Below are positions 1 to 64,000 of a stretch of DNA of 64,000 nt, one piece after another. Below the pieces are notes generated by a model that saw only the letters and a program-made list of their open reading frames with translations, made no database searches and was not told the origin of the DNA. Source of the stretch: a virus. Location: positions 1-64,000 of the IMG/VR virus record IMGVR_UViG_3300045988_073620; one strand, written 5' to 3'. Made by a program: the position numbers and the translations under genes. How positions within the stretch are numbered: position 1 is the stretch's first letter; each line of letters opens with the position of its first letter.

Positions 1-233
1 CGGTTTCCGGTGTTGGTTGCTGCTGAGCAGTATCCGGTGTTGGTTGCTGCTGAGCAGTCTCCGGTGTTGGTTGCTGCTGAGCAGTATCCGGTGTTGGTTG
101 CTGCTGAGCGGTTTCCGGTGTTGGTTGCTGCTGAGTAGTCTCCGGTGTTGGTTGCTGCTGAGCGGTTTCCGGTGTTGGTTGCTGCTGAGCGGTCTCCGGT
201 GTTGGTTGCTGCTGACCAGTCTCCGGTGTTGGA
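1..233. repeat. 27-bp tandem repeat, about 8.6 copies, running off the window start
   Basis: The unit CCGGTGTTGGTTGCTGCTGAGCAGTAT recurs, with variation confined to about 3 positions. It is in frame with the minus-strand CDS 1..557. Confidence 0.95.
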
Positions 234-557
234 CTTTTTATCATCGTCCCAGTTAACCTGATCTTTGATGTACTCCAGACCGGCTTTAATAATTCCAGCA
301 ATTCCGATTTCTGCTTTAATCGAAATCTTCTTTCCTACTCTCTTGCTGTCGCCAGATTTCTGATCGTTTGCATCCAGCTCGACTTCGCAATATCTGGAAT
401 TAGCCGGTGCATAATATCCAAATACATCCAACGGATTCTCACAAGCGTGAAATCCAGTATCGCAAATCTCGGCTCTTTCTTCTTCGTACTCCTTGCCGAT
501 TTCATACTGAAAATCACGACATTTTAAGTCTTTGTCAAATCCCTTATAGCATTTCAT
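1..557 (-). CDS. DUF7666-like protein (partial, C-terminus outside the window) with nonapeptide repeats S-A-A-T-N-T-G-x-x
   Basis: ATG at 557 sits behind a GGAGG. The N-terminus MKCYKGFDKDLKCRDFQYEIGKEYEEERAEICDTGFHACENPLDVFGYY resembles the family as I remember it. The reading frame stays open to the window edge through the repeats. Confidence 0.7.
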   Translation of the reverse strand, partial: MKCYKGFDKDLKCRDFQYEIGKEYEEERAEICDTGFHACENPLDVFGYYAPANSRYCEVELDANDQKSGDSKRVGKKISIKAEIGIAGIIKAGLEYIKDQVNWDDDKKSNTGDWSAATNTGDRSAATNTGNRSAATNTGDYSAATNTGNRSAATNTGYCSAATNTGDCSAATNTGYCSAATNTGN

Positions 558-715
558 TTTTCCTTGTCCTCCAAATTCAGTCCGAGTATAGCTACACAAA
601 CTTCTTTCTTTAAATACGTATTTGCTTCGGTTGTGTTCAGATACGCTTCAAATGCCTTTAATCTGCCTACCAGCTCTGCATACTCTTCGGCTACGGTCTC
701 TGCTCTGAAATCCAT
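554..715 (-). CDS. hypothetical small protein (53 aa, below the ORF-track cutoff)
   Basis: Hand translation gives MDFRAETVAEEYAELVGRLKAFEAYLNTTEANTYLKKEVCVAILGLNLEDKEK. Its stop overlaps the next ATG (ATGA coupling). Confidence 0.5.
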   Translation of the reverse strand: MDFRAETVAEEYAELVGRLKAFEAYLNTTEANTYLKKEVCVAILGLNLEDKEK

Positions 716-716
716 C

Positions 717-1013
717 TTATTTTCTTTCTTCATTGCAATCTCCCTCGCAATACGGACATTTGTTGTCCATCAAAATTTTGTTTAAATGGTTCGTTACTTT
801 CTTCACATTTTCTTCCTGCTGATAACCGCCCTCTGCAATGCTGTACATATCAAACTCTCTTAATGATTCTTTCTTATATATGTTGATGTGCAAGCTGCAT
901 CCGATCTTGTAGTTTGCGAAATGAAATGCTACCGTTCTGCCGGTTTCTTTCTGGACTCTCCTGCACAACTGATACAACTCATCTACGGTCTTATCAAAAT
1001 CATTTATCTTCAT
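717..1013 (-). CDS. hypothetical protein
   Basis: ORF track. The internal ATG (MKINDF...) has a GGAGGG 7 nt upstream. Confidence 0.6.
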   Translation of the reverse strand: MKINDFDKTVDELYQLCRRVQKETGRTVAFHFANYKIGCSLHINIYKKESLREFDMYSIAEGGYQQEENVKKVTNHLNKILMDNKCPYCEGDCNEERK

Positions 1014-1272
1014 CGAAAAGCCCTCCAAGTAAATCATCAAATAATGTTTTTACAACTTCTTTGATTTTTTCTTTTTGAATAGTTTTAAATTCTTCTTCGT
1101 TCATCAGCCCGATTTTGACCGCTTCGTCAATCTCCTGCTTCACAGATTCCTCTGTTTCTTTGCCACCTTCCATAATGGTTTCTTTGATTCCACGAACGAT
1201 AACAACTAAGTCAGCTATTAATTCTGCTTTACTGCCTTTAAGTGTGATTTCTCCCATTTTTGTCTCAATCAT
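1000..1272 (-). CDS. hypothetical protein
   Basis: ORF track, same-strand operon context. Confidence 0.55.
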   Translation of the reverse strand: MIETKMGEITLKGSKAELIADLVVIVRGIKETIMEGGKETEESVKQEIDEAVKIGLMNEEEFKTIQKEKIKEVVKTLFDDLLGGLFDEDK

Positions 1273-1570
1273 CTCTCTTTTCCGTTACTGAAAACTTATA
1301 AAAAGTTATAAACTTCTATGTTTCATTCCTACTTCAACGAGTATGCTTTTGATGATATAAATATCAATCTACTCACAAGTTCTTGTACTCTCCATAGGCG
1401 TAAATTCCGGACTAACGTATCCGTACATATTTGCATTAACGTTTCAGTGTCAGCTTGCAAATTTTTCTCCATAAGTCTTGAGATTTATAGATGCCTGGAA
1501 ATATATTCCACTCTAATATCTTATAAAACTCAACATACGCTTATATGATTTTATAATTTATATTTAACTG

Positions 1571-1738
1571 TTAATTTCCTCCGTTTCTTTTAATTTCATC
1601 CGGGTAAATAACCACGAATGATAATGTGAATATTACGATTGCTACTGCAACCGGCTGTGATACACTGTCAAATCTCCAGAACGGCAGATACGGTGACATA
1701 CCGCCGATCAGAGCTGACAGGATTAATGATTTTGCCAT
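1571..1738 (-). CDS. small membrane protein
   Basis: The internal start MAKSLILSALIGG... lies behind GGAGGGA, and the protein has hydrophobic segments. Confidence 0.5.
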   Translation of the reverse strand: MAKSLILSALIGGMSPYLPFWRFDSVSQPVAVAIVIFTLSFVVIYPDEIKRNGGN

Positions 1739-1796
1739 TTTTATGTCCCTCCGATTTTTTATGTGGTATACTCTCCTTATGAAAGGAGGTGTAATA

Positions 1797-1985
1797 ATGA
1801 CGGATAATGAAAAACGTGCACACGATTTAGCCATTGCAGTTTGCACTGATGTTTGCCATTTAAAACGTAAATCTCAAGTTGATGCTGGCAAAACTCATGT
1901 AATCATCGATTATTTCGAAGAATACATAAATGCTTATGAATCCGCATTAGAAGCATTCAACGAAAAATATCCATCTGGCAAATAG
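1797..1985 (+). CDS. hypothetical small protein, paralog of 2196..2408
   Basis: AAGGAGGTG RBS and its own extended -10 (TGgTATACT). It shares an AHDLA(I/V)A motif with the next plus-strand ORF. Confidence 0.6.
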   Translation: MTDNEKRAHDLAIAVCTDVCHLKRKSQVDAGKTHVIIDYFEEYINAYESALEAFNEKYPSGK

Positions 1986-2195
1986 GTTTCTTATTAATCA
2001 AACATGTTAATGAAATAGGTTTCTTTGATGTTCGCACCATCTTAGAAGCCTTTTTCTTTTTTTTCTTTCTGCTCATAACCCCGTCTCCTTTCTTATAAGC
2101 AACTTTCCTGCGAATTCTCAGTATCAATGCGGTCTTTCAAGTACATCGGCAATTCATATTCTTGTGTTATAATCACCTCAAAGGAGGTGATAACA

Positions 2196-2408
2196 ATGGA
2201 TAAGTTACAAATCGCTCATGATCTGGCTGTTGCTAAGTTATGCGCTGAATTACCGGGAAGCCTGGGCAACTCTCATATCTGCCAGAGATACTTCAAATAC
2301 CGTGCAGAATTTGCCGATCTTCTGGATTCCCATGATGAAGATTACTTTCTCAATGAACTGGATAAAGAGAAAGTAAATAATTGTTCTCCATCTCGGCGCT
2401 ACTTTTAA
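2196..2408 (+). CDS. hypothetical small protein, paralog of 1797..1985
   Basis: GGAGGTG RBS and a TGtTATAAT extended -10 at 2165-2173. Confidence 0.6.
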   Translation: MDKLQIAHDLAVAKLCAELPGSLGNSHICQRYFKYRAEFADLLDSHDEDYFLNELDKEKVNNCSPSRRYF

Positions 2409-2623
2409 TCGTTAGACTTTTCCCCGGATGTGCTCTTTGTTGTTCTGCCAATATAGAGCACATCCTCAAGGGAAAACTGAATTTTGTTATTAATTCCGTT
2501 TTCATTCCATTCGTATTCAACAATTGACTGTTTGTCGAAATTAATTTTTTCATACACCTCTGCCGGGACACGCAACGTCTCTCCGTTTTTAAACTTGATA
2601 ATTGTTTCATCGGCAATTTTCAC
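2405..2623 (-). CDS. hypothetical protein
   Basis: ORF track. Confidence 0.5.
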   Translation of the reverse strand: MKIADETIIKFKNGETLRVPAEVYEKINFDKQSIVEYEWNENGINNKIQFSLEDVLYIGRTTKSTSGEKSND

Positions 2624-2838
2624 ATTCTCATCTCCTTTCGTATTTATTTCTGTGCACTCTTTTTACTTTCACCTTTTTCTTCCACTTCTGTGCTCTGAAC
2701 GGAGATTTCTTTCCGGTGAAATGTCTGGAATCGTTTGGTTGGCTCGTTGTATTCACCTCCAGATAGCTCAACGCAAAATTGCGTTCAGTTATTGAGTTTT
2801 CTTACCTATCTCCCTATAATGTCCTTACAGGCACCGCC

Positions 2839-3045
2839 ATGCCGAGTAAAATGAAAGGAGATAAAAGTTTGCTATTATTACCACATATAGATGGTTTTCA
2901 TCAGTCCGGTGAAAAAGTTTCTGAAACCTCAGTGTTCGTATGCAATAACTGTGGTTCTAAAAGAACTGTAAAATCCGGTAAAACCATCCCTAAGTGTTCA
3001 AAATGCAACGATTACACCTACTGGTTCAAAATCGTGACACTTTGA
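2839..3045 (+). CDS. zinc-ribbon protein (CxxC...CxxC); start ambiguous (ATG 2839/2851 or TTG 2869 behind AAGGAG)
   Basis: The sequence contains CNNCG...CSKC. A TTGAGT-N17-TATAAT promoter lies at about 2792-2820. Confidence 0.5.
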   Translation: MPSKMKGDKSLLLLPHIDGFHQSGEKVSETSVFVCNNCGSKRTVKSGKTIPKCSKCNDYTYWFKIVTL

Positions 3046-3287
3046 TCACTTTCAACATCCGCGAACATTGTTTCCGGGTAGTATTCGTCTTTTAAATCAC
3101 TGTTTGAATAGTCGATGGATTTCACCCGGAAGCAGATGTTTGCACCGTTTTCCGTATTGAATACTTTCAAATACCTTTCTCCATTTTTTGAAAAGCATAT
3201 TACCCTTGTTTTATCTGGGATTCTCACAATCTGCGGTTTAAATATTCTTTTTAAAATTTGCTTTAATGCTTTCACTTTTTGGCTCAC
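3018..3287 (-). CDS. hypothetical protein
   Basis: ORF track. Confidence 0.5.
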   Translation of the reverse strand: MSQKVKALKQILKRIFKPQIVRIPDKTRVICFSKNGERYLKVFNTENGANICFRVKSIDYSNSDLKDEYYPETMFADVESDQSVTILNQ

Positions 3288-3491
3288 CTACATTCTTATC
3301 TCTTGCATCTTTATCATTTCAGAGCCATACAAAACACGATTAACATAAAGTTTTATAGTTGCTCCTGTCTGGATATTCTCCATTTCTATTACAGTATCTC
3401 CATGCTCATCTGCAACTTTCTTTACAGTGAAACCCTCCAATGATCTGAGAAATACGGTATCGTAAACTGTCTGCTTAACTTCCTTACTCAT
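3288..3491 (-). CDS. hypothetical protein
   Basis: ORF track. Its start overlaps the stop of the upstream gene. Confidence 0.55.
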   Translation of the reverse strand: MSKEVKQTVYDTVFLRSLEGFTVKKVADEHGDTVIEMENIQTGATIKLYVNRVLYGSEMIKMQEIRM

Positions 3492-4219
3492 TTTTCTCTA
3501 TCCTCCTGCCCCAGAAACTTATTCACGAAATACAACTGTCCTTTTCCACTAACTTTTGTCGTGCGTGTGATTCTGACCGAACCATCTGGATTCTGGACAT
3601 TGGATTCTTTGATTTCGAATAATCCCTGCTCAACGTATTTCTGTTTTGGCATATTTCGTGAACTTCCAGAAACCATCAAATAGCCATTGTCTCTCATCCA
3701 TTGGAACAATCGTTTCTGCCCTATCTGGTATCCGTTCTGGCAGATAAGTTTCGCCAAGTCTCCGATAAGAATTGATGTATGACTTGCGGATACAGCATCT
3801 GCAAAGATTGTTTTTGGTCTATCAGCTTCAATTTTCTCCGTAAGAGACTTATTTGTATCTTTCAGTTTCGCAATAGTCTGGTCTGCCATCTTTAATGCTC
3901 TGGCAAATACCTGTTCCGGTGTGTTCCAGGCTTTTTCCAAATCTAAGAAATACTGTCGGTACTGCCTGCCCTTTTCTGACCGCTGAATCATGCAAATCTG
4001 TTTTGCCATGTCTACGGAAATCTCATGTTCTATCGTTCTTCCACCGTTTTCTAAATTTTTAGAAATCGTAAAATAGTCAATATTTTCAGTGAATCCGTAC
4101 GCTGACATGTTTTTAAACCAGTCTGCATATTTGCTTTTGATTTCCAGTCCCCTATGTAAGTCTCTTGCTGATACAGTCGGTTCTTCGCCGTTGTAATTAA
4201 TTGGTATTAATTCGCTCAT
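3488..4219 (-). CDS. phage antirepressor (AntA/AntB-type N-terminus + KilAC-type C-terminus)
   Basis: The N-terminus TVSARDLHRGLEIKSKYADWFKN...DYF and the C-terminus FADAVSASHTSILIGDLAKLI...GYL are characteristic. The RBS is GAAAGGAGAGG. Confidence 0.85.
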   Translation of the reverse strand: MSELIPINYNGEEPTVSARDLHRGLEIKSKYADWFKNMSAYGFTENIDYFTISKNLENGGRTIEHEISVDMAKQICMIQRSEKGRQYRQYFLDLEKAWNTPEQVFARALKMADQTIAKLKDTNKSLTEKIEADRPKTIFADAVSASHTSILIGDLAKLICQNGYQIGQKRLFQWMRDNGYLMVSGSSRNMPKQKYVEQGLFEIKESNVQNPDGSVRITRTTKVSGKGQLYFVNKFLGQEDREK

Positions 4220-4270
4220 GCCTCTCCTTTCTGTGGTATACTCTCCTTATGGAAAGGAGGTGTTTGTTTA

Positions 4271-4462
4271 ATGGTGTATTCTGGTTTTTGTGTAAAACAG
4301 AACAAGGATTATTTTGTCGAATTTACTCAAATTTCCGTTTCTTCTTTAGAAGATAAGAGTCCAAAATCTATTAACGGAAGATTAAAATGTAAATATGCCG
4401 GTTTTACAGGTTGTTGTAATCGTGCCAGCGATTGTTCAATTCTGCAAAATCTCAGTAAGTAA
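4271..4462 (+). CDS. hypothetical Cys-rich small protein
   Basis: AAGGAGGTG lies 8 nt upstream of the ATG. The promoter/leader module matches the one at 1762-1796. Confidence 0.45.
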   Translation: MVYSGFCVKQNKDYFVEFTQISVSSLEDKSPKSINGRLKCKYAGFTGCCNRASDCSILQNLSK

Positions 4463-4490
4463 TCCTCACGGCTCTCTGAAATATGGGAGC

Positions 4491-4766
4491 CTATTCTTTT
4501 GTGCCAAACTCAACTGGCATTTCCTGTCCTTTGAATCTAATGCTTTCGATTTCTCCGATGCCTTTCTGGTTCACTTGTAACAGTTTTAAATCCGTTGATA
4601 AATTTAAAGCATTCAGATCAATGGAAAGTGTCGGCATTGAGTTCCCAACCTCCTGCTTCAGTTCGAAGCTTCTTACTCCCTCAAGTCTGTGGCCGTCTAC
4701 AAGGATTTCTGTAAATACTCCCTGTTCCTGCTCAACCTGATGGATTTCAATTTTTGATGCTTTCAT
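4491..4766 (-). CDS. hypothetical protein
   Basis: ORF track. Confidence 0.55.
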   Translation of the reverse strand: MKASKIEIHQVEQEQGVFTEILVDGHRLEGVRSFELKQEVGNSMPTLSIDLNALNLSTDLKLLQVNQKGIGEIESIRFKGQEMPVEFGTKE

Positions 4767-4802
4767 GTTTCTCCTTTCTAGTTAAGAAATTTGTAGATAG
4801 TT

Positions 4803-5024
4803 TTAATCTGTCTGATTACTTTCTGGAACTTTCGGTTCAAGAAACTTGTCAGTCCCAACAGATAACGCCCCGCAAATTAATTCGTATTCATCGAAATCTA
4901 ATCTGCGATTTCCATTGAGAGAAAGATTGAGTTTCTGAACAGGAATGCCAGTTTTGTTGGCGACAAATGTCTGCGTTATGCCGTTGTTTTCAAGGTACGA
5001 CTTAATCTTTTTGCCAACGCACAT
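4803..5024 (-). CDS. XRE-family HTH regulator (Cro-like position)
   Basis: The sequence ...ITQTFVANKTGIPVQKLNLSLNG... looks like an HTH. The gene is divergent from the CI-like gene. Confidence 0.8.
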   Translation of the reverse strand: MCVGKKIKSYLENNGITQTFVANKTGIPVQKLNLSLNGNRRLDFDEYELICGALSVGTDKFLEPKVPESNQTD

Positions 5025-5044
5025 TCTTCATTTCTCCTTTCTAC

Positions 5045-5150
5045 TTGAATTTCGTTCCCATCGAACAATTATAGTATAACTTCGAAATATCCGAATGTCA
5101 AGAATAAATTTCGAGAAAATCGAAATTATTTTATTGACAGCTCGAAACTT
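5045..5150. promoter_or_regulatory. operator-like repeats (TCGAAA half-sites, about 6 copies) between the divergent promoters
   Basis: The motifs aatttcgtt, catcgaac, cttcgaaat, atttcgaga, aatcgaaat and gctcgaaac all occur here. Confidence 0.5.
5073..5102 (-). promoter_or_regulatory. leftward early promoter (TTGACA-N18-TATACT)
   Basis: Read on the minus strand in the divergent intergenic region. Confidence 0.6.
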
Positions 5151-5162
5151 CTATATTATTAT
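5134..5162 (+). promoter_or_regulatory. rightward promoter (TTGACA-N17-TATTAT) for the CI-like gene
   Basis: Direct reading of the sequence. Confidence 0.6.
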
Positions 5163-5186
5163 TAGTTATGAAGGGAGGAACCGATA

Positions 5187-5531
5187 ATGACATTTGGTGA
5201 GAAAATCAAGCAAGCCAGAACAGCAAAGAAGTTAACTCAGAAACAACTCGCAGAAAGAATCAACGCAAAGCACAATTCAATTAGCGACTGGGAAAAAGAC
5301 AAGTGTAAGCCAGATATGGATACTATCGAACTTCTATGCGGTGTTCTGGAAGTGACACCGACATACCTCATGGGTTCTAAAAGTGATGACGATTATGCAA
5401 CCATAATTGGAAATCTTATGTCAGAACCTGACATCTTAGACTTTATCGAGGAATACAAAGCACTCGATAAAGAAGATAAGAAAGCAATAAAACAAATAGT
5501 TTCATCACTAAACAAAAAGAGCAAGGGTTAA
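5187..5531 (+). CDS. XRE-family HTH repressor (CI-like; no S24 peptidase domain seen)
   Basis: The sequence ...LTQKQLAERINAKHNSISDWEKDK... looks like an HTH, and the RBS is GGGAGG. Confidence 0.85.
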   Translation: MTFGEKIKQARTAKKLTQKQLAERINAKHNSISDWEKDKCKPDMDTIELLCGVLEVTPTYLMGSKSDDDYATIIGNLMSEPDILDFIEEYKALDKEDKKAIKQIVSSLNKKSKG

Positions 5532-5644
5532 TCCCCTTGCTTCTTTGATTTCAGATATTTAATAAGAATCATATAGACAAGCTTTAACTTGCCCTCGTTT
5601 TCAGTGTCTTCTATCATCTCAATAATCTCTTTCTTATAATCCAT
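5528..5644 (-). CDS. hypothetical 38-aa protein convergent with the repressor
   Basis: Hand translation gives MDYKKEIIEMIEDTENEGKLKLVYMILIKYLKSKKQGD, with a GGGAGGG RBS. Confidence 0.4.
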   Translation of the reverse strand: MDYKKEIIEMIEDTENEGKLKLVYMILIKYLKSKKQGD

Positions 5645-6225
5645 AAATAGCCCTCCCTGTTTGAAAACTACCGCCTACAGTAAAGTATATGCTCAGCTTG
5701 TGGGAAATAGAACCGAACATTAGTTCGTTTTTGCTATTATACCACCTATGTTTCCCCTTGGCAACTGCCAAATATACACATGGGATTTTGTTATTTCATA
5801 GGCAAACTTCGCAACTTCAAAGAAAATTCTGCTTTCGCGAATACAGCATCTGGCATTGCAAATTTCCTTGATTTCACTCATTTCCTGCGTCTGGGCGAAA
5901 TGAATTTGTTCCGCAGCTTCATTTGTGATCTGTGCATCTCTGTGGCGGTGTTCCGCTATATCATGTGACGGTATATGCACTGCGCAGAATATTTCGTAAA
6001 ATATCAAGATGAGTACGACTATCCTATATCTGTTCTTCTCCATTATTACCAACTCTTTCTAAAAATATATCACGCATTATAGCACAAACTTGTGTAGTTT
6101 TTCCGGGAAGTGCAAAATCATGGAGTTTTTCTGCAAAAACAATCTGTTTTTTTTGATATTTTACTATGCACAGTTTGTATGAAGTGGTATAATATTGTAA
6201 AAATTTTATAAGAGAGGGCAAAATT

Positions 6226-7056
6226 ATGAGAAGAAAAATGAAGTTTTTAACAGCTATTGGTCTTTCAAGTATCTTGATTACCAGTATACCATCTGTTGCT
6301 TCGGCAGAAGATTTTGTATTGTACGAAGATAATGGCATTCACGTTGAAACAAAAGGACTGACCGACGCACCATCCACAGACACCATCGGATTGTATATTG
6401 AAAACAGTTCTAATTTAAACTTAGGCGTGGCTCCTTATGCATATGCTATCAATGGGATTATGGCTGGTGGAGACCAATATGGGGTCAATTCCGCCAATGT
6501 AGCTCCGGGAAAGAAAGCTAATTCTACTATAGAGCTTGCAGATAGTTGGAACAATAAAGACTTCTTTAAGGACTTCCAAATGAACGAAGTTGATAGTTTT
6601 GATATTCTTCTTTGGGCATATGATAATGATAAAAGTTTTAAAGCGTTTGACAGTGGCCAAATCCATGCAGACGTAACTGGCACTACGTTAACTTCTTCTC
6701 CTGTATTTGATAATGCTCAGAATCTGTATAATCAAAACGGAATTAGCGTTGATTTTATATCTTCTGACGGGAACAGCTTTACTTTTTGCATCGCAAACAC
6801 TACAGGACAATATTTTACTTACGATGTTGTTTCCGAAACATATGACGACTTCACGACATCTGATACAAATTATGATTTATACAATGAATATCTGCTAAAC
6901 AATTGTAAGACTCTTGTAACTCTGACTCCTACGGATGATTTTCTTTCCCTGAACGGAATTACAGATGTATCAAAAGTAGATTTTGCATTAACAATTCGTC
7001 CGTTAGCAGAGTATACAAACGAATATACCACAGATTTAATCGCATACCAAAAATAA
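6226..7056 (+). CDS. secreted protein of unknown function (signal peptide ...PSVASA)
   Basis: Signal-like N-terminus MRRKMKFLTAIGLSSILITSIPSVASA, a TGgTATAAT promoter at about 6186 and a terminator downstream. Confidence 0.75.
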   Translation: MRRKMKFLTAIGLSSILITSIPSVASAEDFVLYEDNGIHVETKGLTDAPSTDTIGLYIENSSNLNLGVAPYAYAINGIMAGGDQYGVNSANVAPGKKANSTIELADSWNNKDFFKDFQMNEVDSFDILLWAYDNDKSFKAFDSGQIHADVTGTTLTSSPVFDNAQNLYNQNGISVDFISSDGNSFTFCIANTTGQYFTYDVVSETYDDFTTSDTNYDLYNEYLLNNCKTLVTLTPTDDFLSLNGITDVSKVDFALTIRPLAEYTNEYTTDLIAYQK

Positions 7057-7063
7057 CAGCGAA

Positions 7064-7095
7064 AAGAGGGGACGTCCAATCCCCTCTTTCCTTTT
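7064..7095 (+). terminator. intrinsic terminator
   Basis: Stem AAGAGGGG-N9-CCCCTCTT followed by a T-rich tail. Confidence 0.75.
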
Positions 7096-7342
7096 GCCCG
7101 TAGGCAGTTCCTGTATACACACATCCTCCCGATTCCGGGATTCCAGAAACCCTGTATTCATCAATTTGTCGATTTTTTTAGTTTTTATTCATTCCTCAAC
7201 ACTTTACACTATAAAAGTGCCGTGCTAAAATATATTTGTGATGTTGTATAGAATACTATCACAACTCACAGGAAAATTGTGTGTATTGTCAAAAACGCGG
7301 AAATTTTTGACAAAATTGAGAATTTGAAAGGAGGAATTGCGT

Positions 7343-8041
7343 ATGAGGATAGCTATTTGTGACGACAATCAAATTGAAGTTGACTTGTTTAAAGAGCACA
7401 TATCGGGATTCTTGCGGCGCAAAGGAGATTACCGGTATGAAATTAGCGAGTATTCGGCAGGTTATCCACTTGTTGAAGATGTGAAAGAGGGTAAATGGTA
7501 CGATGTAATTATACTGGATATGGTTCTGGAAAAAGAGAACGGTTTGGAGATTGCGAACCGGCTTCGGGATATTGGATATGATGGAAAGATTATCTTCTGG
7601 ACAGCCGATGATTCTCATCTGCAAGAAGCATTTGACGTCGGTGCTATGCAGTATGTGGTCAAGGGTAAGGAATACGGCAGGATGTACAGCGCAATCAACG
7701 AGATTCTGTCGCATATGAGGGATGAGGTTCTGACATTCAAAACGCGCGGAGAATTGCATCGGTTGGAATACAGACAGATTGAATATGTTGAGAGTAAAGG
7801 TCGGTCGTGCCATATCTACACGACCGATAACCAGTGCTTTGTAACACTCGGAAAGCTTGATGACATCGAAGAAGAATTGTGTGATAAACGTTTTCTCCGA
7901 TGTCACCAGAGTTTTCTGGTCAACATGGATCACATTCAGTCCGTGAACGAGAATTTCATCATGGAATCTGGCGATATTGTCCAGATACGCCGCCGGAACC
8001 ACAACGAAATCAAGGATAAATACGAAAATTATATAAATTGA
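7343..8041 (+). CDS. orphan response regulator, REC + LytTR DNA-binding domain (AgrA/LytR type)
   Basis: The N-terminus reads MRIAICDDN... and the REC acidic pocket and ILD phospho-acceptor site are present. The C-terminal LytTR-like segment reads ...FLRCHQSFLVNMDHI.... Confidence 0.85.
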   Translation: MRIAICDDNQIEVDLFKEHISGFLRRKGDYRYEISEYSAGYPLVEDVKEGKWYDVIILDMVLEKENGLEIANRLRDIGYDGKIIFWTADDSHLQEAFDVGAMQYVVKGKEYGRMYSAINEILSHMRDEVLTFKTRGELHRLEYRQIEYVESKGRSCHIYTTDNQCFVTLGKLDDIEEELCDKRFLRCHQSFLVNMDHIQSVNENFIMESGDIVQIRRRNHNEIKDKYENYIN

Positions 8042-8048
8042 TATTGCA

Positions 8049-8084
8049 AAGACCGCCAGCGATGTGAGACTGGCGGTCTTTTCG
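8049..8084. terminator. hairpin terminator between the convergent RR and endolysin genes
   Basis: Stem AAGACCGCCAG-N10-CTGGCGGTCTT followed by TTC. Confidence 0.7.
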
Positions 8085-8168
8085 GGGAATTGAAAACTTT
8101 TAAGAAGGATTTATTGAACATGTTTATTATATCATTCTATTCGTTATATATCAAGTACCACTTTGAAT

Positions 8169-9614
8169 TTAAATCGCGATCAGGTCTTTCCAGGTTGCGG
8201 GTCCGCATACGCCGTCTACGGCAAGAACCTCTTTTCTGGATTCCTGGTAGGCTTTGAGGGCATAGATGGTGTTAGCATCTGCTTTTCGGGTAAGTTTCAG
8301 GGCTTTTCCGGTTTTTCCCTTAAATCCTCTAGCTCTTAAAATCTCCTGAAGCAATAATACGGATGTGTTTTTGTCTCCTGATTTTACGGTTTCTGGTTCA
8401 AACATATATTTACCCCCTGTAGGTGTTGTCGGTTTAACTGCTGGTTTGTCGGTATCAGTAGTTAATGCAGTAAAGTCAATACCATTGCCCGTAAATCTCA
8501 AACGGTGAGTCCATCCGTGACTATACAGATACCACGGCTGAGTTCTGATCTCATTACCACTGTTGTCTTTTGTATCAGTGGTTCCTTCTGAACTTCTGGC
8601 ATGTACAATATTGTCTTTATTTATAGCCATTGCCACATGATGTGTAGTGTTGAGTTCCAGATCGCCTTTGATCATCTGCGCATGTGCTGTCTGATTTCTG
8701 GCCACGACCTCAAACCCGCAGTTTAACATTTTCAGCATATTGCCGGTGTAGCTACAATGTTCTTTCAGGTATCTCGCCTGTTGAGTCAGCCCGTTTTTCA
8801 TGAATGCGTAGTAATATGCTGTACACGCCAGACTTGAGCAGTCAAATGATTTAGGATCATCAATCTCATACAGGCTTCTGATTCTCTGGCTGTATCCATG
8901 GTCATTATCGTTTGCGATCTTCACTGCAAAGTCTACTGCATCATTTCGCACATTCTGAATGATCTGTTCTTTTGTCTTTGCCATTTCTGCGTCCCCTTTC
9001 TTTTCTTCATCCTTGTAATCTTTGTAAAATACATTCCGATCTACAGTTCCATTGATTCCAGGAATCTTGGCCTTGGAGCTGTACTGCCAGCCGACGCCGA
9101 AGTCTGGGCGGAGACGTTCCTGAAGCCATCCATCATCATTTGCCGGATAGCGTGCTATCCAGAAGTCATATTTTTTCAGATGGCTACAGATCACGTTCAT
9201 GTACCAGTCTACATTACAGTAGATGCCAAACTTATAGCCCGCTGCTGTAATGATCTTTTCAAAGGCTTCTGCCATCTTATGTATGCTTTCTGCTCCCAGG
9301 CTTCTCTGGCTGCTGTATTCCAGATCCAGCCATACGGGATGCTGCAACTTTCTTCCGTTCAGGACAGAAACTACTTTTCTGGCTTCACTCTGGATCTCTG
9401 CGATGGTCATCGCATACGAGTATTTATATACGCCTGTTGGAATATTGTATTTCTGGCATTCTGTATAGTTTCTTTCGAAATATTTATCCGTTACGTTTCT
9501 GGCTTCTGTGATCCGAAGGATAGCAAAGTCCATTCCGTAGGTTGCCACTGTCTTCCAGTCGATCTGTCCCTGCCAGGCAGAGACGTCTATTCCTTTGATT
9601 TCCAATTCACTCAC
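8169..9614 (-). CDS. endolysin: GH25 muramidase + NlpC/P60- or CHAP-like module + PG_binding_1 domain
   Basis: GIDVSAWQGQIDW...ILRITE is GH25-like, a Cys...His module sits in the middle, and the C-terminus ...LKAYQESRKEVLAVDGVCGPATWKDL resembles a peptidoglycan-binding domain. Confidence 0.9.
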   Translation of the reverse strand: MSELEIKGIDVSAWQGQIDWKTVATYGMDFAILRITEARNVTDKYFERNYTECQKYNIPTGVYKYSYAMTIAEIQSEARKVVSVLNGRKLQHPVWLDLEYSSQRSLGAESIHKMAEAFEKIITAAGYKFGIYCNVDWYMNVICSHLKKYDFWIARYPANDDGWLQERLRPDFGVGWQYSSKAKIPGINGTVDRNVFYKDYKDEEKKGDAEMAKTKEQIIQNVRNDAVDFAVKIANDNDHGYSQRIRSLYEIDDPKSFDCSSLACTAYYYAFMKNGLTQQARYLKEHCSYTGNMLKMLNCGFEVVARNQTAHAQMIKGDLELNTTHHVAMAINKDNIVHARSSEGTTDTKDNSGNEIRTQPWYLYSHGWTHRLRFTGNGIDFTALTTDTDKPAVKPTTPTGGKYMFEPETVKSGDKNTSVLLLQEILRARGFKGKTGKALKLTRKADANTIYALKAYQESRKEVLAVDGVCGPATWKDLIAI

Positions 9615-12600
9615 CTCTCTCCAATCTTTCTATCCTCTTAATAAGGCTATTAATAGTTTCTTGCTGGTCTTGGATTAGCTTCATCATTGCTGGAACCATA
9701 GTTCTGTAGTTCCAGTCTTCTACCTGGCCGGATTCGTTGAGCATTGCACCTTCTGGGAATGCATCATACACATCTTCTGCGTAGAATCCTGGAAGCGGTT
9801 TCCCTTCAAAACGGTCACCCGGTGCCAGATACCCTTTGTTATATTCGAACCACACGACCGGAATGTCTAAAAGTCTTTCAGCTTCACTCGAGGTCATATT
9901 TTTAACATGTTTCTTGTATCTTTTTGATGATGAACTTAATTTATAAACATAATTGTTGTACAAAATAAGTGTTGACCCTGATGCGTTACTTGCCAATCCA
10001 GAAATAGCAAACATTCCGCTTGGATCAATAAATCCCGAGCTATCTGTAATATTTTTACAGAACAAATGCAGTCCATATTTAATGTTACAAGCCGTATCTC
10101 CATCTTCACTTTGTGAAAACACTGCATTTCCAATCTTTATCCGTCCATCCGAATAAAGCCGTATATTACCACTCTTTGACTGTATGTAGTTTTCTTTAAT
10201 AGTCCACTGCGCAATTGATGCCGCAACCGCATATAAGTCCTCTACATTTAGCTTGTCTGCTGCTACAGTCTTTCCTTTGATGTATGTTCCATTAAGATAT
10301 AGTTTACCATCTACATAAGTCAGCAAATCACGAGTTCCGTTATTTGTCAAAAGGTTAAAGATCTGCTTTTCTGTCAGTTCTGTGTCATTGATTATTGGAA
10401 TTGTTACTGTTGCAAGTTGAGGATTACCCAGATTAATGCTTCTGAATATATACCTAATCGCCGTTACATCCGATGCAATTGTAGAAAGATACAAGGTATA
10501 CTGTCCATCATCTACATTCATATTCTTTATAGTGCTGAATGTAGAACCGTCTGTTGTCGTCTGAACAAGGATATTAGACTTTCGCAATGTTTTATTACTT
10601 CCCGAAACAACATAATTTTTGAAAAGTACAGTTTCCGGCACATAAGTTTCATCTGCGGTTCTCATTATTACAGTTGTATCCGTTTCAATAACATAAGTTG
10701 TAGCTGAATCTCCTTTATCTCCTTGCTTCCCTTGCTTTTGTTTTGCAATTGAAAACTGTTTTGTAATAGAAAATGTCTTATATTTTACAACAAAGTTCAC
10801 ATGTCCGGTATCAGCTGATAGTCCTGTAACGGTATATTTATGGTTCTTTTCATCCCAGGTTCCAGTAACGTTATCTTCGGTTATGGTATACGATGCATCA
10901 TTAGTTACATTTTCGACACCATACATAACCTGTACGGTTGTACTACATTTAGGAAATGTTGTGTAGTTTCCATCCGCATCCGTCACTATTGCTTGATATT
11001 CATTTGACAGTATTACATTCAGTGTGGTCAGCTTTTGAGCTTCTTCTATCGTTTTGTCCGCTATAGCTTCATCGAGTGTTTTATTGTCTGACAGAAAGAA
11101 AGCTGTCGGCTGGATAAACACTTGTCCTTTTTCGTTTATATAAAACGTTACGGTGCCATCCTCTGTTGAAACCCTGAGGTTTTTCGCATCAATAAACTTT
11201 CCAAGGAGCTTTCCGGTATTAATCCAATCCGCATTGATTCCAACCGCATTAAGGATTCTTACAATTGTATCGCCGTCAACAGTCATACCGCCGTTCCAAG
11301 TTTTTCCGCCGTCAGTAGATACTCCCCACGCTTCTGATGTCATTTTCCAAACAGCTTTCGATTCCGCAAGAGTTGGTTTATCGTGAAGATAAAATACTTC
11401 ACTGCCATCTTCCTGTTTTTCTATTGTTGTGTATACGCCAGTTGCGGCATCCATGCGTTTCCCAAACTCTTCAAGGGCTTTTTCTCTAGCTGTTTTTTCG
11501 GCTTTAATCATTTTCCGGGCTTCTACATAAGCCTGCGTTGATTGGCTGTATCGAGTACTACTATTTTTTGCTGCACTTTTGGCATTGCAAGCAATTTTTT
11601 GGCCATTACCAGGTTGCAAAGTGGTAGTTGTAATAAAAGATTTATAAACTTTACGGTTTCTGTCTACGATTATAACTACATCGCCTGCTTCCAACGAAAT
11701 ATTTGTAGGACATTCAGATTCAAATGGTCGAAATGACATCCCGACACATTTTTCGGCGATCATAGAAGCAACTTTTTTGCCTTCTCCTTTTTGAATCAAT
11801 TTGTTACCTGAAATGTCAAGCACATATCCTTTTAAACCAGCCATATATTTTTCTGGTTCTTCACCTACTGAATCGTTATATTCAGTGACAAGAACTCCTG
11901 TAATTACAACATCCGTATGCTGCGGGGTAAACCCATACGTAGAAGATACATTTGATACATTCCCTTTTCCGTCCACTGCATATAAACTTAAAGTCCCATC
12001 ATTTTCAAATAAAATACCATTTTCTGCTGTTAATGTTTCATCTTGGTTCGACATTTTAAGTACTATGTTGCTTTCGCTAGATGTTGTTAATACTCCGTTT
12101 TCATTAATAATTAATTTTTCTTCCACAATATCGTCAAACCAGCTTACGCACAATCTACCATATTCATCACATCTCATCCACTGGCATCCAATTTGAGCTA
12201 CCCATTGAAGAACCTGTCGAAATGTCAGCGCATCGTCGGAGGGTCTAGCCTTCACAATATAATCGTCATTGTCAAAATGAACTGTTTGTAATGTAACTCC
12301 ACATACTTCACAAGCATCTCTCACAATTTGTTCTCTAGTTGCAGGATATATAAGCTTGCTTTCCGAGTAATTGCGGTCAAACTTTCGCATATTATCTTCA
12401 CATGTAAGATCAATGCTGACTGTTTCATTCTCAGGCTGTTCTACTACAGTCGCAGTACATATTCGCGTTTTTTCTATTATGCCGTCATCAAGTTGTAGTC
12501 CAATATAACAAACAGCTTCTGCCCCTTCAAAATCATAATCGGAATACTGACCTTCAAAGTTATTAATACTCAACGTTAAAACATTAATAATCGCAGATCC

Positions 12601-12780
12601 AATATCAAAACTGCTATCCCCAGATACAGAATCCTCAAACGTCATTCCGTTTTGCCACAAATCGGCATTCGTCAAGTTTAATACAGTCCCATCAGTAAGA
12701 GTGATATCGGCATACTTGAGATAATGCACATCCATTCCATTTTTAACTTTTTCTTTCCACCTAGATGATAAATTTCTCAT
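9607..12780 (-). CDS. tail-associated/baseplate protein (Tal-like) with C-terminal intramolecular-chaperone (peptidase S74-type) domain
   Basis: Large size and position after the TMP and Dit-like genes. The C-terminus reads ...SSSSKRYKKHVKNM...DIPVVWFEY...NYRTMVPAMMKLIQDQQETI. Confidence 0.8.
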   Translation of the reverse strand: MRNLSSRWKEKVKNGMDVHYLKYADITLTDGTVLNLTNADLWQNGMTFEDSVSGDSSFDIGSAIINVLTLSINNFEGQYSDYDFEGAEAVCYIGLQLDDGIIEKTRICTATVVEQPENETVSIDLTCEDNMRKFDRNYSESKLIYPATREQIVRDACEVCGVTLQTVHFDNDDYIVKARPSDDALTFRQVLQWVAQIGCQWMRCDEYGRLCVSWFDDIVEEKLIINENGVLTTSSESNIVLKMSNQDETLTAENGILFENDGTLSLYAVDGKGNVSNVSSTYGFTPQHTDVVITGVLVTEYNDSVGEEPEKYMAGLKGYVLDISGNKLIQKGEGKKVASMIAEKCVGMSFRPFESECPTNISLEAGDVVIIVDRNRKVYKSFITTTTLQPGNGQKIACNAKSAAKNSSTRYSQSTQAYVEARKMIKAEKTAREKALEEFGKRMDAATGVYTTIEKQEDGSEVFYLHDKPTLAESKAVWKMTSEAWGVSTDGGKTWNGGMTVDGDTIVRILNAVGINADWINTGKLLGKFIDAKNLRVSTEDGTVTFYINEKGQVFIQPTAFFLSDNKTLDEAIADKTIEEAQKLTTLNVILSNEYQAIVTDADGNYTTFPKCSTTVQVMYGVENVTNDASYTITEDNVTGTWDEKNHKYTVTGLSADTGHVNFVVKYKTFSITKQFSIAKQKQGKQGDKGDSATTYVIETDTTVIMRTADETYVPETVLFKNYVVSGSNKTLRKSNILVQTTTDGSTFSTIKNMNVDDGQYTLYLSTIASDVTAIRYIFRSINLGNPQLATVTIPIINDTELTEKQIFNLLTNNGTRDLLTYVDGKLYLNGTYIKGKTVAADKLNVEDLYAVAASIAQWTIKENYIQSKSGNIRLYSDGRIKIGNAVFSQSEDGDTACNIKYGLHLFCKNITDSSGFIDPSGMFAISGLASNASGSTLILYNNYVYKLSSSSKRYKKHVKNMTSSEAERLLDIPVVWFEYNKGYLAPGDRFEGKPLPGFYAEDVYDAFPEGAMLNESGQVEDWNYRTMVPAMMKLIQDQQETINSLIKRIERLERGE

Positions 12781-12783
12781 GCC

Positions 12784-13146
12784 TTACCTCTCGATCACAT
12801 CAAAACTGATAGATTCTGTCCTCTGATTTCCGGCCCACCACCATTTGACTGGTGCACTTCTATCACCAACGTAAAACGTTCTTGTTTCATATGTTCCTGA
12901 CATCATGTCCGGGTATGTTATCTGTATGTATTCGGGATTAAATGCCTGTAATATTTTCGCAGTAGTTGCCCAGTCCTTGCCGTTCCACCGTAAAGATAAT
13001 TTTCTTTTTTGAGCCACCCTGTTTTTATGCATAATCGAATCATCAGACCTGCCTGATTTTGACGCTGATATATCATTTAACCCCCATGTATAAGCAGATG
13101 GACAGGGCATTGAAACATTGTCTACTTTTAAAAATATCTCTGCCAT
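12784..13146 (-). CDS. small distal-tail (Dit-like) protein
   Basis: Start at MAEIFLKV behind GAGG. It sits directly upstream of the Tal-like gene. Confidence 0.55.
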   Translation of the reverse strand: MAEIFLKVDNVSMPCPSAYTWGLNDISASKSGRSDDSIMHKNRVAQKRKLSLRWNGKDWATTAKILQAFNPEYIQITYPDMMSGTYETRTFYVGDRSAPVKWWWAGNQRTESISFDVIER

Positions 13147-13290
13147 GCTAAATACCTCATAAAAATAAAAACGCCCCATAAAGGACGTTTACATGCACAA
13201 AAATAGCGCCTATTGTTCTTACTCTGATAGACGCTTTATGATTTTTTATTTTATCACATACATGAAGTATGTTTCAGTATGAATAGTAAA
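13147..13290 (-). promoter_or_regulatory. late regulatory cassette copy 3
   Basis: TTCATACTGAAACATAC, then 13 nt, TAAAAT, hairpin AGCGTCTAT/ATAGGCGCT + ATTTTTGTGCATG, then a second hairpin with a T-run. The layout aligns with cassettes at 21877-21985 and 37568-37680. Confidence 0.65.
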
Positions 13291-13883
13291 GCAATTTGAA
13301 AGACTACGGAAAATTAATTCGAAAACATGATTTATGTTCCAGAATGTCCTTGTGCGTTCGAAATTTATGCTTAAAATCAATTTTTATCCTTTCAGCGAGG
13401 ATTTTATCGAATCAAACTTAAAATCGTTTTAAAAGCCAAATACGAGATCAAGTGATTTAGTAGGGGCAAATAAGCTCTTATTCGACGATTAATATATATC
13501 TCGTATATATATTAATTATATTCTTATTCTTATTCTTATTCTATTGCGTTACAGCGCGTTACACGTAACGTTATTGTAACGTTACATTAAGATATTATGT
13601 AAACAAAAATGCCTTGTTGACAGAATATTTGTTTATAAAAAATTTTATTTTTTAAAATAAACTAATTATTTCGAAATCAATGAAAATTACAGTTTACAAA
13701 TTATTCATAAATTAGTTTCGGTGTATTTACATTTTAGTACTACTAGTTCTGAATTTTTAGTGTTATTTTGCCAAATAAGGGATTATTCCATTTTTTTGAA
13801 AAATTATACTCTTATTTGCTGTTTTTTGTTTTAAATAAGAACAAAATAGTACAAATTGTACTGTCCCTTTTAACTTTAATCAT

Positions 13884-13943
13884 AAAAAAAGTGCGCCCCG
13901 ATCAGTGCCGAAATTCATTCAATCCGATACTTTTTCGGGGCGC
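13884..13943 (-). terminator. intrinsic terminator after the tape measure gene
   Basis: Stem GCGCCCCGA ... TCGGGGCGC followed by ACTTTTTTT on the minus strand. Confidence 0.7.
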
Positions 13944-13971
13944 TATTATATCATTTATAGCAATTGTTATA

Positions 13972-16900
13972 TCAATATGCCGGTGATGGATTCATACGAT
14001 ATTCTGTATTGCTTTGTGCTTTTGTGACAATTCGTGCCAGCTCACGTTCGTTGACCTTGATGCTGTTCATGATGTACTCTGGCGAAGATCCACCAAATCC
14101 ACCGTTGTTCATCATCGCAGTAACCACGCCACGTTCAACAGCTTCCATGATTTCTTCTTTGGTAAGTCCCATATTGCCGTCATATCCAGACATGATGCTG
14201 TCGGCAATGGATTTCATGGCTTTGCGATTTTCCAAAGGAAGAACGGCTTCCTGTCCTGCTTCACCGACACCAATGACAGACGCCTTTGTAAATACTCCAC
14301 CTGTTGCGTACCAATTTACGCCAGAATTCCATTTATATGAATGCTTGTTTCCGTTTACAGATGCGGTCATGTCCATATACATATGCGGCGTTTGGATATT
14401 AACAGACTTCATGCCATTTGCCAAGTTCTGCATTGCATTATATCCGATATCATACATATTACTGAAAGAATTGCGGATTGTATCAACAAAACTACCCAGT
14501 GCACTGCTTATATCACTATTCATCGTACCGGAAATATAATTAGATATGTCTCTTCCGATATTTTCCCATTTCACATAAGCGATGTTATATTGGCTTTCGA
14601 AATGGCTTCTGACAGATTTGTCCATATTGCCAAGTTCTGTGCTGACCGCCACCTTCATCTCTCTGGCCTTTACGGTTGCTTCTCGTGAAGAATTTCCCCA
14701 ATTCACAGACGTTGTGGTAGCGACATTTCCCATGTAAGTATCAGCTTGCTTTTGAATTTCTGCAAAGTCGTCAGTTGCATTTTTTGTCATTTCGCTTGTA
14801 GCTGTTTTGGTATCTTTTGATGCTTTTGCAACAGATGACGAAATAGTTTCCTGAGCCCCGACTATATTCTGCTCAACAGCCGTTTTGGTTGCAACAGCTG
14901 CATTCGGAAAATCTTCTTGTAATTTCTTATTAAGTTCATCAAGTGGAACACCTGCGTTTTTGAGAGAAGTGTAAACCGTGTCTAATGCATCTTTTGTGTT
15001 GCTATAAGGCACGTCACTTATTGCGTTCCATGCCGTTGTATAATTACCTCCGAATTCTGCAGAAGAAAGGCTCAATGCATACAGAGTATCTTTCAAATTA
15101 TCAACGCTGATCTTTGACGTATCAAATTTGCTTGCAGCTTCAGACACACCTTCCCCAAGAGCAGAGATTTGATCGGTCATACCCTCAACAAATTCAGCCG
15201 AAACACCCGCCTGTGCGCCATACTGCTCAAGAGCGGTTTTTGCCTGATCTGCTGAAACACCATATTCCTTTAGCTTTTCAACCATATCAGAATACATTTC
15301 ATCGTGGGTCTTTCCAAGCTCTTCGTCCTTTTCAATCAACTGCCATAATGCTTCTGATTGAGCATTTGTAAGATTTGCCACATCAGTCAACTGTGTTGCG
15401 TAATCATGCAGATAGCCGCCATATTGCGTAGTCATTCCATTTCCGCCTTGCATGGTTTCAAAGAGCCCAGCCAATTTTTTCGTTAGCAGAACAGCTCCGC
15501 CTACAGCAAGAGCAATTCCACCGCCTGTTGCCACAAGTGAGCCTAAAGATGTTCCGAGGGTCGGAATAGTAGTTTTTACTGCTTCTGTGATAGCCGGATT
15601 CAGCATATTTCTTACTGCTGTAGAAAGGTTTCCGAATACAGTATCGCCCGTAAAGAATTTAGTGATTGTATCTACCAGTGGCATTAATTTATTGCCGACT
15701 GCAAATACGGCTATAGCTTGAATGAACGTTCCTGCAGACGTAGTTCCAAGTCCATCCCAAATTCCACCAAGAACTTCACCTATAACAGTAAGTAATTGAG
15801 AAAGATGTTTTCCCCAATCAATTTCACTAAGAAATACGCCAATGTTGTGCCCGAATGATTCCCAATCAACACCTTCTGCAATGTCGATCAAAGAAGTGAG
15901 AAGGTTATCTATAAAGCTCTCAAGTTTCTGACCGTTCTCACGCCAATTAAATTCTTGCATAAATGTCACAATGCCAGTTGTGATATTGTTAACAAGATCA
16001 TCCCAATTGAAGTTATCGGTAAATGCCGCTAGTGAATCAAATGCACCATTCAAACCGGTTGCAAGCGCATGCGCGATTTCGCCAAAATCTACTTTTTCAA
16101 AAATACCATTTAAACCATTCGCAACAGCCTGACCGATTTCGTTATACGGAAGATTTTCTACAAATCCTGTAAACACATCCCATGCTTTCATGAAATTGTT
16201 TCCAAGCATGTTGCCCAAATTAGTCCATTCAACTTCGCGAATAAATCCTGTGACGCCTTCAGCAAATTTCTTTCCAAGGTTTTTGAAGTCTGTTCCTTCC
16301 AGAAGCTGATTTGCCATATTGACAATAGTATTTAATCCAGCACCAACAGTGCGTCCCATCAAATTCCAATTGATATTATCAACAAGGCTGTTGAAAGTCT
16401 GGGTGAATGCACTGGTGAATTTAGTGATGTAAGGGCCTACTTTGTTCCAGTTAATAGCATCATAGAGTTTTTGCATACCCCAGTTGATGCCATCAGCCAT
16501 GATTTTTCCAAGACCTTTCCAGTCTTTTCTCTTAAAGGCATTTACAATGGCATCCGCCATTTTATTTGCCCTGTTGGACATCTTTTTAAAAGCTTCATCC
16601 CATGCTTTTTGATATGCAGACAAAGCATCATCTAATGCAGCATCAAGTGCTCCTATATGTCCTAACCCACCATTTCCAGAACCGGAAGAAGGATTACTTG
16701 TACTACCAGAATCAGAATTGTCATTAAGCTGATTCAGTTCATCAAATGAAAGAACTGACAATGTTTTTTCGAGTTTTTTGGCATTCTTATTTGCAGTATC
16801 AATAGAATCACTGGCATTATCCATATCATCTGCAATGTTACTTGTATCTACAGAAATACCGCCAGTAGATGATACAAAGTTTGACAGTTTGATTCCAAGC

Positions 16901-19689
16901 AATTTTGCAATATAAGCAAACATTCTTTGAAGTGCAATGACTATTGCGTTGATATACGGAAGAACTGTTCGCAGTATAGGAATGAACAAGGAACCTATTG
17001 TTCTACCAAGGGATGCAAAATTGAATTGCAGCATACGAATCTGGTTTGCTGGCTGGTTAATCGTATTAGCCAAATCACCCCATGCATATTTAGAATTATT
17101 CAGCAAAATAATTGTACGTAAGATCGTTTTATCTGCCTGAGATAAATTTGATATGCTGGTGTTGATTCCCAGATTGTATAATTCCTGTTGCATGTTGGCA
17201 TTACGGATATTGATGCCGTACTTGTCCATTGCACGGCTCATGCCAGTCAATCCGGATGCCATGTCTTCCCATACATCTTCAAAATCCATGTTCCTTACAG
17301 ATGCAAGGTCAGAACCAATCATTGTCAAAGCATTTGACAACTTCAATGCAGTCTCGGAGGTATCGCCCATAGATGATGACATCTGTGCGAATGTCGCCTG
17401 ATACTGCATGGCCTTTTCAGGGTCAAGTCCAAGGCTTGCAGTATTTGTCCTAGTAAGTTCCCCAGTATCGGAAATTTCAAATCCTGTCAATTTCTGAGAA
17501 AGTTGTTTCGCTCTCTCTTGAAATGAATTGGCATATGCTTCTGCGGATTTAATACCGCTCTTCTTCCATTCGTCAGTGTCGATTCCTTCTGCCACCTGAT
17601 TGAACGCAGAGTTGAAATAGTTCAAAGTCTCTACGTAATTCATCGCAGATTCTACAGGCGATGATAAAACTTCAAGGGCCCGTTTTACTAAAAATCCTTT
17701 TGCATATAAAGCGCTCAACTTATTTGTCAATGAGCTTAACGGATTTGACAGTTTTCTTATTTTTTCACCTGTTTCGGACGAAGCGTTGCCTATTCCGGCT
17801 ATGGCTGATACTACTTTTCCCCCAAGAGATATTGTTTTTGAAGCAAAAGCCTGGAACGCATTAGCAACACCATGCATTACAGAACTGACTTTAGAGCCAA
17901 CAGACGACAAATTATTGAGTGAGCTTGAAACACTGCTTGTAGCTCTTCCGACTTTACTTCCAGACGAAGCAAGTACAGCCAATGCCTCTGTCATTCTTAT
18001 TGTGCTCGAACTGATATCTGGTGCGCTTTTCATTACGTCAAAAAACTTCAAAACCTCTTGCGCGAGAGTTGATAATTGATTTGCAGTCTTTCCAGTTTTA
18101 TCTCCTGCACTAGCTAATTTTCCAAGAGAAGTAATAAAAGCATTGGTGGATGCTGATACTTCGCTCATAGATCCTAATTTAGCAGCCGCATTATTTAAAC
18201 CTGTCGCAAGATTCGGAAGTTCCTTTGATACATTGCCGATATACTGTCCTGTGCCGGCAAGTTTAGCTATAGCGGTCGTGAACCGGCTAACGCTCGGAGA
18301 AACGTCTGGAATAGCATCAAGTTTCTGCATCTCAGTAAGAATTTCACCTAATTTTCCGGTATCAAACTGGCTAAAATCAGATTTACCAAGACGATTGATG
18401 GAATTTATAACTACATTTAATCCAGTACCTTTGAAATTCACACTTCCCAGATCGCGGAGAGAGGTTGCAAATTTTGCCATACTGGTAGACAAATCAGTCA
18501 TTTCTCCGGCATCAATATCTTTTAATTTCTTTGCGATTGCGTCTTTTACCGTTGTTACATCGGCATCCAGAGTAACGTTGACGGTATTGTATTTCAGGTC
18601 TGCTGCTTTATTGATTGCCTTCTGAATATCAAGGACAATTTTATCTGTATTGATTTTTACATCAATTGGAAGTTGACCGTTTGTGCTTTTTAATGTGTTT
18701 TGGATTCGATCCCTTATTTTCTGTGCAAGTTGATCGTAAGCGTCCACGCTCATTTCCCAGACTTTATCGGAAGCCTGCGTTGCTTCCTTACCAGACAGCT
18801 CCTGAATAGATATAGGCTTGATGGAATCTCTGGCCTTTTTTAGATTTTCAAGAACGGTTATCAACTGATCTGCAGCATTGATTGTATCTTTAGGAATTAA
18901 GGTAGGAAATCTATCTGCCAGTTCCCCCCAAGACTCATTAAGGTTTATCCCTTTTGCAGCATCTCGTACAACATTGCTCAAATTCTCTTTTAAGAGTTCA
19001 CTAAATTCACCTTTGCCGACATCTGTTTTAAGCATGTCAGAAACATAAATTCTTTTGTTCTTAAAGAAATTATAGAAATCGACCCATTCTTGTTCTGCAC
19101 CATCAAGATATGAGCCAAGATTTCCTTTTACGACACTTCCACTTTTAATTATGGTATTAGCAATATTGTTAAGAGTATCATTAAGTTTTGCCAAAATATC
19201 CGTTCCATCGTAAGAACTTGCCATCGTTTTAGACAGTTCATTCATCTGAGCACGAATCTTAGATGCTGCACCGCCTTTAAGATTAAATGCACTTATAAGC
19301 TGACCAGAAATCGCAGAAGTATCAACTTTTACATCTTGAATGGTTTTGTCAATGGCATACTGTAATTTTTGTGTCTGATCGCCACCTTTAATATCAAGGT
19401 CAAGGCTTATTTTCTGGTTTTGCAAATTGCTTAAATTGATTTTACTGAGAGTATTCAATTTATCAATTGTTTTATCTAAAGTAGAAATATTTAAGCTGCT
19501 GATGGAATTAAGTGCAACGGTAACTCGTCCAAGCTCTTTGGAATAATTTCTTAGCCCTCCGGTATTTATGCCATTAAGACTTTTGTTAAGTACTTCAAAC
19601 TTTTTGATAAGTCCATTGATAGATTGAATTGCTTTGGTAGCACTACTTTCTATCTGTATATCAAGGGTATCTATGGTATTATCTGCCAT
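13972..19689 (-). CDS. tape measure protein (1905 aa)
   Basis: Size, position after the G/GT chaperones, helical repeat composition and a central hydrophobic/Gly-rich segment. Confidence 0.9.
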   Translation of the reverse strand: MADNTIDTLDIQIESSATKAIQSINGLIKKFEVLNKSLNGINTGGLRNYSKELGRVTVALNSISSLNISTLDKTIDKLNTLSKINLSNLQNQKISLDLDIKGGDQTQKLQYAIDKTIQDVKVDTSAISGQLISAFNLKGGAASKIRAQMNELSKTMASSYDGTDILAKLNDTLNNIANTIIKSGSVVKGNLGSYLDGAEQEWVDFYNFFKNKRIYVSDMLKTDVGKGEFSELLKENLSNVVRDAAKGINLNESWGELADRFPTLIPKDTINAADQLITVLENLKKARDSIKPISIQELSGKEATQASDKVWEMSVDAYDQLAQKIRDRIQNTLKSTNGQLPIDVKINTDKIVLDIQKAINKAADLKYNTVNVTLDADVTTVKDAIAKKLKDIDAGEMTDLSTSMAKFATSLRDLGSVNFKGTGLNVVINSINRLGKSDFSQFDTGKLGEILTEMQKLDAIPDVSPSVSRFTTAIAKLAGTGQYIGNVSKELPNLATGLNNAAAKLGSMSEVSASTNAFITSLGKLASAGDKTGKTANQLSTLAQEVLKFFDVMKSAPDISSSTIRMTEALAVLASSGSKVGRATSSVSSSLNNLSSVGSKVSSVMHGVANAFQAFASKTISLGGKVVSAIAGIGNASSETGEKIRKLSNPLSSLTNKLSALYAKGFLVKRALEVLSSPVESAMNYVETLNYFNSAFNQVAEGIDTDEWKKSGIKSAEAYANSFQERAKQLSQKLTGFEISDTGELTRTNTASLGLDPEKAMQYQATFAQMSSSMGDTSETALKLSNALTMIGSDLASVRNMDFEDVWEDMASGLTGMSRAMDKYGINIRNANMQQELYNLGINTSISNLSQADKTILRTIILLNNSKYAWGDLANTINQPANQIRMLQFNFASLGRTIGSLFIPILRTVLPYINAIVIALQRMFAYIAKLLGIKLSNFVSSTGGISVDTSNIADDMDNASDSIDTANKNAKKLEKTLSVLSFDELNQLNDNSDSGSTSNPSSGSGNGGLGHIGALDAALDDALSAYQKAWDEAFKKMSNRANKMADAIVNAFKRKDWKGLGKIMADGINWGMQKLYDAINWNKVGPYITKFTSAFTQTFNSLVDNINWNLMGRTVGAGLNTIVNMANQLLEGTDFKNLGKKFAEGVTGFIREVEWTNLGNMLGNNFMKAWDVFTGFVENLPYNEIGQAVANGLNGIFEKVDFGEIAHALATGLNGAFDSLAAFTDNFNWDDLVNNITTGIVTFMQEFNWRENGQKLESFIDNLLTSLIDIAEGVDWESFGHNIGVFLSEIDWGKHLSQLLTVIGEVLGGIWDGLGTTSAGTFIQAIAVFAVGNKLMPLVDTITKFFTGDTVFGNLSTAVRNMLNPAITEAVKTTIPTLGTSLGSLVATGGGIALAVGGAVLLTKKLAGLFETMQGGNGMTTQYGGYLHDYATQLTDVANLTNAQSEALWQLIEKDEELGKTHDEMYSDMVEKLKEYGVSADQAKTALEQYGAQAGVSAEFVEGMTDQISALGEGVSEAASKFDTSKISVDNLKDTLYALSLSSAEFGGNYTTAWNAISDVPYSNTKDALDTVYTSLKNAGVPLDELNKKLQEDFPNAAVATKTAVEQNIVGAQETISSSVAKASKDTKTATSEMTKNATDDFAEIQKQADTYMGNVATTTSVNWGNSSREATVKAREMKVAVSTELGNMDKSVRSHFESQYNIAYVKWENIGRDISNYISGTMNSDISSALGSFVDTIRNSFSNMYDIGYNAMQNLANGMKSVNIQTPHMYMDMTASVNGNKHSYKWNSGVNWYATGGVFTKASVIGVGEAGQEAVLPLENRKAMKSIADSIMSGYDGNMGLTKEEIMEAVERGVVTAMMNNGGFGGSSPEYIMNSIKVNERELARIVTKAQSNTEYRMNPSPAY

Positions 19690-19736
19690 TAAAACACCTC
19701 CTTTTAATCAAAAAAAATAAAGGGCAGACAAGACTT

Positions 19737-20551
19737 TTAATCCTGCCTGCCCTCGTCATTATTACCATGATTCAGCTCAAAATTTGCTTGCATGAGTTGC
19801 AATGCCATGAGCAACCTGTCACGTTGCCGTTTCTTTTCTGTTTCAGAAAAATTCTCTTCATCCTCTTGCTTTTCAGCTGTTTGTGAAAATGGTTCTTTAA
19901 GGTATTCAGCCTTTGACTTTTTACCAATAAGCACATTTGCAACCGCAGTCTGAACTGCGCACATCGTGTACATATTGAACTGCCATGCTTGCGAATCTGC
20001 CATTTTTTGTTTTAATTTGTAGGCTTCCATGTATGGTTCTAAATCATACGGTGTGGAATCCCAAAACTTTTCATCTGAAACGCCAATAGACAAATAAAGT
20101 GGAAGTAGTTTTTTATGGACTACTTCAGAAAAAGTCAGCTCTTCTTGTGATCCTGCGGCATTTTGGTTACTTTCTGATTCTTCTCGGCTTCTTCCATCGC
20201 TTTCAGCATGCCGGATAAAAAACCATTCTTCTCAAGCTCCTTACTCGCTTTTTCAAATAAAGTAAATCCATTATGAGGATTTTCCTCTGTGGATTCATCT
20301 TCGTAGTCGTCCAGAAGGTCGCATACCTTTTCATATGCAACTTTCTTTTCTTCTTCGGTTTCATATCCGAATTCATCTTTGTGTTTTCTTTGAAGTCCCG
20401 CCAGAATCAATTCTGGAAGCATTTTAATCATATCTTTCGGATTGTTGATTGCTCCCATAGAAGACACTTGTGTAAGAATGTCCGACTGGGTAAGCACGCC
20501 ATATCCGAATTTTACTTTGTATGTTTTATCATTTACTGAGAAACTAAACAT
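19737..20551 (-). CDS. tail assembly chaperone G-T fusion made by a -1 frameshift
   Basis: Hand translation shows the -1 frame open from TTTTTTA (20216-20222) through to ORF 19737..20093. Confidence 0.7.
20135..20551 (-). CDS. tail assembly chaperone (gpG-like)
   Basis: It lies between the major tail and TMP genes and carries a slippery site near its 3' end. Confidence 0.8.
   Translation of the reverse strand: MFSFSVNDKTYKVKFGYGVLTQSDILTQVSSMGAINNPKDMIKMLPELILAGLQRKHKDEFGYETEEEKKVAYEKVCDLLDDYEDESTEENPHNGFTLFEKASKELEKNGFLSGMLKAMEEAEKNQKVTKMPQDHKKS
20216..20222 (-). other. -1 programmed frameshift heptamer U_UUU_UUA
   Basis: The zero-frame codons are GGT TTT TTA. The site is in the canonical position for gpG/gpGT. 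Confidence 0.7.
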
Positions 20552-20573
20552 GATAACCTCCCTGTTTTACATC

Positions 20574-21053
20574 TTATTCAGCAGCTGCTGTCGGCTCAAC
20601 TTTGGTATCCAGTCCCTTATATGTATTGATAATAAGAGAAATGGACATGGTTGCCGCTTCGTTCTGTGCAATTTCCGGCATTGGGATTTCACGACCACAT
20701 TCTGCAATAACAAAGAATGCATCGGACATATCCGGGAATGATACCTGGAACCAAGTTGCCAGTCCTGTAGTTTTTGCAGCCTTAGAATCTTCGTACAGTT
20801 TTTTAATCTGTTTAACAGATTTATCTGGATCCATGATAAATTCAATCTCCCAAGCACCACCTGTATCTTGTTTACCAGCTGCATACTGTGTCAGATAATC
20901 TTCCAGCGCAGAAACGTCAATCTGTTCTGTGTCAAGAGAAATACCGCCGATAGAAGAGGCTTCTTCCAGCTGCGTGAATTTGGTAGGCTTTGTGCCTTTC
21001 ACGGTTTCAACGGCATATGAAAATTTCACACCAAGTGTAGTTAATCGTGCCAT
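20574..21053 (-). CDS. major tail protein
   Basis: Start at MARLTTLGVKF... behind GGAAAGGAG, immediately upstream of the chaperones. Confidence 0.75.
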   Translation of the reverse strand: MARLTTLGVKFSYAVETVKGTKPTKFTQLEEASSIGGISLDTEQIDVSALEDYLTQYAAGKQDTGGAWEIEFIMDPDKSVKQIKKLYEDSKAAKTTGLATWFQVSFPDMSDAFFVIAECGREIPMPEIAQNEAATMSISLIINTYKGLDTKVEPTAAAE

Positions 21054-21160
21054 TTTGGCTCCTTTCCGCTTTTCAGCTATAAGTTTTTGCAATAAAAAAG
21101 AGCCTTAATGGCTCTAACGCTTAACCCTGCGTTTGGGAGATAAAAGGATCACCGTCCTTT

Positions 21161-21454
21161 CTATTCTTCTTTGCTTGCTTGCTTAATAATCTGATTTACA
21201 TAATTGCTTAATCCTGCGACAAGAATTCCCTGTGTGATAGCGGTAAATACCGCCATTGCAATTTCCTGCCCGTTAGATACGGTAGATGTTGCAAATACAT
21301 AAATTCCACAAATTACCATTCCAAGGACTCCTAAAATTCCAGGAATGTATTTGTCGGATACTGTTTCTGTCTGCTTTAAAAATACTCCTGCAAAATACAG
21401 GACTACTGCAACAGTCAGAAGTTCTGGTTTTACATAGTTCAGAATCTGTTCCAT
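21161..21454 (-). CDS. holin (Hol44 / holin superfamily V-like)
   Basis: 97 aa, multiple TM segments and a charged C-terminus. The N-terminus reads MEQILNYVKPELLTVAVVLYFAGVFLKQ.... Confidence 0.7.
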   Translation of the reverse strand: MEQILNYVKPELLTVAVVLYFAGVFLKQTETVSDKYIPGILGVLGMVICGIYVFATSTVSNGQEIAMAVFTAITQGILVAGLSNYVNQIIKQASKEE

Positions 21455-21471
21455 AGTTTCTCACCCCTTTC

Positions 21472-21876
21472 TTAGAGCAATTGTCCGGCGTAAGTCCGGC
21501 TGTATCTGCTAATAACACGTTTTATGCTGTTTTCTGCATTGTTTTGTAATTCAGGGCCATATATCCTCCGAAATCCCATGCCGACCATGGCTTTGTGGCT
21601 TGCTTCGTCGATTTCGTCATATACTTTTGATAAGGCTTTTGCACCGGATGCATATGATTCGGTTTGAAATGATATCAGCGTAGCGCATTCATCGCCCTCA
21701 AGGTCACTATTTATCGTTGTATTCCCGAGCATCAACAAGCGAGCGTATGCCTTTTTTGTAGACGCTATTGTCTGGCTTTTATCCATAGAATAATTATTCT
21801 TTCCAACAACAGGCTCAACTGCTTTCGACCATCGGTTAAATACTTCTGAAATTGGATTTTTTATTGTGTCTGGCAT
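21472..21876 (-). CDS. head-tail joining / tail completion protein (hypothetical)
   Basis: Position only. Confidence 0.5.
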   Translation of the reverse strand: MPDTIKNPISEVFNRWSKAVEPVVGKNNYSMDKSQTIASTKKAYARLLMLGNTTINSDLEGDECATLISFQTESYASGAKALSKVYDEIDEASHKAMVGMGFRRIYGPELQNNAENSIKRVISRYSRTYAGQLL

Positions 21877-21985
21877 GTTATCACCGCCTTATTTTAAGCA
21901 TGAAAAAAGCACCCACCCCTCAGGCAGATGCTTTTATATGTTATAGTATATCATTTTGTTGTGTATGTTTCAGTATGGAATTTAT
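21877..21985 (-). promoter_or_regulatory. late regulatory cassette copy 2
   Basis: TTCCATACTGAAACATAC, then 12 nt, TATACT, a hairpin ending GGTGCTTTTTTCATGC, then the RBS. Confidence 0.65.
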
Positions 21986-22515
21986 CAGGAACCAAAAACT
22001 TCCTTAGCGATTTTACGAACAGCAATAACAATAGCTTGTTCTGCGTGATACATCGGCATATACGCTCTATTTCCGTACGAATGGTGTGACTGTCCGCTTT
22101 CATCTGTGTACCACCAACCATTTGGATTGTCCCAGTCTGATTTTTCTTTTTTGGAAGGATACGTCCCCATTCCGTAAGAATTTCCGCTAGGTAAAGGATA
22201 ATCATTCGTCCCATACGTTATTCCTGCCGAAAATTCGATAAAAAGTACATTGTTTCCTGACAATCGTATAGAAGAACCAATTATATTGCCCTGTTTGTCA
22301 TAGATAATTTCAGTGTAATAACTTCCTTTTTCCTCATCCGGTATTGATTCCATTGTAGTCTGTACAACTTCAAGTCCAAGTTCAGATAGCCGTTTAACAA
22401 ATAACTCATTCTTGTTGTTTAATTCAGTTTGATAAACTTTGAGTTGATCTATTGCATCTTGAATTGATTTTCGATTTAAACTGCATTTGATCATTTTCTT
22501 ACTCATTTTCAGCAC
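21985..22515 (-). CDS. hypothetical structural-module protein
   Basis: ORF track and operon context. Confidence 0.55.
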   Translation of the reverse strand: MLKMSKKMIKCSLNRKSIQDAIDQLKVYQTELNNKNELFVKRLSELGLEVVQTTMESIPDEEKGSYYTEIIYDKQGNIIGSSIRLSGNNVLFIEFSAGITYGTNDYPLPSGNSYGMGTYPSKKEKSDWDNPNGWWYTDESGQSHHSYGNRAYMPMYHAEQAIVIAVRKIAKEVFGS

Positions 22516-22888
22516 CTATCTTCGATATCCCGTACCGTGCAATGTTTCCTCGTTGAGTATCCAAAATCTTTTTTAACCGGTAATCTGGCATGATAGTTGG
22601 AACACTGTCTGTCAGAATAAGATCTCCTGCGTAGTCTAATTCGGGGACTGTATCAATCCAAAATACGTCTCCTTCCTGTGGCCTAAATTCACGATCAAAA
22701 GAAGTAATGTATCTATCATAGTCAGGCACGATACCGGACGATATCTCCTCCGGGGTTCCGGCAGTTGCCGATACAGAGAAATTGTGCAACTCTGGCTTAC
22801 TGTATTTCGTAACTGTATTAATATCGTTAAGAATTTCAGTTACTTTTGACCAGTATACGTTTTGTTTTTGACGTTTTAATCCTCTCAT
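22499..22888 (-). CDS. hypothetical head-tail module protein
   Basis: ORF track and operon context. Confidence 0.55.
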   Translation of the reverse strand: MRGLKRQKQNVYWSKVTEILNDINTVTKYSKPELHNFSVSATAGTPEEISSGIVPDYDRYITSFDREFRPQEGDVFWIDTVPELDYAGDLILTDSVPTIMPDYRLKKILDTQRGNIARYGISKIGAENE

Positions 22889-22963
22889 GTCGATTCCTTT
22901 CGAAATAATACTTTATATATTACTTACTTTAACAAATACTGTATGATATAGTTATATGGGGAG

Positions 22964-23134
22964 GTGATTTCCATAAAAAAGAAAGATGAAAGAAATATCA
23001 GCATAAAAATTAAATTAACCCCTGTGCAGTACATACATCTTCTGTTTCATTGCCAAAAAGAGGAAAAAGAAATATCACAGGTAGTCGAACGGGCTTTGAA
23101 TGAATATTTTTGTAAAAGAGGAAAAGAGTTTTAA
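22964..23134 (+). CDS. ribbon-helix-helix (CopG/Arc-like) protein; non-ATG start (GTG 22964 or ATA 22973)
   Basis: Hand translation gives ...NISIKIKLTPVQYIHLLFHCQKEEKEISQVVERALNEYFCKRGKEF, with GGGGAGGTG upstream. It is below the ORF-track cutoff. Confidence 0.45.
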   Translation: MISIKKKDERNISIKIKLTPVQYIHLLFHCQKEEKEISQVVERALNEYFCKRGKEF

Positions 23135-23325
23135 TCCTTTTATCCTTAACTCTATGGCCCATCTTCATATACTGTGGTACAATCAACCTATGAATAAGGT
23201 CTATGCTTCGTATGGCCAAGCATATTGACGATGGTGACGTTCCTGGATCAAAAAAAAATAAAAACATTTGTTGTTTCTAAGAAAGAAGATACAAACAAAT
23301 ACTGACAATTTCACTCAATGATTAG

Positions 23326-23369
23326 GAATATGAGGAGGACCATTAATCCTCTCCATATTCTATTTTTTT
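23326..23369 (+). terminator. strong intrinsic terminator
   Basis: Stem GAATATGAGGAGGA-N7-TCCTCTCCATATTC followed by TATTTTTTT. Confidence 0.75.
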
Positions 23370-23416
23370 ATTTACATAAATATTTTTTTGCAATTGAAAA
23401 GAGAACCGAATTCTAT

Positions 23417-24412
23417 CTAAATTGCATATTTCATATGAGATGTTTTTACATCTTCGTCTGACACCTTGGCATAAATCATTGTCGTATTAATGTTAACATG
23501 TCCAAGAATCTTTTGTACTTCTGTAATTGGCGTACCTCTCTGCAGAAGATGTGTAGCAAGGGTATGTCGAAATAGATGTGGTGTCAATGGTCTATCCAGT
23601 TCGGCGCGTTCCCCTATCAGTCGAATGATTCTTTCAATCGCTTCTTTTTTTAATACGTTGTGTGGTTTTCTTTCACTTACAAAAAGATATTCCGAATCAT
23701 CATTTCTGGATGTAAGGTACTGTCCTAAAAGAAGTTTGCTACGAGCATTTAGATATACTTTTCTATGCTTATTTCCTTTTCCTAAAACAATTACTTCGCC
23801 ATTTTGAAAATCCACATCTTGTTTCTTGACAGCGCATGCTTCTGTCACTCTGGCTCCTGTACTGTATAAGAATTCAATCATTGCCTTTTCGCGTACCGTT
23901 TCGCATACCTGTCTGATTCTTTCCAGTTCCATATCTGTCAGAGGTTTCTTCTCTACACGTTCGTATTTGATATTTTTGATAACTCTACACGGGTTCTTGC
24001 CTATATATCCCTCATTTGCAGCCCACTCAAAGAAAGCGTGTATGGCAGTTCTTCTGCTATCAAGCGTTCGATTACTTAACCCTCTGCTCTCCTGAGCATT
24101 ATACAGATATACACGAATATCATTTGCAGTAATGTCTTCTGCGTTTTTATTGACTGTAAAAAAGAAATCATCCAGATAAAGATTGTAGAGTTCGAGCGTC
24201 TTTTTACTCAAACCCTCGATTTTCCTACTTACAATGTAAGTTTTGTAGAAATCTGGCAAATATCCAGTATACTTTACAACTGCTGTTTCTCTTTGACTGA
24301 TATCAAAATCATTTACATACAACGCCAGTTTGTTTCTGATCGTTTCCAGATACTCTTCCGGAATTTCTCCATACAGTTTTGTCATGAACCCATTCACGAA
24401 TTTTTCTCTCAT
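23417..24412 (-). CDS. XerC/XerD-like tyrosine recombinase
   Basis: SAM-like N-terminal domain. The catalytic region reads ...STGARVTE...HLFRHTLATHLL...LGHVNINTTMIYAKV (R..HxxR..H..Y). Confidence 0.9.
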   Translation of the reverse strand: MREKFVNGFMTKLYGEIPEEYLETIRNKLALYVNDFDISQRETAVVKYTGYLPDFYKTYIVSRKIEGLSKKTLELYNLYLDDFFFTVNKNAEDITANDIRVYLYNAQESRGLSNRTLDSRRTAIHAFFEWAANEGYIGKNPCRVIKNIKYERVEKKPLTDMELERIRQVCETVREKAMIEFLYSTGARVTEACAVKKQDVDFQNGEVIVLGKGNKHRKVYLNARSKLLLGQYLTSRNDDSEYLFVSERKPHNVLKKEAIERIIRLIGERAELDRPLTPHLFRHTLATHLLQRGTPITEVQKILGHVNINTTMIYAKVSDEDVKTSHMKYAI

Positions 24413-24433
24413 AAAAAATACCCTCCTTTTGGG

Positions 24434-24536
24434 TTCACAAAGGGAGAGTACTGTGCTATAATATACCCGTACCCTTTGTGGTGCTTGGAGTTGGACTTTT
24501 TGTTTGGTAGACGGGAGTCCAGCTCCTCTTTTTTGT
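24434..24536 (+). ncRNA. candidate sRNA of about 68 nt
   Basis: TTCACA-N17-TGcTATAAT promoter, then hairpin GGAGTTGGACT/AGTCCAGCTCC with a T-run. There is no ORF or RBS. Confidence 0.4.
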
Positions 24537-24636
24537 GTTCTGTTATAGTGATTATAGCACTGATCGTTCTATCTGGATAGATATTTTAGTGAATTTATGA
24601 GAGATTTTTGCTTAACTAAAGCAATTCGTTAGTTAA

Positions 24637-26370
24637 TTATATTGTCATTAGCCAATTTGCAATTCTTGTCCCGATATATGGATAACCAACCTTATCGTTA
24701 AGATGTAATTGATCATTTGGATATTGTTCACCCATCGGAGTTGAACTTGCTGAAAATACGTTCCATGTATTTTGGTTTATGCCAGATGTATGGTATAAAT
24801 CAAGCACAGGTATCGCATTGTGTTTACAACATTCAATCATGGAGGCTACGAGTGTTTCTCCAGTACGACCTGATCCTGTTGGATATTCTTGTGTCCAATC
24901 GTAAGGTATTGTTTTGTATTTACCCGCACAATGAGGAGTAACTACAGCAATCCTACATTTGAGATTTTGTGCAGAAAGTAAAACACGATATATGCCATTG
25001 ATTAAATACTGCAAATTACCGATAACTGTATTTTGCGCTGGGTATAAATCACCTTTTTGTCCTTCTTCGTATCCTCTGAGATTATACCCACCAAAAATTA
25101 TAATTAAATCTCTATCAGCAACGTCTTGGGGTGATAAAGGAGATAATGAACCACTCGCTTGTGTATCTTCGTTTTCCGAATCGGCACTTCCATCGAGCAT
25201 TTCAACAAAACCAATTCCACCTTTTGCATGTGTTTTGACATTCGCTTCAAAAATGGTTTCAAGTGTTTTTTGCCATACACCACGTGCACTCAAGCTATCT
25301 CCAATAACAAGAATATTAGTCCCTCCCAAGGGTATATTGGTATATAATGGCCTGATATATGATTTGTCTATATGTTCAACCCACATACTAGATGTAGTAT
25401 CAACAGGTTCATCTGTAAAGCATACTAACGGCTTGGAAATGTTATAGTCATTCGCAAGGTAACTATCAGCCATGATATATGCTGCTGTGTTGTACAAATT
25501 CATATCTATTGGTGATTTGCCTATATCTGTTACTTTAGAAATAAATACAGAATCTGCATCATAAAAAGCAACATTCTTTGGGTATGCTATTCCTTTTACG
25601 TTTCCATATTCATTAAATTTGATGAAACCTACATGCATATAACGTTTTAAATGATCCCTTATATCAATTTTTTGAGTATGATACCATGTATTTGTTGTTG
25701 GGCTAATCGCTCCCATACTATTTATCGAACCTGACTCGATTATATCATTTGCGATATTTCCAGATGTGATTCTCCCTGAAAAGGCAACATCATTAATCCC
25801 TATTTTTGTATCTTTTCCAAATTTATCATTAATATTTTGCTTTAAGTTTTTTAACTCATAATTTATATCAAATGTCAACTCTTTTTCGTGTGCGGAGTTT
25901 GAATTATAATCAGAAACTCGAACATATATTGCATCATCTAAAGCAACGTCTTGTGTTTGTCCCCCTTTTATAAATTTTTTATCTTTACCGAAAGTAGCCC
26001 ATCCCGCTCTACCAACCATATAAGCATTTGTTGTCATTTTATAAGCTGTTGTAGGAATTTTTATATAATCGGTTACAGCATACTTCCCATTATCAGAATA
26101 TTCGTCATACACTCCATTAGACGCATTCACATAACCGTTCGAAAACACTGGTTTTAATGTTTTTTTAGTTTCAAAAACATCACTTAAATCTTCCTTTAGC
26201 GAATCAGTTTCTGCATTTACTTTCTTAAAATTGTCCCCTACCACTTTAGCATCTGCGAATGCACCCTTGATATCAAGTGTTTTGTTCGCTACAGGCTTAT
26301 CCGCAAGTCCCGGATAGCCTATGGGTTTATCCCCGTCTTGTGTACGTATTTTTAAAATAGAATCTGCCAT
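24637..26370 (-). CDS. tail fibre / receptor-binding protein with C-terminal SGNH (GDSL) esterase domain
   Basis: The C-terminal half contains ...NILVIGDSLSARG..., and the N-terminus looks fibre-like. Confidence 0.7.
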   Translation of the reverse strand: MADSILKIRTQDGDKPIGYPGLADKPVANKTLDIKGAFADAKVVGDNFKKVNAETDSLKEDLSDVFETKKTLKPVFSNGYVNASNGVYDEYSDNGKYAVTDYIKIPTTAYKMTTNAYMVGRAGWATFGKDKKFIKGGQTQDVALDDAIYVRVSDYNSNSAHEKELTFDINYELKNLKQNINDKFGKDTKIGINDVAFSGRITSGNIANDIIESGSINSMGAISPTTNTWYHTQKIDIRDHLKRYMHVGFIKFNEYGNVKGIAYPKNVAFYDADSVFISKVTDIGKSPIDMNLYNTAAYIMADSYLANDYNISKPLVCFTDEPVDTTSSMWVEHIDKSYIRPLYTNIPLGGTNILVIGDSLSARGVWQKTLETIFEANVKTHAKGGIGFVEMLDGSADSENEDTQASGSLSPLSPQDVADRDLIIIFGGYNLRGYEEGQKGDLYPAQNTVIGNLQYLINGIYRVLLSAQNLKCRIAVVTPHCAGKYKTIPYDWTQEYPTGSGRTGETLVASMIECCKHNAIPVLDLYHTSGINQNTWNVFSASSTPMGEQYPNDQLHLNDKVGYPYIGTRIANWLMTI

Positions 26371-26381
26371 TCTCTAACCTC

Positions 26382-27029
26382 CTAAAAAATAAGTACGCCA
26401 TCATCGCTAAGACGAGGAAGTACTTTTGCTGTTTCGATTTCTTTGAGTGCCTGTTTCTTTGCTTCGTTTACTGCTGTCACTGCTTGGTCAGATGTTTCTT
26501 TTGTTATTTTCAAGAGCTGTGCAATCACATCTTTTTCTGATTCGGTAGGCTGTACTTCATCTACCTCAATACCTTCAAGTACTTCTACCTGCGCCAAAGT
26601 AGTATTCCACTCAATCAGGATTTCTGAATCTGAATTTACCTTTACTGCACACACAATAAACTGTAAGATACCTCTATTCTTCGCAGCATTCCGACCTATT
26701 AACCACGAAAACGAAATGTTATCACCATCTACAGTTACATCTTCACAAATATATTGGTCTTTAACGACCACTGGGGGAATTGTTGCACTGATATTTCTGA
26801 AGTTTATTCTGATTTGAAATTCTGATAAATCCAGATTATCTCCAACCACCTTGGGACATGAGAACTTTATTCGCTCGGAATTTTTATCCGATTCTACACC
26901 GCCAATCACAAGTGTTTCTGGAACTGTAATTAGTCGTGTGTCAGGGTTAATCAGGCATATATCACTGACGTTTGCAGTAAAATCTTCTGTTGTCTGGGAC
27001 TCTAAGAGCATTTCGTAAGCTGTTGCCAT
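26382..27029 (-). CDS. fibre/baseplate-associated protein (hypothetical)
   Basis: Start at MATAYEML behind AAGGGGTG. Its C-terminus ...LSDDGVLIF resembles that of 27368..27700. Confidence 0.55.
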   Translation of the reverse strand: MATAYEMLLESQTTEDFTANVSDICLINPDTRLITVPETLVIGGVESDKNSERIKFSCPKVVGDNLDLSEFQIRINFRNISATIPPVVVKDQYICEDVTVDGDNISFSWLIGRNAAKNRGILQFIVCAVKVNSDSEILIEWNTTLAQVEVLEGIEVDEVQPTESEKDVIAQLLKITKETSDQAVTAVNEAKKQALKEIETAKVLPRLSDDGVLIF

Positions 27030-27034
27030 GGTTA

Positions 27035-27352
27035 TCACCCCTTTTGAGATACTAATATTTTGTCTGTAGTTAAAATATAGTTGCCATTGTCCTTCATCCC
27101 CATGAGGGATAAAGAAAAATAATCCCATGACAATGCTTCTGGTGGAATTTCACACTGTCCATTTTGAACAAGGACTGGGTATTCGTGATCCATTCTCCAG
27201 AACGATGCAGCAACTTTGCACCCATTCCATTCTGGAGAAAACGAGAACGATGCTTTTAAGTACCCCGACGTGCCTTTTACCAAACCGCTAAAATCGCAAT
27301 TCGGGTCTGGTCTTATCTTTTGTTTGTTTACGATAAATTTTAATATACGCAT
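27035..27352 (-). CDS. hypothetical protein
   Basis: ORF track. Confidence 0.5.
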   Translation of the reverse strand: MRILKFIVNKQKIRPDPNCDFSGLVKGTSGYLKASFSFSPEWNGCKVAASFWRMDHEYPVLVQNGQCEIPPEALSWDYFSLSLMGMKDNGNYILTTDKILVSQKG

Positions 27353-27367
27353 TTTAATCTCCCTCTG

Positions 27368-27700
27368 TTACAAGATAAGAACACCATCATCTGTCAATGT
27401 CGGTGCGATAGGGTTCTGAGTTAAAAATTGGTTAACAGCTTCTTGTACCTGTTCGTCTGTCACATCCGTAATAGTGCCTAATGAATCCCATATCGTGCCA
27501 TTCCACACGACATTTGCGCCAGCACCGCCATATATAGAAGCCTGACTGATGTTGTACATATCACCAATTGACGGGCTTAATGGAAGTAAATCAACCGTAT
27601 CTACTTTTCCTTTATAAGTAATCGGCTGCTTCATTTTTTCTTCCATAGCCTTAATCTTGCTATTTAAAACCGCATATACTTTTTTCGCTGTTAATGCCAT
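27368..27700 (-). CDS. hypothetical fibre-module protein (C-terminus ...LTDDGVLIL)
   Basis: Start at MALTAKK behind GGAGGG. Confidence 0.55.
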   Translation of the reverse strand: MALTAKKVYAVLNSKIKAMEEKMKQPITYKGKVDTVDLLPLSPSIGDMYNISQASIYGGAGANVVWNGTIWDSLGTITDVTDEQVQEAVNQFLTQNPIAPTLTDDGVLIL

Positions 27701-27713
27701 ATTCCATGCCCTC

Positions 27714-27956
27714 CTACAGTTTGTACCATGTATCGGTAGGTTTGTGATATTCATACAATTCAGAAGTATCAAGACACAACGCCGAAGAACCGCTTTGTAC
27801 GTAATGCGGAAGTTTCGATACGTCCTTTGACAGACCTTCGTAATCACGAACCATGCCTTTTGCCCCTGTACATACCCAACTGCCTAAATCTGGCAATTCG
27901 TCACCGGGATTATACTTGATTCCATCAAAAATAACTGTGTTTTCTGCTTTTGCCAT
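27714..27956 (-). CDS. hypothetical protein
   Basis: ORF track. Confidence 0.5.
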   Translation of the reverse strand: MAKAENTVIFDGIKYNPGDELPDLGSWVCTGAKGMVRDYEGLSKDVSKLPHYVQSGSSALCLDTSELYEYHKPTDTWYKL

Positions 27957-28343
27957 CTATGCAACCATCCTTTCTGCCCCGATAGGAGCCACATATGTGA
28001 ACTGGTTTCCTAAAACATCTTTTGCAACGCCAATTACAAAGCATCCGTAGTCTGCCAGAATATTGCACACAAATTCCTCTGCTTCGACCCAGTATTGTTT
28101 CTTAACCATACGGTGAAGTTCTGGCAATAAACCATAACTGAACATCACGCAATGTCCTAATTCATGAATAAACACCCGGTTCAGAAGTTCCCCATGCAGA
28201 TTATTTGCAATTGAAATTGTCATTGTAGAATAATCTGATACCGCAAGTGTTCTCTGCCCTGTACGGTCAATCAGAACACTATCATGAGGTGAAACAAAGC
28301 GGACTTTCCATAAGTCCCCGTTCATATAGAATTGTCTTAGCAT
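27957..28343 (-). CDS. putative zinc metallopeptidase (HExxH)
   Basis: Contains the motif FIHELGHCVMF. Confidence 0.55.
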   Translation of the reverse strand: MLRQFYMNGDLWKVRFVSPHDSVLIDRTGQRTLAVSDYSTMTISIANNLHGELLNRVFIHELGHCVMFSYGLLPELHRMVKKQYWVEAEEFVCNILADYGCFVIGVAKDVLGNQFTYVAPIGAERMVA

Positions 28344-28419
28344 GGTTTATCACCATCCTTTTCACTAAAAAGTCCCTGCCGCATTTCTGCAACAAGGACT
28401 TATTTTAATTCTTATTTGT

Positions 28420-29046
28420 TTAGTTCATCTGCTGTATCAGGCGAGTTAAATCAGTTTTCATCGACTGCCTGAGAGTCGCGTCTGCATCCGCCCACATTTC
28501 AGACATGGTACGGATAACATCTTGTGTGTACTCTTTCATGGACTCGTCCATTTTCTTTTTGGATTCCGTGTCGTTGGAATCGTGGTAATGCCTGCGATTT
28601 TCGCTGTATCTGTCGTAGGTTTCACCGTATCTGGACTGCTTATGGTTCATTCCATCCATCCTCATATCACTACGGTCTGGATGATATCCCATGCGGTACA
28701 TATTACGCTCAAACTCTGGATTGTTCAGATATTCGTCCATCCAGTCATCATCTTCCATGTACAGATATGGTTTATATCCCATACGACTTCCTTTGCCTTT
28801 CGGGGCAAATCTGCCATTGGAATAACGATATCTGTCATATCCCATGCGTCCAAGATACTTCTCTTCCTGTTCGCATTCGTCCATAGCTTCTACGATTCTG
28901 TAATCTTTATCTGCACAAATCGCGCACTTTACGGATTCCATACAGTCTTTCAGATCGTCCCAGTCTTGAGCACTGAGATTGTCAAAGCCCTGTGTTTTGG
29001 CTTTTTCCATAGCCCATTTTCCCATTTCCATTGCAACTTTATGCAT
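28420..29046 (-). CDS. low-complexity protein with three RMGY repeats (M/Y/R/D-rich)
   Basis: RMGYDRYRY, RMGYKPYLY and RMGYHPDRS all occur. The RBS is AAAGGGGG and the start overlaps the stop of the upstream gene. Confidence 0.6.
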   Translation of the reverse strand: MHKVAMEMGKWAMEKAKTQGFDNLSAQDWDDLKDCMESVKCAICADKDYRIVEAMDECEQEEKYLGRMGYDRYRYSNGRFAPKGKGSRMGYKPYLYMEDDDWMDEYLNNPEFERNMYRMGYHPDRSDMRMDGMNHKQSRYGETYDRYSENRRHYHDSNDTESKKKMDESMKEYTQDVIRTMSEMWADADATLRQSMKTDLTRLIQQMN

Positions 29047-29471
29047 TACAGTGCCCCCTTTCTAACAGCCTGTGTAACAGGTGTGTCTGTCGTTGGGGCT
29101 GTACCATTAATTGCTGTTAAATTGTTACTTGGACTACAAGCTGGATTCCCCAACATCTTGAATACTCCGCCAGTTGCACTTGTAGCTACTCTGGTTGCAT
29201 ACTTCGTTCTAGTTCTTATTCCGCAAGCCGTAACCTGTGCACAGCAACGATTCTCTAGCGGATACAAAGTTGTTCCTGTTCCTATTTGAATCATTACCGG
29301 GGCGGTAATTGTGGTGGCTTCTGGTATACTTTGTGCGATCACAATGCAATACTTTTCTCCATTGGAATAACTGCCTGCCGGAAGTGTAACCACAAGATTC
29401 CCACCAGTAAACGATACAGACGTTGACAGAATCAGTTTCGAACAAAGCGAACATACATTCTTGCAACTCAT
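29046..29471 (-). CDS. Cys-rich hypothetical protein
   Basis: Start at MSCKNVCSLCSK... behind GGAGG. Confidence 0.55.
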   Translation of the reverse strand: MSCKNVCSLCSKLILSTSVSFTGGNLVVTLPAGSYSNGEKYCIVIAQSIPEATTITAPVMIQIGTGTTLYPLENRCCAQVTACGIRTRTKYATRVATSATGGVFKMLGNPACSPSNNLTAINGTAPTTDTPVTQAVRKGAL

Positions 29472-29472
29472 T

Positions 29473-30492
29473 TTATTTACCTCCATTCTTTAAGTACTGC
29501 TCGATTTTGTTAATATCTTTTCCCCTAAAAGTTTCATATCCTCTATGATATCTTCCGTACATCTTTCCGTAATTTTCTCCTATAACATCGCACCACTCTT
29601 TTAGATTTTTTGTGATTCCAAAGAAAGTGAAATATATGCTGTTCCTTTTATTATTTGCTTGTTCTGCGTTAGTTGACCACCGGCAATTGTTTGGTTCGTA
29701 ATTTCCATTTACATTGATACGGTCAATCGTTAAACTATCAGTGTAGCCATTCTTTATAGACCAATTGTAGAAATTATCAAAGCCATGTTCTCCTAGCCAT
29801 TCAGGGCATATATTGATTCCACGACCACCGTAATCCTTGTACCTACGATCATTTAGGTTATAACATCTGTTCTTCATGTTGTGATAAATATTGTATATCC
29901 TTGTGTGCGTCATTCCGTGAGTTGTTTCTCTTTCAGAAAGTATAGCTTTTTGCAAACAACCACATGACAATGAGCGTCCGCTTAATAGACTATCGGCATT
30001 TACTGCTTTAATTTTACCGCAATCGCATTTACAAAGATACGATAGCTTTCTATTTTTGCGTTCTACTTTTTCTAAAACAGTCCATCTTCCGTATTTTTTT
30101 CCTACTAAATCCGACCTTGAGTTTGGACATGAACCACATGTGTTTATATAGTTCGCTTTCAAGTGACTTGCTGTTCTTAGGCAAGTATTCCCGCAATCGC
30201 ATCGGCATAACCATAATGGAATTTTTCTCTTTCCGTTGGTAGAACCTTCACGCTTAATTACATATAACTTACCAAACCTTTTCCCTGTTAAGTCTACATA
30301 AGCTTTTCTTCCGCACTTTCCACAGCTGCTATAATCATTACTTTTCAATGCACTTCTTGTCCTTGTTACATCGTTTCCACAATCGCAATGGCACTCCCAT
30401 AAATAAGAGCCATTTGCCGATTTTTTACTCGATCTTCTAATGACCGTCAATTTGACAAATCTTTGTCCTGTCAAATCATTTATTTTTGTCAT
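29473..30492 (-). CDS. free-standing HNH-type homing endonuclease-like protein with three G-[KQ]-[RK]-[FY]-G...C-x-C-D-C-G modules
   Basis: The C-terminus reads ...TIDRINVNGNYEPNNCRWSTNAEQANNK. It is a paralog of 47920..49089. Confidence 0.7.
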   Translation of the reverse strand: MTKINDLTGQRFVKLTVIRRSSKKSANGSYLWECHCDCGNDVTRTRSALKSNDYSSCGKCGRKAYVDLTGKRFGKLYVIKREGSTNGKRKIPLWLCRCDCGNTCLRTASHLKANYINTCGSCPNSRSDLVGKKYGRWTVLEKVERKNRKLSYLCKCDCGKIKAVNADSLLSGRSLSCGCLQKAILSERETTHGMTHTRIYNIYHNMKNRCYNLNDRRYKDYGGRGINICPEWLGEHGFDNFYNWSIKNGYTDSLTIDRINVNGNYEPNNCRWSTNAEQANNKRNSIYFTFFGITKNLKEWCDVIGENYGKMYGRYHRGYETFRGKDINKIEQYLKNGGK

Positions 30493-30601
30493 GTGCTGTC
30501 AATCTCCTTAATTAAGTTTAATTAAATTATAACATATGTTCTATTTGACTACAACAAAAAACTGTGTTAAACTTAATTAAATTTCAGAAAGGATGTGTGA
30601 C

Positions 30602-30772
30602 ATGTCAAAAAATGAACTAAAAAATAGAGTTCGATTTTCAACTACTCTTGAACTATGCACAAACAAAAAACTTAAAGATTTTTCTCAAAAAACAGAAATT
30701 CCAATCAGTAAAATCGTAAACAATGCAATCAATGAATACATCGAAAGAAAGGAAGCTCAAAATAAGAGGTGA
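30602..30772 (+). CDS. ribbon-helix-helix protein (56 aa)
   Basis: Hand translation gives MSKNELKNRVRFSTTLELCTNKKLKDFSQKTEIPISKIVNNAINEYIERKEAQNKR. It is divergent from the HNH gene. Confidence 0.5.
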   Translation: MSKNELKNRVRFSTTLELCTNKKLKDFSQKTEIPISKIVNNAINEYIERKEAQNKR

Positions 30773-30819
30773 GCCGCAACCCACCTCTTAGAATTAGTCA
30801 ACCTCTAAGGGTGAGTTAC

Positions 30820-31632
30820 TTAGCAGCAACCGTTGTTATATCCGTTGCATCCACCGTAGTAGGTGTTTGGATTCGGAACAACGTATGCCGGGATAGCTGC
30901 CGGATTGATTGCATTGATTAACTGCTGAGTCTGAGAAGCCATAGCAGTTGTAAGCAGTGCAGACTGGCGATCCTGGGATGCAGCACGTTTCAGATCAGAA
31001 TTCTCTGCCTGTAATGTTGCAAGCTTATCATTCGTTAAGAAATCAAGGATTGCTCTTGTATTGCTGTTCTGATTGTCCAGAATATCTCTGGTATTGTTGT
31101 TCATTGTGTTCTGAAGAGCACAAGTGTTGGTTGCCAGGTTGTAGTTGATACCCTGGATAGCTTCCCTTGTTTCGCAGCAACAATTTGCTAACTGAGACTG
31201 TAATGCATTGGTATTCTGCATACCGGCTACAGTGTCAGCGTTAATTGCCTGCTGAACGCCATTGAAGCCCTGAAGCATTCCAACGTTCACGCCATTGAAG
31301 CCACTCTGCATGGTATTGTTGAGTGCATATGTGCTGTCACAGATACCCTGCTGAATGCCTCTGATACCGTTCTGAATATCATTAAGAGCAAAACTCTCGC
31401 TAATATCTGAACGGGTTGCCCATCCTTGGAATCCTGCGCCATTTGCACCGTTTCCACCATTACCACCGAAGCCACCGCCCCAGCCGCCGAAACCTCCCCA
31501 TCCGAAGATTGCGAAGATCAGTACGAGCCAGATAAGTGAAAAGCCATCGCCGCCCCACATATCATTGGCGCGATTATTAGAGCCTGTAGCGGCAGCAATG
31601 TCGCTAAGACTGTAATTTGAACCATTCATCAT
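30820..31632 (-). CDS. Gly-rich membrane protein with Cys-rich C-terminus
   Basis: One TM segment is followed by GWGGFGGWGGGFGGNGGNG, then N/Q-rich repeats, a CCC motif and the terminal ...YYGGCNGYNNGCC. Confidence 0.6.
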   Translation of the reverse strand: MMNGSNYSLSDIAAATGSNNRANDMWGGDGFSLIWLVLIFAIFGWGGFGGWGGGFGGNGGNGANGAGFQGWATRSDISESFALNDIQNGIRGIQQGICDSTYALNNTMQSGFNGVNVGMLQGFNGVQQAINADTVAGMQNTNALQSQLANCCCETREAIQGINYNLATNTCALQNTMNNNTRDILDNQNSNTRAILDFLTNDKLATLQAENSDLKRAASQDRQSALLTTAMASQTQQLINAINPAAIPAYVVPNPNTYYGGCNGYNNGCC

Positions 31633-31729
31633 GTTTTTAGTCTCCTTAAATTTTATTTACAATAGGAGACATCCGCGGCTGTCATCCCAAATTGTAGCGA
31701 TTTTTTAATCACCCAATTGTGGGGAAGTA

Positions 31730-31975
31730 TTATAATCCAAGGAATTTTTGAATAATTCCATCTGGTGATAAGTGCTTTTCGTTAAATACATTTTGCTGTA
31801 TTTGATGCAACTGATCTGTATCACCTTTTTTATACAAATCCAAAGCATTTTTCAATGTTGGATTATTTCCCGCAAATTTACTCATATCGTTCATCATGTT
31901 ATCAACACTTCCGAACCTTTGAGAAATCATTTTCTCAAATTGATTTTTTATCATGGCGTTTGGGTTGAAACTCAT
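31730..31975 (-). CDS. hypothetical protein
   Basis: ORF track. Confidence 0.5.
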   Translation of the reverse strand: MSFNPNAMIKNQFEKMISQRFGSVDNMMNDMSKFAGNNPTLKNALDLYKKGDTDQLHQIQQNVFNEKHLSPDGIIQKFLGL

Positions 31976-32475
31976 CTCTGCTTACCTCCGTTCTGCTGTC
32001 TAGTGGAATCATTTGCGACCGACATTTGTGTCGGCAGCAAATCTTTTATTCCAGAAATCTCAGAGCAAACGTCATCATGAAGCTGTTTAAACATTGCTTC
32101 AATATCAATCTGTTTTCCTTCCTGTTTTGGTTGCTGTTCGTCTGAATTTACAAGTCGGTAAACAAAGATCCTGCTTCTTCCATCGGATTGAAGCTGTTTT
32201 CTGTAGATTTCGGTTCCGTCTGTCTTCGGATAATAAACAGGATTACCGGACATATCCACATCTTTCGCCTTTACAGTGTCAATACCATCAACCATTTGTC
32301 CTTGTATCATTGGGACTTGTGGTATTTGCTGTACGGGTTGTTGCATCTGCATTTGTCCATATGGCATTGTCTGCTGATAGTTACTCTGCAATTGTGCCAG
32401 CCTGTCCTGATACGGCTGTATTTGTCCGTATGGATTGTTTATAATTGGCTGTGGGTAATACGGATAACCTGCCAT
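31972..32475 (-). CDS. Q/P/Y-rich low-complexity protein
   Basis: GGGAGG RBS. The N-terminus reads MAGYPYYPQPIINNPYGQIQPYQ.... Confidence 0.6.
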   Translation of the reverse strand: MAGYPYYPQPIINNPYGQIQPYQDRLAQLQSNYQQTMPYGQMQMQQPVQQIPQVPMIQGQMVDGIDTVKAKDVDMSGNPVYYPKTDGTEIYRKQLQSDGRSRIFVYRLVNSDEQQPKQEGKQIDIEAMFKQLHDDVCSEISGIKDLLPTQMSVANDSTRQQNGGKQR

Positions 32476-32634
32476 AGTCTGTTCCTCCCATTCTTTTTGC
32501 TTCGAGAATTACATCCATGTCATCAACTGACAGATGCTTTTCCCATAAACCTTCATAAGGGTTCTCTAACATAAGCATATTGTTTTCTCCTTATGCTTAC
32601 ATTATATAGGAAGGAACTCTTCATTTGAACGTCA

Positions 32635-32889
32635 CTATTTCGCCATATTTTCGCCACAATACAAAGAAAAGCCCCGTTCATAAGACGGGGCAACTTTCTG
32701 AATTTTCTGTTTAATTTTTCTATTTATTCGGTCAATAGTTCGTGGGCTATACCCCATAATCTCCGCTGCTTCAAGCAAAGTTTTTTCCTCATAAACTCTT
32801 AACCGAAAAAATTCTTTTTCACGTGAATCAAATCCCGATTGACTCAGATAATATTTTCTTTCATCTTCTGAAAAGTCTGTATAATTCAT
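32635..32889 (-). CDS. sigma-70 region-4-like HTH protein
   Basis: Contains ...TLLEAAEIMGYSPRTIDRINRKIKQKI.... Start at MNYTDF behind GGGAGG. Confidence 0.55.
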   Translation of the reverse strand: MNYTDFSEDERKYYLSQSGFDSREKEFFRLRVYEEKTLLEAAEIMGYSPRTIDRINRKIKQKIQKVAPSYERGFSLYCGENMAK

Positions 32890-32916
32890 ATCCACCGTCC
32901 TCCCGTACAAGTGGAA

Positions 32917-33228
32917 TTAAACTGGAAGAATACCGTTTATTATAAATCCTACCGCTGCACTAACAATCGCAGTAATGATACATACAATGATTGTGTCGTA
33001 GCGTTTACCTGGAACTGCCATAAGAATCTTTAAATTGTTATTCATCTCATCAACAGTTGACTTGATATGGTTCAAATCATTCTCGCTTAAAGCAGTTTTT
33101 CTTTCCAGTTCTCCGATACGCTCATAAAATTCCTTATGGCGTTCGGATTGTCTTTCCTGCATCTGTTGAAGATTTTTTTCAAGTTCTTCTATGCGGTGTT
33201 CGTTAAAACATTCATGTTCACATCCCAT
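32917..33228 (-). CDS. XhlA-like coiled-coil protein with C-terminal TM segment
   Basis: A coiled-coil segment (HRIEELEKNLQQMQERQ...) is followed by the TM segment IIVCIITAIVSAAVGFIINGILPV. Confidence 0.5.
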   Translation of the reverse strand: MGCEHECFNEHRIEELEKNLQQMQERQSERHKEFYERIGELERKTALSENDLNHIKSTVDEMNNNLKILMAVPGKRYDTIIVCIITAIVSAAVGFIINGILPV

Positions 33229-33343
33229 CGCCACTCCATTTCTCACTCCCTACATGATTCTTGCTTTTTCCCAACCGAAAATAAAGCAACCCAGCGACGC
33301 TTCGGGAGGACTTGATAGTGCGTCACGTGTCCCAACCATCTTT

Positions 33344-33670
33344 TTATGTCAAACTTCCTGCAAATGGAAAAACTCCATGATTGATATAGATTTCAGTCTC
33401 AGATTCCCAACTTCGGTTTACAGAAGATTCAGAATGTGAACCTTGGAATTCAGCACCTTGTTTTACAAGAAAAAAAAGTGCTAAGTCAAATATACAGTCA
33501 TAGCAATTTTCCATATCATTGCAAATTTTTTCGTCTGTATAACCAGAAGGATAATTTCTCTTCTTCTTGAATGAACGAATCGCCCGTTTAACAGATAGAG
33601 AAACCATCTCAGGATTTTCTATGTCATCAGATAAATAATTCATCAAATCATTAATAAGCTCTTCGTTCAT
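33344..33670 (-). CDS. head-tail connector (gp6-like) candidate
   Basis: Position after the capsid gene, and size. Confidence 0.45.
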   Translation of the reverse strand: MNEELINDLMNYLSDDIENPEMVSLSVKRAIRSFKKKRNYPSGYTDEKICNDMENCYDCIFDLALFFLVKQGAEFQGSHSESSVNRSWESETEIYINHGVFPFAGSLT

Positions 33671-33680
33671 TCAAAACCAC

Positions 33681-33896
33681 CTATCCTTGTTGAGTTAAAA
33701 TTTCCGCGATTATACCAGCCTTATTTGTTTGAGTCAGGGCATAGCCATTGTCACTCGCAAGCTGTCTTAACTGAAGTACAGTCATGCTTGACAGATCGCT
33801 TTCTGTGTATTTATGTATTAAATCATTATCTTCAACACTCCCTACAGCTGGTGACTGGCTGTTCTCATCAAGACTATGCCCGGTTATTCCCCCTTT
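33681..33896 (-). CDS. -1 frame extension of the capsid gene, or a small independent Rho-N/HeH-like ORF
   Basis: About 68 codons are open in the -1 frame from A_AAG_GGG (33890-33896). They end ...MTVLQLRQLASDNGYALTQTNKAGIIAEILTQQG, and there is no in-frame start before that internal ATG. Confidence 0.4.
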   Translation of the reverse strand, partial: KGGITGHSLDENSQSPAVGSVEDNDLIHKYTESDLSSMTVLQLRQLASDNGYALTQTNKAGIIAEILTQQG

Positions 33897-34921
33897 GTAC
33901 CGATAACGATACCGCCGTTGGCTTTTGGCGCAACCGGAACGAACATGCCGGATGCTTTAGTCCAAACTGCAACCGGGTCTGGTGTAGCCCACATAGACAG
34001 TGTTACAAATGAACGATTCTCCTGCTCAATGAACTGTCTGTATTCGTTCTCATCAGGAGTCGGTCCCCATAAACCAACGCCGAAAGAGCCATCGGAATTA
34101 GCAGAGTATAAAGTAAAGACACCTTCTTTGAAAATTCTTGCTTTTCCGAGAGTTCCGTCCGCTTTGTCGAAGTTGAATTTTTCTTCACAAGCATTTATCT
34201 CTGTGATTCCAAATTCTTGCTCTAAAATAAAATCAAGTTCTTGCTTTGTAAGCAATCTCTTATTTGCATTACCAAGCACAGCCGACTGTAAGCCGGTGTT
34301 GGTTCTCATGTAATTAATCATCTTTCTTGAAGTGATAGCTTTGGTAACTGCATATCCATGATCTTCGGCAATTTCAACCATTTTGTAAATGTCACCCATG
34401 ATGTCAGCATCAGGTTTAGACCAGTCAGAAAGGTCTACTTTTGCATCAGCAGGAACTCCAAAATCAACTTCCATTTTTACATTGTTTTCGTTGATAGTGA
34501 GTTTTCCATTTGCAAGAGCCTGTCCTTTCATGACTCTAGTTCTGGTAAATACGCTTCTGAATAATCTTGTTGCATCATCAAACACATATCTTGTAAGGGC
34601 TTCGTCATCAGAAACGCCGTTCTCGATAACTTCTTGTAATTTTTCTGTCTGATTGATTTTTTCCTTAATAAGGAATTTTTCTGTCATTACTTTTTCAAAT
34701 CCCGGCCTACTACCGATATGAGCTTCTGAATCAAGTGCATGAACATAAGCTACTTTTGGAAGATTCTGTCCGCTCATTAATCTGTAAAATTCCGCTTTCC
34801 AGAACTGTGTTTTAACATTCGGGAAAATTGTATCCAGAATGCTTTCATTATCTACTGGAAAATTCTGTGAAAATTTTAATCTTTCTTGTGTATCAATAGT
34901 CTCTAATACATTGTATGGCAT
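33884..34921 (-). CDS. major capsid protein (protein E-like family)
   Basis: 345 aa, positioned after the scaffold and decoration genes. The C-terminus reads ...LSMWATPDPVAVWTKASGMFVPV.... Confidence 0.85.
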   Translation of the reverse strand: MPYNVLETIDTQERLKFSQNFPVDNESILDTIFPNVKTQFWKAEFYRLMSGQNLPKVAYVHALDSEAHIGSRPGFEKVMTEKFLIKEKINQTEKLQEVIENGVSDDEALTRYVFDDATRLFRSVFTRTRVMKGQALANGKLTINENNVKMEVDFGVPADAKVDLSDWSKPDADIMGDIYKMVEIAEDHGYAVTKAITSRKMINYMRTNTGLQSAVLGNANKRLLTKQELDFILEQEFGITEINACEEKFNFDKADGTLGKARIFKEGVFTLYSANSDGSFGVGLWGPTPDENEYRQFIEQENRSFVTLSMWATPDPVAVWTKASGMFVPVAPKANGGIVIGTKGE

Positions 34922-34934
34922 TTCTTATACCTCC

Positions 34935-35273
34935 TTAAAATGTAGGGTCTTCTGTAGTTACAAATGTGATACCTTTTAAAGCCGTTTTTGCTTCTGATGT
35001 AATAGTTTGAGGAAGCCTTTTTTCTAACATTCTTCCGGCTACATAAACGCCTTCTGGTCTTTTTTCGTCATCTGTCATATCGACATCCTGTATTAAAAGC
35101 CCATATGCACTAGAATCATTACTCGGAATAACAGTTCCTGCTTTAATAATCTTTCTTCCGTTTGTTTCTGTTGCCATATTCTGTGTTACTGTATATGTTT
35201 TTGGTGTAAGCCCGATTTCAGACTCGACAAAATTTGGTGTAGACTCAAATTGTTTGGTTTTCATAAAAGCCAT
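34935..35273 (-). CDS. head decoration-like protein
   Basis: 112 aa, lying between the scaffold and capsid genes. Confidence 0.55.
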   Translation of the reverse strand: MAFMKTKQFESTPNFVESEIGLTPKTYTVTQNMATETNGRKIIKAGTVIPSNDSSAYGLLIQDVDMTDDEKRPEGVYVAGRMLEKRLPQTITSEAKTALKGITFVTTEDPTF

Positions 35274-35287
35274 AATCTCAATCTCCT

Positions 35288-35920
35288 TTATTTACTTTCT
35301 GGTTCATTAGTTATCTTTTGCGGAGATAAATATCTTGAAAAATATTCTTCCGCTTTGCTCTTTTCTTCTTTCTTTTCGCTACTCTTTCCGCCGCCCGGAT
35401 TAGGTGTCTTTTCAAGTACTTCCTTTTCCCAAGCTGCTTTGGCATCTGCAAGTGATGTTTTATTTGCTTCGGAAATTCCATTAACAAAGCTTTGAACTTC
35501 CTTCATTACGTCCTCAGTTTTATCTACTGGCATAGATGCAAAAGCTTTGATAGCACTTGCATATGCTTCAGTCGAAAGACCTGCATTGGCAAACGCTGAT
35601 GTAATCTCACTTGTAAGAGCTTTTTTATTGGATTCAGCAAGTGCAGCTTTTAAATCGGCAAGCTCTTTATCCACTGCTTCCTTTTCTTTCCGACGTTCAT
35701 CTTCCTGTTTCTCGGCATCTGTCATATTCTGCTGTTTCAGCTCTTCCAATTCTTTTTCAAGGTCTGCTGCCTTGTTGGCTTTTTCTTGTAATGAAGCATT
35801 TTTGTCTTTTTCTTTCTTTACTTCTCCTGTAACGGAATCAAGGTATTTAGACACCTGTTCATCAGATGGTTCCTCAATTCCCATACCGATAAGTACCTGT
35901 TTTGCCTGTTCTCTTGTCAT
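35288..35920 (-). CDS. scaffolding protein
   Basis: E/K/A-rich coiled coil. Start at MTREQAKQ behind AAAGGAG. Confidence 0.75.
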   Translation of the reverse strand: MTREQAKQVLIGMGIEEPSDEQVSKYLDSVTGEVKKEKDKNASLQEKANKAADLEKELEELKQQNMTDAEKQEDERRKEKEAVDKELADLKAALAESNKKALTSEITSAFANAGLSTEAYASAIKAFASMPVDKTEDVMKEVQSFVNGISEANKTSLADAKAAWEKEVLEKTPNPGGGKSSEKKEEKSKAEEYFSRYLSPQKITNEPESK

Positions 35921-36079
35921 GAAATCTCCTTTCTTCCAGACCAACACGCTTTGTTCACACGGTTCGCTCCGCACATGATCTGCACCCGATTTGCGCTCAC
36001 GGGCTGTTGCAATATTTTTGAGTATTAAAAAAGGAATCCCAGTTTCCCAAGATTCCTTAAATAATTGATGTAAAAACGT

Positions 36080-37567
36080 TTATTCTTCATCAGTGGAAGA
36101 AATTATTGCTGATTGATTTTGAATTGATTTCTGACTAAAATCTTTAATCAATTCTTGTGCTTTTTGCATTTCTGCGTCTGGGTTTGCCAGTTCAGGATAA
36201 ACAGTTCCAAGATATGGTAAGCTCATTTCATATACCTTTTGTGGATCACTAAATAATCCGCAAGTAATCAGTGCAATAAGCGGATGAATTTTATTTTTGA
36301 ACAGATAATCAAGCGCCTGTGCTTTAACAAGCATGTTATCTGTCGGGTTTCTGGTGATTTTTACATCAAAATCTCTGGTCGAAATATTTACATCCATTGA
36401 AGTTTTTCGAATGATATTCAAAATGATTCTGGCAGATGCTTTTTCAGCTTCTTTCGTAAATGCTTCTACCAATTTTGCTTCTCTCTCCGCAAAATCCCAA
36501 CCGTTCCTCAGATATACTGCATTTCCTGTGTCTCCGCCGGTGTTGCTCTGCCGATTTGGCATTGCTTCTACAATCAGCATATTGTTGTAAATATCATCTT
36601 TAGCAACCTGGCTCTCTGACTGATTTAGTTCAGCAGTCATTAAGTCAACGTCTGATTGTGTTCCGTTGCCTACATCTTTTACAGATACAGCACCGAGTTT
36701 TATCATTTTTACAAATTCTGCTTCGTCAATCTCACAGTTTTTGAATTTCATCAGAGCTTGTACGAACTGTTCAACCCCATTCAGTCTGTCAGATTGATAC
36801 TTATTGATTGCATCATACATTGTGATCGCAATTTCGATGTCGGAAAGTCTGTCGTGATTATTTGGATATTCAATGATAGGAATACCGCCAAAACCATTGA
36901 TTCCAGATTCTGTTACCTTTCCGTTCTGGATTTTGAAATACATTTTTGAAGAATAGCAGAGATAATATTGCTGATTATCTTCGTTTTTAAGTATCTGTAC
37001 CGAAAGCATCGGTTTCCCATTTCCGGATGAATATACGATATAAGCATCCCACGGACACGGTATGAAGATTCTGAATGGCGGTAAGTCTCCATCCTTTGTC
37101 CATTCATCCTCTCTCAGGATTGCTTTATATGCAGTTCCTACTGCACTCTGGTATATTCCAAGCTGAATGTTTCTGGCGTCTGCATTGGCTTCGTCCAGAT
37201 AATCATTGAGCCTATCAACTTGTTCGTTTGTTTTTTCACTCGCTTTTTTCTTCTTGCAGACATACTGAATAGGTTCTCCGTATATCTGTCCTGCCTTGAA
37301 TTTGACTGTTTCAAGGGCATGATTCTCAACAACTTTATTGTTGACCTCTGGGCGAACAAGTTTTTCACGATATAAAATTGGCTGATCGCCCTTGTAATAT
37401 CTATAAAGGTAATCCATCAGGGTTCTATTTCTGTTATGGATTCCGATTGTATCAGAAAGGACCTGTGCCACATTCTGGGGAGTAATCTGGTCTACGCCAG
37501 TATAGGCAATTTTTCTGCCAAACTCGCCTTGGCATAGGTCAACAAAATTTGTTTTGTTTCTCCCCAC
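36080..37567 (-). CDS. portal protein (GTG start behind AGGAGG)
   Basis: About 495 aa, lying between TerL and the scaffold. The ATG at 37606 falls inside the conserved leader hairpin, so it was not used. Confidence 0.85.
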   Translation of the reverse strand: MGRNKTNFVDLCQGEFGRKIAYTGVDQITPQNVAQVLSDTIGIHNRNRTLMDYLYRYYKGDQPILYREKLVRPEVNNKVVENHALETVKFKAGQIYGEPIQYVCKKKKASEKTNEQVDRLNDYLDEANADARNIQLGIYQSAVGTAYKAILREDEWTKDGDLPPFRIFIPCPWDAYIVYSSGNGKPMLSVQILKNEDNQQYYLCYSSKMYFKIQNGKVTESGINGFGGIPIIEYPNNHDRLSDIEIAITMYDAINKYQSDRLNGVEQFVQALMKFKNCEIDEAEFVKMIKLGAVSVKDVGNGTQSDVDLMTAELNQSESQVAKDDIYNNMLIVEAMPNRQSNTGGDTGNAVYLRNGWDFAEREAKLVEAFTKEAEKASARIILNIIRKTSMDVNISTRDFDVKITRNPTDNMLVKAQALDYLFKNKIHPLIALITCGLFSDPQKVYEMSLPYLGTVYPELANPDAEMQKAQELIKDFSQKSIQNQSAIISSTDEE

Positions 37568-37680
37568 TGCCTGTCCTCCTATTTTTCTGCATGAAAAAAG
37601 CACCAAGGTTTGACCTCAGTGCTTATTTTACAGCTTATATTATACAACTTTTTTAAGTATGGTTCAGTATGAAGTTTATG
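37568..37680 (-). promoter_or_regulatory. late regulatory cassette copy 1
   Basis: CTTCATACTGAACCATAC, then 13 nt, TATAAT, hairpin AAGCAC...GTGCTT + TTTTTCATGC, then the RBS. Confidence 0.65.
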
Positions 37681-38095
37681 AATCAAATCCTTTTAATATT
37701 TTTATAGCAGATATTGCATCCAGGTGAAGTTCTTTTGTTCTTTGGTAAGAATAGCCTACTTCATCGGCAATTATATCGAGTGGTTTCCCCTCAATATATT
37801 TCTTAAACAGAATATCGTACAGCACAGGATTTTTCACAGAGTCAATTACCCTGACCACTTCCGACCTTATTTCAATATACTCATATGTGATATCTTGAAT
37901 TTCAGACTGCAAATCCACAATCTTTGCAACTAAGTCACCAACTTTATCATGACTGGGAGATGTTTGAACCCGTTCTCCGTAAGAGAATGAATTTAATCCC
38001 ATTGCGTGAGATTTTAGCTGCTCAATTTCTATGTACTTATTGTTGATTATTTTATTGCAACGCTGAATTTGCCCTAAATATTCTCTTGTGGTCAT
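37676..38095 (-). CDS. sigma-70 region-4 / ArpU-RinA-like late regulator candidate
   Basis: The C-terminus ...LDIIADEVGYSYQRTKELHLDAISAIK resembles an HTH. Confidence 0.5.
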   Translation of the reverse strand: MTTREYLGQIQRCNKIINNKYIEIEQLKSHAMGLNSFSYGERVQTSPSHDKVGDLVAKIVDLQSEIQDITYEYIEIRSEVVRVIDSVKNPVLYDILFKKYIEGKPLDIIADEVGYSYQRTKELHLDAISAIKILKGFDS

Positions 38096-38098
38096 ATA

Positions 38099-39850
38099 TT
38101 ATCTCCTTCCCCAGAGTGGATTGTGTACTGCCTTTACGACGCCCGTACCACTTCCATTTTTTAAAAACACAGCTAAGCTGGCAAGCGCGTCGGGCGCATC
38201 ATCATGCTTATTCTTTCCTGTCATAGTAAATGAATACACATTATTCATGAATTTTCTGTATTCGGCATTTTGATATCCAGTATCTCTGAAATAAAATCTT
38301 CTGATATTTTCTGCGTTGTCCCATATTCGCTGCTCTTTTCTTACTGCAGACTTTGGGGCGTGTCCCCCATTATTTAAAATCATCTGCTGTGCATATTTAG
38401 AGGTAAGATTTGTTTCGTATCCTTGTTTTTGCAATTCAGCTCCAACCTCATCCTTATATCCCTCGCCACCTGCATTGGCTTCAAAAAAAGCATTGGTTAT
38501 TTTATTGTTAATAATTGATGCTACAACTTTTGGCATAGTATATATCTTCTCAGCGTTGTCATACACAACATCGTGAATATATACAGAACCATCTTCGTAC
38601 ACATAAGCTACCGGCATTGCCAAATAGTCGCTTCCGCCTAAAGCAACGTCGCACGCAGACACAACTTTTAAAGGTTCTTCGTCTGGAAGCTGTCCGTTAT
38701 AGAAATTCATGTGTTGAGAATTAAATAATGCTCCATCTCTTTCAATTGGCTCCTGCTGATACTGAGCCAACCATCCTGCCATGTCGTCATTTTCTTCAAA
38801 TTTAGATCGAATAGTACGATAGTACTTTGTACTATAACCCACTCCGTAGTCATAATCGAAATTGCTTTCATCCGTTTCCGGGTCAAGAGCAGAGATTTTT
38901 AACACATCATATCGAATATCTTTTGCTTCTGGATTATTTTGTAAAAACGAAAGCCTGTCCATGTAAAGATCATGCAACGACCAAATAGTACCGTTTAAAA
39001 TCAGTTTGCACTGTTCTTTCTTTCGAGACATAACATTGTTGTCAAATACGATCTGCTTCCTTCGGAGTATATCCGGGTTCAATACGTCTTGAATACCTTC
39101 CAAGATATCATCCAGAATCAGCCAGCCATATGCGTCATACTCACCATTCAAACCAGATTCCAAACCTTTCCCAGACAAAGTGGCATATTTTTTCTTTCGT
39201 TCAAGGTCTACTTTATGATTTTTCGCATCTGTTCTGGCTATTTTTGAATGAAATACATCTTCATGGCAATATGTAGGGTCTGTCCAAATTTCCATAACAC
39301 CATCAAGGAACGCACCACCAAGTCCCTCTTTGTATGTGACATAAAGGTTACTTATTTCTGTGTTTCTTGCGCAATGCCAAGATGTTCCTACTGTTATAAT
39401 TTGCGATTTACCAGTTCTGGCAGGTTGATGCAGAAACAATTCGTCGAGTTTATCATCTTCAAGGGCTTGCAGCTTATCGACAACCTTTTTCAAAGTCCTT
39501 CTTCTGGGCTGATAGAAGCGTTCCTGTGGCTTCCTATTCTTTTCAATGTACAATGCGTAAGAATCCAATAAATACGGTGCTTCTAATAACAAATATTTCC
39601 AGTAAATATCGTCAAAATCTCCGCTTCCAGTGATAGCAGCTTGCCTTTCTGCGATATTGTGTGCATACTGGCTTACCTTTATTCCCATCTGTTGCGCATC
39701 TGGATTATCCTTGAAAGGAAGGTCAATATTCATATTTAACAGCAGATCAAGGCAGTCTTTCTGGTTTTGATAGACCGTCATATCACCATTAATGATTTGA
39801 TTTAGAATTGCCCGATACCATTCAAGCGAGCCTTCTGTGAATTTTTGCAT
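38099..39850 (-). CDS. terL: terminase large subunit
   Basis: Walker A-like PARTGKS, Walker B-like WLILDDI and the nuclease-domain motif ...KNKHDDAPDALA. Confidence 0.9.
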   Translation of the reverse strand: MQKFTEGSLEWYRAILNQIINGDMTVYQNQKDCLDLLLNMNIDLPFKDNPDAQQMGIKVSQYAHNIAERQAAITGSGDFDDIYWKYLLLEAPYLLDSYALYIEKNRKPQERFYQPRRRTLKKVVDKLQALEDDKLDELFLHQPARTGKSQIITVGTSWHCARNTEISNLYVTYKEGLGGAFLDGVMEIWTDPTYCHEDVFHSKIARTDAKNHKVDLERKKKYATLSGKGLESGLNGEYDAYGWLILDDILEGIQDVLNPDILRRKQIVFDNNVMSRKKEQCKLILNGTIWSLHDLYMDRLSFLQNNPEAKDIRYDVLKISALDPETDESNFDYDYGVGYSTKYYRTIRSKFEENDDMAGWLAQYQQEPIERDGALFNSQHMNFYNGQLPDEEPLKVVSACDVALGGSDYLAMPVAYVYEDGSVYIHDVVYDNAEKIYTMPKVVASIINNKITNAFFEANAGGEGYKDEVGAELQKQGYETNLTSKYAQQMILNNGGHAPKSAVRKEQRIWDNAENIRRFYFRDTGYQNAEYRKFMNNVYSFTMTGKNKHDDAPDALASLAVFLKNGSGTGVVKAVHNPLWGRR

Positions 39851-39924
39851 AAAAATAGAGCCAGACCTCCTTTCTTCTTAGGATTTAGGCTGGCTCTCAT
39901 GTGGCTCTTTGACTGATTTATTTA

Positions 39925-40878
39925 TTATTCAGCATTCTCATCGGCTGTCATATCTCTTGTATCTACGATGGTAGAAGTGTTACTTCCCTGAATCTTCGGA
40001 ACTTCACCATTCCATTTATCAATTTTCTGTTTTTCAATCAGTTCAGGAGTAAGTGATTCTGCAATTTTTCTATTTGCTTCCGCTTCGGCTTCAGCTTTAA
40101 TCTTAATAGCTTCAGATTTGCCTTCTGCATCAATTTTGGCTTGTTCTGCCTGAATAGTTGCTTTTTCTTTTTCCTGTTCAGCAGCAATCAGTGCAACTTC
40201 TTTATCTTTATCGGCTTGTACTTTGGCTGTTTTAGCTTCAATATTGGCCAATTCAAGCTCTTGCTGTGCATTTACTTTCTTTTGGATTGCAGCTTGTGTT
40301 TCATCATCAGTGGAAATAGAAGTAAAGTTTACTGTATCAATAATGATTCCGTATGGTTCAAACTTCCGTTTAAGATATTCGTCAAGTGCTTCATTCAATT
40401 CCTGACGCTTATCGCCGAAAACATCTGTTACCGGATACTTCGCAGTTACTTCCTGCGTCCATGCTTTCATTTTCGGCTTAATAAAGGTGTTTTTCACGGA
40501 TTCCCCGGATTGACCTTTGAACTGAGTAAATACATCAGTTACTCTGCTCTGGTCAAATTTATACGAAAATTCCAAATCAACTAAAAGAGATTTGCCATCT
40601 GCCGTTGGTGTCTTGAAACTTTCATCTTTTGGAGAATCGCCTTTATCTTCAGATGTAAGATAAGATTGTTCGATTCCAACAGAATACAGTGAAGTTTTTA
40701 CTGTAGGTGAAATCAAATGTCATCCCTGCGTAAGTACATTCTTGGAGATTCCCCCGTTCATTTTGTACTCGACTGCAATGTAACCGGCTGGCACCCTTAC
40801 ACTACACTTTGCAACGCATATAAGCCCTGCAATAATCACAACAGCTAATCCAATTCCACCTAAAAGTCCTTTTTTCAT
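39925..40878 (-). pseudogene. SPFH/band-7 (prohibitin-like) protein interrupted by one in-frame TGA at 40720-40722
   Basis: GAGGAGG+ATG at 40878 opens MKKGLLGGIGLAVVIIAGLICV...VPAGYIAVEY...VLTQG, then TGA, then in-frame HLISPTVK... plus 263 codons of SPFH and coiled coil. Confidence 0.7.
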
Positions 40879-41039
40879 TCTTTGTCCTCCTCATTTTGGC
40901 TTTCATCTTTATTTAGCTCATCAATAGCATTTCTGCCAATGTGATTCAACAATTTACCTAGTGGTTGAAATAATTTGTAAAGCAGAAACCATACTGCCAC
41001 TGCTCCGCATATCACTAGAAATATAAATACTGGATTCAT
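40875..41039 (-). CDS. small membrane protein (54 aa)
   Basis: Hand translation gives MNPVFIFLVICGAVAVWFLLYKLF.... Its stop overlaps the ATG of the SPFH gene. Confidence 0.5.
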   Translation of the reverse strand: MNPVFIFLVICGAVAVWFLLYKLFQPLGKLLNHIGRNAIDELNKDESQNEEDKE

Positions 41040-41048
41040 AAATTCACC

Positions 41049-41225
41049 TCAATCCGGAATCCCTAACTGTTTATAAGTAAATACCGCTGTATACTTTTTT
41101 CCGCATTTGTAGCAAGTTTCCGTAATAGTGCAAGTCTTTTCTTTGTCATTGCATTTTGATTCTGTATCCGAACTTTTGAACTTGCATCCACCTGTTAAAA
41201 AACATTTAATCCGTTTTCTGTTCAT
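41049..41225 (-). CDS. Cys-rich small protein
   Basis: MNRKRIKCFLTGGCKF...CYKCGKK, coupled to the upstream gene by an ATGA overlap. Confidence 0.5.
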   Translation of the reverse strand: MNRKRIKCFLTGGCKFKSSDTESKCNDKEKTCTITETCYKCGKKYTAVFTYKQLGIPD

Positions 41226-41455
41226 ACATTCACCATAAATTCTTTCTTGCAGTTGCTTCCCTTGCATTTGTACGGCATCCGATGAATTTTTGTGGTGGGG
41301 AGAATTTTCAGTGCCTTTTTGAAGCAATAAGGACATATCACCCATTTTTCGCCGTTTACCGTTTTGATCTGTGCTATCCCGTCCCACGGTTCTGGTGGGT
41401 TCATTACCTGAGAGAAATCTATCCCCTCAGATTCAAGTGCTGATTTGATGCTCAC
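41222..41455 (-). CDS. Cys-rich KTR-like zinc-ribbon protein
   Basis: Contains ...WVICPYCFKKALKILPTTKIHRMPYKCKGSNCKKEFMVNV. Confidence 0.55.
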   Translation of the reverse strand: MSIKSALESEGIDFSQVMNPPEPWDGIAQIKTVNGEKWVICPYCFKKALKILPTTKIHRMPYKCKGSNCKKEFMVNV

Positions 41456-41724
41456 TTTAATCTCCTATTCTTTTTATGCTTAATGCCTTTACGTTTCCGT
41501 TTAAGATAAATTCTCATTTTGCTTCTTACATTATTGCTGAATTGATTGTGAAACTTCCTCTTTCTCTTTCTTCCGGCAATCTGTCTTATTTTGCGTTTTC
41601 CATGCATTTTAAGATAATTGTTTTTATACGAAGCAATGCATGTTTTAAACGCTCCTGAAGAAAGATATATGCTTTGAACGGCTTCTATCCAAGGGCTACT
41701 AAGTAAATATGCATTATCTTTCAT
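41452..41724 (-). CDS. highly basic protein (K/R-rich C-terminal half)
   Basis: ORF track. The C-terminal half contains ...GRKRKRKF...KRKRKGIKHKKNRRLK. Confidence 0.5.
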   Translation of the reverse strand: MKDNAYLLSSPWIEAVQSIYLSSGAFKTCIASYKNNYLKMHGKRKIRQIAGRKRKRKFHNQFSNNVRSKMRIYLKRKRKGIKHKKNRRLK

Positions 41725-41730
41725 GCTTTC

Positions 41731-42210
41731 TCACTCCTTTATGTCTATTCCTCTTCCAGCTTTGTAACAATCTGCTATATATGTTCTATGTACATCTTCC
41801 ATAGGCTGACAATCTTTTTTATCAAGTAATGTGGCCTTTGCGTTATAAATTGTCTTAATCCTATCAGATTCGAGATAAAATTCACTATGAAATTTAGTTT
41901 TGCAGTTCATGCAAATCCATTCTGCGTCAGTTCTCAAGCCTGCAGCATCTACATCACCGCAAAAGAAATCCACTCCTGTATTGATTACTACTCCTCCGCA
42001 AAACGGACATTTACGTTTGTCTCGTAACGATAAATTATTTTCCATAATTTTATTTTTCTTGCCCTTCCTGTGCTTTATTTGACACTCGATCATCTTTGCT
42101 ACATTCTCACGTTCCTGTTTTATTCCATGCCCCTGACGAAATAACTCGCATTCGAGAATATTTCCACATCTGGAACATTCGTCTTTGATTTCTTTGCCGA
42201 ATACTTTCAT
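41731..42210 (-). CDS. zinc-ribbon-containing hypothetical protein
   Basis: CxxC pairs: CSRCG, CPFCGG and CMNCK. Confidence 0.55.
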   Translation of the reverse strand: MKVFGKEIKDECSRCGNILECELFRQGHGIKQERENVAKMIECQIKHRKGKKNKIMENNLSLRDKRKCPFCGGVVINTGVDFFCGDVDAAGLRTDAEWICMNCKTKFHSEFYLESDRIKTIYNAKATLLDKKDCQPMEDVHRTYIADCYKAGRGIDIKE

Positions 42211-42572
42211 TCCACATCTCCGTATATCAGCAGTTTAATAATTTGCTCTTCTGTAATTTCCTTCGCATTGATTCCAAGCCATAAATCTTTATATTGCAAA
42301 GAATTATATAGTTCATTAATTCTACTTATCCGCATTTCAAACGGTTTGTCACTTTGTAAGAAATAACTAGCTGCACCACGAAGTGTTTTTGTTCTATGAG
42401 GTGAATTAATAATAAAAATCCCTACAGTACATGTTTCCGTTTCCAAAATAAACGTTTTCCTATTGAACTGCACTATCGGTGTTTTGCTATGTATTTTATT
42501 AAATAATTTTATTAGAAAATAATCTGCATCTTTATAATCAACCGCCACGTACAACGCTGATATTTTACTCAT
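42207..42572 (-). CDS. hypothetical protein
   Basis: Start at MSKISALYV behind GGGAGGGTG. The longer track ORF runs through tRNA sequences. Confidence 0.55.
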   Translation of the reverse strand: MSKISALYVAVDYKDADYFLIKLFNKIHSKTPIVQFNRKTFILETETCTVGIFIINSPHRTKTLRGAASYFLQSDKPFEMRISRINELYNSLQYKDLWLGINAKEITEEQIIKLLIYGDVE

Positions 42573-42708
42573 TTTCAACACCCTCCCAGTATTTACAACA
42601 ATCGTCCAGACATCTAAAGTCTGCACAATGTTCACTGTCACCATTACAGCAGACGCCTTCTTCCAGTTCGTACCATTTGCATGTGCAAAAATAATCTTTT
42701 CTTTCCAT
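42565..42708 (-). CDS. Cys-rich 47-aa protein
   Basis: Hand translation gives MERKDYFCTCKWYELEEGVCCNGDSEHCADFRCLDDCCKYWEGVENE. Confidence 0.45.
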   Translation of the reverse strand: MERKDYFCTCKWYELEEGVCCNGDSEHCADFRCLDDCCKYWEGVENE

Positions 42709-42730
42709 ATTCTCTCATCAAAATAAAAAT

Positions 42731-42781
42731 TCCAGTACACGGACTCGAACCGTAACTTGCCACCCAACGTGGAGTACTGGA
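42731..42781 (-). ncRNA. 51-nt minimal tRNA-like element (acceptor + one hairpin + T-arm; no anticodon arm)
   Basis: Acceptor TCCAGTA/TACTGGA, hairpin CCAC-GTTGG-GTGG and T-arm TACGG-TTCGAGT-CCGTG. Confidence 0.5.
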
Positions 42782-42837
42782 AACCGAAGCAAGGTAAAAG
42801 AAAAAGAAATTTTTCCAATGATTGCAGTTCATTGGAA

Positions 42838-42909
42838 TCGGAATGGCAGGAATCGAACCTGCGACACATAGCTTACAATGCCATTACTCTACCACTGAGC
42901 TACATTCCA
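42838..42909 (-). tRNA. tRNA-Thr (UGU)
   Basis: Hand-folded cloverleaf: D arm GCTC-AGTGGTA-GAGT, anticodon arm ATGGC-ATTGTAA-GCTAT, T arm GCAGG-TTCGATT-CCTGC and a 7-bp acceptor. Confidence 0.85.
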
Positions 42910-42960
42910 TACCGCCTGTAATGGGCAGTTAAAAAACTGAGTTGATTTTCACCTTATATT

Positions 42961-44412
42961 TCATTCAACAGTGATACAATCGTATCTTTCTGAATTGATT
43001 GTGTTTTCCATGGCTTCAATTGGATTATATCCAAGATTCTGTAATACCTGTTTGAATACTGTTACCGACTGGCCACTTGCAAGCTGCACACCTTTTCTTG
43101 TAGCATCTGCATGAAATACATCATGTCTGCTGTCGACATTCCAGAAAATTATATTCGGAATAACATATCCGGCTTTTCGGAATTTCTTTTCCATTTTGTC
43201 ATAGAAAGACCAGTCCTTATTTCCGCTATAATCAATCTCCATATCAGAGATAACAACTATAGCTTTCGGCATTTCTTCCTGTGAAACGTTATTCTTCTCA
43301 GCAATATCGAGCACTTTCTCAAATGCAGCTTTAAGGTTTGTGCTACCGCCCCAATTTGCTTTTGCAGTATTGATTATTTTCTGGTGAAGTGTTTCGCCCT
43401 TTAATGTGACAATCTGTGGATTGCTAGAGAATGTCATAAACAAGTTATGATATGCACCCGTATTTCTCTCAGCAAAATATATCGCCAATCCGATTGATGT
43501 TGCCATTGGTCTTCCATACATTGAACCGGATACATCAGCCATAATCAAAGCGTTTGTTCCCTGTTTAACATAATCTGGAAGTGCTTTCCATTGTGCTTCA
43601 AGAACTTTGTTACTTTCTCTTCCATTAAGGATTTTCTCTACAATATCGTACGGATACAAGGTTGATGCATTGATCTTAACTTCTCCTTTATCAGCTTTAT
43701 TAATAAATTCACTAAATCCATCAGGATCATGTTTTGCAAAAGCCTTGCGATAAATCATCATTGCACGGCTTGGAACTTCTGGATATTTAATCTCGTTCCA
43801 CTTACCTGCAGATATGAGACTTTCGACAACACCTATCTGCTTTCTCATGCTGCGAACGATTCTCTTGAAGTTGTAAACTGGATAGCCTAACTTCTGTGCA
43901 GTCAGGATTCCTAGTTTTCTAGTCTTTGCACTACTTGCGTCAGCAGTTTTAATCCATTTGGCAAGCAGAGAAATTGCTTTGCCATCATTGAGATTCTTCA
44001 GATCTTCCTCGAATTGATTTTTCATGGTTTTCCACATATCATCTTCCAGTGGTGTTCCAATCAATTCATAAAGATCATCGTATCTTCCAAACACTCCAAT
44101 CAAATCAAGGTTCGGCCTGAGTGCTTCTGGATGGTGTTCCGCCATATAACGAATAATGGTTCGGAAAGTTTTTCTTTCTCCTAATCCCTCTCGAATATCT
44201 CTTGCGTAAAAAGCAATCTTCGTAGCAAAGAGTTTATCCTGCGCATATGCTTCTGAGAACAATGTAGTGGTTCTATTCTCATCAGCATCTCTTAATGCAC
44301 CAATAGTTCCGAATAGATCAAGCCTTGCGTCACTTGTGGTATTCAGCGCAACTGCGCCATTCTCGGTTCTTGTAAACTTACTTTCTTCTTTCATTGCATT
44401 TGCAAAATCCAT
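42961..44412 (-). CDS. DUF2828-like protein: helical N-terminal region + C-terminal vWA domain with MIDAS motif
   Basis: 483 aa. The C-terminal half carries ...ALIMADVSGSMYG... (DxSxS) and ...GGSTNL.... Family assignment is from memory. Confidence 0.7.
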   Translation of the reverse strand: MDFANAMKEESKFTRTENGAVALNTTSDARLDLFGTIGALRDADENRTTTLFSEAYAQDKLFATKIAFYARDIREGLGERKTFRTIIRYMAEHHPEALRPNLDLIGVFGRYDDLYELIGTPLEDDMWKTMKNQFEEDLKNLNDGKAISLLAKWIKTADASSAKTRKLGILTAQKLGYPVYNFKRIVRSMRKQIGVVESLISAGKWNEIKYPEVPSRAMMIYRKAFAKHDPDGFSEFINKADKGEVKINASTLYPYDIVEKILNGRESNKVLEAQWKALPDYVKQGTNALIMADVSGSMYGRPMATSIGLAIYFAERNTGAYHNLFMTFSSNPQIVTLKGETLHQKIINTAKANWGGSTNLKAAFEKVLDIAEKNNVSQEEMPKAIVVISDMEIDYSGNKDWSFYDKMEKKFRKAGYVIPNIIFWNVDSRHDVFHADATRKGVQLASGQSVTVFKQVLQNLGYNPIEAMENTINSERYDCITVE

Positions 44413-44566
44413 GTTTTTCTCCTTTCAGGACACAAAATATAAAATACACGCCTAAGATTTTATTTAAGAATGAGTTGCTGTAAGTGTCCCATATTTTTCT
44501 TCATGATGCTTTTGGTTTTCATAATTAACAGTTATGTCCAAATGAATTGCTGTAAGCATCACATAA

Positions 44567-44657
44567 TTGCCCCAACAGGATTTGAACCTATAAAATTATT
44601 TGCAGTAAAGAACACAGACATGTTCCGTCGGTTTCCCACAACCGACAAACTGGGGCA
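44567..44657 (-). ncRNA. 91-nt non-canonical tRNA-like RNA
   Basis: Perfect 7-bp acceptor TGCCCCA/TGGGGCA and T-arm ATAGG-TTCAAAT-CCTGT. The core has hairpins GTCGGTT-N6-AACCGAC and GAACA-TGTCTG-TGTTC (6-nt loop) but no standard anticodon arm. Confidence 0.5.
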
Positions 44658-44658
44658 G

Positions 44659-44773
44659 TGGCAAGGGGTGGACTCGAACCACCGACAAGTACCTTGTAAT
44701 GGAAAGAATTGCTGTAGAAGTCACGAACATGACTTACAATCTTTTACTGCTCTACCAACTGAGCTACCTTGCC
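44659..44773 (-). ncRNA. 115-nt tRNA-like RNA with the anticodon arm replaced by a long irregular helix (or an intron-containing tRNA)
   Basis: Acceptor GGCAAGG/CCTTGCC, D arm GCTC-AGTTGGTA-GAGC and T arm GGTGG-TTCGAGT-CCACC are canonical. There are 65 nt between the D and T arms. Confidence 0.55.
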
Positions 44774-44896
44774 ATATTCACCGCCTTTAACGGTCAGATA
44801 TTATCTGGGCTGAATTTCACTTCTTTCGCTATAGCGTAAATCCACCAGAAACATAGACCGTCTGTATACAAACAGCTTAACTCTAAGCGGATTAAA

Positions 44897-44965
44897 TCGG
44901 AAAGGATGGATTCGAACCATCAAGACCTAGTCGACTAGCCCGTTCCCAGTTACTTGCACTTTCCG
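44897..44965 (-). ncRNA. 69-nt degenerate tRNA-like element
   Basis: Acceptor CGGAAAG/CTTTCCG and T-arm GATGG-TTCGAAT-CCATC. The core is about 5 nt short and contains only the palindrome CTAGTCGACTAG. Confidence 0.4.
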
Positions 44966-45291
44966 AATAACCCGGAAGCCCCGGGTTAGCAATATGTTTA
45001 TCGTGTTATGCTTTCCACTAGGCTGTTTTATACCGTGCCAGCCCCACGGAGTTGTTTCGGATATTTATGCCCTATAGGTGATATAGAGCGAACCTTGTAC
45101 GGACTCCTGCATTCCTTAAAACTCCTAGATTCGTCAACCCATTAAACTCCGGAATGCCACCAGATAAAGTGAAGTCGTAGCGCGTAACTCGTTGCCGTAT
45201 CACCCGGTTATCGCAGTCCTTTCGATTCTCAATTATCTGGTAAAAATTTTTCCATCCAAGATAACGGCTCAGATGGCATTTGATGGAGAAA

Positions 45292-45365
45292 TGGACATTC
45301 TGGGGTTCGAACCCAGGACCGCCCGGTTATGAGCCGGGTTCTCTGACCTGCTGAGATAAATGTCC
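45292..45365 (-). tRNA. tRNA-Met (CAU); could be Ile2 if lysidine-modified
   Basis: Hand-folded: GGACATT-TA-TCTC-AGCAGGTCA-GAGA-A-CCCGG-CTCATAA-CCGGG-CGGTC-CTGGG-TTCGAAC-CCCAG-AATGTCC-A. Confidence 0.85.
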
Positions 45366-45471
45366 TAAGTAGAGGCGTTATTAGGCAACTCAAGAGCAAC
45401 GTTCCTCTACTGTTACGGTTCATACCCTCACAGCCGTAACAAAGGGTCTGATTGTTCTGCGCCATGCAGAA

Positions 45472-45524
45472 TACCATCCGGGGCATTTGAAGCCCCTTTG
45501 ATCATCCCCGTTGGGATAGATGGA
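45472..45524 (-). ncRNA. 53-nt minimal tRNA-like element
   Basis: Acceptor TCCATCT/GGATGGT (6 of 7 pairs), hairpin ATCCC-AACG-GGGAT and T-arm GGGGC-TTCAAAT-GCCCC. Confidence 0.4.
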
Positions 45525-45570
45525 ACCAATTCGGAGGGGAACTATATCATGGCTAAACAATATAGTCCGA

Positions 45571-45642
45571 CTGGGCTAGCGGGATTCGAACCCGCGAATA
45601 CAGCAGTCAAAGTGCTGTGTCTTACCACTTGACGATAGCCCA
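45571..45642 (-). tRNA. tRNA-Gln (UUG)
   Basis: Hand-folded: TGGGCTA-TC-GTC-AAGTGGTAA-GAC-A-CAGCA-CTTTGAC-TGCTG-TATTC-GCGGG-TTCGAAT-CCCGC-TAGCCCA-G. Confidence 0.85.
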
Positions 45643-45944
45643 TTGTTTTCCCGGGAAACCACTCCCGGGAAGTGATATATTCTGGTGTTTTAGAAAGCAT
45701 CCATGACATTGTTAAGTCCGCGCCAGTTACTTTACAGATGATCCGGGAAATAATTAATCTCATCGGTGTTTCACCAACGCAGACCTAAGCTACTCTGGAT
45801 GCCTCGACCTGTCAGATTCAAAGGCTTTCCCGAACCTGAGAACGACAGGCTTCTGCTTTTCTTGTATTTTCACCCGTTCAACCAGTATGGTGAACAGGGG
45901 AATTTGTATTGTGAATGCTAACCACATTGGGTTCTCCTTATAAC

Positions 45945-46196
45945 CTAAAGTTCTACGCCTTCCATAACTGCTCTTGCTTCTAATATTGCAATGTAATCGG
46001 TCATGGCTTTCACCTGTATATTATATGTACTTCTCGGACAAGTTGGAGTAAACGGAAGCACTCCCTTATCCCATTTTTCAAGCATTGCAGACAGTTTCTG
46101 ATACCTGATAGCTACCTGATAATATTCGGCTTTAAATCTGTCCTTATAATCAGCACTGTTCATAAGTTCCATAGTTTCTTTTAATTCGTTTGGCAT
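45945..46196 (-). CDS. hypothetical protein
   Basis: ORF track, GGAGGA RBS. Confidence 0.6.
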   Translation of the reverse strand: MPNELKETMELMNSADYKDRFKAEYYQVAIRYQKLSAMLEKWDKGVLPFTPTCPRSTYNIQVKAMTDYIAILEARAVMEGVEL

Positions 46197-46210
46197 TTTA
46201 CGCGTCCTCC

Positions 46211-46387
46211 TTATAATCTAAAAATCACAACTGCATTAACTGCAAAACATATTTCCATTAATATAAATACTGCCGTTGCTATTGGATTGCCTTTCTTTTC
46301 GGTTTCGTCCTGTGATATAAGAAATGCTAAAACCAATGTAAAAAATGCAATATCCAACATGGCTGCTACAAATTTTGCAAGAATCAT
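46211..46387 (-). CDS. small membrane protein (58 aa)
   Basis: Hand translation gives MILAKFVAAMLDIAFFTLVLAFLISQ.... It is coupled to the upstream gene by an ATGA overlap. Confidence 0.5.
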   Translation of the reverse strand: MILAKFVAAMLDIAFFTLVLAFLISQDETEKKGNPIATAVFILMEICFAVNAVVIFRL

Positions 46388-46788
46388 TCTTTCTGTTCCT
46401 CTCCAATCATAAAATCAAGAATCTTACCGGCGGTTTCTTCTTCTGGCTCGAATGGCAGTCCGCATGTACAGTACTTCTCAATCGCTGTTTTAAGGCTTGC
46501 TTTGAAACCATTGTAAACTTCTCCATGTGTAAGAAGTTCGTGCCTTAAAATGGATACTGCATCGGTCACGGATTCTGGTGTGAATCGAAATCGGATATCT
46601 CCAACCATTTCTATATCCGGCAGACCGAATATTTCAAACTCAAATGTCGGAACTTCATCGACAGCAACATGGAAGTCAACCGATTTTACTCTTGTGATTT
46701 CTTTTCCATCAACTGCGCATTTGGTTCCGCACCAACCGCTTCCATCGGGATTAAATATCTTTACTTTTGGAGCGTTAGTATTGTTCAT
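46384..46788 (-). CDS. hypothetical protein
   Basis: ORF track. Confidence 0.6.
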   Translation of the reverse strand: MNNTNAPKVKIFNPDGSGWCGTKCAVDGKEITRVKSVDFHVAVDEVPTFEFEIFGLPDIEMVGDIRFRFTPESVTDAVSILRHELLTHGEVYNGFKASLKTAIEKYCTCGLPFEPEEETAGKILDFMIGEEQKE

Positions 46789-47098
46789 TCTTCAAGTCCT
46801 CCATTTCCTTTATGCTAATCCCGACTATCCCGGCGCTGTCTTTGCTATCTGTGGCTTTGAAGTGCGCTTTAGGATGCTGCGGGTACATAAACTCGAACAT
46901 GAGGTAATTTGCTGCATCCACGAGATATTCTGTGTTTCCGGTAGAATTATATTTCTCAATACACCGTTCCATGGACTGAAGCGCCTGCACGTTCCCGGTT
47001 TTAAAATTCTTCCTGGCAGGACCGTATTTATGATAGCTTACCTCGACTCGATTCTTGCGAAGTTCATCAAAGTGTTCACTGTATTCTTCCGAAATCAT
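46775..47098 (-). CDS. hypothetical protein
   Basis: ORF track. Confidence 0.6.
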   Translation of the reverse strand: MISEEYSEHFDELRKNRVEVSYHKYGPARKNFKTGNVQALQSMERCIEKYNSTGNTEYLVDAANYLMFEFMYPQHPKAHFKATDSKDSAGIVGISIKEMEDLKNEQY

Positions 47099-47544
47099 GC
47101 TTCTTCTACTTCCCCAAAATATTTCTTGTACAATTCATAATCATTTTTGCCGATCAGAACTTTAACTGTAGCTTCTTGTTCCATTCGAAGATCACTGTAT
47201 GTGTAAATGGTTTTTGTAGCCTGTATACAATAGCTTCCAACATCAGTGATTCTACTTTCAGTCTCAACTTCTTCTTCAGCAGAAAACCAATTCCCATGAG
47301 GGGTTGTGAAATAAGCTCTGCGTTTTGCTCTACATAATGTGATATATTCCAGACTTGATTCGTATGTAAAAACTTTTTTCGCTGATTCTGTGTCATACAG
47401 CTTTTCATCATCCAGAACAGCTTTCTCGTGATGATATTCATACACCTTGTCATGCATTAAAGGTTTTTCAAGCGGATGATAATTTTCATCCTGAAGGGCA
47501 AAACCGCCTTTTTTATTTTTTAAAAATTTTTTAAGTATCGACAT
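47095..47544 (-). CDS. hypothetical protein
   Basis: ORF track. Confidence 0.6.
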   Translation of the reverse strand: MSILKKFLKNKKGGFALQDENYHPLEKPLMHDKVYEYHHEKAVLDDEKLYDTESAKKVFTYESSLEYITLCRAKRRAYFTTPHGNWFSAEEEVETESRITDVGSYCIQATKTIYTYSDLRMEQEATVKVLIGKNDYELYKKYFGEVEEA

Positions 47545-47548
47545 TTGC

Positions 47549-47698
47549 CTACCTTCTCCGAAAATATTCTGCCAGGGCTTCCCTTGTGATCTGCGATACG
47601 CTTTTACCGGTTCGATTCTTTTCGGCTATGAGCTTTCGTTCTAGCTGTCCTGTAAGCCGGATTCGGATTGATTCGCCTTGTGGGTTATTCTTTTTCAT
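47549..47698 (-). CDS. ribbon-helix-helix protein (49 aa), paralog of 49105..49260
   Basis: Hand translation gives MKKNNPQGESIRIRLTGQLERKLIAEKNRTGKSVSQITREALAEYFRRR. Confidence 0.55.
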   Translation of the reverse strand: MKKNNPQGESIRIRLTGQLERKLIAEKNRTGKSVSQITREALAEYFRRR

Positions 47699-47897
47699 AG
47701 GCAGTGTCCATCTTTACTGAAAGGATTGGTTTATCATCAGCTTTTGCTAAAAGTGTAATCCCTTCGCCTTCTTTCCAAGGTGATGTGGCTATCTGAATAT
47801 TAGAAACACCAGTTTCGCTACAGATATTCAGCAACTGTCTAGCAATATCCATCAGCCCTGACCGAAGATATCCATCGTTGTTTACTATTTTCTCCAT
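47685..47897 (-). CDS. hypothetical protein
   Basis: ORF track. Confidence 0.55.
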   Translation of the reverse strand: MEKIVNNDGYLRSGLMDIARQLLNICSETGVSNIQIATSPWKEGEGITLLAKADDKPILSVKMDTAYEKE

Positions 47898-47919
47898 CTT
47901 GTACCTGCCTTTCTTTAGT

Positions 47920-49089
47920 TTATTTTCTCGGCCTCCCAGATGTCATTTTGGGTAATTCTAACGCTTCCTGAATTGGCATCATTTTTTTATAATACCGGTA
48001 ATTAAATGATTCTACAGAAATTCCATGTGACTTACATAGGTCAGATTTTGGTATTAAATTTCCATTGTATAAAATCAACGCTGTTTTCTTTTTATTCTTT
48101 TTGTTTTCCCGTTTCTTCCATTCAGATGGTGGCCTTTTATTCTTTTGCTGTTCCGCAATGGTTATCCACCTACAGTTATCTGGTTCATAATTCCCATTTA
48201 CGTCTATTCGGTCAATAGTGCATTCTCCAAACAGAGCGTCTTCATCATATCCGTGCTTATAAGCCCAACTTTTAAATGTGGAATAATCTTCCCATTCATT
48301 ACAGACTCTTATTCCGCGGCCGCCATAATTACGGTATTCTCTACAATTTAGATAATTGCATCTTCGTTTCATATTTTGCCACACATGATATAATCGGTCA
48401 TTACTTCCACCATGTGTTCTAATAAGTTCATCATGGTAACATCCACAACTTTTGGTTTTTCCTGTAACTAATTCAATAGGCCTTACGTTCTTAATATTTC
48501 CACAATCACATCGGCACATAAATCTTCTTACTGTACCGGGTTTATTTATCCCGATAACGGTAAGAAATCCAAAACGTTTTCCGATATATGTATTGTCATA
48601 TTTAATATTGGGAAAATGCTTATGACATTTTTGATCTTTCCATTTTTCTGCATGTAGCATACTGTAAGAAACATCTTTAAATGCTCCACATTCCATGCAG
48701 GTCATACGAATTTTAATAGGATTTTGATCAATTATTTCTGAAGCTATATAATCTCCATGTTGTTTCCCTATTTCGGATTCGAGTAAGTCTTTTTTTATTT
48801 TTCGAGATTTTTTAAGCTCTGCATTTCGTCTTTCTTTTCGGCATTTATAGCATGTTTTTATAAGCTCATTCCATTTATTTCTGCCGTTTATCATTTCGCG
48901 CTGAATTGTATCGCCGCACGCAACACATTTAAGCTTAATTATTCTGGATTTTGTATGTGGATTGTATGAAATATCAATAATTTTATAGTCCCCATTTTCT
49001 GTGCCGATACGCTTTTGATAACATTCAATCATCATGGATGCGGTTTCTTTTCCTATTCCGTATGAAACTAACTCCTCTACGCTGTTCAT
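47920..49089 (-). CDS. HNH-type homing endonuclease-like protein with zinc-ribbon / CxCDCG modules
   Basis: Contains ...FMCRCDCGNIKNV... and ...TIDRIDVNGNYEPDNCRWITIAEQQKNK. Confidence 0.7.
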   Translation of the reverse strand: MNSVEELVSYGIGKETASMMIECYQKRIGTENGDYKIIDISYNPHTKSRIIKLKCVACGDTIQREMINGRNKWNELIKTCYKCRKERRNAELKKSRKIKKDLLESEIGKQHGDYIASEIIDQNPIKIRMTCMECGAFKDVSYSMLHAEKWKDQKCHKHFPNIKYDNTYIGKRFGFLTVIGINKPGTVRRFMCRCDCGNIKNVRPIELVTGKTKSCGCYHDELIRTHGGSNDRLYHVWQNMKRRCNYLNCREYRNYGGRGIRVCNEWEDYSTFKSWAYKHGYDEDALFGECTIDRIDVNGNYEPDNCRWITIAEQQKNKRPPSEWKKRENKKNKKKTALILYNGNLIPKSDLCKSHGISVESFNYRYYKKMMPIQEALELPKMTSGRPRK

Positions 49090-49104
49090 CTTCGGGTTCT
49101 CCTT

Positions 49105-49260
49105 TTAGTTTAAATTTTGCGTTATTAAATTGCGTATGATCTGAGAAATGCTTTGGCCAGTCTGAAAAGATTTCTTTTCAAGGCGTTTTCTCATGTCATC
49201 GTTAATTCTGATTCTTATTGACTCTCCCTTTGGGTCAGTCGTAGGTCTGCCATGTGGCAT
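49105..49260 (-). CDS. ribbon-helix-helix protein (51 aa)
   Basis: MPHGRPTTDPKGESIRIRINDDMRKRLEKKSFQTGQSISQIIRNLITQNLN lies behind AAGGAGG. Confidence 0.6.
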   Translation of the reverse strand: MPHGRPTTDPKGESIRIRINDDMRKRLEKKSFQTGQSISQIIRNLITQNLN

Positions 49261-49646
49261 ATTGTTCCTCCTTATTAATGTGGGACAAAATAGTGAGGTG
49301 ACTTTGCTCGGAGTACTCACTCGGCGTGTGCTGGGGCTTATATACACCCCCTCCCCGGTATCCATGCCGGACGCTACCAGGGAAGCCCGCCGCCCCATGG
49401 GTTCCCGCTTCCTTGGCTTAACGCTGACCTTTAATGGCCTGCGGCAGTGACAAAGGAAGAAATATATAGCAGATAATTGTCAGAATATTGCATCTATAAG
49501 AAAAACAACAGTTTTTTATATAGATTGATATACATATTGCACAATTTAAAACTGTATATATGTACATACTGCATAATCTTCGCTAATTATCCTTATTTCT
49601 TGGCTGTTTGTCCGTCACTCATGTACATTTCTGGGCTTTTATTCTG

Positions 49647-50255
49647 TTACAGCTCCGGCTTTTCCATCTCTGGAAGTTCCAGCGCCGCCCTGTGTTTATC
49701 TGCGATCTGCTGCGCTGTCTGGTGTGGTATGCCGTCCTGCTGTGCTGTCTGCACTGGTGCTGTCTCTGCCATACCATAGGCTGCTTTTGCGACAAAAATC
49801 AAGTTGGCATTTGTGCCGGGCTGATTGTTCAATCTGTTTACTGTACAATTCTTGCAGATATCGAACCATTTTTTAACCGTGATGCCATGTGATGAGCTTG
49901 TTCTATAGTCCCCACGCATCCAATCACTAAATGTTGACCGATTAATATTAACTAAAAAGCTAAATACTTCTAATGTCGGCAACACATTGTATTTACTACA
50001 TACCCTGACAAATATATTAAATATATTATCCAGTAACTCTATATCATCATTACTTGGTTTCGGTATTCTATCAGCAATATAAAAGATCATATCAACAAAA
50101 CTATCAGCAACAGTAGCTTTATATTCTTTCTGTGTATCAAATTCTTCAGGAGTTACTTGTAACACAGTGTTTATATATTCATCCACAAGCCTATATATAT
50201 CATTCTCATATACTTCGATTCCCTGTTCTGTTACTGTTGTATTACTCTTTTTCAC
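49647..50255 (-). CDS. terminase small subunit-like DNA-binding protein (GTG start)
   Basis: It is the first gene after a large regulatory gap. It contains an HTH-like segment ...NRSTFSDWMRG... and ...NANLIFVAKAAYGM. The RBS is GGAGGTG. Confidence 0.5.
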   Translation of the reverse strand: MKKSNTTVTEQGIEVYENDIYRLVDEYINTVLQVTPEEFDTQKEYKATVADSFVDMIFYIADRIPKPSNDDIELLDNIFNIFVRVCSKYNVLPTLEVFSFLVNINRSTFSDWMRGDYRTSSSHGITVKKWFDICKNCTVNRLNNQPGTNANLIFVAKAAYGMAETAPVQTAQQDGIPHQTAQQIADKHRAALELPEMEKPEL

Positions 50256-50499
50256 TGTATCACCTCCAAAAAATTGAAATAAAAAAAGACGACAAAAACA
50301 CGTTCGCAGATACAATCCGGGGCCTTTCTAAATCCCTTTCATCTTTCCGATCTGCTCGGTTTTAATCGTCTTAAATAGTCTTATTATTCTTATTGCTTTT
50401 CGGCTTATTCAATTGTTAATTCTGTTTTATCATACTTTTATATCACTGTCAACAGTCTATTTAATTTTATTTTTACCGTTACATTACTCTTATTAACTC

Positions 50500-50533
50500 T
50501 ATATATGCTATACAGTACTGTATAGCATATATA
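50500..50533. repeat. perfect 34-bp palindrome
   Basis: TATATATGCTATACAGT|ACTGTATAGCATATATA. Three TCTAG repeats follow at 50545-50568. Confidence 0.9.
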
Positions 50534-50802
50534 TTAATAAACTCTAGGTCTCTAGAATCTAGGACGGGATTATAAAACCAGTTATTATATACTTATACGT
50601 TATGTAATACGGTCATTTTCTGGCTATTAAACACAAAAAGCCAGACCTTCCGGTACTTTGTCCGGCTTAATCTGGCTGATTAATCAATATTCTTTTCACG
50701 CTCTGGCTTGCAGCTCCCGTCCTGAGTTCCGTCGCCTTTCGTTGATTTTATTTTATCCACATCGGTTTTAAAAATCAAGTCCCAAAATAAAAAAAATTTT
50801 GC

Positions 50803-50946
50803 TTGACAACTTCGGCGGTTTGTGATAAATGTATTTTAACAGCTTCGGCGGTGGGGCTGTTTACCGGCTGAGTGCCGCGCCGTCGTTACGCCGCCAGAAT
50901 AAGAAAACAAAAGCCCCCGGGACTATCTCCCAGGGGCTTATTTTTG
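50803..50946 (+). ncRNA. candidate sRNA of about 110 nt
   Basis: TTGACA-N16/17-ATAAAT promoter, GC-rich body with two CTTCGGCGG repeats, then terminator AAGCCCC...GGGGCTT + TTTTT. There is no credible ORF. Confidence 0.45.
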
Positions 50947-51027
50947 CGTTTACGGAGCTAAATTTACACCATTCTCAAATATCACTCCCGTTTATGCGCT
51001 GTTTATATTTTATATCATTGTTCGTAA

Positions 51028-51303
51028 TTATGCAAGTTCTTCAATGTTTCCGGTGCGGCAATTTTCGAAAATTCCTTCACTTAACTGGCCATTAAATTCA
51101 CGTTCACATAATTCGGCGGTATCTCTTGTTATTCTAATAATCGAATAGAGGTTTGTCCCGGTCTTATCTGCGTTCTCTATCTCGACAATTCTCACGCCGT
51201 CCTCTTTGCTGCTCCAATCATATTTTCTTGACGGTGAGAAGCTTTCTTTTAACCGGTGACCGCCATAATTTCCGTATACTTTCCATGATCTTGTAACTGC
51301 CAT
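51028..51303 (-). CDS. hypothetical protein
   Basis: ORF track. Confidence 0.55.
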   Translation of the reverse strand: MAVTRSWKVYGNYGGHRLKESFSPSRKYDWSSKEDGVRIVEIENADKTGTNLYSIIRITRDTAELCEREFNGQLSEGIFENCRTGNIEELA

Positions 51304-51345
51304 TTTCCCCTCCTGTCCGCCCCTGTCCGGGGCTATGTGATTGGT

Positions 51346-51867
51346 TCAACTCATTCTTTTTAAGATTTCTTCTTCGAATAGTTTTAATTCATGTTTCGCA
51401 TATATGTTATGCTTATATGTGTATATCAATTTATCATTCGGGAGCTTTAACATCTCATACACTTCATTTTTTCTTTTTAAGACCTTTTCTTGATTCTCTT
51501 TTATATGCTTCAATCTCCCATTAACTACGTTTATTGTTTCGCGATTGTATAAATTTTCACTGTTCAAAATCGCTTCTTTTATCATTCTGTATTCTTCCAG
51601 AAGCATTTTATTTCTCAACTCGTCAAAACTTGTGCAATCAGAACCATCAATTATTTTGACGATTTCAAAACGAAAATCACATCCTTTTATAGCATCTTCC
51701 AGCATGTCTTTGTTGCTATGATATTTTCGTAAAATACCATTCTTGTGTAGCCTAGCTCTTGCTAAAAGTTCAGATGAAGAACCAATATATTTCTTTCCAC
51801 TTTGTTGATTTGTGATTGTGTATATCCCTATGCCGTCTTTGACTGGAACGTTAAACAAATTGCTCAT
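51346..51867 (-). CDS. GIY-YIG nuclease domain protein
   Basis: Contains ...GIGIYTITNQQSGKKYIGSS...ARLHKN.... Confidence 0.7.
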   Translation of the reverse strand: MSNLFNVPVKDGIGIYTITNQQSGKKYIGSSSELLARARLHKNGILRKYHSNKDMLEDAIKGCDFRFEIVKIIDGSDCTSFDELRNKMLLEEYRMIKEAILNSENLYNRETINVVNGRLKHIKENQEKVLKRKNEVYEMLKLPNDKLIYTYKHNIYAKHELKLFEEEILKRMS

Positions 51868-51900
51868 TCCTGTAACCACTTCCTTTCTATGGTTACAGTA

Positions 51901-52319
51901 TATCATTTATTAAACTATGCGTCAAGTATTTTATTAAACTATTCTACTAATTTTTCATTCTTTCCAATTCTTTCTGTATACACTCCAGAACGAATGCAGA
52001 CATCTTGACGCCTTTTAGACCGGCTGCTCTTTTTACGTCTTCCTTGGTTCCCTTTGGTGCCATTACTGTTATACGGTCGTACTTGTCTTTTTGATATTGT
52101 GCAATATATGAAAGTTCCTTTTCTTTCTCTTTAAATGCCATTCATTAATCCTCCTGTTATTGTTTGCTTTGATTATATCATTTATTAAACTATGCGTCAA
52201 TTGGCTATGGGTTTTTATTTCGATATTTTTTATTTCCTATTATATGTGCAGAAAAAACACTATTTTAAAAATAATATATTTTATTAAACTATGCTATTGA
52301 CACCATTATTAAACTATGC
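51901..52319. promoter_or_regulatory. five copies of TTATTAAACTATGC embedded in three consensus-like promoters
   Basis: Copies lie at 51907, 51931, 52182, 52281 and 52306. Minus-strand promoters are TTGACG-N17-TATACT and TTGACG-N17-TATAAT. The plus-strand promoter is TTGACA-N17-TAATAT. Confidence 0.7.
51947..52141 (-). CDS. ribbon-helix-helix (Arc/CopG-like) regulator
   Basis: Contains ...DRITVMAPKGTKEDVKRAAGLKGVKMSAFVLECIQKEL. Confidence 0.65.
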   Translation of the reverse strand: MAFKEKEKELSYIAQYQKDKYDRITVMAPKGTKEDVKRAAGLKGVKMSAFVLECIQKELERMKN

Positions 52320-52376
52320 TAATATATAACCATCAATAGAGAACAAAAAACTTAAAACCGAAAAGGAGAAAATAAA

Positions 52377-52553
52377 ATGGAAGAAAAAAGACTGTACAAC
52401 CTGGCATACGATATGTTGTTAATAAGATGGGGCAGCGAACACGATTTTTTGGAAAAACACCCAGATGACGAAATAGCGAAAGTCAGAGAGAAAAAGCTTT
52501 GGAACGAATTAATACAACTCAGAGAAGAAATGAAAGAAAAGAAATTAGCATAA
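52377..52553 (+). CDS. hypothetical 58-aa protein (first gene of the plus-strand operon)
   Basis: AAAGGAG RBS. Hand translation gives MEEKRLYNLAYDMLLIRWGSEHDFLEKHPDDEIAKVREKKLWNELIQLREEMKEKKLA. Confidence 0.55.
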   Translation: MEEKRLYNLAYDMLLIRWGSEHDFLEKHPDDEIAKVREKKLWNELIQLREEMKEKKLA

Positions 52554-52628
52554 TAAAAAAAGCCGGTTGCAATCCTACCAACGCAACCGCCGGATTTCAA
52601 AAAATAAAAAAAGAGAGGTAAGAGAACT

Positions 52629-53027
52629 ATGAAAAGTATTATGAATTTGGCACCCGAACAGGAACAGAGAATAAGAGAAGCAAAGCAGGCACTTGGCAGC
52701 CTGACATATAACACAATGTGTTATGGTTGTAAAGCGCTCCACGGAGACTGCAAGGGAACCACAAGCAAGTTTTACGGTGGCTGCATCTACCGGGAGCCGA
52801 ATGGCTTAAATGCGATATTTGGTTTTGCTCGGTTTGTCCCGGAGCTCATCAAAAACGAGGATTTTTCTTCATATGATGAATTTCTGGAAGAACTGAGAAA
52901 CAACCGCGCCGGCGTTGTTGATTGGCTCGAATCCCGTACACGCAGCGAACACTTCAAAAATGAAATGCTGACCGATAAATATATTGCAGCTTGTAAAAAG
53001 ATTTTGAACATTTTAAAGGAGGCGTGA
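52629..53027 (+). CDS. hypothetical protein
   Basis: ORF track, GAGAGG RBS. Confidence 0.6.
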   Translation: MKSIMNLAPEQEQRIREAKQALGSLTYNTMCYGCKALHGDCKGTTSKFYGGCIYREPNGLNAIFGFARFVPELIKNEDFSSYDEFLEELRNNRAGVVDWLESRTRSEHFKNEMLTDKYIAACKKILNILKEA

Positions 53028-53031
53028 AGCT

Positions 53032-53481
53032 ATGGCAAATACAGTTAAATTGCAAGGAATATCCGGACATCGGGAAGGAACACCAACAAAGAAATTGAAA
53101 ATTGGTGATGTTATCGTGTGGAACTTTGGCTATAAATCAGAGGTGGTTGAAATCAACCCGAGCAAAACCGGAAAAACAATCACTTTCATGTTGAAAAGTT
53201 TCGAAAGCGGTGAAATCAGCCCCCGTAAAATGGGAGCTGATCGGCTCGTAGTTGTTGAAGCAAGAGAGCCAGAACAGCCCAAAAATGAAATTGATCAGGC
53301 GATTTCAGAGCGTGAAAAGACATATTTTGGAATTTATTCCGATATCGGCACGGCACTAGAAAAATTCACAACTGAAGAACTGGCAGAATATTATTTGAAA
53401 CGTTTTGGGGATGGCGGCTTGCGGTATTTTCTCGAACAACAAATAATAGCTGCTGAAATCGCGAAAGAAAAAGCATACTAG
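53032..53481 (+). CDS. hypothetical protein
   Basis: ORF track, GGAGG RBS, tightly coupled to the upstream gene. Confidence 0.65.
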   Translation: MANTVKLQGISGHREGTPTKKLKIGDVIVWNFGYKSEVVEINPSKTGKTITFMLKSFESGEISPRKMGADRLVVVEAREPEQPKNEIDQAISEREKTYFGIYSDIGTALEKFTTEELAEYYLKRFGDGGLRYFLEQQIIAAEIAKEKAY

Positions 53482-53548
53482 GCCGGCAAGCGTACCGGGG
53501 AGCATTTCCCCGGCGGTCTTTTAAAATAAAAAGCAGGAGGAAAATACA

Positions 53549-53752
53549 ATGATTAAAATTGATATGTGGTACGATGACAAAAAGGAACAGGCGACCGGGC
53601 TTGATATCTGGTTCAATGATCTCAGTTGTTTTTATTCTGGCAATATTAAAATTTTCGGTAAAATTATAGGCGATTATTACGCCGACAGCGTGCAAGAAAT
53701 TTGCAAAGCGTTCCCACATCTGGAAAAGAAAATAAATGCTTGTTTGAATTAA
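53549..53752 (+). CDS. hypothetical protein
   Basis: ORF track, AGGAGG RBS. Confidence 0.6.
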   Translation: MIKIDMWYDDKKEQATGLDIWFNDLSCFYSGNIKIFGKIIGDYYADSVQEICKAFPHLEKKINACLN

Positions 53753-53811
53753 CTAAACCAATTCCGGGCGGGGCTTTCCCACCTGCTCTTCTAAAAAATG
53801 GAGGTCTAAAC

Positions 53812-54024
53812 ATGAAATATCATTATATAGCAATTTCAACACAAAATAACGGTAAAAACTTCGCTTCTGTGCTTCGGGTCGCAGAGACAGACAACCTTGT
53901 ATTTTCTTTACAGATTTCCGGCATAACTTCCGCAAATATTTGTAGCACAAGAAAAGAGGCGGAAAAAATTGTTGATTTTTGGAACGAATGTTACAAGAAA
54001 AACAAAACTTTCGGAGGGTTGTAA
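53812..54024 (+). CDS. hypothetical protein
   Basis: Internal ATG (MKYHYIAIS...) behind GGAGG. Confidence 0.55.
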   Translation: MKYHYIAISTQNNGKNFASVLRVAETDNLVFSLQISGITSANICSTRKEAEKIVDFWNECYKKNKTFGGL

Positions 54025-54025
54025 A

Positions 54026-54403
54026 ATGATAAATAAGATTATAAAACCAACGCCAAAGCAGACTATCACGGCCATAAAAAGCCGTGATTTTTCAAAAGTC
54101 GTTAAAATTAAAGAACAGGCAGAAAAGGACGCTAGAAAAGTATTTAATGCGGTCACTTCCGGCTCTGTCCCGCTGATCTGGTACGACTTACCGCCGGTAC
54201 GGTGTCAATCTGGGGCTGTGTCGTTCCTACGGTACGCCTTGCATAAATCCACTAAAAAACAAGGATATTTACAACTTTCCTGTATGGAAATAAAAAACGG
54301 CTGTATGATTCCAACATCTGATCGCCAGTATAGTATAACTGACGGTTTCCGGGAGTTCTTCCGGGACTTGCCCGGGGTCGCAAATATAAATTATTTAGAG
54401 TAG
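54026..54403 (+). CDS. hypothetical protein
   Basis: Internal ATG (MINKIIKP...) behind GGAGGG. Confidence 0.55.
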   Translation: MINKIIKPTPKQTITAIKSRDFSKVVKIKEQAEKDARKVFNAVTSGSVPLIWYDLPPVRCQSGAVSFLRYALHKSTKKQGYLQLSCMEIKNGCMIPTSDRQYSITDGFREFFRDLPGVANINYLE

Positions 54404-55191
54404 TAAAGCGCTGCTCTTTTTCTGGTGTCCTGCATCCGCTCCGGGCGGCGGTGGTTCGTGACCTGTGCCGGGACTTCGCCGGGGCTTGTGTCCCGGTTTG
54501 ATGTGCATTGACAATTATATATAGTTGTACTGGCTTCTATTTGGCGTTTTAACGGCTTTTAGCGTGATTCTGGTATATTTTATCGAAATCATATAAAACT
54601 GTCTTAAATCTTCAAATATCGAGTTGATAATAGGGATTGACGGCAGAACACAACGGGGTTATTATTACTCTGTATAGTTGCGCGGATGCTTTGCCCGCTC
54701 TGGTCTTTACGCTTCCAGATCGTGTGAAGCTATGCGGGCTTTGTTTGTGATCGCTCTGGCGGTCTTATTTCTGTACGATCTTAGGAGTTTTTACTTGGGC
54801 GGTTGCGCCTTAAATGCTTCTATAACGCCGTATTTGACTTTTTAAGCGTGTTTTATGTGTTTCATGTATATTTTACCACGGTTGCATAAAAGCACCTTTA
54901 AACGCGTTTTACAACGCTATATCAGAATTGGTCTTGGCGCTGGCTCTGCACTTCCACAGCTGTTCCCGGGCTGCTCCCGGGTCAACCCCGGCGGGCTGTG
55001 TTGTTTGGCTTTAGTTTTGCCAGATCATGCCGGGCGGTGGGGTTTCACAGGTTCCATGTGGCGGTCTATTCCTGATCGGCTGGAGGTTTCCGGGATGGTC
55101 CCGGGAGGGACAAAGGTACTAAAAAAATGTACGACAAGTTGAAAACAGCATCAAAACCGGGACGGTTTGAACTGGGAAAATCTGAAAAAAA

Positions 55192-55237
55192 TCGCAGAAA
55201 TCTGAAACTAATTCAGACCTGCGACTTTTTATTTTTG
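55192..55237 (+). terminator. nested-hairpin intrinsic terminator
   Basis: TCGCAG...(TCTGAA-N5-TTCAGA)...CTGCGA followed by CTTTTTATTTTT. Confidence 0.7.
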
Positions 55238-55301
55238 TGCATTTTGTATGTAATTTTCTGTAACGTAGCTTGGCACGATGTAAATTTTCACTTCATCACA
55301 T

Positions 55302-56078
55302 TCAATTCATCTTTTCTGGCCATGTTTCTTCACCCCACAATACCGAAAAGTCTGCTTCGGCACTTCTTCTGCTGACCGGTTTCTTTATTCCTTCGTTTTG
55401 CTGACCCACTGCTGATTGTTCCCATGGTCCTTCCTTTCTGAACATCTGCTTCATGTTCTGACTACGTGAATTGAGGTTTATAATTGGTACATCCACATTA
55501 AGTTCATCCGGCACGATACCCACGATTACAACCTTTGTCGGCTCTATTGCATCCAACATTTCTTTAAAATTCTCACAAAATTCCATTCTGGCAGACTTTG
55601 ACCGTACTCTCCCGTTCGTGCAACACGATACCACACTCCTATGTGGCGTACCATCGAATATCCACGGCATATCCTTTGGGCTGATAATATTTACGGACGG
55701 AATAATTTTAACGCCCATAACCGCCCAATAATAGCCTAAGGCATGGTTTCTGTACAGATTGTAGATGTTCAACGCACTTGGCATCCCGGACGCAATTGTG
55801 AAATCTGGGCTGCAAACTGAATTGAAACATTTCAGATGTTCAATATACTGGTCCGGCTGATTCCATACCTGTAGAAAGCTTTTATCATCAATGTAGAAAT
55901 TCACCGTCAGGTCCTTATGGCCTTTTAGTGATCTGGATTTTGAAGACGCAAAGTCAATCGACTTGCCCGGCGAGAAATCCACTTTCGGCAACATTGGTAT
56001 CTGGAATTGCCCGTCAAGTTCTGCACCGGTTATCAGATATTCTTTCATCACATCATATGCGGTATGTATCTGCGTCAT
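55302..56078 (-). CDS. DUF4417-like protein
   Basis: Start at MTQIHTAYD behind GGAGGTG. It contains ...VNFYIDDKSFLQVWNQPDQYIEHLKCFNSVCSPDFT.... Family assignment is from memory. Confidence 0.6.
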   Translation of the reverse strand: MTQIHTAYDVMKEYLITGAELDGQFQIPMLPKVDFSPGKSIDFASSKSRSLKGHKDLTVNFYIDDKSFLQVWNQPDQYIEHLKCFNSVCSPDFTIASGMPSALNIYNLYRNHALGYYWAVMGVKIIPSVNIISPKDMPWIFDGTPHRSVVSCCTNGRVRSKSARMEFCENFKEMLDAIEPTKVVIVGIVPDELNVDVPIINLNSRSQNMKQMFRKEGPWEQSAVGQQNEGIKKPVSRRSAEADFSVLWGEETWPEKMN

Positions 56079-56213
56079 AAAGCCCACCTCCATACAACCA
56101 TATTAACATAATTTGGAAAACAAAAAAAGACCGCATTTCTGCCGTCTACAATGGTTTTACTTGTGTCTCACACACAAGTTTTCCTCCTATGGTTTTAATT
56201 CGAATGTTTGTTC

Positions 56214-56400
56214 TGTTCCCTAGCCTGTTCCCTCGGCTATTTTACATACCCCTAAAAAGCACAAAAAACCTTGATTTTTCAAGGTTTTCGTTAGCAGCCA
56301 GTACGGGAATCGAACGTATCTTTAAACTGCTATCTTTCCCATAAAATCAACATTTCTAACTTTTCCAGGGTGTTCCTTTTTGTTCCCTAGCTGTTCCCTC
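56214..56400. other. attP-like site: tRNA 3' fragment flanked by TGTTCCCT repeats
   Basis: Positions 56293-56315 are the reverse complement of GTTCGATTCCCGTACTGGCTGCT (T-loop, T-stem 3' strand and acceptor 3' strand). GTTCCCTAGC(C)TGTTCCCTC lies at 56214-56234 and 56381-56400. Confidence 0.55.
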
Positions 56401-56419
56401 TTTATAAAATGACCAAAAA

Positions 56420-57700
56420 CTATCTCGATACTACCATAAATTCATCTATGCTGTCCATGATTTTTTGCTTTTTTTGAAGATTCTTTCGGTCTCGGTGATA
56501 ATAAGTTTCTGAGCATGAGATGTTGGCGTGACCCATTTGCGATATTACCATCTGGTTATCTACGCTGTGGTCTAAGAGGATTGTACAATAGGTTTTTCGT
56601 ATTTTGTGCGGTGATTTTTGAACGCATCCAGTGTTCTTGCATACTGTCCGGAGCCGGTTTCTGAATGAATAGGTGTTTATCCTGTGCCCGTCCGCAAAGA
56701 ATATATATTCACAAAATACGGACATGTTCCTGAGCTTTTGAATAATCCATGCACACCCCTGTGGAATTACAACATTTCTTATTCCGGCTTCCGTTTTTGG
56801 AAAATCTTTGACTTCGAAAATTCCTTTGTGGTTTTCATAATGCCTGACTTCGGTTCTTCGGATTCTGACTATTCCGGTATTCGAATCCCAGTCCTCCCAC
56901 TTTAAGGCACTTAGCTCCCCGACTCTCAGGCCGGTTACGAACATGAGCAGTATTCCAAGATTTACCATGTCCTGATTTTCTTTTAGGTATTCTATGATTC
57001 TTCCCATCTCTGCATCATTGAAAACTTCCTTAGAGTCTTCTTTGATGATTTTTTTGAAAGATTTATCCGTTATATCAAGGTCATAGAATAATTCCTGTAC
57101 ATTCCAGTCAATCAGTTTGTTGCGCTTCGCCCATTTCAAGGTACCTCTGGTAATTGTTTTGAGGTTGCAAAAGGCTTTTGCGGTCAGATTATGTTCACTG
57201 ATCTGCTCTTCCAGAAAATTGCTGATGTCACCCGGTTCAAGACTCCTGATTTTCTTCTCGCCAAGTGTTCCGAAAAATCTGGTAAAATCCTGGTGGTATC
57301 TTTGGTAAGTCTGCATAGATATTTTTTTCAAGTCAAATTTACGCTGCGCCCATTCCTCAAATATGGTTTTAATCTTTGGATTCTCAATCTTTTCCCGGTG
57401 AGTCTTTACAATCAGGTCTTCCAAGTCTTTCTTAGACTTCCGCTTGAACATTTTCCTCTGTCCGGTTTCATCGTAAGTCATGCGGATTTTCCAATATCCG
57501 TCCGATGCTTTCCATATGCTGTCCCTGTATTCTTTTAAAATTTCTTCCCTTTTATTCATTTCAATTTGCTCTTGTATGTGAGACAAATTGATGATACCAT
57601 TCTCGATTGCATATTTCAAGTCGTCATTATTCATAAAAATAAGGAGGAACCGGGATATCCTTTCACTGGCCAGCGGCTCCTCGTTCCTCCTTTCTTTCAC
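56420..57700 (-). CDS. int: tyrosine integrase (start uncertain: GTG 57700 or ATG 57634)
   Basis: Contains ...VTGLRVGELSAL... and ...HKIRKTYCTILLD...MGHANISCSETYYHRD. Confidence 0.85.
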   Translation of the reverse strand: MKERRNEEPLASERISRFLLIFMNNDDLKYAIENGIINLSHIQEQIEMNKREEILKEYRDSIWKASDGYWKIRMTYDETGQRKMFKRKSKKDLEDLIVKTHREKIENPKIKTIFEEWAQRKFDLKKISMQTYQRYHQDFTRFFGTLGEKKIRSLEPGDISNFLEEQISEHNLTAKAFCNLKTITRGTLKWAKRNKLIDWNVQELFYDLDITDKSFKKIIKEDSKEVFNDAEMGRIIEYLKENQDMVNLGILLMFVTGLRVGELSALKWEDWDSNTGIVRIRRTEVRHYENHKGIFEVKDFPKTEAGIRNVVIPQGCAWIIQKLRNMSVFCEYIFFADGHRINTYSFRNRLRTVCKNTGCVQKSPHKIRKTYCTILLDHSVDNQMVISQMGHANISCSETYYHRDRKNLQKKQKIMDSIDEFMVVSR

Positions 57701-57909
57701 ACATAGTCAAAAATATTCATCTGCCCCTCCGGCATATCGTCTTCGAGATTGATATATTTACAAGCGATGAATCTCCCCTGCCAGTCCCGGCTCTCTCCAT
57801 ACAACAAGCATTTACTTTTCTTCCCGTCTCGGAAAAATCTGCATTCAGAACAATTGTGCTGGTATGCTGTTCCTCCAGAACGCCTGTACATTTCACTTAT
57901 CGTCCTCAT
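57697..57909 (-). CDS. hypothetical Cys-containing protein
   Basis: ORF track. Confidence 0.55.
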   Translation of the reverse strand: MRTISEMYRRSGGTAYQHNCSECRFFRDGKKSKCLLYGESRDWQGRFIACKYINLEDDMPEGQMNIFDYV

Positions 57910-58730
57910 CTTCGCATCCCCTGTACCATTTCCGTTCTGATGTGCTGTGCCATATGTGCCCGAACAGATTCTTCCGGAAATGGGATTTCGAGCGACCGCT
58001 CCAGAATCCTGTTGGTAATTCTTTCATCATATTTCAGTTCTGATATCTGACAGTTGCTTGTGAATATAGTGATTTTCCTGTCGACATACCGCCCGTTGAT
58101 AATGCTATAGAATCTTTCGTTAATCCACTCCTTACCAGAATCAGCGCCGAAGTCATCAATGATAAGAATTTCTGTTCTGGACAAATCCTCTATCAGCTTT
58201 CCTTCCGCATTCCCTTTATCTCCCCATGTATTCTTGATCTCATCGAGGATTCTTAGGGATGTGGTGAACTTGACTGGCTTCTGGTATTTCTTCATAATTT
58301 CATTCGCCAAGCTGCATACTGTTTTGGTTTTACCAGAGCCTTTTGTGTTTGAGAAAAGATATAATCCTATCCCTTTCTTCTGCATATCAAGAAGATTTTT
58401 AAACCAATAATTTACCGCCTGAGCCGCCTGAGAAAAGACTTTTCGGCTCTCAGCGTTCAAATATACGTTTGACTTCAAATCATTGAAATTTGAGTCTTTA
58501 AACACGCTTGGAAGCTCTGCAAATTTCAATTGATTTTCAAGGATTGTTCTTTTCCTGATTCCGCAAGGGCACTCCTCGCAATACGGAATACCACTTGCAT
58601 CTCTTGTCCATCTCCATCCGCTGTCCCCGCACTCAGGGCATTCAAGCGAATGGGGTGTCCGATTCTTCTCCATTCCATTCTCCGAGTGGGATGATTGGTT
58701 CGACATTTCTTTGAGTTGTGTCAGTTCCAT
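57906..58730 (-). CDS. DnaC/IstB-like AAA+ helicase loader with N-terminal zinc ribbon
   Basis: Walker A TKGSGKT, Walker B ILIIDDFG and a GGGAGG RBS. Confidence 0.8.
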   Translation of the reverse strand: MELTQLKEMSNQSSHSENGMEKNRTPHSLECPECGDSGWRWTRDASGIPYCEECPCGIRKRTILENQLKFAELPSVFKDSNFNDLKSNVYLNAESRKVFSQAAQAVNYWFKNLLDMQKKGIGLYLFSNTKGSGKTKTVCSLANEIMKKYQKPVKFTTSLRILDEIKNTWGDKGNAEGKLIEDLSRTEILIIDDFGADSGKEWINERFYSIINGRYVDRKITIFTSNCQISELKYDERITNRILERSLEIPFPEESVRAHMAQHIRTEMVQGMRR

Positions 58731-59463
58731 TTCGCATATCCTCCCTGTTGTGGTATTTATTTTCGAGTATCTTTAAGAAGTTGTTCGGTTTCACGAACCA
58801 TTCAAAATTTATTGCAAAATCTGTTTTCTTTCCTAGAAGAAAATCGCTTTTTCGCACATTTTCCAGTGCTTGCATTACCTTATCCATGCCATATTCTCGG
58901 ATTCTTGCTTTCAGCATTTGAGTTCGCCTTGATGTCATTCTTGCAATTGGCTGAATCCCGAACTGCTGAAGCTTATTCCACTCATCAACCACTTTCTGCA
59001 CATCTCCGGGCTTGACTAAATCTTTTTCACAAGAAATCTGTTCTGGAATCTCCGGCATACGTTCTTCCTCTGATAATTCTTTCTGACGTTTTCTGTGCTC
59101 TGCAACTCGTTTTCTTGTCTGCTCTCTGATTTTTTCAAGCCCATCAATATTCTGATGCTCTTCCCATCCGGGGATTGAAAGCAACGTTCCATCTCTGGTT
59201 ATCATGCCGAACTTTTCAAGAATTGTCAGTGCAAGTTCGATCACGCTCTCATCAAAGTCCAGCTCGTCAGCCAGCATTTTATTTGTATATGGAATATTCT
59301 CTGTCAAAAAAATAATCCCGTTTGAATTACAACGCCCTGCCATCGTCAGGAGCATCATCCAGATCAGAACGATGCTGTTTCCCTCTGGAAGTTTTCTGAT
59401 ATGCCGGATTTTTTTGTTATCGAACATATCTACTTCTAATCGAATCCAACTCACCTTTGTCAT
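58642..59463 (-). CDS. phage replisome organizer (N-terminal domain type)
   Basis: The N-terminus reads MTKVSWIRLEVDMFDNKKIRHIRKLPEGNSIVLIWMMLLTMAGR.... Confidence 0.75.
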   Translation of the reverse strand: MTKVSWIRLEVDMFDNKKIRHIRKLPEGNSIVLIWMMLLTMAGRCNSNGIIFLTENIPYTNKMLADELDFDESVIELALTILEKFGMITRDGTLLSIPGWEEHQNIDGLEKIREQTRKRVAEHRKRQKELSEEERMPEIPEQISCEKDLVKPGDVQKVVDEWNKLQQFGIQPIARMTSRRTQMLKARIREYGMDKVMQALENVRKSDFLLGKKTDFAINFEWFVKPNNFLKILENKYHNREDMRNGTDTTQRNVEPIIPLGEWNGEESDTPFA

Positions 59464-59531
59464 TTAGCCACCTTCCCGTCTGATAAGGGCATTTCCACCC
59501 TTACCGCATTGATTTTCGGATGAATTTCTCC

Positions 59532-59654
59532 ATTAAAGATCCATCCAGCTTTTTGTGTGATTTTCACAGGTATCATCTTCCTCTATCAGGATGCCTTTGC
59601 GGTCACACAGCCCGTTGTCGTTTTCAATACAAGTTTTGCATGTTTTATCTTCCA
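59532..59654 (-). CDS. Cys-rich 40-aa protein
   Basis: Hand translation gives MEDKTCKTCIENDNGLCDRKGILIEEDDTCENHTKSWMDL. Confidence 0.4.
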
Positions 59655-59941
59655 TTTTCCTCACCCCAATCCAGTTTCTGCCCACACCTAGTACAGTATT
59701 TACTAACAGTATCTATGTTGTAATTACAATTTGGGCAGTTACCGTAAGCACCAACTTTTGTTTTTTTGCCTACTCCGAAGTCTAAATATATTTCGCTCAA
59801 GTTGTTCACTTTCCTCGGAATCTGCTTCTCCAATGCCTTAACCGCACGTTCCAACGCTTTCTGATATTCAACAAGAGACCAATCTTGTTTGATTATGTCA
59901 ATTCGTTCTCACAAGATTTCAATTGCTTCTTCTGGTTTCAT
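59645..59941 (-). pseudogene. zinc-ribbon protein interrupted by an in-frame TGA at 59909-59911
   Basis: GGGAGG+ATG opens MKPEEAIEIL, then TGA, then ERIDIIKQDWSLVEYQKALERAVKALEKQIP...CPNCN...CTRCGQKLDW. There is no ATG after the stop. Confidence 0.65.
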
Positions 59942-59942
59942 A

Positions 59943-60158
59943 TTAATCCTCCCTATAAATGCTCAATGATCTATCAATGTAATATGGCTTTCCACCGATA
60001 AATCGTGTTTTCAGTTCACTATTTTCAAGAGATACAATGAGTACGCAATTATTTAATACTGCGGCAATTTCGTCTCCATCTTCAAGTTTTGCATCATCTC
60101 CGTATTCCTGCTTGAACTATTCCATTGCCAAGTTAATTATTTTAACTAATTCTTCCAT
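59943..60158 (-). pseudogene. small protein interrupted by an in-frame TAG at 60117-60119
   Basis: AGGAGG+ATG opens MEELVKIINLAME, then TAG, then FKQEYGDDAKLEDGDEIAAVLNNCVLIVSLENSELKTRFIGGKPYYIDRSLSIYRED. The downstream part has no start codon. Confidence 0.6.
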
Positions 60159-60177
60159 GGTTAATCCTCCTAATGCA

Positions 60178-60435
60178 CTACTTCCTAAAGGAATCAAAAT
60201 CAATAAACAGTTTTTTCTTTTTACCACATTTCTTGCATACCAGAAGAGTTTCTCCATCATTTACCCAATGCCATTGAATTTCGTAAATGTGCGGTTTGCA
60301 GAGACACTTGATTTTGCAACCATTCTTTCGCCATCTGTTGAATTTATTGATTATCCCGTAGGCTAATATGTAAACCATAAATACAACTGTGAATACACCT
60401 ATTGCTATGAAAAACGTTTTTATTGCATCAACCAT
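60178..60435 (-). CDS. membrane-anchored zinc-ribbon protein
   Basis: ORF track, with a TM N-terminus and CKKCGKK. Confidence 0.55.
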   Translation of the reverse strand: MVDAIKTFFIAIGVFTVVFMVYILAYGIINKFNRWRKNGCKIKCLCKPHIYEIQWHWVNDGETLLVCKKCGKKKKLFIDFDSFRK

Positions 60436-61177
60436 TTTTCTTCATCTCCTCCAACATCTTCTCAGCTTCCTCACGGGTGAGGAATACGGTTTTACCGATT
60501 TCACTTATTGGAAAAGCTCCTGTTATTGATATTGAATGGGTATAGTTTTCGTAATAAAATATAATTTCATCTTCTATTCCTATACCTGGTTCTACATAGC
60601 TGTCACAATATCCATATGAAAATGCTTTTATTTCATACGATTCCGGATATCCAAAATCGTTATCCCACACCATATCTCCGACCTTACACGGCAATTTCAC
60701 GAGCAAGCCGTGTTCTTCTAGGTCTTTATATTCTTCCCATTTATTCGCTTCTTCGTAAGTCAAAATTCTTGCGTTTACGGGATGTTTCTTATCCGGTTCA
60801 GAAAGCTTCATTTCCAGAGCATCAATTACATCAGCAAGAGAAAATGCAGATTCTTCTCCAAATATTTTATGTAGATGTTCTTCTAAGTCTTTATAAGACT
60901 TTAACTCTTCCAACAGTTCTGCAACATCTTTCAACCAATACAATTCTCCATCTTCAAAACAACATCCATAAGTATTTTGATGATACGGGCAACCAACCGC
61001 TTCCTTCCCACTGATATAATCTCTTAAATCCTCGCCAGTTTCACAGACAATGCGTTTATGCTCGTCATCCTGCATATGCATGAAGTTTTCATGGTCTGCA
61101 TAGCAATCGCCTTCTGTATCCTGGCTGGCAACGCATTTAAGTGCCTTTATCATATCGTCAAGTGTTAATCTCTCCAT
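60428..61177 (-). CDS. hypothetical protein
   Basis: ORF track. Confidence 0.6.
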   Translation of the reverse strand: MERLTLDDMIKALKCVASQDTEGDCYADHENFMHMQDDEHKRIVCETGEDLRDYISGKEAVGCPYHQNTYGCCFEDGELYWLKDVAELLEELKSYKDLEEHLHKIFGEESAFSLADVIDALEMKLSEPDKKHPVNARILTYEEANKWEEYKDLEEHGLLVKLPCKVGDMVWDNDFGYPESYEIKAFSYGYCDSYVEPGIGIEDEIIFYYENYTHSISITGAFPISEIGKTVFLTREEAEKMLEEMKKNG

Positions 61178-61483
61178 CTACTTCACCTCTCTTGTGATTT
61201 CATTGATACAAGTATTATAACCACATGCATACTCTAATCCGTCCGTATTTCTCGCACCTCTTGGAATTATCATTTTCTCCGGCAATGGCTTCAACGGACA
61301 CCATTCAGGTCTTGATTTGCTTTCGCAATCATAATGTTCTTCTGTCATCAAAATTACATCATAATCTAAACAATCAGCTAATTCACAATAGCCAACATAT
61401 TCAAGTTCGCCGCAGTACGCAGTTCCGAACGGGCAATCATAACAATTCTCTGGTGTGTCAATCACCAATACTGATTTACTCAT
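61178..61483 (-). CDS. Cys-rich hypothetical protein
   Basis: ORF track. Confidence 0.6.
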   Translation of the reverse strand: MSKSVLVIDTPENCYDCPFGTAYCGELEYVGYCELADCLDYDVILMTEEHYDCESKSRPEWCPLKPLPEKMIIPRGARNTDGLEYACGYNTCINEITREVK

Positions 61484-61850
61484 TTTCTCCTACCTCTTTT
61501 CTGCAAGAACGCTCCATATTGTGCAGGGCTAATGATAGTATCTTTCTCTCGGGTAGCCAGACAATATCCGAGTCTTCCATTCTTTTTGTTTTCTTCTTTT
61601 GTAAACATAGTAGAAATGTCTTTGCCTTTACTCACCGCCTTCACTTCCTCTCAGCATCAGGCTCAGGCTGTTATACCCCGGACAAGTTCTGACCCCATTC
61701 CTGGTTCTCTTAACAGGACACAGTACGGATATAACGCCACGACCTCATAGACGTGCTCTGTGACATCCTCGCCACGCTGATCGATGTATTTGAAGCACTT
61801 TCCCGGTCTAAGGAAGTACCTTGCGCATACATACGCTTTTGTTCCGAATC

Positions 61851-62588
61851 TTACACTTGCACTACTCGTTTGTGTTCCTCCATTCCTAAATCAAATAATG
61901 TAATCTGTGATCTAAATTCTTCTAATCGTTTGCGAGCGTCATTGTAATAATCTTCATTAATTTCATACCCGATATATTCAAGCCCACATTCTTCATAGGC
62001 AATCAATGAGCTTGCGCTCCCCACATGGGTATCAAGAATCTTCATTCCTTTCTGCAGATATTTCTGACATATCCAACGATATAAATTTACAGGCTTTTGG
62101 GTTGGGTGGATTCGTTTTTCGTTCAGTTTTTTGTTGCCCTGCTGTATTGTTCCTTCAATTATTGATTTTCCTTGGAACATTCCTCTCCACATATAGCGAA
62201 AAATGTCAACCCTTCTTGTAAGACTGCAGTAAGCGACTTCTGCGTCTGATTGATCTGAACCATCGTTGCATTTATCCCAGATTATCAAGCCACCTGCCAT
62301 TGGGTAATCAAAGTAATTACATCCCCAGATAATCTGATTCTTTGATATTCTGAACAGCTGTTTAAAATACTCTCGATCTGGTGGTTTATTATCCCAACCA
62401 TAATTCTTATATCCACCATCAGGAACATAAATGGAACTTCCATTTTTCTGCTTTACATATTTACTACGATTCTTACCGCCGTGTTCTTTGATTCCGTATG
62501 GTGGGTCTACAACTGCCACATCGAAGTAATTATCTGGAAAGTTCGGGAGAAAATTCATGCAGTCACCGCAAATAAATTCTCTTTGCAT
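61851..62588 (-). CDS. DNA methyltransferase (N6-adenine or N4-cytosine; DPPY motif before the AdoMet motif)
   Basis: Contains ...VAVVDPPYGI... and ...ILDTHVGSASSLIAYEECGLEYIGYEIN.... Confidence 0.85.
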   Translation of the reverse strand: MQREFICGDCMNFLPNFPDNYFDVAVVDPPYGIKEHGGKNRSKYVKQKNGSSIYVPDGGYKNYGWDNKPPDREYFKQLFRISKNQIIWGCNYFDYPMAGGLIIWDKCNDGSDQSDAEVAYCSLTRRVDIFRYMWRGMFQGKSIIEGTIQQGNKKLNEKRIHPTQKPVNLYRWICQKYLQKGMKILDTHVGSASSLIAYEECGLEYIGYEINEDYYNDARKRLEEFRSQITLFDLGMEEHKRVVQV

Positions 62589-63019
62589 CAGTGTTCCTCC
62601 TGTAATAGTTCTTTATTGTCGAAAATGTTGCCAACTGCTTCATAATGTTCTAGATCAAACTTATTAAGATATTCTTTATCCGTGCTACCAGTTTCGTGTC
62701 CTACCCATCCAGCAACGCCCCATTCAACAGTTTCATATGTCGCATCCTCTGGGTAGGATTCGTCCAAGTGTGCCATCAAAATATCATTCTCCCAAATTTT
62801 CTTCCCATTCTTGTCGCAAAGCCCTGTGAACTGGCAGAGGGTTTCTGGAATAACCAATTTCATTCCGTCTGTTATCAAAAAGTTGATTGGCAATGTACTC
62901 GCTCCTTTATACGGTGGAACGATATAGCAATATCCGCTGTCAATATCCAAATCTATGAGGCTCCCTTCTATCCATTCTCCATTTTTGACTCTCTTTGCCT
63001 TAAAAAGAATTTCTCTCAT
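62588..63019 (-). CDS. YopX-like protein
   Basis: Contains MREILFKAKRVKNGEWIEG...QFTGLCDKNGKKIWENDIL.... Confidence 0.7.
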   Translation of the reverse strand: MREILFKAKRVKNGEWIEGSLIDLDIDSGYCYIVPPYKGASTLPINFLITDGMKLVIPETLCQFTGLCDKNGKKIWENDILMAHLDESYPEDATYETVEWGVAGWVGHETGSTDKEYLNKFDLEHYEAVGNIFDNKELLQEEH

Positions 63020-63267
63020 TCAACTCCACCACCTTCCATAATTTCAATGATCCTGTCTAATACTTTTCCTGCAATTTCATAAGCAATATCATGTTTTTTA
63101 TCTCTTTTTAATTGTTTTAATTGTGCCACAACATCTTCAATGTCAAAAGCTGTCGGCTGTTCATTGACGCAATCAATAAACTCTTTCTGGTCAGAACTAA
63201 TGCTTGTGCCAATTTCCCAAATTTTGATGTATTTGATTAATTCGTCTGCATCTATTAATCTACCCAT
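63016..63267 (-). CDS. hypothetical protein
   Basis: ORF track. Confidence 0.55.
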   Translation of the reverse strand: MGRLIDADELIKYIKIWEIGTSISSDQKEFIDCVNEQPTAFDIEDVVAQLKQLKRDKKHDIAYEIAGKVLDRIIEIMEGGGVE

Positions 63268-63415
63268 TCAATTTCCACCACCTTTCGCAATTTCAACTGT
63301 TTCATTCATCTGGATGGTGTTTGTCGTACATGATCGCTACGCATACAAGACCAGCCACTCCGAATATGGTTCCAAGGGTGAATCCTAATAAGAATGTAAT
63401 CATGTTTAGTCCTCC

Positions 63416-63790
63416 TTAATACAGTTCTGGAAGTGGTCTCCATGCAATAACTATATACATCTTTGTTCCACCGTGCCCGTCTGAATATTTATCCCATTCA
63501 AGATACCCATATTTCTTTTCGTTCCAGTATCCGGCATCACCAAATTTTAAATAATTTGCAATTCCATAAAGCTTTTCAGGTGTTCCATAGACTTTTTCAA
63601 GCGTTACAAGATACTCTTTTTCGTCTTCTGGCAATCCCTCACTGACTGGAATCCAGTTGGTAGCTTTTAAACACTCAATAACTTTCTTCTGCTCCTCTTC
63701 CGATTCACAGTGTATTACAACGTCATAGGTATCATCGTATGCACTAAATGTGCCATCTTCATTCTGAATAAGTTCCATTGTATCACTCAT
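63416..63790 (-). CDS. hypothetical protein (DUF551-like W-I-P-V-x-E-G-L-P motif)
   Basis: ORF track and the motif [13 protein letters not shown]. Confidence 0.55.
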
Positions 63791-63984
63791 GCTTCCACCT
63801 CCTCGTAAGTTTCTCTGAATATATCTGACTTACACGGATAAAATTCACCGTGAACACCGCAGATGATATAGTCACCAATGTTTGCAAGATGTTCGCCCTC
63901 AAGTGTCTTAATTACCAATCCACCCGGAACCTTCCATTTGTCGATATAGAAGTTATCAGATACAATCGGGAAATCAGATACCAT
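63787..63984 (-). CDS. hypothetical protein
   Basis: ORF track. Confidence 0.5.
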
Positions 63985-64000
63985 ATACTCCTCTGGACAA

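Follow-up and report, generated by a model that had tools for sequence, protein, structure and literature searches.

The DNA analyzed here (64,000 nucleotides [nt], referred to as the window) comes from an uncultivated human-gut phage and carries three copies of one control cassette on the minus strand. The copies stand before the head, tail and tail-tip genes, one copy per gene block (Table 1). Each cassette reads, in order, a CATAC-N5-CATAC direct repeat, 12 to 13 nt, a TG followed by a sigma-A-type -10 hexamer, 11 to 14 nt, a hairpin with a U-tract, the motif (C/G)ATGC, a ribosome binding site (RBS) and a start codon. An earlier note on this DNA had placed three such copies on the minus strand, and the sequence of all three confirmed it. 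Its description of promoter plus leader-terminator units before late structural and lysis blocks was borne out. In the cassette 3 unit, the DUF6711 gene is followed by a gene for a 1057-aa tail protein and then by the endolysin gene. About 12 kb of accessory genes interrupt the late region, from the major capsid protein (MCP) gene to position 21985, and the terminator past the tape-measure gene, together with approximately 600 nt of non-coding DNA, parts cassette 3 from the preceding unit. The lysogeny module lies at 3-6 kb.

Table 1. Features of the three cassettes and of the genes and terminators around them
Feature	Position	Strand	Remarks
Ltr-like late regulator gene, 139 aa, DUF1492/LtrB type	37676..38095	-	directly upstream of cassette 1
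Cassette 1 operator CATAC-TGAAC-CATAC	37657..37671	-	direct repeats 10 bp apart, flanking the -35 position
Cassette 1 TG/-10 TGTATAAT	37639..37646	-	hexamer TATAAT, 37639-37644; kept in all relatives of cassette 1
Cassette 1 second -10-like element TGTAAAAT	37625..37632	-	initially transcribed region; weak evidence; hexamer TAAAAT, 37625-37630
Cassette 1 intrinsic terminator	37594..37624	-	12-bp stem AAGCACTGAGGT/ACCTTGGTGCTT, loop CAA, T6 (first two T pair with AA); conserved CATGC directly after it, 37589-37593
Portal gene	36080..37567	-	first gene behind cassette 1; Pfam SPP1_portal, E 2.8e-75; GTG start 37565-37567; RBS AGGAGG 37575-37580
Promoter-less intrinsic terminator	36031..36058	-	between portal and scaffold genes
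Second sigma region-4-like HTH ORF, 84 aa	32635..32889	-	Pfam Sigma70_r4, E 3e-6; NCBIfam
Cassette 2 operator CATAC-TGAAA-CATAC	21963..21977	-	
Cassette 2 extended -10 TGATATACT	21945..21953	-	hexamer TATACT, 21945-21950
Cassette 2 intrinsic terminator	21903..21935	-	core stem 21909-21931 with G-U pairs, A-tract/T6 extension; CATGC after it, 21898-21902
134-aa gene, no family	21472..21876	-	first gene behind cassette 2
Hol44 holin	21161-21454	-	behind cassette 2
Tail tube	20574-21092	-	behind cassette 2; tail chaperones follow
Strong 16-bp terminator	19720..19754	-	directly before the tape-measure RBS; no space for a promoter
Tape measure	13972-19689	-	cassette 2 unit
Terminator past the tape-measure gene	13884..13943	-	GCGCCCCGA...TCGGGGCGC + T7
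Cassette 3 operator CATAC-TGAAA-CATAC	13267..13281	-	
Cassette 3 extended -10 TGATAAAAT	13248..13256	-	hexamer TAAAAT, 13248-13253
Cassette 3 first terminator	13199..13235	-	9-bp stem AGCGTCTAT/ATAGGCGCT, 13-nt loop, A+T5; -10.3 kcal/mol; GTGCATG after it, 13192-13198
Cassette 3 second, tandem terminator	13161..13190	-	AAACGTCC-TTTA-TGGGGCGTTT (hairpin 13169-13190), then T5AT5
DUF6711/phrog_1194 tail-tip gene	12784..13146	-	first gene behind cassette 3; ATG 13144-13146; RBS GAGG 13155-13158

Exactly three copies of the 15-mer CATACTGAAMCATAC are present in the 64 kb, one per operator, and no other match with 0 to 2 mismatches was found in the window. By an arithmetic estimate, about 2e-4 exact occurrences would be expected by chance. 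A weak copy of the cassette 3 operator, with three mismatches, lies at 13332-13346. The spacer between operator and -10 measures 12, 12 and 13 nt in copies 1, 2 and 3. In purely anatomical terms, the repeats are located at approximately -39 to -25 from the predicted start and overlap the -35 region; the upstream motif had been described as sitting at the -35 place, and it indeed overlies and adjoins this position. The TG before each -10 is absent from the earlier note. A gap of 10 to 12 nt between -10 and hairpin had been proposed, which holds for copies 2 and 3 (11 nt each) but not for copy 1 (14 nt). After the hairpin and its T-run, copies 1 and 2 have CATGC and copy 3 has GTGCATG. The distance from the U-tract to the RBS is only 11-25 nt across the cassettes, so that no promoter fits behind the terminator.

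The hairpins in the cassettes start with AAGC and have stems of 9-14 bp and T5-T6 tracts. Those of cassettes 1 and 2 fold with -21 and -22 kcal/mol (z -4.1 in both cases), and none of 200 shuffles folded as well; for the cassette 3 region the values are -24 kcal/mol and z -3.2. Variants of the cassette 2 hairpin in relatives retain the pairing. Among 28 distinct hairpin variants, 92.6% of the cells were paired (shuffles, 80.7%; slid partners, 34-62%), and six stem pairs were altered on both sides, showing compensatory change. The leader hairpins are intrinsic terminators by their G+C-rich stem-loop, U-tract and conserved structure, with termination itself being predicted. The long stems and good U-tracts suggest that it would be efficient. 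Since the terminator follows the -10 after 11-14 nt, the start of every predicted transcript forms a terminator: it makes up the first 35-50 nt, and in copy 3 approximately 85 nt are needed to reach the second hairpin.

A promoter and a terminator with nothing between them necessarily yield a short RNA, and the cassettes could thus be genes for terminated functional RNAs of ~40-50 nt, comparable to lambda 6S or oop RNA. We consider this extremely unlikely. When Rfam covariance models were run against the cassettes, no family reached its gathering score (the sole weak match was the ylbH leader with 24 bits versus 50, E 0.22). The loop and the upper stem vary freely among the variants, and directly behind each cassette there is an RBS and a late gene without another promoter. 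It is also improbable that the hairpin serves mainly as a stabilizer or processing signal at the mRNA 5' end, acting against 5' exonuclease rather than as a terminator. Such 5' stem-loops stabilize mRNAs in Firmicutes, and the hairpin in the window would begin ~4-7 nt from the predicted 5' end. However, the U-tract, which a stabilizer would not need, is retained in every lineage; copy 3 consists of tandem hairpin-plus-U-tract units; and the distance from -10 to hairpin ranges from 11 to ~75 nt among lineages, an ill fit to a 5'-terminal requirement.

A second -10-like hexamer follows each -10 after 6-8 nt. It reads TAAAAT in copy 1 and, in weaker form, TATAAA and CATAAA in copies 2 and 3; the sequence is AT rich and chance may explain these matches. 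TGTAAnAAT is present in several lineages and missing from two (L162 and L144), and cassettes of types 2 and 3 contain poor matches only. As judged from its sequence, TGTAAAAT is possibly a sigma-dependent pause site or an alternative -10. The latter would allow start-site switching: sigma-A alone would use the upstream TG/-10 and the hairpin would terminate, whereas with the regulator the second hexamer would direct a start inside the 5' arm, and the terminator could not form. The second hexamer abuts the hairpin in each copy, and the repeats would then lie at approximately -55 to -40, nearer to the positions reported for Alt and for the Ltr of Phi13. On the other hand, in copies 2 and 3 the hexamer lacks the critical final T, and in two lineages with leaders of 20-75 nt (L084 and L220) the hairpin is too distant from such a start. 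We regard switching as a poor prospect.

The gene directly upstream of cassette 1 encodes a 139-aa protein. It matched Pfam DUF1492 with 22.5 bits (cut-off 21.5) and phrog_36 with E 2.8e-18, and its homologues bear PF07374, PF04545 or PF08281. In the AF2 model (mean pLDDT 85), the N-terminal part is a long helical hairpin, in which an ERVQTS loop is conserved, and the C-terminal part is a sigma region-4-like helix-turn-helix (HTH). Foldseek matches were sigma-4 domains in the PDB and DUF1492 proteins in BFVD (E 2.7e-9, TM 0.84). Within the RinA/ArpU "Ltr" superfamily of late activators, the protein falls into the DUF1492/LtrB branch. No similarity to Q21, Q-lambda, Q82 or AlpA was found among the listed matches of the PDB profile search and Foldseek, which comprised sigma region-4 domains only. 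The earlier note had named this ORF as a candidate for a dedicated, sigma-like factor. As the dedicated factor it is a strong candidate, with its family assignments, its HTH and a recognition helix that co-varies with the repeat. As a sigma factor it was rejected, because the model contains nothing equivalent to region 2 and the -10 elements resemble those of host sigma-A, with a TG in front. The second ORF proposed in that role, which encodes 84 aa, also has a sigma-4-like HTH, but no resemblance to the 139-aa protein was found, and no evidence connects it with the motif.

The cassette is no peculiarity of the window: it was detected in full in 27 IMG/VR loci, and related gut-phage contigs of ~80 kb bear all three types. 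In the window, the first CATAC repeat begins 5 nt past the stop codon of the regulator gene. The co-variation analysis covered 80 loci (43-97% identity), with 53 distinct downstream regions among them, as well as four GenBank phages (27-46% identity). Across approximately 10 lineages, the recognition helix and the repeated 5-mer changed together: SYQRTKELH goes with CATAC, SYSHVKLLH with AATAC, SE(V/I)xIK with GATAC, SEDYVKHLH with xxCAC, and S(W/F)RQ with ATGTCAT. Recognition of the two CATAC repeats by the HTH of the 139-aa protein is thus strongly supported at the sequence level. In genomes of the AATAC lineage, the operator of the distant cassette 2 is likewise of the AATAC type and comes with 9 nt copied from the tail of the ltr ORF. 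It is joined to the -10, leader and hairpin that are also present in the window. The matching operator, together with the helix/5-mer co-variation, indicates that the cassettes are Ltr-dependent late promoters.

The Ltr superfamily comprises RinA/ArpU, LtrA (Sigma70_r4), LtrB (DUF1492) and LtrC, which are late-gene activators in phages of Gram-positive bacteria (PMC3152322, PMC3753634). Their binding sites are direct repeats right after the regulator gene (PMC3753634, PMC3152322). Reporter data from Staphylococcus aureus implied a terminator in the same spacer, across which the Ltr protein alone restores expression (PMC3753634, PMC3152322). The system in the window is similar in its layout: a small regulator with a DUF1492/sigma-4-like HTH is encoded directly upstream of its promoter, short allele-specific direct repeats follow right past its stop codon, and a terminator lies in the spacer ahead of the first late gene. 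It differs in four respects. Three responsive cassettes replace the single promoter for the whole late cluster. The regulator gene is located after terL (38099-39850) and before the portal gene, whereas published ltr genes precede terS; in the more distant relatives PV036449 and PV036417 it occupies the canonical place, before HNH and terminase genes. The 5-mer repeats flank the -35, while published repeats lie 40-150 bp upstream of the start site. Finally, the terminator is unambiguously downstream of the promoter, in contrast to phi11 and 80alpha, for which the published start site was mapped downstream of the terminator. Three copies and a tightly coupled terminator are what is new in this otherwise known Ltr system.

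The overlap of the repeats with the -35 region would also suit a repressor. Extended -10 promoters can function without a -35 element, and the TG/-10 promoters might be constitutive, with the CATAC operator shutting them until late. This is highly improbable: all superfamily members that have been tested, a DUF1492 protein among them, are activators of late transcription, and the regulator gene lies among the packaging genes and not in the lysogeny module.

If the cassettes are Ltr-controlled late promoters, RNA polymerase must pass their terminators, and we see an about even chance that it does so by antitermination loaded at the promoter. By analogy to lambda Q and AlpA, this is the most likely route through the hairpins. 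According to this model, the phage's own regulator would bind, through its sigma-4-like HTH, the CATAC repeats that stand one helical turn apart on either side of a weak -35 (CTGAAM). The terminator would stop early, accessory or tape-measure transcripts that read through from upstream, and it would also block basal firing of the TG/-10 promoter. Polymerase starting at an Ltr-occupied operator would become terminator resistant, plausibly because the regulator takes the beta-flap/RNA-exit region normally contacted by sigma-4. Transcripts from cassettes 1 and 2 must read through the promoter-less terminators inside their units (after the portal gene and before the tape-measure gene, respectively), which the resistant polymerase would pass as well. 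The split of the late region by the accessory genes and by the tape-measure terminator with its non-coding stretch would account for three cassettes, since each restart would need its own. Transcription starts, termination and read-through at the cassettes are all predictions.

Activation without antitermination is a rather unlikely alternative. Here the hairpins would be leaky attenuators or insulators that stop upstream read-through and damp basal TG/-10 firing in lysogens, and passive read-through would suffice under strong activation. Ltr proteins have been described solely as activators, and no Q or AlpA fold is among the listed structural matches of the 139-aa protein. In a lineage with 73% identity (L132), the type 3 cassette has the operator and TGGTACAAT and lacks the hairpin, so the promoter can work without a terminator. 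Partial terminators inside late operons are a common means of setting protein ratios, and the one before the tape-measure gene may be of this kind. However, a terminator followed by a promoter would insulate equally well without wasted transcripts, yet the promoter-then-terminator order is kept in all lineages checked, from 97% down to 27% identity, and in all three paralogous cassettes. Copy 3, although already shielded by the tape-measure terminator and a 600-nt non-coding stretch, still has two terminators of its own. The predicted efficiency of termination also argues against leakiness.

The logic of promoter-loaded antitermination would here be performed by a protein unrelated to the known ones. 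Calling the modules Q/qut-like, as the earlier note did, is reasonable as an analogy in logic only. Promoter-loaded processive antiterminators include lambdoid Q (lambda, 21 and 82, with QBE/qut and tR'), Pseudomonas AlpA (PMC9371919) and BrrG of the Bartonella gene transfer agent (bioRxiv 10.1101/2024.11.20.624540). AlpA, a small protein with a C-terminal HTH, is loaded at a site within the promoter and prevents the hairpin from forming (PMC9371919). The cassettes resemble the Q and AlpA systems in several features. A small HTH protein has its (predicted) DNA site within the promoter itself; an intrinsic terminator follows shortly downstream, ahead of lysis or structural genes, with more terminators inside the operon; and the first transcribed bases contain a -10-like hexamer, weakly indicated here as a pause element. 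In contrast to these systems, the 139-aa protein resembles neither Q nor AlpA in sequence or fold, as judged from the listed matches, and there are three modules instead of one. Moreover, Q promoters are constitutive, whereas the cassette promoter itself probably needs the factor.

Several late promoters under one activator are also found with P2 Ogr/P4 Delta (four late promoters) and with Mu C. As in those phages, several late units in the window have one activator site in common, and its distance from the -10 is fixed. The P2, P4 and Mu activators have zinc-finger or other folds and work in Gram-negative hosts, and we know of no P2, P4 or Mu late promoter with a promoter-proximal terminator as a part. 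That three modules are unusual, as had been stated, therefore holds against Ltr systems with their single late promoter and against the distant relative PV036449 with its one cassette, but not for phages generally. Phage sigma factors or fragments such as SPO1 gp28/gp33-34, PBSX Xpf and T4 gp55/gp33 resemble the 139-aa protein in its sigma region-4-like DNA-binding domain and its predicted late-gene control. They differ in that it has no region-2 equivalent and that the -10 is host sigma-A-like with TG and not a distinct consensus.

In the literature, Ltr proteins are regarded as plain activators, and a 2026 study of the Phi13 Ltr does not mention terminators (PMC13123087). With promoter, terminator and RBS packed so tightly in this phage clade, transcription from the Ltr-dependent promoter necessarily includes the terminator. 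It is conceivable, though we would not expect it, that "late activators" of the Ltr/RinA/ArpU family are in general promoter-loaded antiterminators or dual activator-antiterminators, doing the work of lambda Q and AlpA with a sigma region-4-like scaffold. If true, this would explain why the RinA site in staphylococcal phages is >155 bp upstream of the 5' end mapped for terS and separated from it by a terminator, and why RinA alone restores expression across that terminator. In both 80alpha (rinA) and phiFL2A (arpU), we found the repeats followed by one or more terminators ahead of terS.

All three copies of the promoter-leader-terminator cassette that the earlier note had placed before the late transcription units lie exactly where it put them. 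The motif CATACTGAAMCATAC occurs three times exactly, and no site with fewer than three mismatches was found elsewhere in the window. In each copy it is followed by a 12-13-nt spacer, a TG-preceded -10 element, 11-14 nt, an AAGC-initiated hairpin with its U-tract, (C/G)ATGC, the RBS and the start codon. Predicted folding energies of the hairpin regions are -21 to -24 kcal/mol (z -3.2 to -4.1), and copy 3 carries a second terminator in tandem. When the cassettes were compared with Rfam, there was no match at the gathering threshold, and the E-value threshold returned only a sub-threshold ylbH-leader match. A (C/T)ATGC string 0-2 nt past the terminator U-tract is conserved and is kept as TATGCC in three GenBank Heliusvirales phages (L145-L147), whose regulators are only 27-34% identical. 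We rejected the conserved CATG(C) as a leader-peptide start: it has no RBS, and frames and lengths vary between copies and lineages.

An unrestricted first scan of viral contigs for the 15-mer returned mostly chance matches, which was remedied by adding the hairpin to the pattern. The motif-to-U-tract pattern finds 27 IMG/VR loci, so the motif, whose conservation the earlier note had wanted checked, is indeed shared with relatives. All three cassette types are present in ~80-kb contigs, e.g., 3300045988_095776 and _088682. Among 28 distinct hairpin variants, base-pair cells were standard in 92.6%, versus 80.7% in column shuffles and 34-62% with slid partners, and changes on both sides were seen at 6 of 11 pairs. 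These statistics support the predicted hairpin structure but fall short of proof, because the variant sequences are related to one another. Annotations of PV036449 and PV036417 place small ORFs over the hairpin, in differing frames. Likewise, "hypothetical proteins" of 31-34 aa are annotated over the promoter and leader hairpin in the Heliusvirales phages (L145 2930-3028, L146 2936-3040, L147 2951-3046); they are probably spurious, because their frames differ between phages.

The gene for the 139-aa regulator ends 5 nt before cassette 1. Its product clears the Pfam DUF1492 threshold and also matches phrog_36; DUF1492 or Sigma70_r4 domains are found in its homologues. In the Ltr superfamily of late-gene activators, DUF1492 makes up family III (LtrB), the other members being RinA/ArpU, LtrA (Sigma70_r4) and LtrC (PMC3152322; PMC3753634). 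By membership, the system is LtrB/DUF1492-type Ltr late control, and the prediction that the cassettes are Ltr-family-dependent late promoters is strongly supported. In the AlphaFold model (mean pLDDT 85), a long N-terminal helical hairpin, with the nearly invariant ERVQTS in its tip loop, is joined to a C-terminal domain of three to four helices. The latter superposes on sigma region 4 (SigF sigma-4, rmsd 1.5 A; also SigD4 and SigR region 4). Foldseek against the PDB gave weak global E-values, none <=0.001, and no Q or AlpA fold was among the listed matches; among predicted viral structures, the best matches were DUF1492 proteins (E 2.7e-9, TM 0.84). The earlier note had named two sigma region-4-like ORFs as candidate factors. 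The 139-aa protein keeps this role, being DUF1492/sigma-4-like with a helix that co-varies with the operator; the 84-aa ORF was rejected as its paralogue, since the two proteins do not align.

To follow co-variation, we compared the sequence 3' of the regulator gene across 80 IMG/VR loci (43-97% identity), which gave 53 distinct sequences, and across four GenBank phages (27-46% identity). Every region contains two to three short direct repeats, spaced at 10-nt intervals (20-nt in the remotest), which begin directly after the stop codon and are followed by a -10, in most cases preceded by TG. The repeated unit varies together with the predicted recognition helix: it is CATAC with SYQRTKELH or AYQWVRQLH, AATAC with SYSHVKLLH, GATAC with SEVTIKRLH or SEIHIKKKH, xxCAC with SEDYVKHLH, CAC, TTAC or TAAC with (S/N)EEYIKQFH, and ATGTCAT with SWRQVVRLH. 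Genomes of the AATAC lineage are otherwise near-identical to the window from the -10 on. Their distant cassette 2 also has an AATAC operator, including a copied "GAAAGTTAA" of the regulator ORF end, fused to the same -10, leader and hairpin as in cassette 2 of the window. We regard this cassette 2 as the strongest single evidence for the putative operator-regulator link. Judged by sequence comparison of loci that reach cassette 2, exchange of the regulator allele appears to go with exchange of the operator elsewhere, and the copied gene tail shows a spread of operators from cassette 1 by duplication or conversion.

The prediction that the cassette hairpins have standard intrinsic-terminator anatomy and are located after the promoter is likewise strongly supported. 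If the hairpin were purely a 5'-terminal stabiliser, its U-tract would not be expected to persist in every lineage while its distance from the -10 ranges from 11 to ~75 nt, which argues against that reading. The reverse order, terminator then promoter, has been published for phi11/80alpha (PMC3753634; PMC3152322). In the three cassettes, the gap between U-tract and RBS is only 11-25 nt, and its -10-like strings would start transcription within the RBS or past it. A promoter behind the hairpin can therefore be rejected, and cassette transcripts must cross the terminator. All relatives examined have the order regulator gene, repeats, -10, leader, terminator and RBS of the first late gene, with hairpin fold z values of -3.5 to -5.3. 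Two systems known from experiments were compared as well. In 80alpha, rinA is followed by TGGCAGT repeats, and there is a strong terminator ~40 nt ahead of terS. In Enterococcus phage phiFL2A, three TTGGCGG repeats and TGCTAATAT (an extended -10) follow arpU, and the arpU-terS spacer of ~800 nt (L325 14029-14822) has at least two intrinsic terminators before terS. This spacer, annotated as empty, also holds a tRNA/tmRNA-like 3' end (GGTTCGAATCC...CGCCA). Published reporter experiments led to the conclusion that the regulator-terS spacer holds a terminator and that expression requires no phage factor other than the Ltr protein (PMC3753634; PMC3152322). A 2026 study of Phi13 Ltr retained a plain activator model (PMC13123087), and our literature search found no link between RinA/ArpU and antitermination.

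We propose that the terminator would shield the late genes from upstream transcription and from basal firing of the TG/-10, and that polymerase initiating at a regulator-occupied operator would become terminator-resistant. Such polymerase would also cross the promoter-less terminators within late units. Q offers a precedent, and AlpA a closer one: this small protein binds a promoter-embedded element through its C-terminal HTH, and its N-terminal part makes a ring within the RNA exit channel (PMC9371919). The sigma-4-like domain of the regulator would contact the beta-flap at this channel. We give an even chance to this combination of an Ltr-dependent promoter, a downstream terminator and antitermination by the regulator-loaded polymerase. 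Its main rival, a leaky attenuator without dedicated antitermination, is favoured by a regulator lacking a Q or AlpA fold, a -10-like "pause" element that is weak and not universal, and one natural cassette (type 3, in a 73%-identity lineage) in which the hairpin is missing although operator and -10 are present; we consider this rival rather unlikely. The working logic of Q/qut and AlpA is alike, but the 139-aa protein showed no homology to either among its listed matches, and the cassettes are therefore not to be assigned to the Q/AlpA family. Compared with the described Ltr family, there are three responsive promoters here instead of one, and the regulator gene is placed between terL and portal. 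The operator is found on either side of the -35 instead of far upstream, and the terminator lies within the predicted Ltr-dependent transcript.

Across a very large proportion of temperate Firmicutes phages, including those mobilising staphylococcal pathogenicity islands, Ltr proteins turn on the genes for packaging, virion and lysis. Their mechanism has so far been described as mere "activation", leaving unexplained the terminator-containing gap between binding site and mapped start. Taken alone, the cassette is an ordinary piece of phage regulation; its conserved promoter-then-terminator geometry makes this old RinA-type loose end a directly testable hypothesis. The gut-phage clade offers a compact, naturally replicated test case, with three cassettes per genome and dozens of operator/regulator allele pairs. 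Together with its hairpin variants and the hairpin-less cassette, this material could separate activation from antitermination on short templates. The co-varying pairs also provide ready-to-use orthogonal late-gene switches for Clostridia-class hosts, and the cassette can mark late transcription units in uncultivated "Ca. Heliusvirales"-like phages, where spurious 30-aa ORFs get called across the hairpin.

The complete distant relative PV036449 has one cassette, at the canonical site before the HNH and terminase genes. In the clade of the window, the late region has two breaks, namely the accessory block and the tape-measure terminator with ~600 nt of AT-rich non-coding DNA; a cassette copy after each would restart late transcription. 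The closest sequences to the window are uncultivated phage contigs from human faeces. Remoter relatives of the regulator occur in GenBank phages whose labels read Ruminococcus, Oscillospiraceae or Acutalibacteraceae ("Ca. Heliusvirales"), and these labels suggest a host of that type; no close relative of the regulator was found in GTDB genomes.

Features of the window, in minus-strand gene order
Feature	Position	Strand	Remark
Replication genes and integrase	~55-63 kb	-	
tRNAs, then SPFH protein		-	between replication genes and large terminase
Three tRNA genes	42838-45642	-	Thr-TGT, Met-CAT, Gln-TTG
tRNA-like Rfam match	44659-44773	-	115 nt
DUF2828+DUF7788+VWA protein	42961-44412		phrog_850 "RNA-binding protein"
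Hairpin around terminase start	39848-39905	-	
Large terminase	38099-39850	-	
Regulator, 139-aa ORF	37676-38095	-	
Operator, cassette 1	37657-37671	-	
Post-U-tract string, cassette 1	37589-37593	-	
Portal, scaffold, major capsid genes	33884-37567	-	
Promoter-less terminator	36031-36058	-	between portal and scaffold
Accessory block	21985-33880	-	~12 kb; mostly unknown genes, including second integrase
XhlA-like protein	32917-33246	-	in accessory block
Sigma-4 HTH protein, 84 aa	32635-32889	-	in accessory block
HNH endonuclease	29473-30492	-	in accessory block
GDSL-lipase/tail-fibre-like protein, 577 aa	24637-26370	-	in accessory block
Tyrosine integrase	23417-24412	-	in accessory block; the other integrase of the window at 56420-57700
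Operator, cassette 2	21963-21977	-	
Post-U-tract string, cassette 2	21898-21902	-	
134-aa protein, holin, tail tube, chaperones, tape measure	13972-21876	-	
Hol44-family holin	21161-21454	-	Pfam E 4e-28
Promoter-less terminator	19720-19754	-	directly before tape-measure RBS
Non-coding stretch, AT-rich	13290-13972	-	~0.6-0.7 kb; between tape-measure gene and cassette 3
Tape-measure terminator	13884-13943	-	
Operator, cassette 3	13267-13281	-	
Post-U-tract string, cassette 3	13192-13198	-	
Tail-tip genes and endolysin	8169-13146	-	endolysin 8169-9614
Lysogeny-type module		-	last in gene order, after endolysin
RAGATH-18 RNA (RF03064)	1326-1398	-	

The accessory block separates the capsid genes from the tail genes. 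For a reading of this integrase-bearing block as an embedded mobile element, att-like direct repeats were sought at its flanks and not found. The Hol44 holin gene comes second behind cassette 2, before the tail-tube gene, and lies 11 kb from the endolysin gene. The non-coding stretch begins with TGATATAAT, directly followed by the long tape-measure terminator. With its four GTAACG repeats, its (AATAAG)4 and a palindrome of 27 nt (TTAATATATATACGAGATATATATTAA), the stretch resembles an origin, a packaging site or an att site. At the large-terminase gene, a hairpin (AGAGCCAG...CTGGCTCT) holds the RBS (AAAGGAGG) in its loop; ATTTTT and the ATG come next, which makes a terminator-like structure around the translation start. 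The tRNA-like element, at which ARAGORN made no call, lies just upstream of the DUF2828+DUF7788+VWA gene; the pair may correspond to a Ro60-like protein and its Y-RNA-like partner. The RAGATH-18 RNA is a full-length match (76 bits; gathering score 44.9) and adjoins anti-repressor and repressor genes.

What the first reader, a model, noticed from the sequence alone, without database searches (positions are those of the whole stretch)
42731..45940. DUF2828/vWA gene (Ro60-like domain layout) embedded in an array of tRNAs and non-canonical tRNA-like RNAs: candidate phage RNP system
On one strand, 3.2 kb contains only one protein gene (42961..44412).
- The protein: 483 aa, with a helical N-terminal region and a C-terminal vWA fold carrying a DVSGSM MIDAS motif. 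This is the same two-module layout as Ro60/Rsr (TROVE + vWA).
- The RNAs around it: three textbook tRNAs (Thr-UGU, Met-CAU, Gln-UUG) and at least five elements whose acceptor stems and T-arms pair almost perfectly but whose cores are abnormal (115, 91, 69, 53 and 51 nt).
- Why it matters: bacterial Ro60 orthologues act with Y RNAs (YrlA) that mimic tRNA. A phage protein of similar layout sitting inside a tRNA-mimic array suggests an RNP for RNA surveillance or repair, or a decoy against host anticodon nucleases.
- I am not aware of a described function for DUF2828 proteins.
Basis: partly seen in the sequence, partly recalled or inferred. Interest (0 to 1): 0.85.

Follow-up and report, generated by a model that had tools for sequence, protein, structure and literature searches.

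The report
Ro60-like phage protein with partner RNAs
A temperate gut phage encodes a distant structural cousin of the Ro60 RNA-quality-control ring protein, set among tRNAs and odd tRNA-shaped RNAs; across hundreds of other viruses this protein family sits next to small RNAs carrying the same seven-letter signature (ACAGCAA), which are probably its binding partners.

Summary
Three canonical tRNAs, five non-canonical tRNA-shaped elements (115, 91, 69, ~53 and ~52 nt) and one DUF2828+DUF7788/vWA gene lie on the minus strand.

The Ro60 idea holds at fold level. An AlphaFold model (pLDDT 91.8) has Ro60/TROVE structures as its eight best PDB matches over its full length. There is no TROVE sequence match.

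The odd RNAs are conserved in about 80 related phages and show compensatory base changes, so they are not decay products.

- It lies on the gene strand beside DUF2828 genes in 11 of 12 unrelated phages.
- It lies upstream in 67 of 76 independent genome loci.
- A covariance model gave 69 of 69 hits on the gene strand.
- It also occurs in a giant-virus tRNA array.
- Here it occurs twice in the gene's leader and is grafted into the 115-nt and 91-nt tRNA scaffolds.

Part of this is already known. Phage databases call the family "Ro-like", and a likely homologue, Bas63 gp130, counters the Ppl defence.

Verdict: a new variant of the Ro60-Y RNA ribonucleoprotein. A resemblance to Dictyostelium Class I RNAs remains untested.

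The parts
42961..44412 (-). Ro60-like protein gene (483 aa): DUF2828 helical N-terminal domain plus DUF7788/vWA domain with an intact MIDAS motif
   Evidence: Pfam and PHROG 850 matches. AF2 pLDDT 91.8. The top 8 Foldseek PDB hits are all Ro60/TROVE. MIDAS residues are invariant in 82 homologues.
44426..44491 (-). Leader RNA 2, a stand-alone stem-ACAGCAA element: GGGACAC-UU-ACAGCAAC...GUGUCCUG. It ends 2 nt before the RBS AAAGGAG.
   Evidence: CM R1 36.1 bits. Rfam Dicty_Class_I 24.7 bits, below threshold. Conserved in all 80 close loci, with a compensatory stem change in L070. MFE z -2.0.
44502..44563 (-). Leader RNA 1, a stand-alone stem-ACAGCAA element: GUGAUGC-UU-ACAGCAAU...GCAUCAU
   Evidence: CM R1 42.1 bits, E 6e-7. 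Conserved in close loci. MFE z -2.7.
44567..44657 (-). E4, a 91-nt tRNA-shaped RNA without a D arm. Order of parts: acceptor, anticodon-arm-like hairpin, conserved hairpin GAACAUG..GUGUUC followed by UUU-ACUGCAAAU (variant motif at 44600-44606), then T arm.
   Evidence: z -3.9. Present or absent as a precise module among relatives. L070-type copies have the exact ACAGCAAU.
44659..44773 (-). E3, a 115-nt tRNA scaffold (acceptor, D arm, T arm). Its anticodon arm carries the module: hairpin GUCAUG-UUC-GUGAC followed by UUCU-ACAGCAAU (motif at 44708-44715).
   Evidence: Rfam tRNA 49.4 bits with a 53-nt insertion. The family lies directly upstream of the gene in nearly all 80 relatives, with 4-5 tandem paralogues in L070-L080. 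13 of 19 pairs show compensatory changes and 99.1% of cells are paired. z -4.1.
44897..44965 (-). E2, a 69-nt tRNA-like RNA whose anticodon loop is closed by a tetraloop (CUAG-UCGA-CUAG). No ACAGCAA.
   Evidence: Rfam tRNA 27.1 bits. Relatives keep the closed stem with different sequences: CCUGGUC/GACUAGG and CAGAGU/ACUCUG.
45292..45365 (-). tRNA-Met(CAU), followed by a terminator-like hairpin at 45252-45276
45472..45525 (-). E1, a ~53-nt mini tRNA-like RNA: acceptor, D-arm-like hairpin, T arm. No anticodon arm and no ACAGCAA.
   Evidence: 5 of 17 pairs show compensatory changes and 97.5% of cells are paired, against at most 58% in slid controls.
45571..45642 (-). tRNA-Gln(UUG)
42838..42909 (-). 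tRNA-Thr(UGU) just downstream of the gene, followed by a terminator-like hairpin at 42813-42837
42730..42781 (-). E5, a ~52-nt mini tRNA-like RNA: acceptor, 4-bp hairpin with a GUUGG loop, T arm. No ACAGCAA.
   Evidence: 8 of 16 pairs show compensatory changes and 99.6% of cells are paired. Present in L001-L069.
45643..45940 (-). Structured non-coding spacer upstream of the array, with a 16-bp and a 10-bp hairpin at 45643-45790. Role unknown.
   Evidence: MFE z -4.07 for 45643-45790. Partly conserved in relatives.

Best explanation
The locus encodes a Ro60-like ribonucleoprotein system.

Protein. It is a highly diverged TROVE-type helical ring fused to a vWA/MIDAS domain (Pfam DUF2828+DUF7788).

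Partner RNAs. Its cognate RNAs play the role of Y RNAs and are defined by a module: a short helix followed after 1-3 nt by single-stranded ACAGCAA(U/A). This phage has four copies:
- two ~65-nt stand-alone stem-loops in the 5' leader of the gene;
- one copy in the anticodon arm of a 115-nt tRNA scaffold;
- one copy in a 91-nt tRNA-shaped RNA.

Proposed mechanism.
- Shown: fold similarity, the motif-gene linkage in both directions, strand bias, and covariation.
- Inferred: the array is transcribed with the gene.
- Inferred: the tRNA-shaped ends (acceptor stem plus T arm) let RNase P, RNase Z and the CCA enzyme cut out and stabilise the RNAs.
- Inferred: the protein binds the helix-ACAGCAA module, as Ro60 binds the conserved Y RNA helix or a helix with a single-stranded tail.
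- Inferred: the leader copies give feedback control of its own translation.
- Inferred: the tRNA-like body of the RNA tethers or targets the particle to tRNA-handling or RNA-decay enzymes.

Likely biological role (inferred). RNA surveillance or counter-defence during infection, as suggested by the Ppl-countering activity of Bas63 gp130 and by RNA-repair genes next to homologues.

Motif-less elements. The three mini-tRNAs lacking the motif (69, ~53 and ~52 nt) are conserved structured RNAs of the same array. They may be processing punctuation or decoys that have no anticodon loop.
For: Protein
- AF2 pLDDT 91.8, pTM 0.90.
- The Foldseek PDB top 8 are all Ro60/TROVE, including Thermus phage phiLo Ro60 (9l5y) and Xenopus Ro60 (1yvr, 1yvp, 2i91), with full-length alignments.
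- MIDAS residues are invariant.
- Databases annotate the family as Ro-like.

Motif-gene linkage
- 22 ACAGCAA within +/-600 nt on the gene strand in 12 unrelated phage loci, against 0.89 expected (p ~3e-23). 11 of 12 loci have at least one. Whole-locus counts are 42 on the plus strand and 4 on the minus strand.
- 22 of 27 near-gene copies are enclosed by a stem scoring at least 7, against a 12.6% null (p 7e-16).
- All 7 stem pairs show compensatory changes.
- Reverse test: 21 of 120 IMG/VR stretches chosen only for AAGACACNNACAGCAA carry a DUF2828 gene, and in all 21 it is on the same strand.
- Independent test: in 80 genome loci chosen by protein alone, model R1 gives 69 hits at E<=0.1. All 69 are on the gene strand, in 47 loci, and 67 lie upstream within ~1.1 kb.
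- 67 of 76 of those loci have an exact ACAGCAA within 600 nt upstream (125 observed, ~3 expected).

tRNA-likeness
- E3-type tRNA scaffolds carrying the module recur down to ~45% protein identity.
- Sub-threshold YrlA hits lie beside the gene in EFGrKN (47.8 bits), JoeDirt (39.8 bits) and phiN3 (35.9 bits).

Window RNAs
- The window's own RNAs are conserved and covary.

Context and literature
- RtcB, RNA ligase or macro-domain genes lie near homologues in A511, Yen9-04 and phiN3.
- Ro60-Y RNA precedent in phages: PMC4201824, PMC12135203.
- Bas63 gp130 is Ro60-like, sits upstream of tRNAs and counters Ppl: PMC11482910.
Against: - There are no expression or binding data for any of these RNAs or for this protein.
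- There is no TROVE Pfam match even at E<=1. TM-scores of ~0.5-0.57 show the same architecture, not a close relationship.
- The most conserved position of the motif is the gene's own 5' UTR, ending 30-40 nt before the start codon. Pure cis-regulation would explain that equally well.
- Bas63 gp130 alone rescues T7 from Ppl. The protein can therefore act without its phage-encoded RNAs, at least in that assay.
- Three of the five tRNA-like elements lack the motif.
- Model R1 does not detect the embedded copies in E3 and E4. Their assignment rests on the shared ACAGCAA and the preceding helix.
Confidence: 0.62

Rival explanations
1. The stem-ACAGCAA elements are purely cis-acting leader or operator structures that control translation or stability of the DUF2828 mRNA. 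They might be bound by the protein, but they are not trans-acting partner RNAs and no stable RNP forms.
For: - 67 of 69 model hits in independent loci lie upstream of the gene, many ending 30-40 nt before the start codon.
- In Vibrio phage nt-1 the 3' stem strand overlaps the start codon and the loop holds the RBS.
- In the window, leader RNA 2 ends 2 nt before the RBS.
Against: - Copies lie downstream of the gene in JoeDirt and CoN_Ph12, and between tRNAs downstream in Mushroom.
- Three copies sit in a giant-virus tRNA array with no DUF2828 gene in the 11 kb held.
- Copies are embedded in tRNA scaffolds that bring their own processing signals.
- Up to 4-5 tandem copies per locus occur.
- Autoregulation and a trans-acting RNP are not mutually exclusive.
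Confidence: 0.2
2. The 115-nt-type elements are real decoding tRNAs interrupted by a small, possibly mobile, intron-like insertion (the hairpin-ACAGCAA module). The insertion is removed, perhaps with help from the DUF2828 protein, to give mature tRNAs.
For: - In several paralogues the insertion lies 5' of an intact 7-nt loop of the form AU-NNN-AA.
- The anticodon stem can be completed by joining the nucleotides on either side of the insertion. Examples: window GUA[insert]CC pairs with GGUAC around loop AUUACAA; L070_367 GCAGC pairs with GCUGC around loop AUCCCAA. This comes from reading the sequences.
- The scaffolds derive from different tRNA types.
Against: - No bacterial mechanism is known for such introns.
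- The insertion point differs between paralogues.
- In more distant relatives the loop is 9-10 nt, not anticodon-like (L217, L219).
- The same module occurs stand-alone, and in a different position in E4.
- The composite stem can equally form in the unspliced RNA, with the insertion as a bulged domain.
Confidence: 0.06
3. The motif-less mini-tRNAs (E1, E2, E5), and perhaps the whole array, work independently of the protein. They could be decoys or sponges for host tRNA-targeting defence enzymes or tRNA-binding factors, or simply RNase P/Z processing punctuation. The DUF2828 gene would be next to them only because phages cluster accessory RNA genes.
For: - E1, E2 and E5 have no ACAGCAA, yet they are conserved with compensatory changes. 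They specifically lack an anticodon loop or arm.
- Only 21 of 80 independent DUF2828 loci have tRNAs within 2.5 kb, so the tRNA array is not obligatory for the protein.
Against: - 106 of 107 neighbouring tRNAs share the gene's strand.
- Partner RNAs in many lineages contain tRNA-like domains.
- There is no direct evidence for any decoy activity.
Confidence: 0.15
4. The odd elements are decaying tRNA pseudogenes without function, and the ACAGCAA coincidence is compositional.
For: - Phage tRNA arrays do contain pseudo-tRNAs; two are annotated in Mushroom.
- The array is mosaic among relatives.
Against: - Compensatory changes occur in every helix tested.
- Enrichment p-values range from 1e-16 to 1e-23.
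- 69 of 69 and 21 of 21 hits agree in strand with the gene.
Confidence: 0.02

Closest known systems
Bacterial Ro60 (Rsr) with YrlA/Yrn Y RNAs (RYPER; Chen et al. 2014, PMC4201824)
   Same: - Ring-type helical domain plus vWA/MIDAS architecture.
- Partner ncRNA genes lie adjacent on the same strand.
- The partner RNAs often contain a tRNA-like domain; there are YrlA sub-threshold hits next to DUF2828 genes.
   Different: - There is no TROVE sequence match, and identity to solved Ro60 structures is 11-15%.
- The RNA signature is helix-NN-ACAGCAA rather than the Ro-binding helix with the GNCGAA-type motif.
- In this phage the tRNA-like RNAs keep normal tRNA topology (ends in the acceptor stem) instead of the permuted YrlA topology.
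- The window's best YrlA score is 18.2 bits, against a gathering score of 69.
Escherichia phage Bas63 gp130 (PhageMaP preprint, PMC11482910)
   Same: - A Ro60-like fold by structure prediction.
- The gene lies directly upstream of the tRNA array of a Felixounavirus. The DUF2828 gene of Salmonella phage Mushroom has exactly this position.
- The authors proposed that some 'tRNAs' are Y RNAs.
   Different: - That gp130 is a DUF2828 member is my inference from synteny; it was not tested here.
- The paper names no RNA motif. In Mushroom the candidate partners are four ~60-70-nt stem-ACAGCAA RNAs lying between the tRNAs, not the tRNAs themselves.
- gp130 has a demonstrated phenotype (it counters the Ppl defence, even when moved into T7). 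Nothing is known for the window's protein.
Thermus phage phiLo Ro60 with Yrl1/Yrl2 (PMC12135203; PDB 9l5y)
   Same: - A phage-encoded Ro60-type ring, and the second-best structural match.
- Its Y-like RNAs are encoded just upstream of the gene.
   Different: - phiLo Ro60 is described by its authors as a Ro60 homologue identified by a UniProt database search, and it binds RNAs with a CGAA motif.
- The window protein is DUF2828, and its RNAs carry ACAGCAA.
Dictyostelium Class I RNAs (Rfam RF01414; Kjellin et al. 2021, PMC7919456)
   Same: - ~60-nt RNAs with a 6-bp terminal stem.
- A conserved motif, CCUUACAGCAA, lies immediately 3' of the 5' stem strand, followed by a variable loop and a 3' end reading ...CUG(U).
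- RF01414 is the best non-tRNA Rfam match, aligned over its full length, for elements next to DUF2828 genes in four unrelated phages.
   Different: - All scores (22-25 bits) are far below the gathering score of 41.5.
- Many phage copies, and the three giant-virus copies, do not reach E<=10.
- Class I RNAs are reported as unique to Dictyostelia and bind the RRM protein Rnp1A.
- Whether dictyostelids have a DUF2828 protein could not be tested here.
Stable RNAs species 1 and 2 (rnaC, rnaD) of the phage T4 tRNA cluster (from my own knowledge, not checked here)
   Same: Non-tRNA stable RNAs of unknown function, encoded inside a phage tRNA array and released by tRNA-processing enzymes.
   Different: T4 has no DUF2828 gene that I know of, and no sequence comparison was made.

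Membership tests
Pfam DUF2828 + DUF7788 (PHROG 850) | Match to both profile HMMs above the curated cut-off | tested here: met
   DUF2828 142.9 bits (cut-off 29). DUF7788 138.9 bits (cut-off 27.1). PHROG 850 E 8e-138.
Ro60/TROVE family | Sequence match to the TROVE domain (PF05731) | tested here: not met
   No TROVE hit at E<=1 for the window protein or for 7 distant homologues. Sequence and profile searches of the PDB find only vWA proteins.
Ro60/TROVE family | Overall fold: helical-repeat ring domain followed by a vWA domain | tested here: met
   The Foldseek top 8 PDB hits are all Ro60/TROVE. Alignments span 516-584 columns, with TM 0.46-0.57 and probability 1.00. Ring closure itself was not inspected.
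Ro60/TROVE family | MIDAS motif in the vWA domain | tested here: met
   D293-x-S295-x-S297, T358 and D390 are invariant in 82 sequences.
Ro60/TROVE family | Binds an adjacent, same-strand Y RNA | not testable with these tools
   The genomic linkage of stem-ACAGCAA RNAs is strong. Binding needs experiment.
YrlA Y RNA (RF02553) | Covariance-model score at or above gathering (69 bits) | tested here: not met
   Window best is 18.2 bits, E=3. Homologous loci reach 30-48 bits, which is significant but below gathering.
tRNA (RF00005) | Covariance-model score at or above 29 bits, with an anticodon loop | tested here: inconclusive
   E3 scores 49.4 bits, but only with a 53-nt insertion. E2 scores 27.1 bits and has no anticodon loop. 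E1, E4 and E5 are not reported. ARAGORN calls none of the five.
Dictyostelium Class I RNA (RF01414) | Covariance-model score at or above 41.5 bits | tested here: not met
   24.7 bits in the window (44426-44489), and 22-25 bits in FNU3, A511 and CoN_Ph12.
Dictyostelium Class I RNA (RF01414) | Terminal 6-bp stem, conserved motif next to the 5' stem strand, ~60 nt | tested here: met
   The architecture is shared by 20 aligned phage and giant-virus RNAs. This is a resemblance, not membership.

The most novel reading that the evidence does not exclude
The stem-ACAGCAA RNAs are the universal cognate 'Y RNAs' of the whole DUF2828 clade of Ro-like proteins, in phages, giant viruses and eukaryotes. The enigmatic Class I RNAs of Dictyostelium would then be the eukaryotic members of this RNA family. 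They share the same ~60-nt size, a terminal stem, CCUUACAGCAA next to the 5' stem strand, and a 3' CUGU.

If so, Class I RNAs work as partners of a DUF2828-type Ro-like protein. The RNP module would have moved between viruses and amoebae.
Probability: 0.25. Interest if true: 0.9.

Novelty: new variant of a known kind. Interest (0 to 1): 0.74.

Why it matters
- Scale. DUF2828 (PHROG 850) is a large family of unknown mechanism. It has 6,652 cluster representatives at 50% identity and occurs in 710 of 50,697 sequenced phage genomes. These include model and therapy-relevant phages such as Listeria A511, Felix-O1-like phages, and Staphylococcus, Enterococcus and Campylobacter myoviruses.
- A testable RNP. 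A concrete, sequence-defined RNA partner turns an annotation ('Ro-like') into a testable ribonucleoprotein.
- Unannotated gaps. It explains recurrent unannotated gaps in and beside phage tRNA arrays.
- Counter-defence. It gives a handle on how the likely family member Bas63 gp130 counters the Ppl defence.
- Natural tRNA scaffolds. The tRNA-scaffolded versions in this phage show how a protein-binding RNA module can be grafted onto tRNA bodies for processing and stability.
- Dictyostelium. If the link to Class I RNAs holds, a twenty-year-old orphan RNA class would acquire a candidate protein partner and an evolutionary origin.

Tried and rejected
1. Sequence-level links to Ro60. phmmer and an 8-sequence profile against the PDB found only vWA proteins (8s05, 5a8j). 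Only the fold search gave the link.
2. Profile search for diverse homologues. 
3. Rfam at gathering thresholds. It finds only tRNA or tmRNA in the homologous loci, plus RAGATH-18 in the window. No described family covers the new elements.
4. Promoter reading of ACAGCAA. Rejected because hosts range from Actinobacteria to Proteobacteria, and the flanking stems covary.
5. Intron reading of E3. Kept only as a minor rival, because the anticodon-like loop is not conserved in distant relatives.
6. E3 minimum-free-energy fold. It pairs GCAA with UUGU, but the 5' partner is not conserved. The motif is therefore taken as single-stranded.
7. Model R1. Built on stand-alone RNAs, it does not detect the embedded copies.
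8. RF01414 on the giant-virus copies. No hit.
9. Literature. Searches for the motif string and for DUF2828 accession numbers found nothing relevant. Avesson et al. 2011, which lists the other Class I RNA-binding proteins, is not held.
10. Dictyostelium DUF2828. Presence could not be checked, because the named-protein searches were exhausted.

Full report
**1. What is in the window**

All features lie on the minus strand of 42730-45940.
- ARAGORN and Rfam agree on tRNA-Gln(UUG) 45571-45642, tRNA-Met(CAU) 45292-45365 and tRNA-Thr(UGU) 42838-42909.
- I scanned the whole 64-kb window for a 7-bp acceptor stem abutting a 5-bp T stem with a TTCRANY loop. The scan finds these three tRNAs and exactly five further elements, all in this stretch and on this strand.
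  - E3, 44659-44773, 115 nt.
  - E4, 44567-44657, 91 nt.
  - E2, 44897-44965, 69 nt.
  - E1, 45472-45525, ~53 nt.
  - E5, 42730-42781, ~52 nt.
- Rfam's tRNA model scores E3 at 49.4 bits with a 53-nt insertion in the anticodon arm. It scores E2 at 27.1 bits, with the anticodon loop replaced by a tetraloop.
- The only convincing ORF is 42961-44412 (483 aa). It matches Pfam DUF2828 (1.7e-41), DUF7788 (1.9e-40) and VWA_2, and PHROG 850 'RNA-binding protein'.
- Terminator-like hairpins follow tRNA-Met and tRNA-Thr.
- The surrounding genome is a temperate siphovirus-type phage. It has an integrase, an anti-repressor, DnaC/DnaD-type loaders, and a large terminase and portal just downstream.
- The nearest prophage-borne homologues (66-69% identity) are in Lachnospiraceae/Acetatifactor MAGs, so the host is probably a Lachnospiraceae.

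**2. The protein**

- No TROVE match appears at sequence level, for this protein or for seven distant phage homologues. PDB sequence searches see only the vWA half.
- An AlphaFold2 model built on 82 diverse homologues is confident (pLDDT 91.8, pTM 0.90).
- Its eight best PDB matches are all Ro60/TROVE proteins, aligned over the full length. They are 9kop, Thermus phage phiLo Ro60 (9l5y), Xenopus Ro60 (1yvr, 1yvp, 2i91) and Ro60 complexes (9nfa, 9nep). E-values run from 4e-9 to 2e-6 and TM from 0.46 to 0.57.
- The next matches are vWA domains alone, at TM ~0.2.
- The MIDAS residues are invariant.
By sequence criteria the protein is not a TROVE family member.
- This is not new knowledge. Of 710 phage records with a homologue, mycobacteriophage ones are annotated 'Ro-like RNA binding protein' and many others 'RNA-binding protein'.
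- The PhageMaP preprint reports that Bas63 gp130 is Ro60-like by structure and sits directly upstream of the tRNA genes. It may use tRNA-like Y RNAs, and it counters the Ppl defence system, even when moved alone into T7.
- Salmonella phage Mushroom, another Felixounavirus, has its DUF2828 gene in exactly that position. I therefore infer, but did not test, that gp130 belongs to this family.
- The family is large: 6,652 representatives at 50% identity.
- It extends to giant viruses of eukaryotes, including Pithovirus (TM 0.90), Marseillevirus, CroV, ChoanoV1 and Bodo saltans virus.

**3. The odd tRNA-like RNAs are maintained, not decaying**

I compared eighty close relatives from IMG/VR (86-98% protein identity).
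- The array is mosaic, but E3-type elements of 114-127 nt lie directly upstream of the gene in nearly all relatives. L070-L080 carry four or five tandem paralogues built on different acceptor and D-arm sequences.
- For the E3 family, 13 of 19 tested pairs show compensatory changes and 99.1% of cells are paired. Slid controls give 40-51%.
- For E5, 8 of 16 pairs are compensatory and 99.6% of cells are paired.
- For E1, 5 of 17 pairs are compensatory and 97.5% of cells are paired.
- E2-type elements keep a closed 'anticodon' stem with different sequences.
- E3 and E4 fold far better than shuffles, with z -4.1 and -3.9.

**4.

- All E3 paralogues share an inserted module. It is a hairpin with an invariant core (UCAUG...GUGA) and covarying outer pairs, followed after 3-4 nt by ACAGCAA(U).
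- E4 has the same module with ACUGCAA. Its relatives have the exact ACAGCAAU.
- Two more copies lie in the gene's 5' leader at 44502-44563 and 44426-44491. Each is a ~65-nt stem-loop in which ACAGCAA follows the 5' stem strand after UU. The second ends 2 nt before the RBS.
- I then looked at very distant DUF2828 loci and found the same design: a 7-12-bp stem, 1-3 nt, ACAGCAA(W), a variable loop, and a 3' strand usually ending YCUKG. It occurs next to the gene, on the gene strand, in 11 of 12 unrelated phages. Only Yersinia phage Yen9-04 lacks an exact copy.

| Phage | Copies and position |
|---|---|
| Mycobacterium phage JoeDirt | 3, downstream |
| Listeria phage A511 | 3, upstream |
| Salmonella phage Mushroom | 4, between downstream tRNAs |
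| Bacillus phage MrDarsey | 3-5 |
| Vibrio phage nt-1 | present |
| Enterococcus phage EFGrKN | 3 |
| Fusobacterium phage FNU3 | present |
| Sinorhizobium phage phiN3 | 3 |
| Campylobacter phage PC14 | 2 |
| Staphylococcus phage CoN_Ph12 | 3, downstream |
| Prevotella phage Lak-B7 | present |

**5. Statistics for the motif**

- Within +/-600 nt of the gene, on the gene strand, there are 22 exact ACAGCAA against 0.89 expected (p ~3e-23). Over whole loci there are 42 copies on the gene strand and 4 on the other.
- 22 of 27 near-gene copies are enclosed by a stem scoring at least 7, against 12.6% in shuffled flanks (p 7e-16).
- All seven stem pairs vary by compensatory change across 20 aligned RNAs. 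Because the stems were found by complementarity, the high pairing percentage is by construction. The diversity of sequences is the informative part.
- Reverse test. Among 120 IMG/VR stretches retrieved only because they contain AAGACACNNACAGCAA, 21 carry a DUF2828 homologue, and in all 21 it is on the motif's strand. I estimate a background of well under 1% for a random ~8-kb phage stretch, given that 1.4% of phage genomes have the gene.
- Independent test. A covariance model (R1) built on 20 stand-alone RNAs was run on 80 DUF2828 loci taken from bacterial and archaeal genome contigs by protein similarity alone (37-81% identity).
  - It gave 69 hits at E<=0.1, all 69 on the gene strand, in 47 loci.
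  - 67 hits lie upstream within ~1.1 kb and 2 just downstream.
  - 67 of 76 of these loci have an exact ACAGCAA within 600 nt upstream, 125 copies against ~3 expected.

**6. Relation to tRNA mimicry**

- Same-strand tRNAs flank the gene in 8 of 12 phages, and in 21 of 80 genome loci with +/-2.5 kb flanks. In the genome loci, 106 of 107 tRNAs are on the gene strand.
- The tRNA array is therefore a frequent companion but not an obligatory one. The ACAGCAA RNA is nearly universal.
- The partner RNAs themselves are often tRNA-like.
  - Rfam's YrlA model gives significant sub-threshold hits beside the gene in EFGrKN (47.8 and 35.7 bits), JoeDirt (39.8 bits) and phiN3 (35.9 bits). Each hit is flanked by ACAGCAA.
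  - These have the permuted YrlA topology: T arm, closed acceptor hairpin, D arm.
  - In the window's lineage, and in others down to ~45% protein identity, the module instead sits in the anticodon arm of an ordinary-topology tRNA scaffold.
- This matches the theme of Chen et al. 2014 that bacterial Y RNAs mimic tRNA, with a different protein family and a different RNA signature.
- RNA-repair genes lie near several homologues: RtcB, an RNA ligase and an HD phosphohydrolase in A511; an RNA ligase in Yen9-04; a macro-domain gene in phiN3. None was found in this window.

**7. How it most likely works**

- Shown here: a Ro-like fold, an intact MIDAS motif, a sequence-defined RNA module genetically linked to the gene in both directions, and conserved tRNA-shaped scaffolds.
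- Inferred:
  - The protein binds the helix-ACAGCAA module.
  - The acceptor and T-arm ends make E3, E4, E1, E2 and E5 substrates for RNase P, RNase Z and the CCA enzyme, so that stable small RNAs are released from the array transcript.
  - The two leader copies let the protein feed back on its own translation. In Vibrio phage nt-1 the stem sequesters the start codon.
  - The tRNA-like body links the particle to tRNA-handling or RNA-decay machinery, as Y RNA tethers Rsr to PNPase.
  - The biological role is RNA surveillance or counter-defence.
- Main caveats:
  - There are no expression or binding data.
  - Bas63 gp130 works without its own RNAs in T7.
  - The 5'-UTR position of the most conserved copy also fits pure cis-regulation.
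- I put 0.62 on the RNP reading, 0.2 on cis-only regulation, ~0.06 on an intron reading of E3, and 0.15 on the motif-less mini-tRNAs acting independently as decoys or punctuation.

**8. The Dictyostelium resemblance**

- Rfam's Dicty_Class_I_RNA model is the best non-tRNA match, aligned over its full length (positions 1-56), for the following elements:
  - window leader RNA 2 (24.7 bits);
  - one element upstream of the FNU3 gene (24.9 bits);
  - one element upstream of the A511 gene (23.1 bits);
  - two of the three RNAs downstream of the CoN_Ph12 gene (22.4 bits each).
- Class I RNAs are ~60-nt RNAs with a 6-bp terminal stem. They carry an 11-nt motif (Rfam consensus CCUUACAGCAA) next to the 5' stem strand and a 3' CUGU. 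Their function is unknown, and they are reported as unique to Dictyostelia.
- The architecture, size, core heptamer and 3' YUG are the same as in the phage RNAs.
- Bridging evidence:
  - DUF2828-fold proteins exist in giant viruses of protists and in plants (papers).
  - A bona fide giant-virus MAG contig (Rpb5, Rpb3/11, NUDIX) has three copies of AAGACAC-UA-ACAGCAAU-(27-28 nt)-GUGUCUUG interleaved with its tRNA genes.
- Against:
  - All scores are far below the gathering score of 41.5.
  - Many phage copies, and the giant-virus copies, do not reach E<=10.
  - I could not test whether dictyostelids encode a DUF2828 protein.
  - The paper listing the other Class I-binding proteins is not held.
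- I rate a true relationship at about 0.25.

**9. Verdict**

- The finding is real and its interpretation is essentially right. The protein side was already half-known (annotation, and one preprint with a phenotype).
- What appears new is the family-wide stem-ACAGCAA partner RNA and its grafting into tRNA scaffolds in this phage. No paper in the searchable library and no Rfam family describes it.
- I class it as a new variant of a known kind (Ro60-Y RNA RNPs), with interest 0.74.

Noticed in passing
window 1326-1398 (-): A strong RAGATH-18 RNA match (76.1 bits; gathering score 44.9), far from the finding. RAGATH motifs are associated with self-cleaving-ribozyme neighbourhoods.
   Followed up: no
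L082 (Listeria phage A511) 4501-5052: A ROOL RNA match just under gathering (87.5 bits against 99.1; E 3e-16). It lies between the tRNA array and the DUF2828 gene and is not annotated in the record.
   Followed up: no
L098 1-760 (giant-virus MAG GVMAG-M-3300017963-53): A tandem array of three stem-ACAGCAA RNAs alternating with tRNA-Leu and tRNA-Arg genes. It also holds a 116-nt tRNA (455-570, Rfam 52.6 bits) that appears to contain an intron. No DUF2828 gene lies in the 11 kb held.
   Followed up: partly
L243, L246 (Promethearchaeota MAG contigs): DUF2828 homologues (39-41% identity) lie on contigs binned to Asgard archaea. L246 also has an R1 hit upstream (1412-1467, 24.6 bits). This could be an archaeal virus or a binning artefact.
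   Followed up: no
window 38099-39850 and homologous loci L083, L084, L090: The DUF2828 gene and tRNA block repeatedly sit next to the terminase genes: the window, Mushroom, MrDarsey, and CoN_Ph12 (where the gene lies between the small and large terminase subunit genes).
   Followed up: no
window 45643-45790, 45102-45251, 44774-44896 (-): Spacers of the array fold much better than shuffles (z -4.1, -3.0, -3.1). They include a 16-bp and a 10-bp hairpin. The array may therefore hold more structured RNAs than the five listed.
   Followed up: partly
L086 (Enterococcus phage EFGrKN) 1116-1466: A phage-encoded tmRNA (143 bits) lies in the same tRNA array as the DUF2828 gene and is not annotated in the record.
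   Followed up: no
L088 (Sinorhizobium phage phiN3) 6172-6249: A suppressor-type tRNA with anticodon UUA (reads the UAA stop codon) lies 1.8 kb downstream of the DUF2828 gene.
   Followed up: no
window 42207-42869 (-): A 220-aa ORF runs across E5 and into tRNA-Thr. It is probably not a real gene at its 5' end, and automatic annotation would hide E5.
   Followed up: no
P0122 (metagenomic protein): A 575-aa DUF2828 homologue (64% identity) carries an additional precomputed Pfam PF01912 match, suggesting a fusion.
   Followed up: no

What the first reader, a model, noticed from the sequence alone, without database searches (positions are those of the whole stretch)
44659..44773. 115-nt tRNA-like RNA with canonical acceptor, D and T arms but a long irregular helix in place of the anticodon arm
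The acceptor (GGCAAGG/CCTTGCC), D arm (GCTC-AGTTGGTA-GAGC) and T arm (GGTGG-TTCGAGT-CCACC) are textbook. However, 65 nt lie between the D and T arms instead of about 23.
- I could not place any 5-bp stem with a 7-nt loop there.
- Instead the segment forms stacked helices: GTA/TAC, TTGTAA/TTACAA and AAGTCA-TGTTCG-TGACTT.
- The string ATTGTAA equals the anticodon loop of the nearby tRNA-Thr, but its flanks do not pair.

Possible readings are an unusual intron-containing tRNA, a tRNA-derived decoy or Y-RNA-like molecule, or a scaffold bound by the adjacent vWA protein.
Basis: seen in the sequence. Interest (0 to 1): 0.7.

Follow-up and report, generated by a model that had tools for sequence, protein, structure and literature searches.

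The report
tRNA with Ro60-like protein handle
This is a prophage tRNA-Val gene whose anticodon stem is split by a conserved 42-nt hairpin-plus-ACAGCAA module; the same module marks neighbouring small RNAs and almost always lies beside a gene for a Ro60-like RNA-binding protein, pointing to an undescribed Y-RNA-like particle built on a complete tRNA.

Summary
The 115-nt RNA is real. It lies on the minus strand at 44773..44659 (Rfam tRNA 49.4 bits; fold z -4.1). Across 73 distinct relatives the split stem, the other tRNA arms and the insert hairpin covary (93.8% paired against 41-50% in slid controls).

The insert is a hairpin (NNNUCA-UGNNNG-UGANNN), two nucleotides, then single-stranded ACAGCAA. 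The same motif sits in about 62-nt stem-closed small RNAs; two lie between this tRNA and the next gene.

That gene (DUF2828 + vWA/MIDAS) models confidently (pLDDT 93.6), and its 12 best PDB matches are Ro60/TROVE proteins. Motif-bearing RNAs flank this gene family down to 44% protein identity: 61/61 and 39/42 loci, about 3-5 sense copies per kb against about 0 antisense. Conversely, 106 of 108 module-bearing viral contigs have the gene downstream.

Best reading: a tRNA/Y-RNA chimera in which the insert docks the Ro60-like protein and the tRNA body is the effector. Binding is inferred, not shown. An excised, non-canonical intron is not excluded. It is a new variant of the Ro60/Y-RNA kind.

The parts
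44659..44773 (-). 115-nt tRNA-Val(UAC)-like RNA with a 42-nt insert. Acceptor 44773-44767 / 44666-44660; D arm 44764-44749; T arm 44683-44667; variable loop UUGUC 44688-44684; discriminator A at 44659. No CCA is encoded.
   Evidence: Rfam RF00005 49.4 bits. Model R1 scores 135.9 bits. All arms covary in 73 distinct relatives.
44745..44747 (-). 5' strand of the upper anticodon stem, G27-U28-A29. It pairs with U41-A42-C43 (44691-44689).
   Evidence: Helix 3: 88% paired, with pair types CG, GC, AU and UA all present. The relatives use GUA/UAC, AUG/CAU and CG/CG.
44703..44744 (-). 42-nt insert between tRNA positions 29 and 30: A-rich 5' linker, hairpin, ACAGCAA, U-rich 3' linker. The closing helix AAAGA (44744-44740) / UCUUU (44707-44703) is only moderately supported.
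   Evidence: It is the unique deletion that restores a canonical arm. Closing helix 74% paired. No insert-free allele exists in viral contigs.
44718..44735 (-). Insert hairpin AAGUCA-UGUUCG-UGACUU. Family consensus NNNUCA-UGNNNG-UGANNN.
   Evidence: Helix 5: 98.2% paired. The outer three pairs covary (AU/GC/UA/CG) and the inner UCA/UGA is invariant.
44709..44715 (-). Conserved single-stranded motif ACAGCAA, two nucleotides 3' of the hairpin.
   Evidence: Invariant in alignment A1. 424 sense against 100 antisense copies in the loci, with 88% against 21% in structured contexts. The 5' linkers in relatives are A-rich and cannot pair with it.
44689..44702 (-). Remainder of the anticodon arm: C30-C31, loop AUUACAA (anticodon UAC at 44698-44696), G39-G40, U41-A42-C43.
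   Evidence: Helix 6 is 91.5% paired. The loop is invariant across groups A and B apart from two variants.
44568..44656 (-). Second tRNA-like RNA with the same module but a degenerate motif: acceptor GCCCCAG/UUGGGGC, a T arm, a 7-bp hairpin where the D arm would be, hairpin GGAACA-UGUCUG-UGUUCU, then UU-ACUGCAA. It has no anticodon loop.
   Evidence: Read from the sequence. Its counterpart in L079/L071 (position 2426) carries an intact ACAGCAA. The R1 model does not detect it.
44504..44561 (-). Small RNA 'b' (type S, 58 nt): 8-bp closing stem UGAUGCUU/AAGCAUCA, with ACAGCAA (44553-44547) directly after the 5' strand.
   Evidence: Exact motif. Class statistics: 219 distinct elements, mean stem 8.1 bp against 5.2 bp when the downstream sequence is shuffled.
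44428..44489 (-). Small RNA 'c' (type S, 62 nt): stem GGACAC/GUGUCC, then UU-ACAGCAA (44481-44475). Its 3' strand ends a few nt before the Shine-Dalgarno GGAG (44422-44419) and 15 nt before the ATG (44412).
   Evidence: In 44 of 81 distinct loci the last such element ends 13-16 nt before the start codon.
42961..44412 (-). Gene for the 483-aa Ro60-like protein: DUF2828 HEAT-repeat ring plus DUF7788 vWA domain with a complete MIDAS motif (D293, S295, S297, T358, D390).
   Evidence: Pfam. PHROG 850 'RNA-binding protein'. AlphaFold2 pLDDT 93.6. Foldseek top 12 hits are all Ro60/TROVE. MIDAS invariants.

Best explanation
The RNA is a chimera of a tRNA and a Y-like RNA. A complete tRNA-Val(UAC) body carries, as a side branch on the 5' strand of its anticodon stem, a docking module made of a hairpin, two nucleotides and single-stranded ACAGCAA.

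Proposed mechanism, with the status of each step:
1. The RNA is transcribed with the neighbouring tRNA-like and small RNAs and with the DUF2828 mRNA. Inferred: they share a strand, and there is no terminator-like site between the hairpins at 45276..45252 and 42837..42813.
2. The tRNA body lets host tRNA enzymes cut out and stabilise the 115-nt RNA. Inferred by analogy with YrlA.
3. The insert folds as a three-way junction on the anticodon stem. Shown by covariation.
4. The phage's Ro60-like ring protein binds the hairpin/ACAGCAA module. The same module sits in the stem-closed small RNAs, and there the helix is closed by the RNA termini instead of a loop. Inferred from genetic linkage and the Ro60/Y-RNA precedent.
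5. The tRNA body, with its free acceptor end and a real Val anticodon loop, acts as the effector. It would tether the protein to, or compete for, tRNA-binding factors such as ValRS, processing or repair enzymes, or host anticodon nucleases. Speculative.
6. The small RNA that abuts the ribosome-binding site may let the protein repress its own translation. Speculative.
For: - tRNA identity and the split arm.
- Covariation of every helix, including the split anticodon stem and the insert hairpin, in 73 distinct sequences: 93.8% of cells paired against 41-50% in slid controls; 29 of 32 pairs show changes on both sides.
- The same module occurs outside tRNAs (219 distinct small RNAs) and in tRNA-like scaffolds with no anticodon loop.
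- Ro60 fold: pLDDT 93.6, pTM 0.92. The top 12 PDB matches are all Ro60/TROVE over the full length, E 2e-7 to 3e-5, TM 0.42-0.63. The MIDAS motif is invariant. PHROG 850 is labelled 'RNA-binding protein'. A relative is named 'TROVE domain-containing protein' by UniRef.
- Linkage: 61/61 loci in the window clade and 39/42 Lachnospiraceae prophage loci have at least one sense motif within 600 nt upstream. Densities are 4.97 and 2.70 copies per kb, against 0-0.04 antisense and 0.06 expected by chance. Arrays of 5-10 copies are seen at about 50% protein identity.
- Reciprocal linkage: 106 of the 108 module-bearing viral contigs that have room carry the gene 204-990 nt downstream on the same strand.
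- No insert-free allele in 2.9 million viral contigs.
- Precedent: Y RNAs are encoded beside Ro60 genes in more than 250 bacteria and phages and contain tRNA-like domains (PMC4201824). Phage phiLo has two Y-like RNAs upstream of its Ro60 gene, and they bind the protein (PMC12135203).
Against: - No binding, expression or size data exist. The protein-RNA interaction rests on co-location and analogy only.
- The anticodon arm of this copy is perfectly canonical. It is conserved between two groups whose upper stems differ by compensatory changes. A pure scaffold would not obviously need that, whereas a decoding tRNA would.
- The covariation alignment was fitted to the model's structure, so it leans toward that structure.
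- The protein is not a sequence-level member of Pfam TROVE.
- The DUF2828 clade at about 30% identity (L082-L122), many from giant-virus MAGs, shows no such RNA array.
- The motif bears no resemblance to known Ro60-binding helices.
Confidence: 0.55

Rival explanations
1. It is an intron-containing pre-tRNA-Val. The 42-nt insert is excised and the halves are ligated to give a normal 73-nt decoding tRNA. The hairpin/ACAGCAA module would be the recognition signal for the excision machinery. That machinery might include the Ro60-like protein as chaperone or adaptor, with host nucleases and an RtcB-type ligase.
For: - Removing the insert gives exactly one perfect solution with U33 and A37.
- ARAGORN then calls tRNA-Val at default settings.
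- Paralogues and relatives give Thr-GGU, Pro-UGG, Ile-GAU, Leu-UAG and Ala-UGC arms with the expected loop features.
- The split stem covaries.
- The window has no other tRNA-Val.
- Enigmatic tRNA introns have been reported in gut megaphages (PMC6784885).
Against: - At 40-51 nt the insert is far too small for a group I intron, and no Rfam intron or ribozyme model hits it.
- By inspection of the junction sequences, no bulge-helix-bulge motif can be drawn around the junctions.
- The junction position drifts from 27/28 to 31/32.
- Bacteria are not known to have a tRNA splicing endonuclease (my own knowledge). None of the 28 window ORFs I tested is an RNA ligase or splicing endonuclease.
- The same module occurs in about 62-nt small RNAs and in tRNA-like scaffolds that have no anticodon loop to restore.
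- 27 of 73 family members lack a 7-nt loop.
Confidence: 0.25
2. The ACAGCAA modules are mainly cis-acting signals in one polycistronic transcript. They would be operators through which the DUF2828 protein controls its own mRNA, or RNase processing marks. Under this reading the tRNA copy is incidental: a tRNA gene that has acquired an operator and is on its way to decay.
For: - All elements are on the gene's strand and directly upstream.
- The last small RNA ends 13-16 nt before the start codon in 44 of 81 distinct loci.
- No terminator-like site separates the RNAs from the gene.
- Some family members have degenerate anticodon arms.
Against: - Arrays of up to 10 elements extend more than 1.5 kb upstream. 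In one clade they lie 1-1.5 kb downstream of the gene among tRNAs. Neither arrangement suits a simple leader operator.
- The tRNA body of this copy is fully canonical and covaries, so it is not decaying.
- Each small RNA has its own closing stem and a tight length mode near 62 nt, as expected for discrete processed RNAs.
Confidence: 0.12
3. It is a degenerate tRNA pseudogene with a chance insertion and has no function.
For: ARAGORN does not call it. One relative, L297, is clearly broken by recombination.
Against: - It is conserved in 75 of 80 close loci at 74-98% identity, and the family extends to prophages with 44-85% protein identity.
- Compensatory changes occur in every helix.
- The insert motif is invariant.
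Confidence: 0.02

Closest known systems
Bacterial and phage Ro60 (Rsr) with YrlA-type Y RNAs (Chen et al. 2014, PMC4201824; YrlA structure preprint, doi 10.1101/312249)
   Same: - A ring-shaped HEAT-repeat plus vWA/MIDAS protein is encoded directly beside its small RNAs.
- At least one RNA has tRNA-like acceptor, D and T arms.
- The protein-binding module is attached at the anticodon stem.
- Several RNAs occur per locus.
   Different: - The protein belongs to a separate sequence family (DUF2828/DUF7788, with no Pfam TROVE hit).
- The RNA does not reach the Rfam YrlA score.
- YrlA is a circularly permuted mimic: its ends lie in the Ro-binding stem, its acceptor stem is closed by a loop, and it has no free CCA end and no anticodon loop. 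This RNA keeps tRNA topology, with an open acceptor end, a discriminator base and a real 7-nt Val anticodon loop. The binding module is a capped side branch.
- The conserved motif (hairpin + ACAGCAA) is unrelated to the Y-RNA bulged helix.
Thermus phage phiLo Ro60 with Yrl1/Yrl2 (PMC12135203; PDB 9KOP, 9L5Y)
   Same: - It is a phage-encoded Ro60-fold protein, and it is the best Foldseek match to the model.
- Two Y-like RNAs lie immediately upstream of the gene.
   Different: - Yrl1 and Yrl2 are stem-bulge-stem RNAs identified by a CGAA motif and are not tRNA-embedded.
- Sequence identity to the window protein is only about 16%.
- Binding and a PNPase complex were shown experimentally for phiLo. 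Nothing has been shown here.
tRNA introns: archaeal/eukaryal bulge-helix-bulge introns (including non-canonical positions such as 29/30), bacterial group I introns in anticodon loops, and the 'enigmatic' Lak megaphage tRNA introns (PMC6784885)
   Same: A short sequence interrupts a tRNA gene in the anticodon arm, and its removal restores a canonical cloverleaf.
   Different: - No bulge-helix-bulge motif can be drawn.
- The insert is 5-10 times shorter than a group I intron, and no Rfam intron model hits it.
- It contains a conserved module that is shared with free-standing small RNAs and linked to a specific protein gene.
- I did not examine the Lak intron sequences.
Dictyostelium Class I RNAs (Rfam RF01414; PMC7919456)
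   Same: This applies to the neighbouring small RNAs, not to the tRNA. Both are about 60 nt. [quoted passage not shown] Both end ...C-UG at the 3' end.
   Different: - The Rfam model scores only 24.7 bits (gathering score 41.5) on one window element and nothing on the arrays in more distant loci.
- The kingdoms differ.
- The published direct binder of Class I RNA is an RRM protein (Rnp1A/CIBP).
- The resemblance may be coincidental.

Membership tests
tRNA (Rfam RF00005) | Score at or above the curated gathering score | tested here: met
   49.4 bits against a gathering score of 29, E 1.5e-7, model positions 1-71.
tRNA (Rfam RF00005) | Cloverleaf helices supported by covariation, plus tertiary-interaction nucleotides | tested here: met
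   Acceptor 99%, D 97%, T 100% and anticodon stem 88% / 91.5% paired, all with compensatory changes. U8, A14, G18-G19, G15:C48 and a UUCGAGU T loop are read directly from the sequence.
tRNA (Rfam RF00005) | Contiguous 5-bp anticodon stem and 7-nt loop, with a mature length of about 72-90 nt | tested here: not met
   The stem is interrupted by 42 nt between positions 29 and 30. ARAGORN does not call the native sequence and calls it only after virtual excision.
tRNA (Rfam RF00005) | Aminoacylation and decoding | not testable with these tools
   A35, C36 and A73 are present. These are the E. coli ValRS identity elements, from my own knowledge. No functional data exist.
YrlA / Y RNA-like (Rfam RF02553) | Score at or above the gathering score (69 bits) | tested here: not met
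   No YrlA hit on 44659-44773 at E <= 5. Elsewhere the model gives only 18-29 bits.
YrlA / Y RNA-like (Rfam RF02553) | Encoded adjacent to a Ro60-type gene | tested here: met
   The RNA lies 247 nt upstream of a gene whose product has the Ro60 fold. The linkage is general.
YrlA / Y RNA-like (Rfam RF02553) | tRNA-like D, T and acceptor elements | tested here: met
YrlA / Y RNA-like (Rfam RF02553) | The 5' and 3' ends form the Ro-binding stem, the acceptor stem is closed by a loop, and there is no anticodon loop | tested here: not met
   The ends lie in an open acceptor stem, a 7-nt anticodon loop is present, and the candidate binding module is a capped hairpin. The neighbouring small RNAs do have terminal stems.
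YrlA / Y RNA-like (Rfam RF02553) | Physical binding to the Ro60 protein | not testable with these tools
   Inferred from co-location only.
Ro60 / TROVE protein (adjacent gene) | HEAT-repeat ring plus vWA domain fold | tested here: met
   The top 12 Foldseek PDB matches are all Ro60/TROVE over about 500-585 aligned columns, probability 1.00.
Ro60 / TROVE protein (adjacent gene) | Sequence match to the Pfam TROVE family | tested here: not met
   At E <= 0.01, Pfam gives only DUF2828, DUF7788 and VWA families. A sequence-profile search of the PDB finds only one vWA domain.
Ro60 / TROVE protein (adjacent gene) | MIDAS motif in the vWA domain | tested here: met
   D293-x-S295-x-S297, T358 and D390 are invariant in 51 sequences at 36-57% identity.
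Archaeal/eukaryal BHB tRNA intron | Two 3-nt bulges separated by a 4-bp helix at the exon-intron junctions | tested here: not met
   By inspection: the intron nucleotides after the 5' junction (AAAGAUUG) cannot form the 4-bp helix with the first exon-2 nucleotides (CCAU). The covariation-supported structure is a three-way junction.
Archaeal/eukaryal BHB tRNA intron | A splicing endonuclease and a ligase are available | tested here: inconclusive
   None among the 28 window ORFs scanned. Small ORFs, the rest of the phage and the host were not examined.
Group I intron in tRNA | Match to Rfam RF00028 and a length of roughly 200 nt or more | tested here: not met
   No hit in the window. The insert is 42 nt (40-51 nt in relatives).
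Dictyostelium Class I RNA (RF01414) | Score at or above the gathering score (41.5 bits) | tested here: not met
   The tRNA itself gives no hit. Small RNA 'c' scores 24.7 bits. Arrays in L124, L125, L131 and L132 give nothing at E <= 1.
Dictyostelium Class I RNA (RF01414) | Terminal stem followed by the unpaired 11-nt motif CCUUACAGCAA, total length about 60 nt | tested here: inconclusive
   Small RNAs 'b' and 'c' have CUUACAGCAA after a 6-8 bp terminal stem and are 58 and 62 nt long. The tRNA insert has CUUCUACAGCAA after a local hairpin. This is a resemblance only.

The most novel reading that the evidence does not exclude
The insert is a conditional 'cage'. The tRNA-Val is held inactive, and bound by the Ro60-like protein, through a docking arm in its anticodon stem. 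It is released as a working tRNA only when the arm is cut out and the halves are rejoined, for example by a host nuclease plus an RtcB-type ligase. That would be protein-dependent tRNA splicing in a bacterial system, at non-canonical positions, with a Ro60-like particle as the gatekeeper.
Probability: 0.12. Interest if true: 0.92.

Novelty: new variant of a known kind. Interest (0 to 1): 0.78.

Why it matters
Ro60 and its Y RNAs are a conserved but still poorly understood RNA-surveillance particle, and it is unknown why bacterial Y RNAs mimic tRNA. If this reading is right, three things follow.

1. **A function for a very large 'unknown function' family.** DUF2828 has 6,652 clusters at 50% identity and occurs in phages, giant viruses and prophages of major gut Firmicutes. 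It would become a Ro60-like RNA-binding protein with an identified RNA ligand motif.

2. **An intermediate between tRNA and tRNA mimic.** The family runs from complete tRNAs with real anticodon loops and open acceptor ends, through copies with expanded loops, to scaffolds with no anticodon arm. That offers a route for how Y RNAs could arise from tRNAs. It also gives a concrete handle (ValRS, tRNA repair enzymes, anticodon nucleases) for asking what the tRNA-like domain is for.

3. **An experimentally reachable system.** Related prophages sit in cultured strains of Diplocloster hominis, Roseburia hominis and Fusicatenibacter saccharivorans.

It also warns annotators that these 100-130 nt genes are missed by ARAGORN.

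Tried and rejected
- **ARAGORN with relaxed thresholds** on all deletion variants was too permissive: 812 of 950 variants were called, with many different anticodons. I replaced it with a strict structural enumeration and a shuffle null.
- **MAFFT alignment A1** misaligned the D loop and positions 27-29 of one group. I therefore counted pairs on a model-fitted alignment instead, with the caveat that such an alignment leans toward the model's structure.
- **The minimum-free-energy pairing of GCAA (in the motif) with UUGU** is rejected, because relatives have A-rich linkers there.
- **Dictyostelium Class I membership** is rejected on score.
- **YrlA membership** is rejected on score and topology.
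- **Group I and bulge-helix-bulge introns** are rejected on size, model hits and junction sequence.
- **Sequence searches against the PDB**, with the single protein and with a profile, found only a generic vWA domain. The Ro60 relationship appeared only at the fold level.
- **The first homolog search** returned only relatives at 85% identity or more. Diversity came from the representative search.
- **The search for related loci with the 51-sequence alignment** failed for lack of a conserved stretch.
- **A giant-virus homolog as query**, used to look for eukaryotic (Dictyostelium) relatives, returned no informative organism names.
- **The DUF2828 clade at about 30% identity** shows no RNA array. 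Its single upstream ACAGCAA lies in what looks like a conserved coding sequence.
- **PADLOC** has no match to the protein.
- **The promoter scan** was uninformative: 7 sites found against 8.5 expected.
Full report
**1. The observation**

The feature is real and sits exactly at 44659-44773, on the minus strand.
- The Rfam tRNA model matches end to end at 49.4 bits (gathering score 29), with 53 nt skipped in the anticodon region.
- ARAGORN finds three ordinary tRNAs in the window (Thr, Met, Gln) but not this one.
- The RNA folds at -38 kcal/mol, z = -4.07 against dinucleotide shuffles.

**2. The anticodon arm is present but split**

On the minus strand the sequence reads ...GAGC-A-GUA | AAAGAUUGUAAGUCAUGUUCGUGACUUCUACAGCAAUUCUUU | CC-AUUACAA-GG-UAC-UUGUC-GGUGG...

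Looping out the 42 nt between tRNA positions 29 and 30 gives GUACC / AUUACAA / GGUAC. That is a 5-bp stem and a 7-nt loop with U33, anticodon UAC (Val) and A37, followed by a 5-nt variable loop.

I enumerated every single contiguous deletion that leaves a standard-length arm. This was the only perfect solution. Shuffled inserts give an all-Watson-Crick solution in 0.5% of trials. With the insert removed, ARAGORN at default settings calls tRNA-Val(tac).

The proposed UUGUAA/UUACAA helix is also wrong, because its 3' strand is the anticodon loop itself.

**3. Conservation and covariation**

- Using the downstream protein as an anchor, I fetched 80 related viral loci at 86-98% protein identity. 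The RNA is present in 75 of them at 74-98% identity and falls into four sequence groups.
- The groups reach the same architecture with different sequences:
  - upper anticodon stem GUA/UAC, AUG/CAU or CG/CG;
  - insert hairpin AAGUCA/UGACUU, UAGUCA/UGACUA, GGAUCA/UGAUCC or AGAUCA/UGAUCU.
- A covariance model with the split stem written in found 83 insert-bearing tRNAs, 73 of them distinct, across viral contigs and Lachnospiraceae prophages.
- On that alignment, 93.8% of cells are paired against 41-50% when partners are slid by 1-3 columns. 29 of 32 pairs show changes on both sides. No shuffle out of 500 reaches the observed values.
- Per helix, the paired fractions are:

| Helix | Cells paired |
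|---|---|
| Acceptor | 99% |
| D arm | 97% |
| T arm | 100% |
| Upper anticodon stem | 88% |
| Lower two pairs of the anticodon stem | 91.5% |
| Insert hairpin | 98% |
| Helix closing the insert | 74% |

The alignment was fitted to the model, so these figures lean toward it. The slid controls and the raw group comparison argue that the signal is genuine.

**4. Anatomy of the insert**

The family consensus has four parts:
- an A-rich 5' linker;
- a hairpin NNNUCA-UGNNNG-UGANNN;
- two nucleotides followed by ACAGCAA(U);
- a U-rich 3' linker.

The A-rich linkers cannot pair with ACAGCAA, so the motif is single-stranded.

The junction with the tRNA lies at different heights in different paralogues, from 27/28 to 31/32, but always on the 5' strand of the anticodon stem.

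**5. The same motif marks a second class of RNA**

In the window, exact CUUACAGCAA occurs only twice in 64 kb. Both copies lie between this tRNA and the next gene.

Each copy sits directly after the 5' strand of a stem whose 3' strand lies about 50 nt downstream:
- small RNA b, 44561..44504, with an 8-bp stem;
- small RNA c, 44489..44428, with a 6-bp stem.

Across all loci I found 219 distinct elements of this type. Their mean stem is 8.1 bp, against 5.2 bp when the downstream sequence is shuffled. Stems of 7 bp or more occur in 83%, against 16% in the shuffles. The modal length is about 62 nt.

Overall there are 424 sense-strand copies against 100 antisense. 88% of the sense copies lie in one of the two structured contexts, against 21% of the antisense copies.

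Topologically the two classes are permutations of one design: a helix whose strand runs 3' into ACAGCAA. In the small RNAs the far end of the helix is the RNA termini. In the tRNA it is capped by a loop, and the tRNA body takes the place of the variable region.

A further tRNA-like RNA lies at 44656..44568. It has acceptor and T arms, the hairpin and a degenerate ACUGCAA, but no anticodon loop. Its counterpart in other loci has an intact motif.

**6. The neighbouring protein is Ro60-like**

- The 483-aa product of 44412..42961 matches Pfam DUF2828 and DUF7788 (a vWA domain) and PHROG 850, 'RNA-binding protein'.
- The family is very large: 6,652 cluster representatives at 50% identity.
- An alignment of 51 members at 36-57% identity shows an invariant MIDAS motif.
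- AlphaFold2 on that alignment gives pLDDT 93.6 and pTM 0.92.
- The 12 best Foldseek matches in the PDB are all Ro60/TROVE proteins over the full length: Thermus phage phiLo, Xenopus Ro60 and Deinococcus Rsr.
- Sequence methods do not see this. Pfam TROVE is not hit, and a profile search of the PDB finds only a vWA domain.
- UniRef names a relative at about 30% identity 'TROVE domain-containing protein'.

**7. The gene and the RNAs travel together**

| Locus set | Loci with a sense motif within 600 nt upstream | Sense copies per kb | Antisense per kb |
|---|---|---|---|
| Window clade (86-98% identity) | 61 of 61 distinct loci | 4.97 | 0 |
| Lachnospiraceae prophages (44-85% identity) | 39 of 42 | 2.70 | 0.04 |

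The chance expectation is 0.06 per kb.

- Phages at about 50% protein identity carry arrays of 5-10 elements in which small RNAs alternate with insert-bearing tRNAs. In one subclade the elements lie 1-1.5 kb downstream, among tRNAs.
- In the reciprocal test, 117 viral contigs contain the exact module TCATGTTYGTGA-N5-ACAGCAA. Of these, 106 have the gene 204-990 nt downstream on the same strand, 9 run out of sequence, and 2 lack the gene. One of the two is recombination-broken. This pattern was derived from the window clade, so the test is partly circular.
- No insert-free allele of the tRNA exists in the viral collection.
- The clade at about 30% identity, many from giant-virus MAGs, does not show the arrays.

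**8. Genomic context**

- The window is a temperate siphovirus-type phage of Lachnospiraceae: GH25 endolysin, SPP1-type portal, terminase, integrases and an antirepressor.
- The RNA array and the gene sit between an HNH endonuclease gene and the packaging genes.
- Terminator-like hairpins follow tRNA-Met (45276..45252) and tRNA-Thr (42837..42813), with none in between. That suggests a single transcription unit.
- No RNA ligase or splicing endonuclease was found among the 28 ORFs tested.

**9. Interpretation**

The Ro60/Y-RNA precedent is close. Y RNAs are encoded beside Ro60 genes in more than 250 bacteria and phages and contain tRNA-like domains (PMC4201824). Phage phiLo has two Y-like RNAs upstream of its Ro60 gene, and they bind the protein (PMC12135203).

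I therefore read the insert as the docking module for the Ro60-like protein, and the tRNA body as the effector domain.

The RNA differs from YrlA in important ways (doi 10.1101/312249). YrlA is circularly permuted, has a closed acceptor stem and lacks an anticodon loop. This RNA keeps an open acceptor end, discriminator A73 and a canonical Val anticodon loop.

Across the family, 46 of 73 members have a 7-nt loop, and 36 of those have U33 with a purine at position 37. Others have expanded loops or none at all. That continuum argues that decoding is not the conserved function of the family. In this particular clade, however, the anticodon arm is clearly under selection. Either anticodon-dependent recognition matters (by ValRS, modification enzymes or anticodon nucleases), or the insert is removed.

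Binding, expression and the mature size are all inferred, not shown.

**10. Rivals**

An excised intron remains possible; I put it at about 0.25. It fits no known intron class:
- it is too short for a group I intron, and no Rfam intron or ribozyme model hits it;
- no bulge-helix-bulge motif can be drawn;
- the junction position drifts;
- the same module occurs where there is nothing to splice.

A purely cis-regulatory role fits the last small RNA, which ends 13-16 nt before the start codon in 44 of 81 distinct loci. It does not fit arrays that extend more than 1.5 kb from the gene.

**11. Novelty**

None of my eight literature searches turned up a paper that assigns a function to DUF2828, describes ACAGCAA-bearing RNAs, or describes tRNAs carrying a Ro60-type docking arm. 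'Enigmatic' tRNA introns in Lak megaphages are the nearest report (PMC6784885).

I class the finding as a new variant of the Ro60/Y-RNA kind: a new protein family, a new RNA motif and a new, non-permuted tRNA topology.

**12. A lead I could not test**

The small RNAs resemble Dictyostelium Class I RNAs in length, in the terminal stem, in the unpaired CCUUACAGCAA motif placed after the 5' strand, and in the 3' ...C-UG end (PMC7919456). Rfam scores are sub-threshold (24.7 bits against 41.5) or absent. I could not determine whether dictyostelids encode a DUF2828-type protein.

Noticed in passing
window 1326-1398 (-): A full-length RAGATH-18 RNA (Rfam RF03064, 76.1 bits against a gathering score of 44.9). 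This is a motif of unknown function, originally found near self-cleaving ribozymes. It is far from the tRNA array.
   Followed up: no
window 44897-44965 (-): Another tRNA-like gene just below the Rfam threshold (27.1 bits against 29). It has good acceptor and T arms, but a perfect palindrome CUAGUCGACUAG stands where the anticodon arm should be, so it has no anticodon loop. It carries no ACAGCAA motif.
   Followed up: partly
window 42730-42796 (-): Downstream of tRNA-Thr and a terminator-like hairpin lies a tRNA 'minihelix': stem UCCAGUAC/GUACUGGA enclosing a T-arm-like ACGG-UUCGAGU-CCGU. It gives a weak YrlA hit (18.2 bits). It overlaps the 5' part of the mechanical ORF 42207-42869, whose real start is probably further downstream.
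   Followed up: no
window 44428-44561 (-); loci L124, L125, L131, L132: The ~60-nt stem-closed small RNAs resemble Dictyostelium Class I RNAs: a terminal stem, then (C)CUUACAGCAA, with a 3' ...C-UG end. Only one element gets a sub-threshold Rfam score (24.7 bits). Whether this reflects homology, convergence on a shared protein-binding motif or chance is open.
   Followed up: partly
L013, L046, L057, L065 (about 2720-2840): In a subgroup of otherwise near-identical tRNAs, the anticodon loop is expanded to 9 nt (AUUCAAAAC or AUUCAAAAU). It contains UCA, the anticodon that would read UGA. This could be a degenerate loop or an unusual decoding or suppressor variant.
   Followed up: no
L001 2641-2755: One close relative has the loop AUAACAA (anticodon AAC) instead of AUUACAA (UAC). 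Both are valine anticodons. The change keeps A35 and C36.
   Followed up: no
L079/L072/L075 2117-2234: The positional counterpart of the window tRNA in a sister clade has anticodon GCU (a serine codon family) but a short 5-nt variable loop and discriminator C. It therefore lacks the long variable arm that bacterial SerRS requires. The same loci also carry a normal long-arm tRNA-Ser(GCU).
   Followed up: no
L255 about 6010-6170: The exact insert module also occurs in a scaffold with 9-bp acceptor-like and T arms but no D or anticodon arm, on a contig stretch with no DUF2828 gene within 8 kb downstream.
   Followed up: partly
L126 2278-2754: A group I intron-like match (44.7 bits, just under the gathering score of 50) and tmRNA-like fragments lie just upstream of a DUF2828 gene in a 131-kb gut phage contig.
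   Followed up: no
window 44970-45290 and 45370-45570 (-): Long non-coding spacers of about 200-320 nt lie between the tRNA genes of the array, with no Rfam match. A terminator-like hairpin follows tRNA-Met at 45276..45252. These may hold further structured RNAs.
   Followed up: no
L168 and L179, upstream of the DUF2828 gene: There are tandem DNA repeats between the last small RNA and the gene. L168 has about 12 copies of a ~14-nt AGAAGAGAAAGATT(C/T) unit. L179 has three copies of a ~40-nt unit.
   Followed up: no
window 47920-49089 (-) and 51346-51906 (-): An HNH endonuclease (PHROG 374) and a GIY-YIG (SegE-like) homing endonuclease are encoded near the RNA array. Both are DNA-acting families, and I found no link to the tRNA insert.
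   Followed up: no
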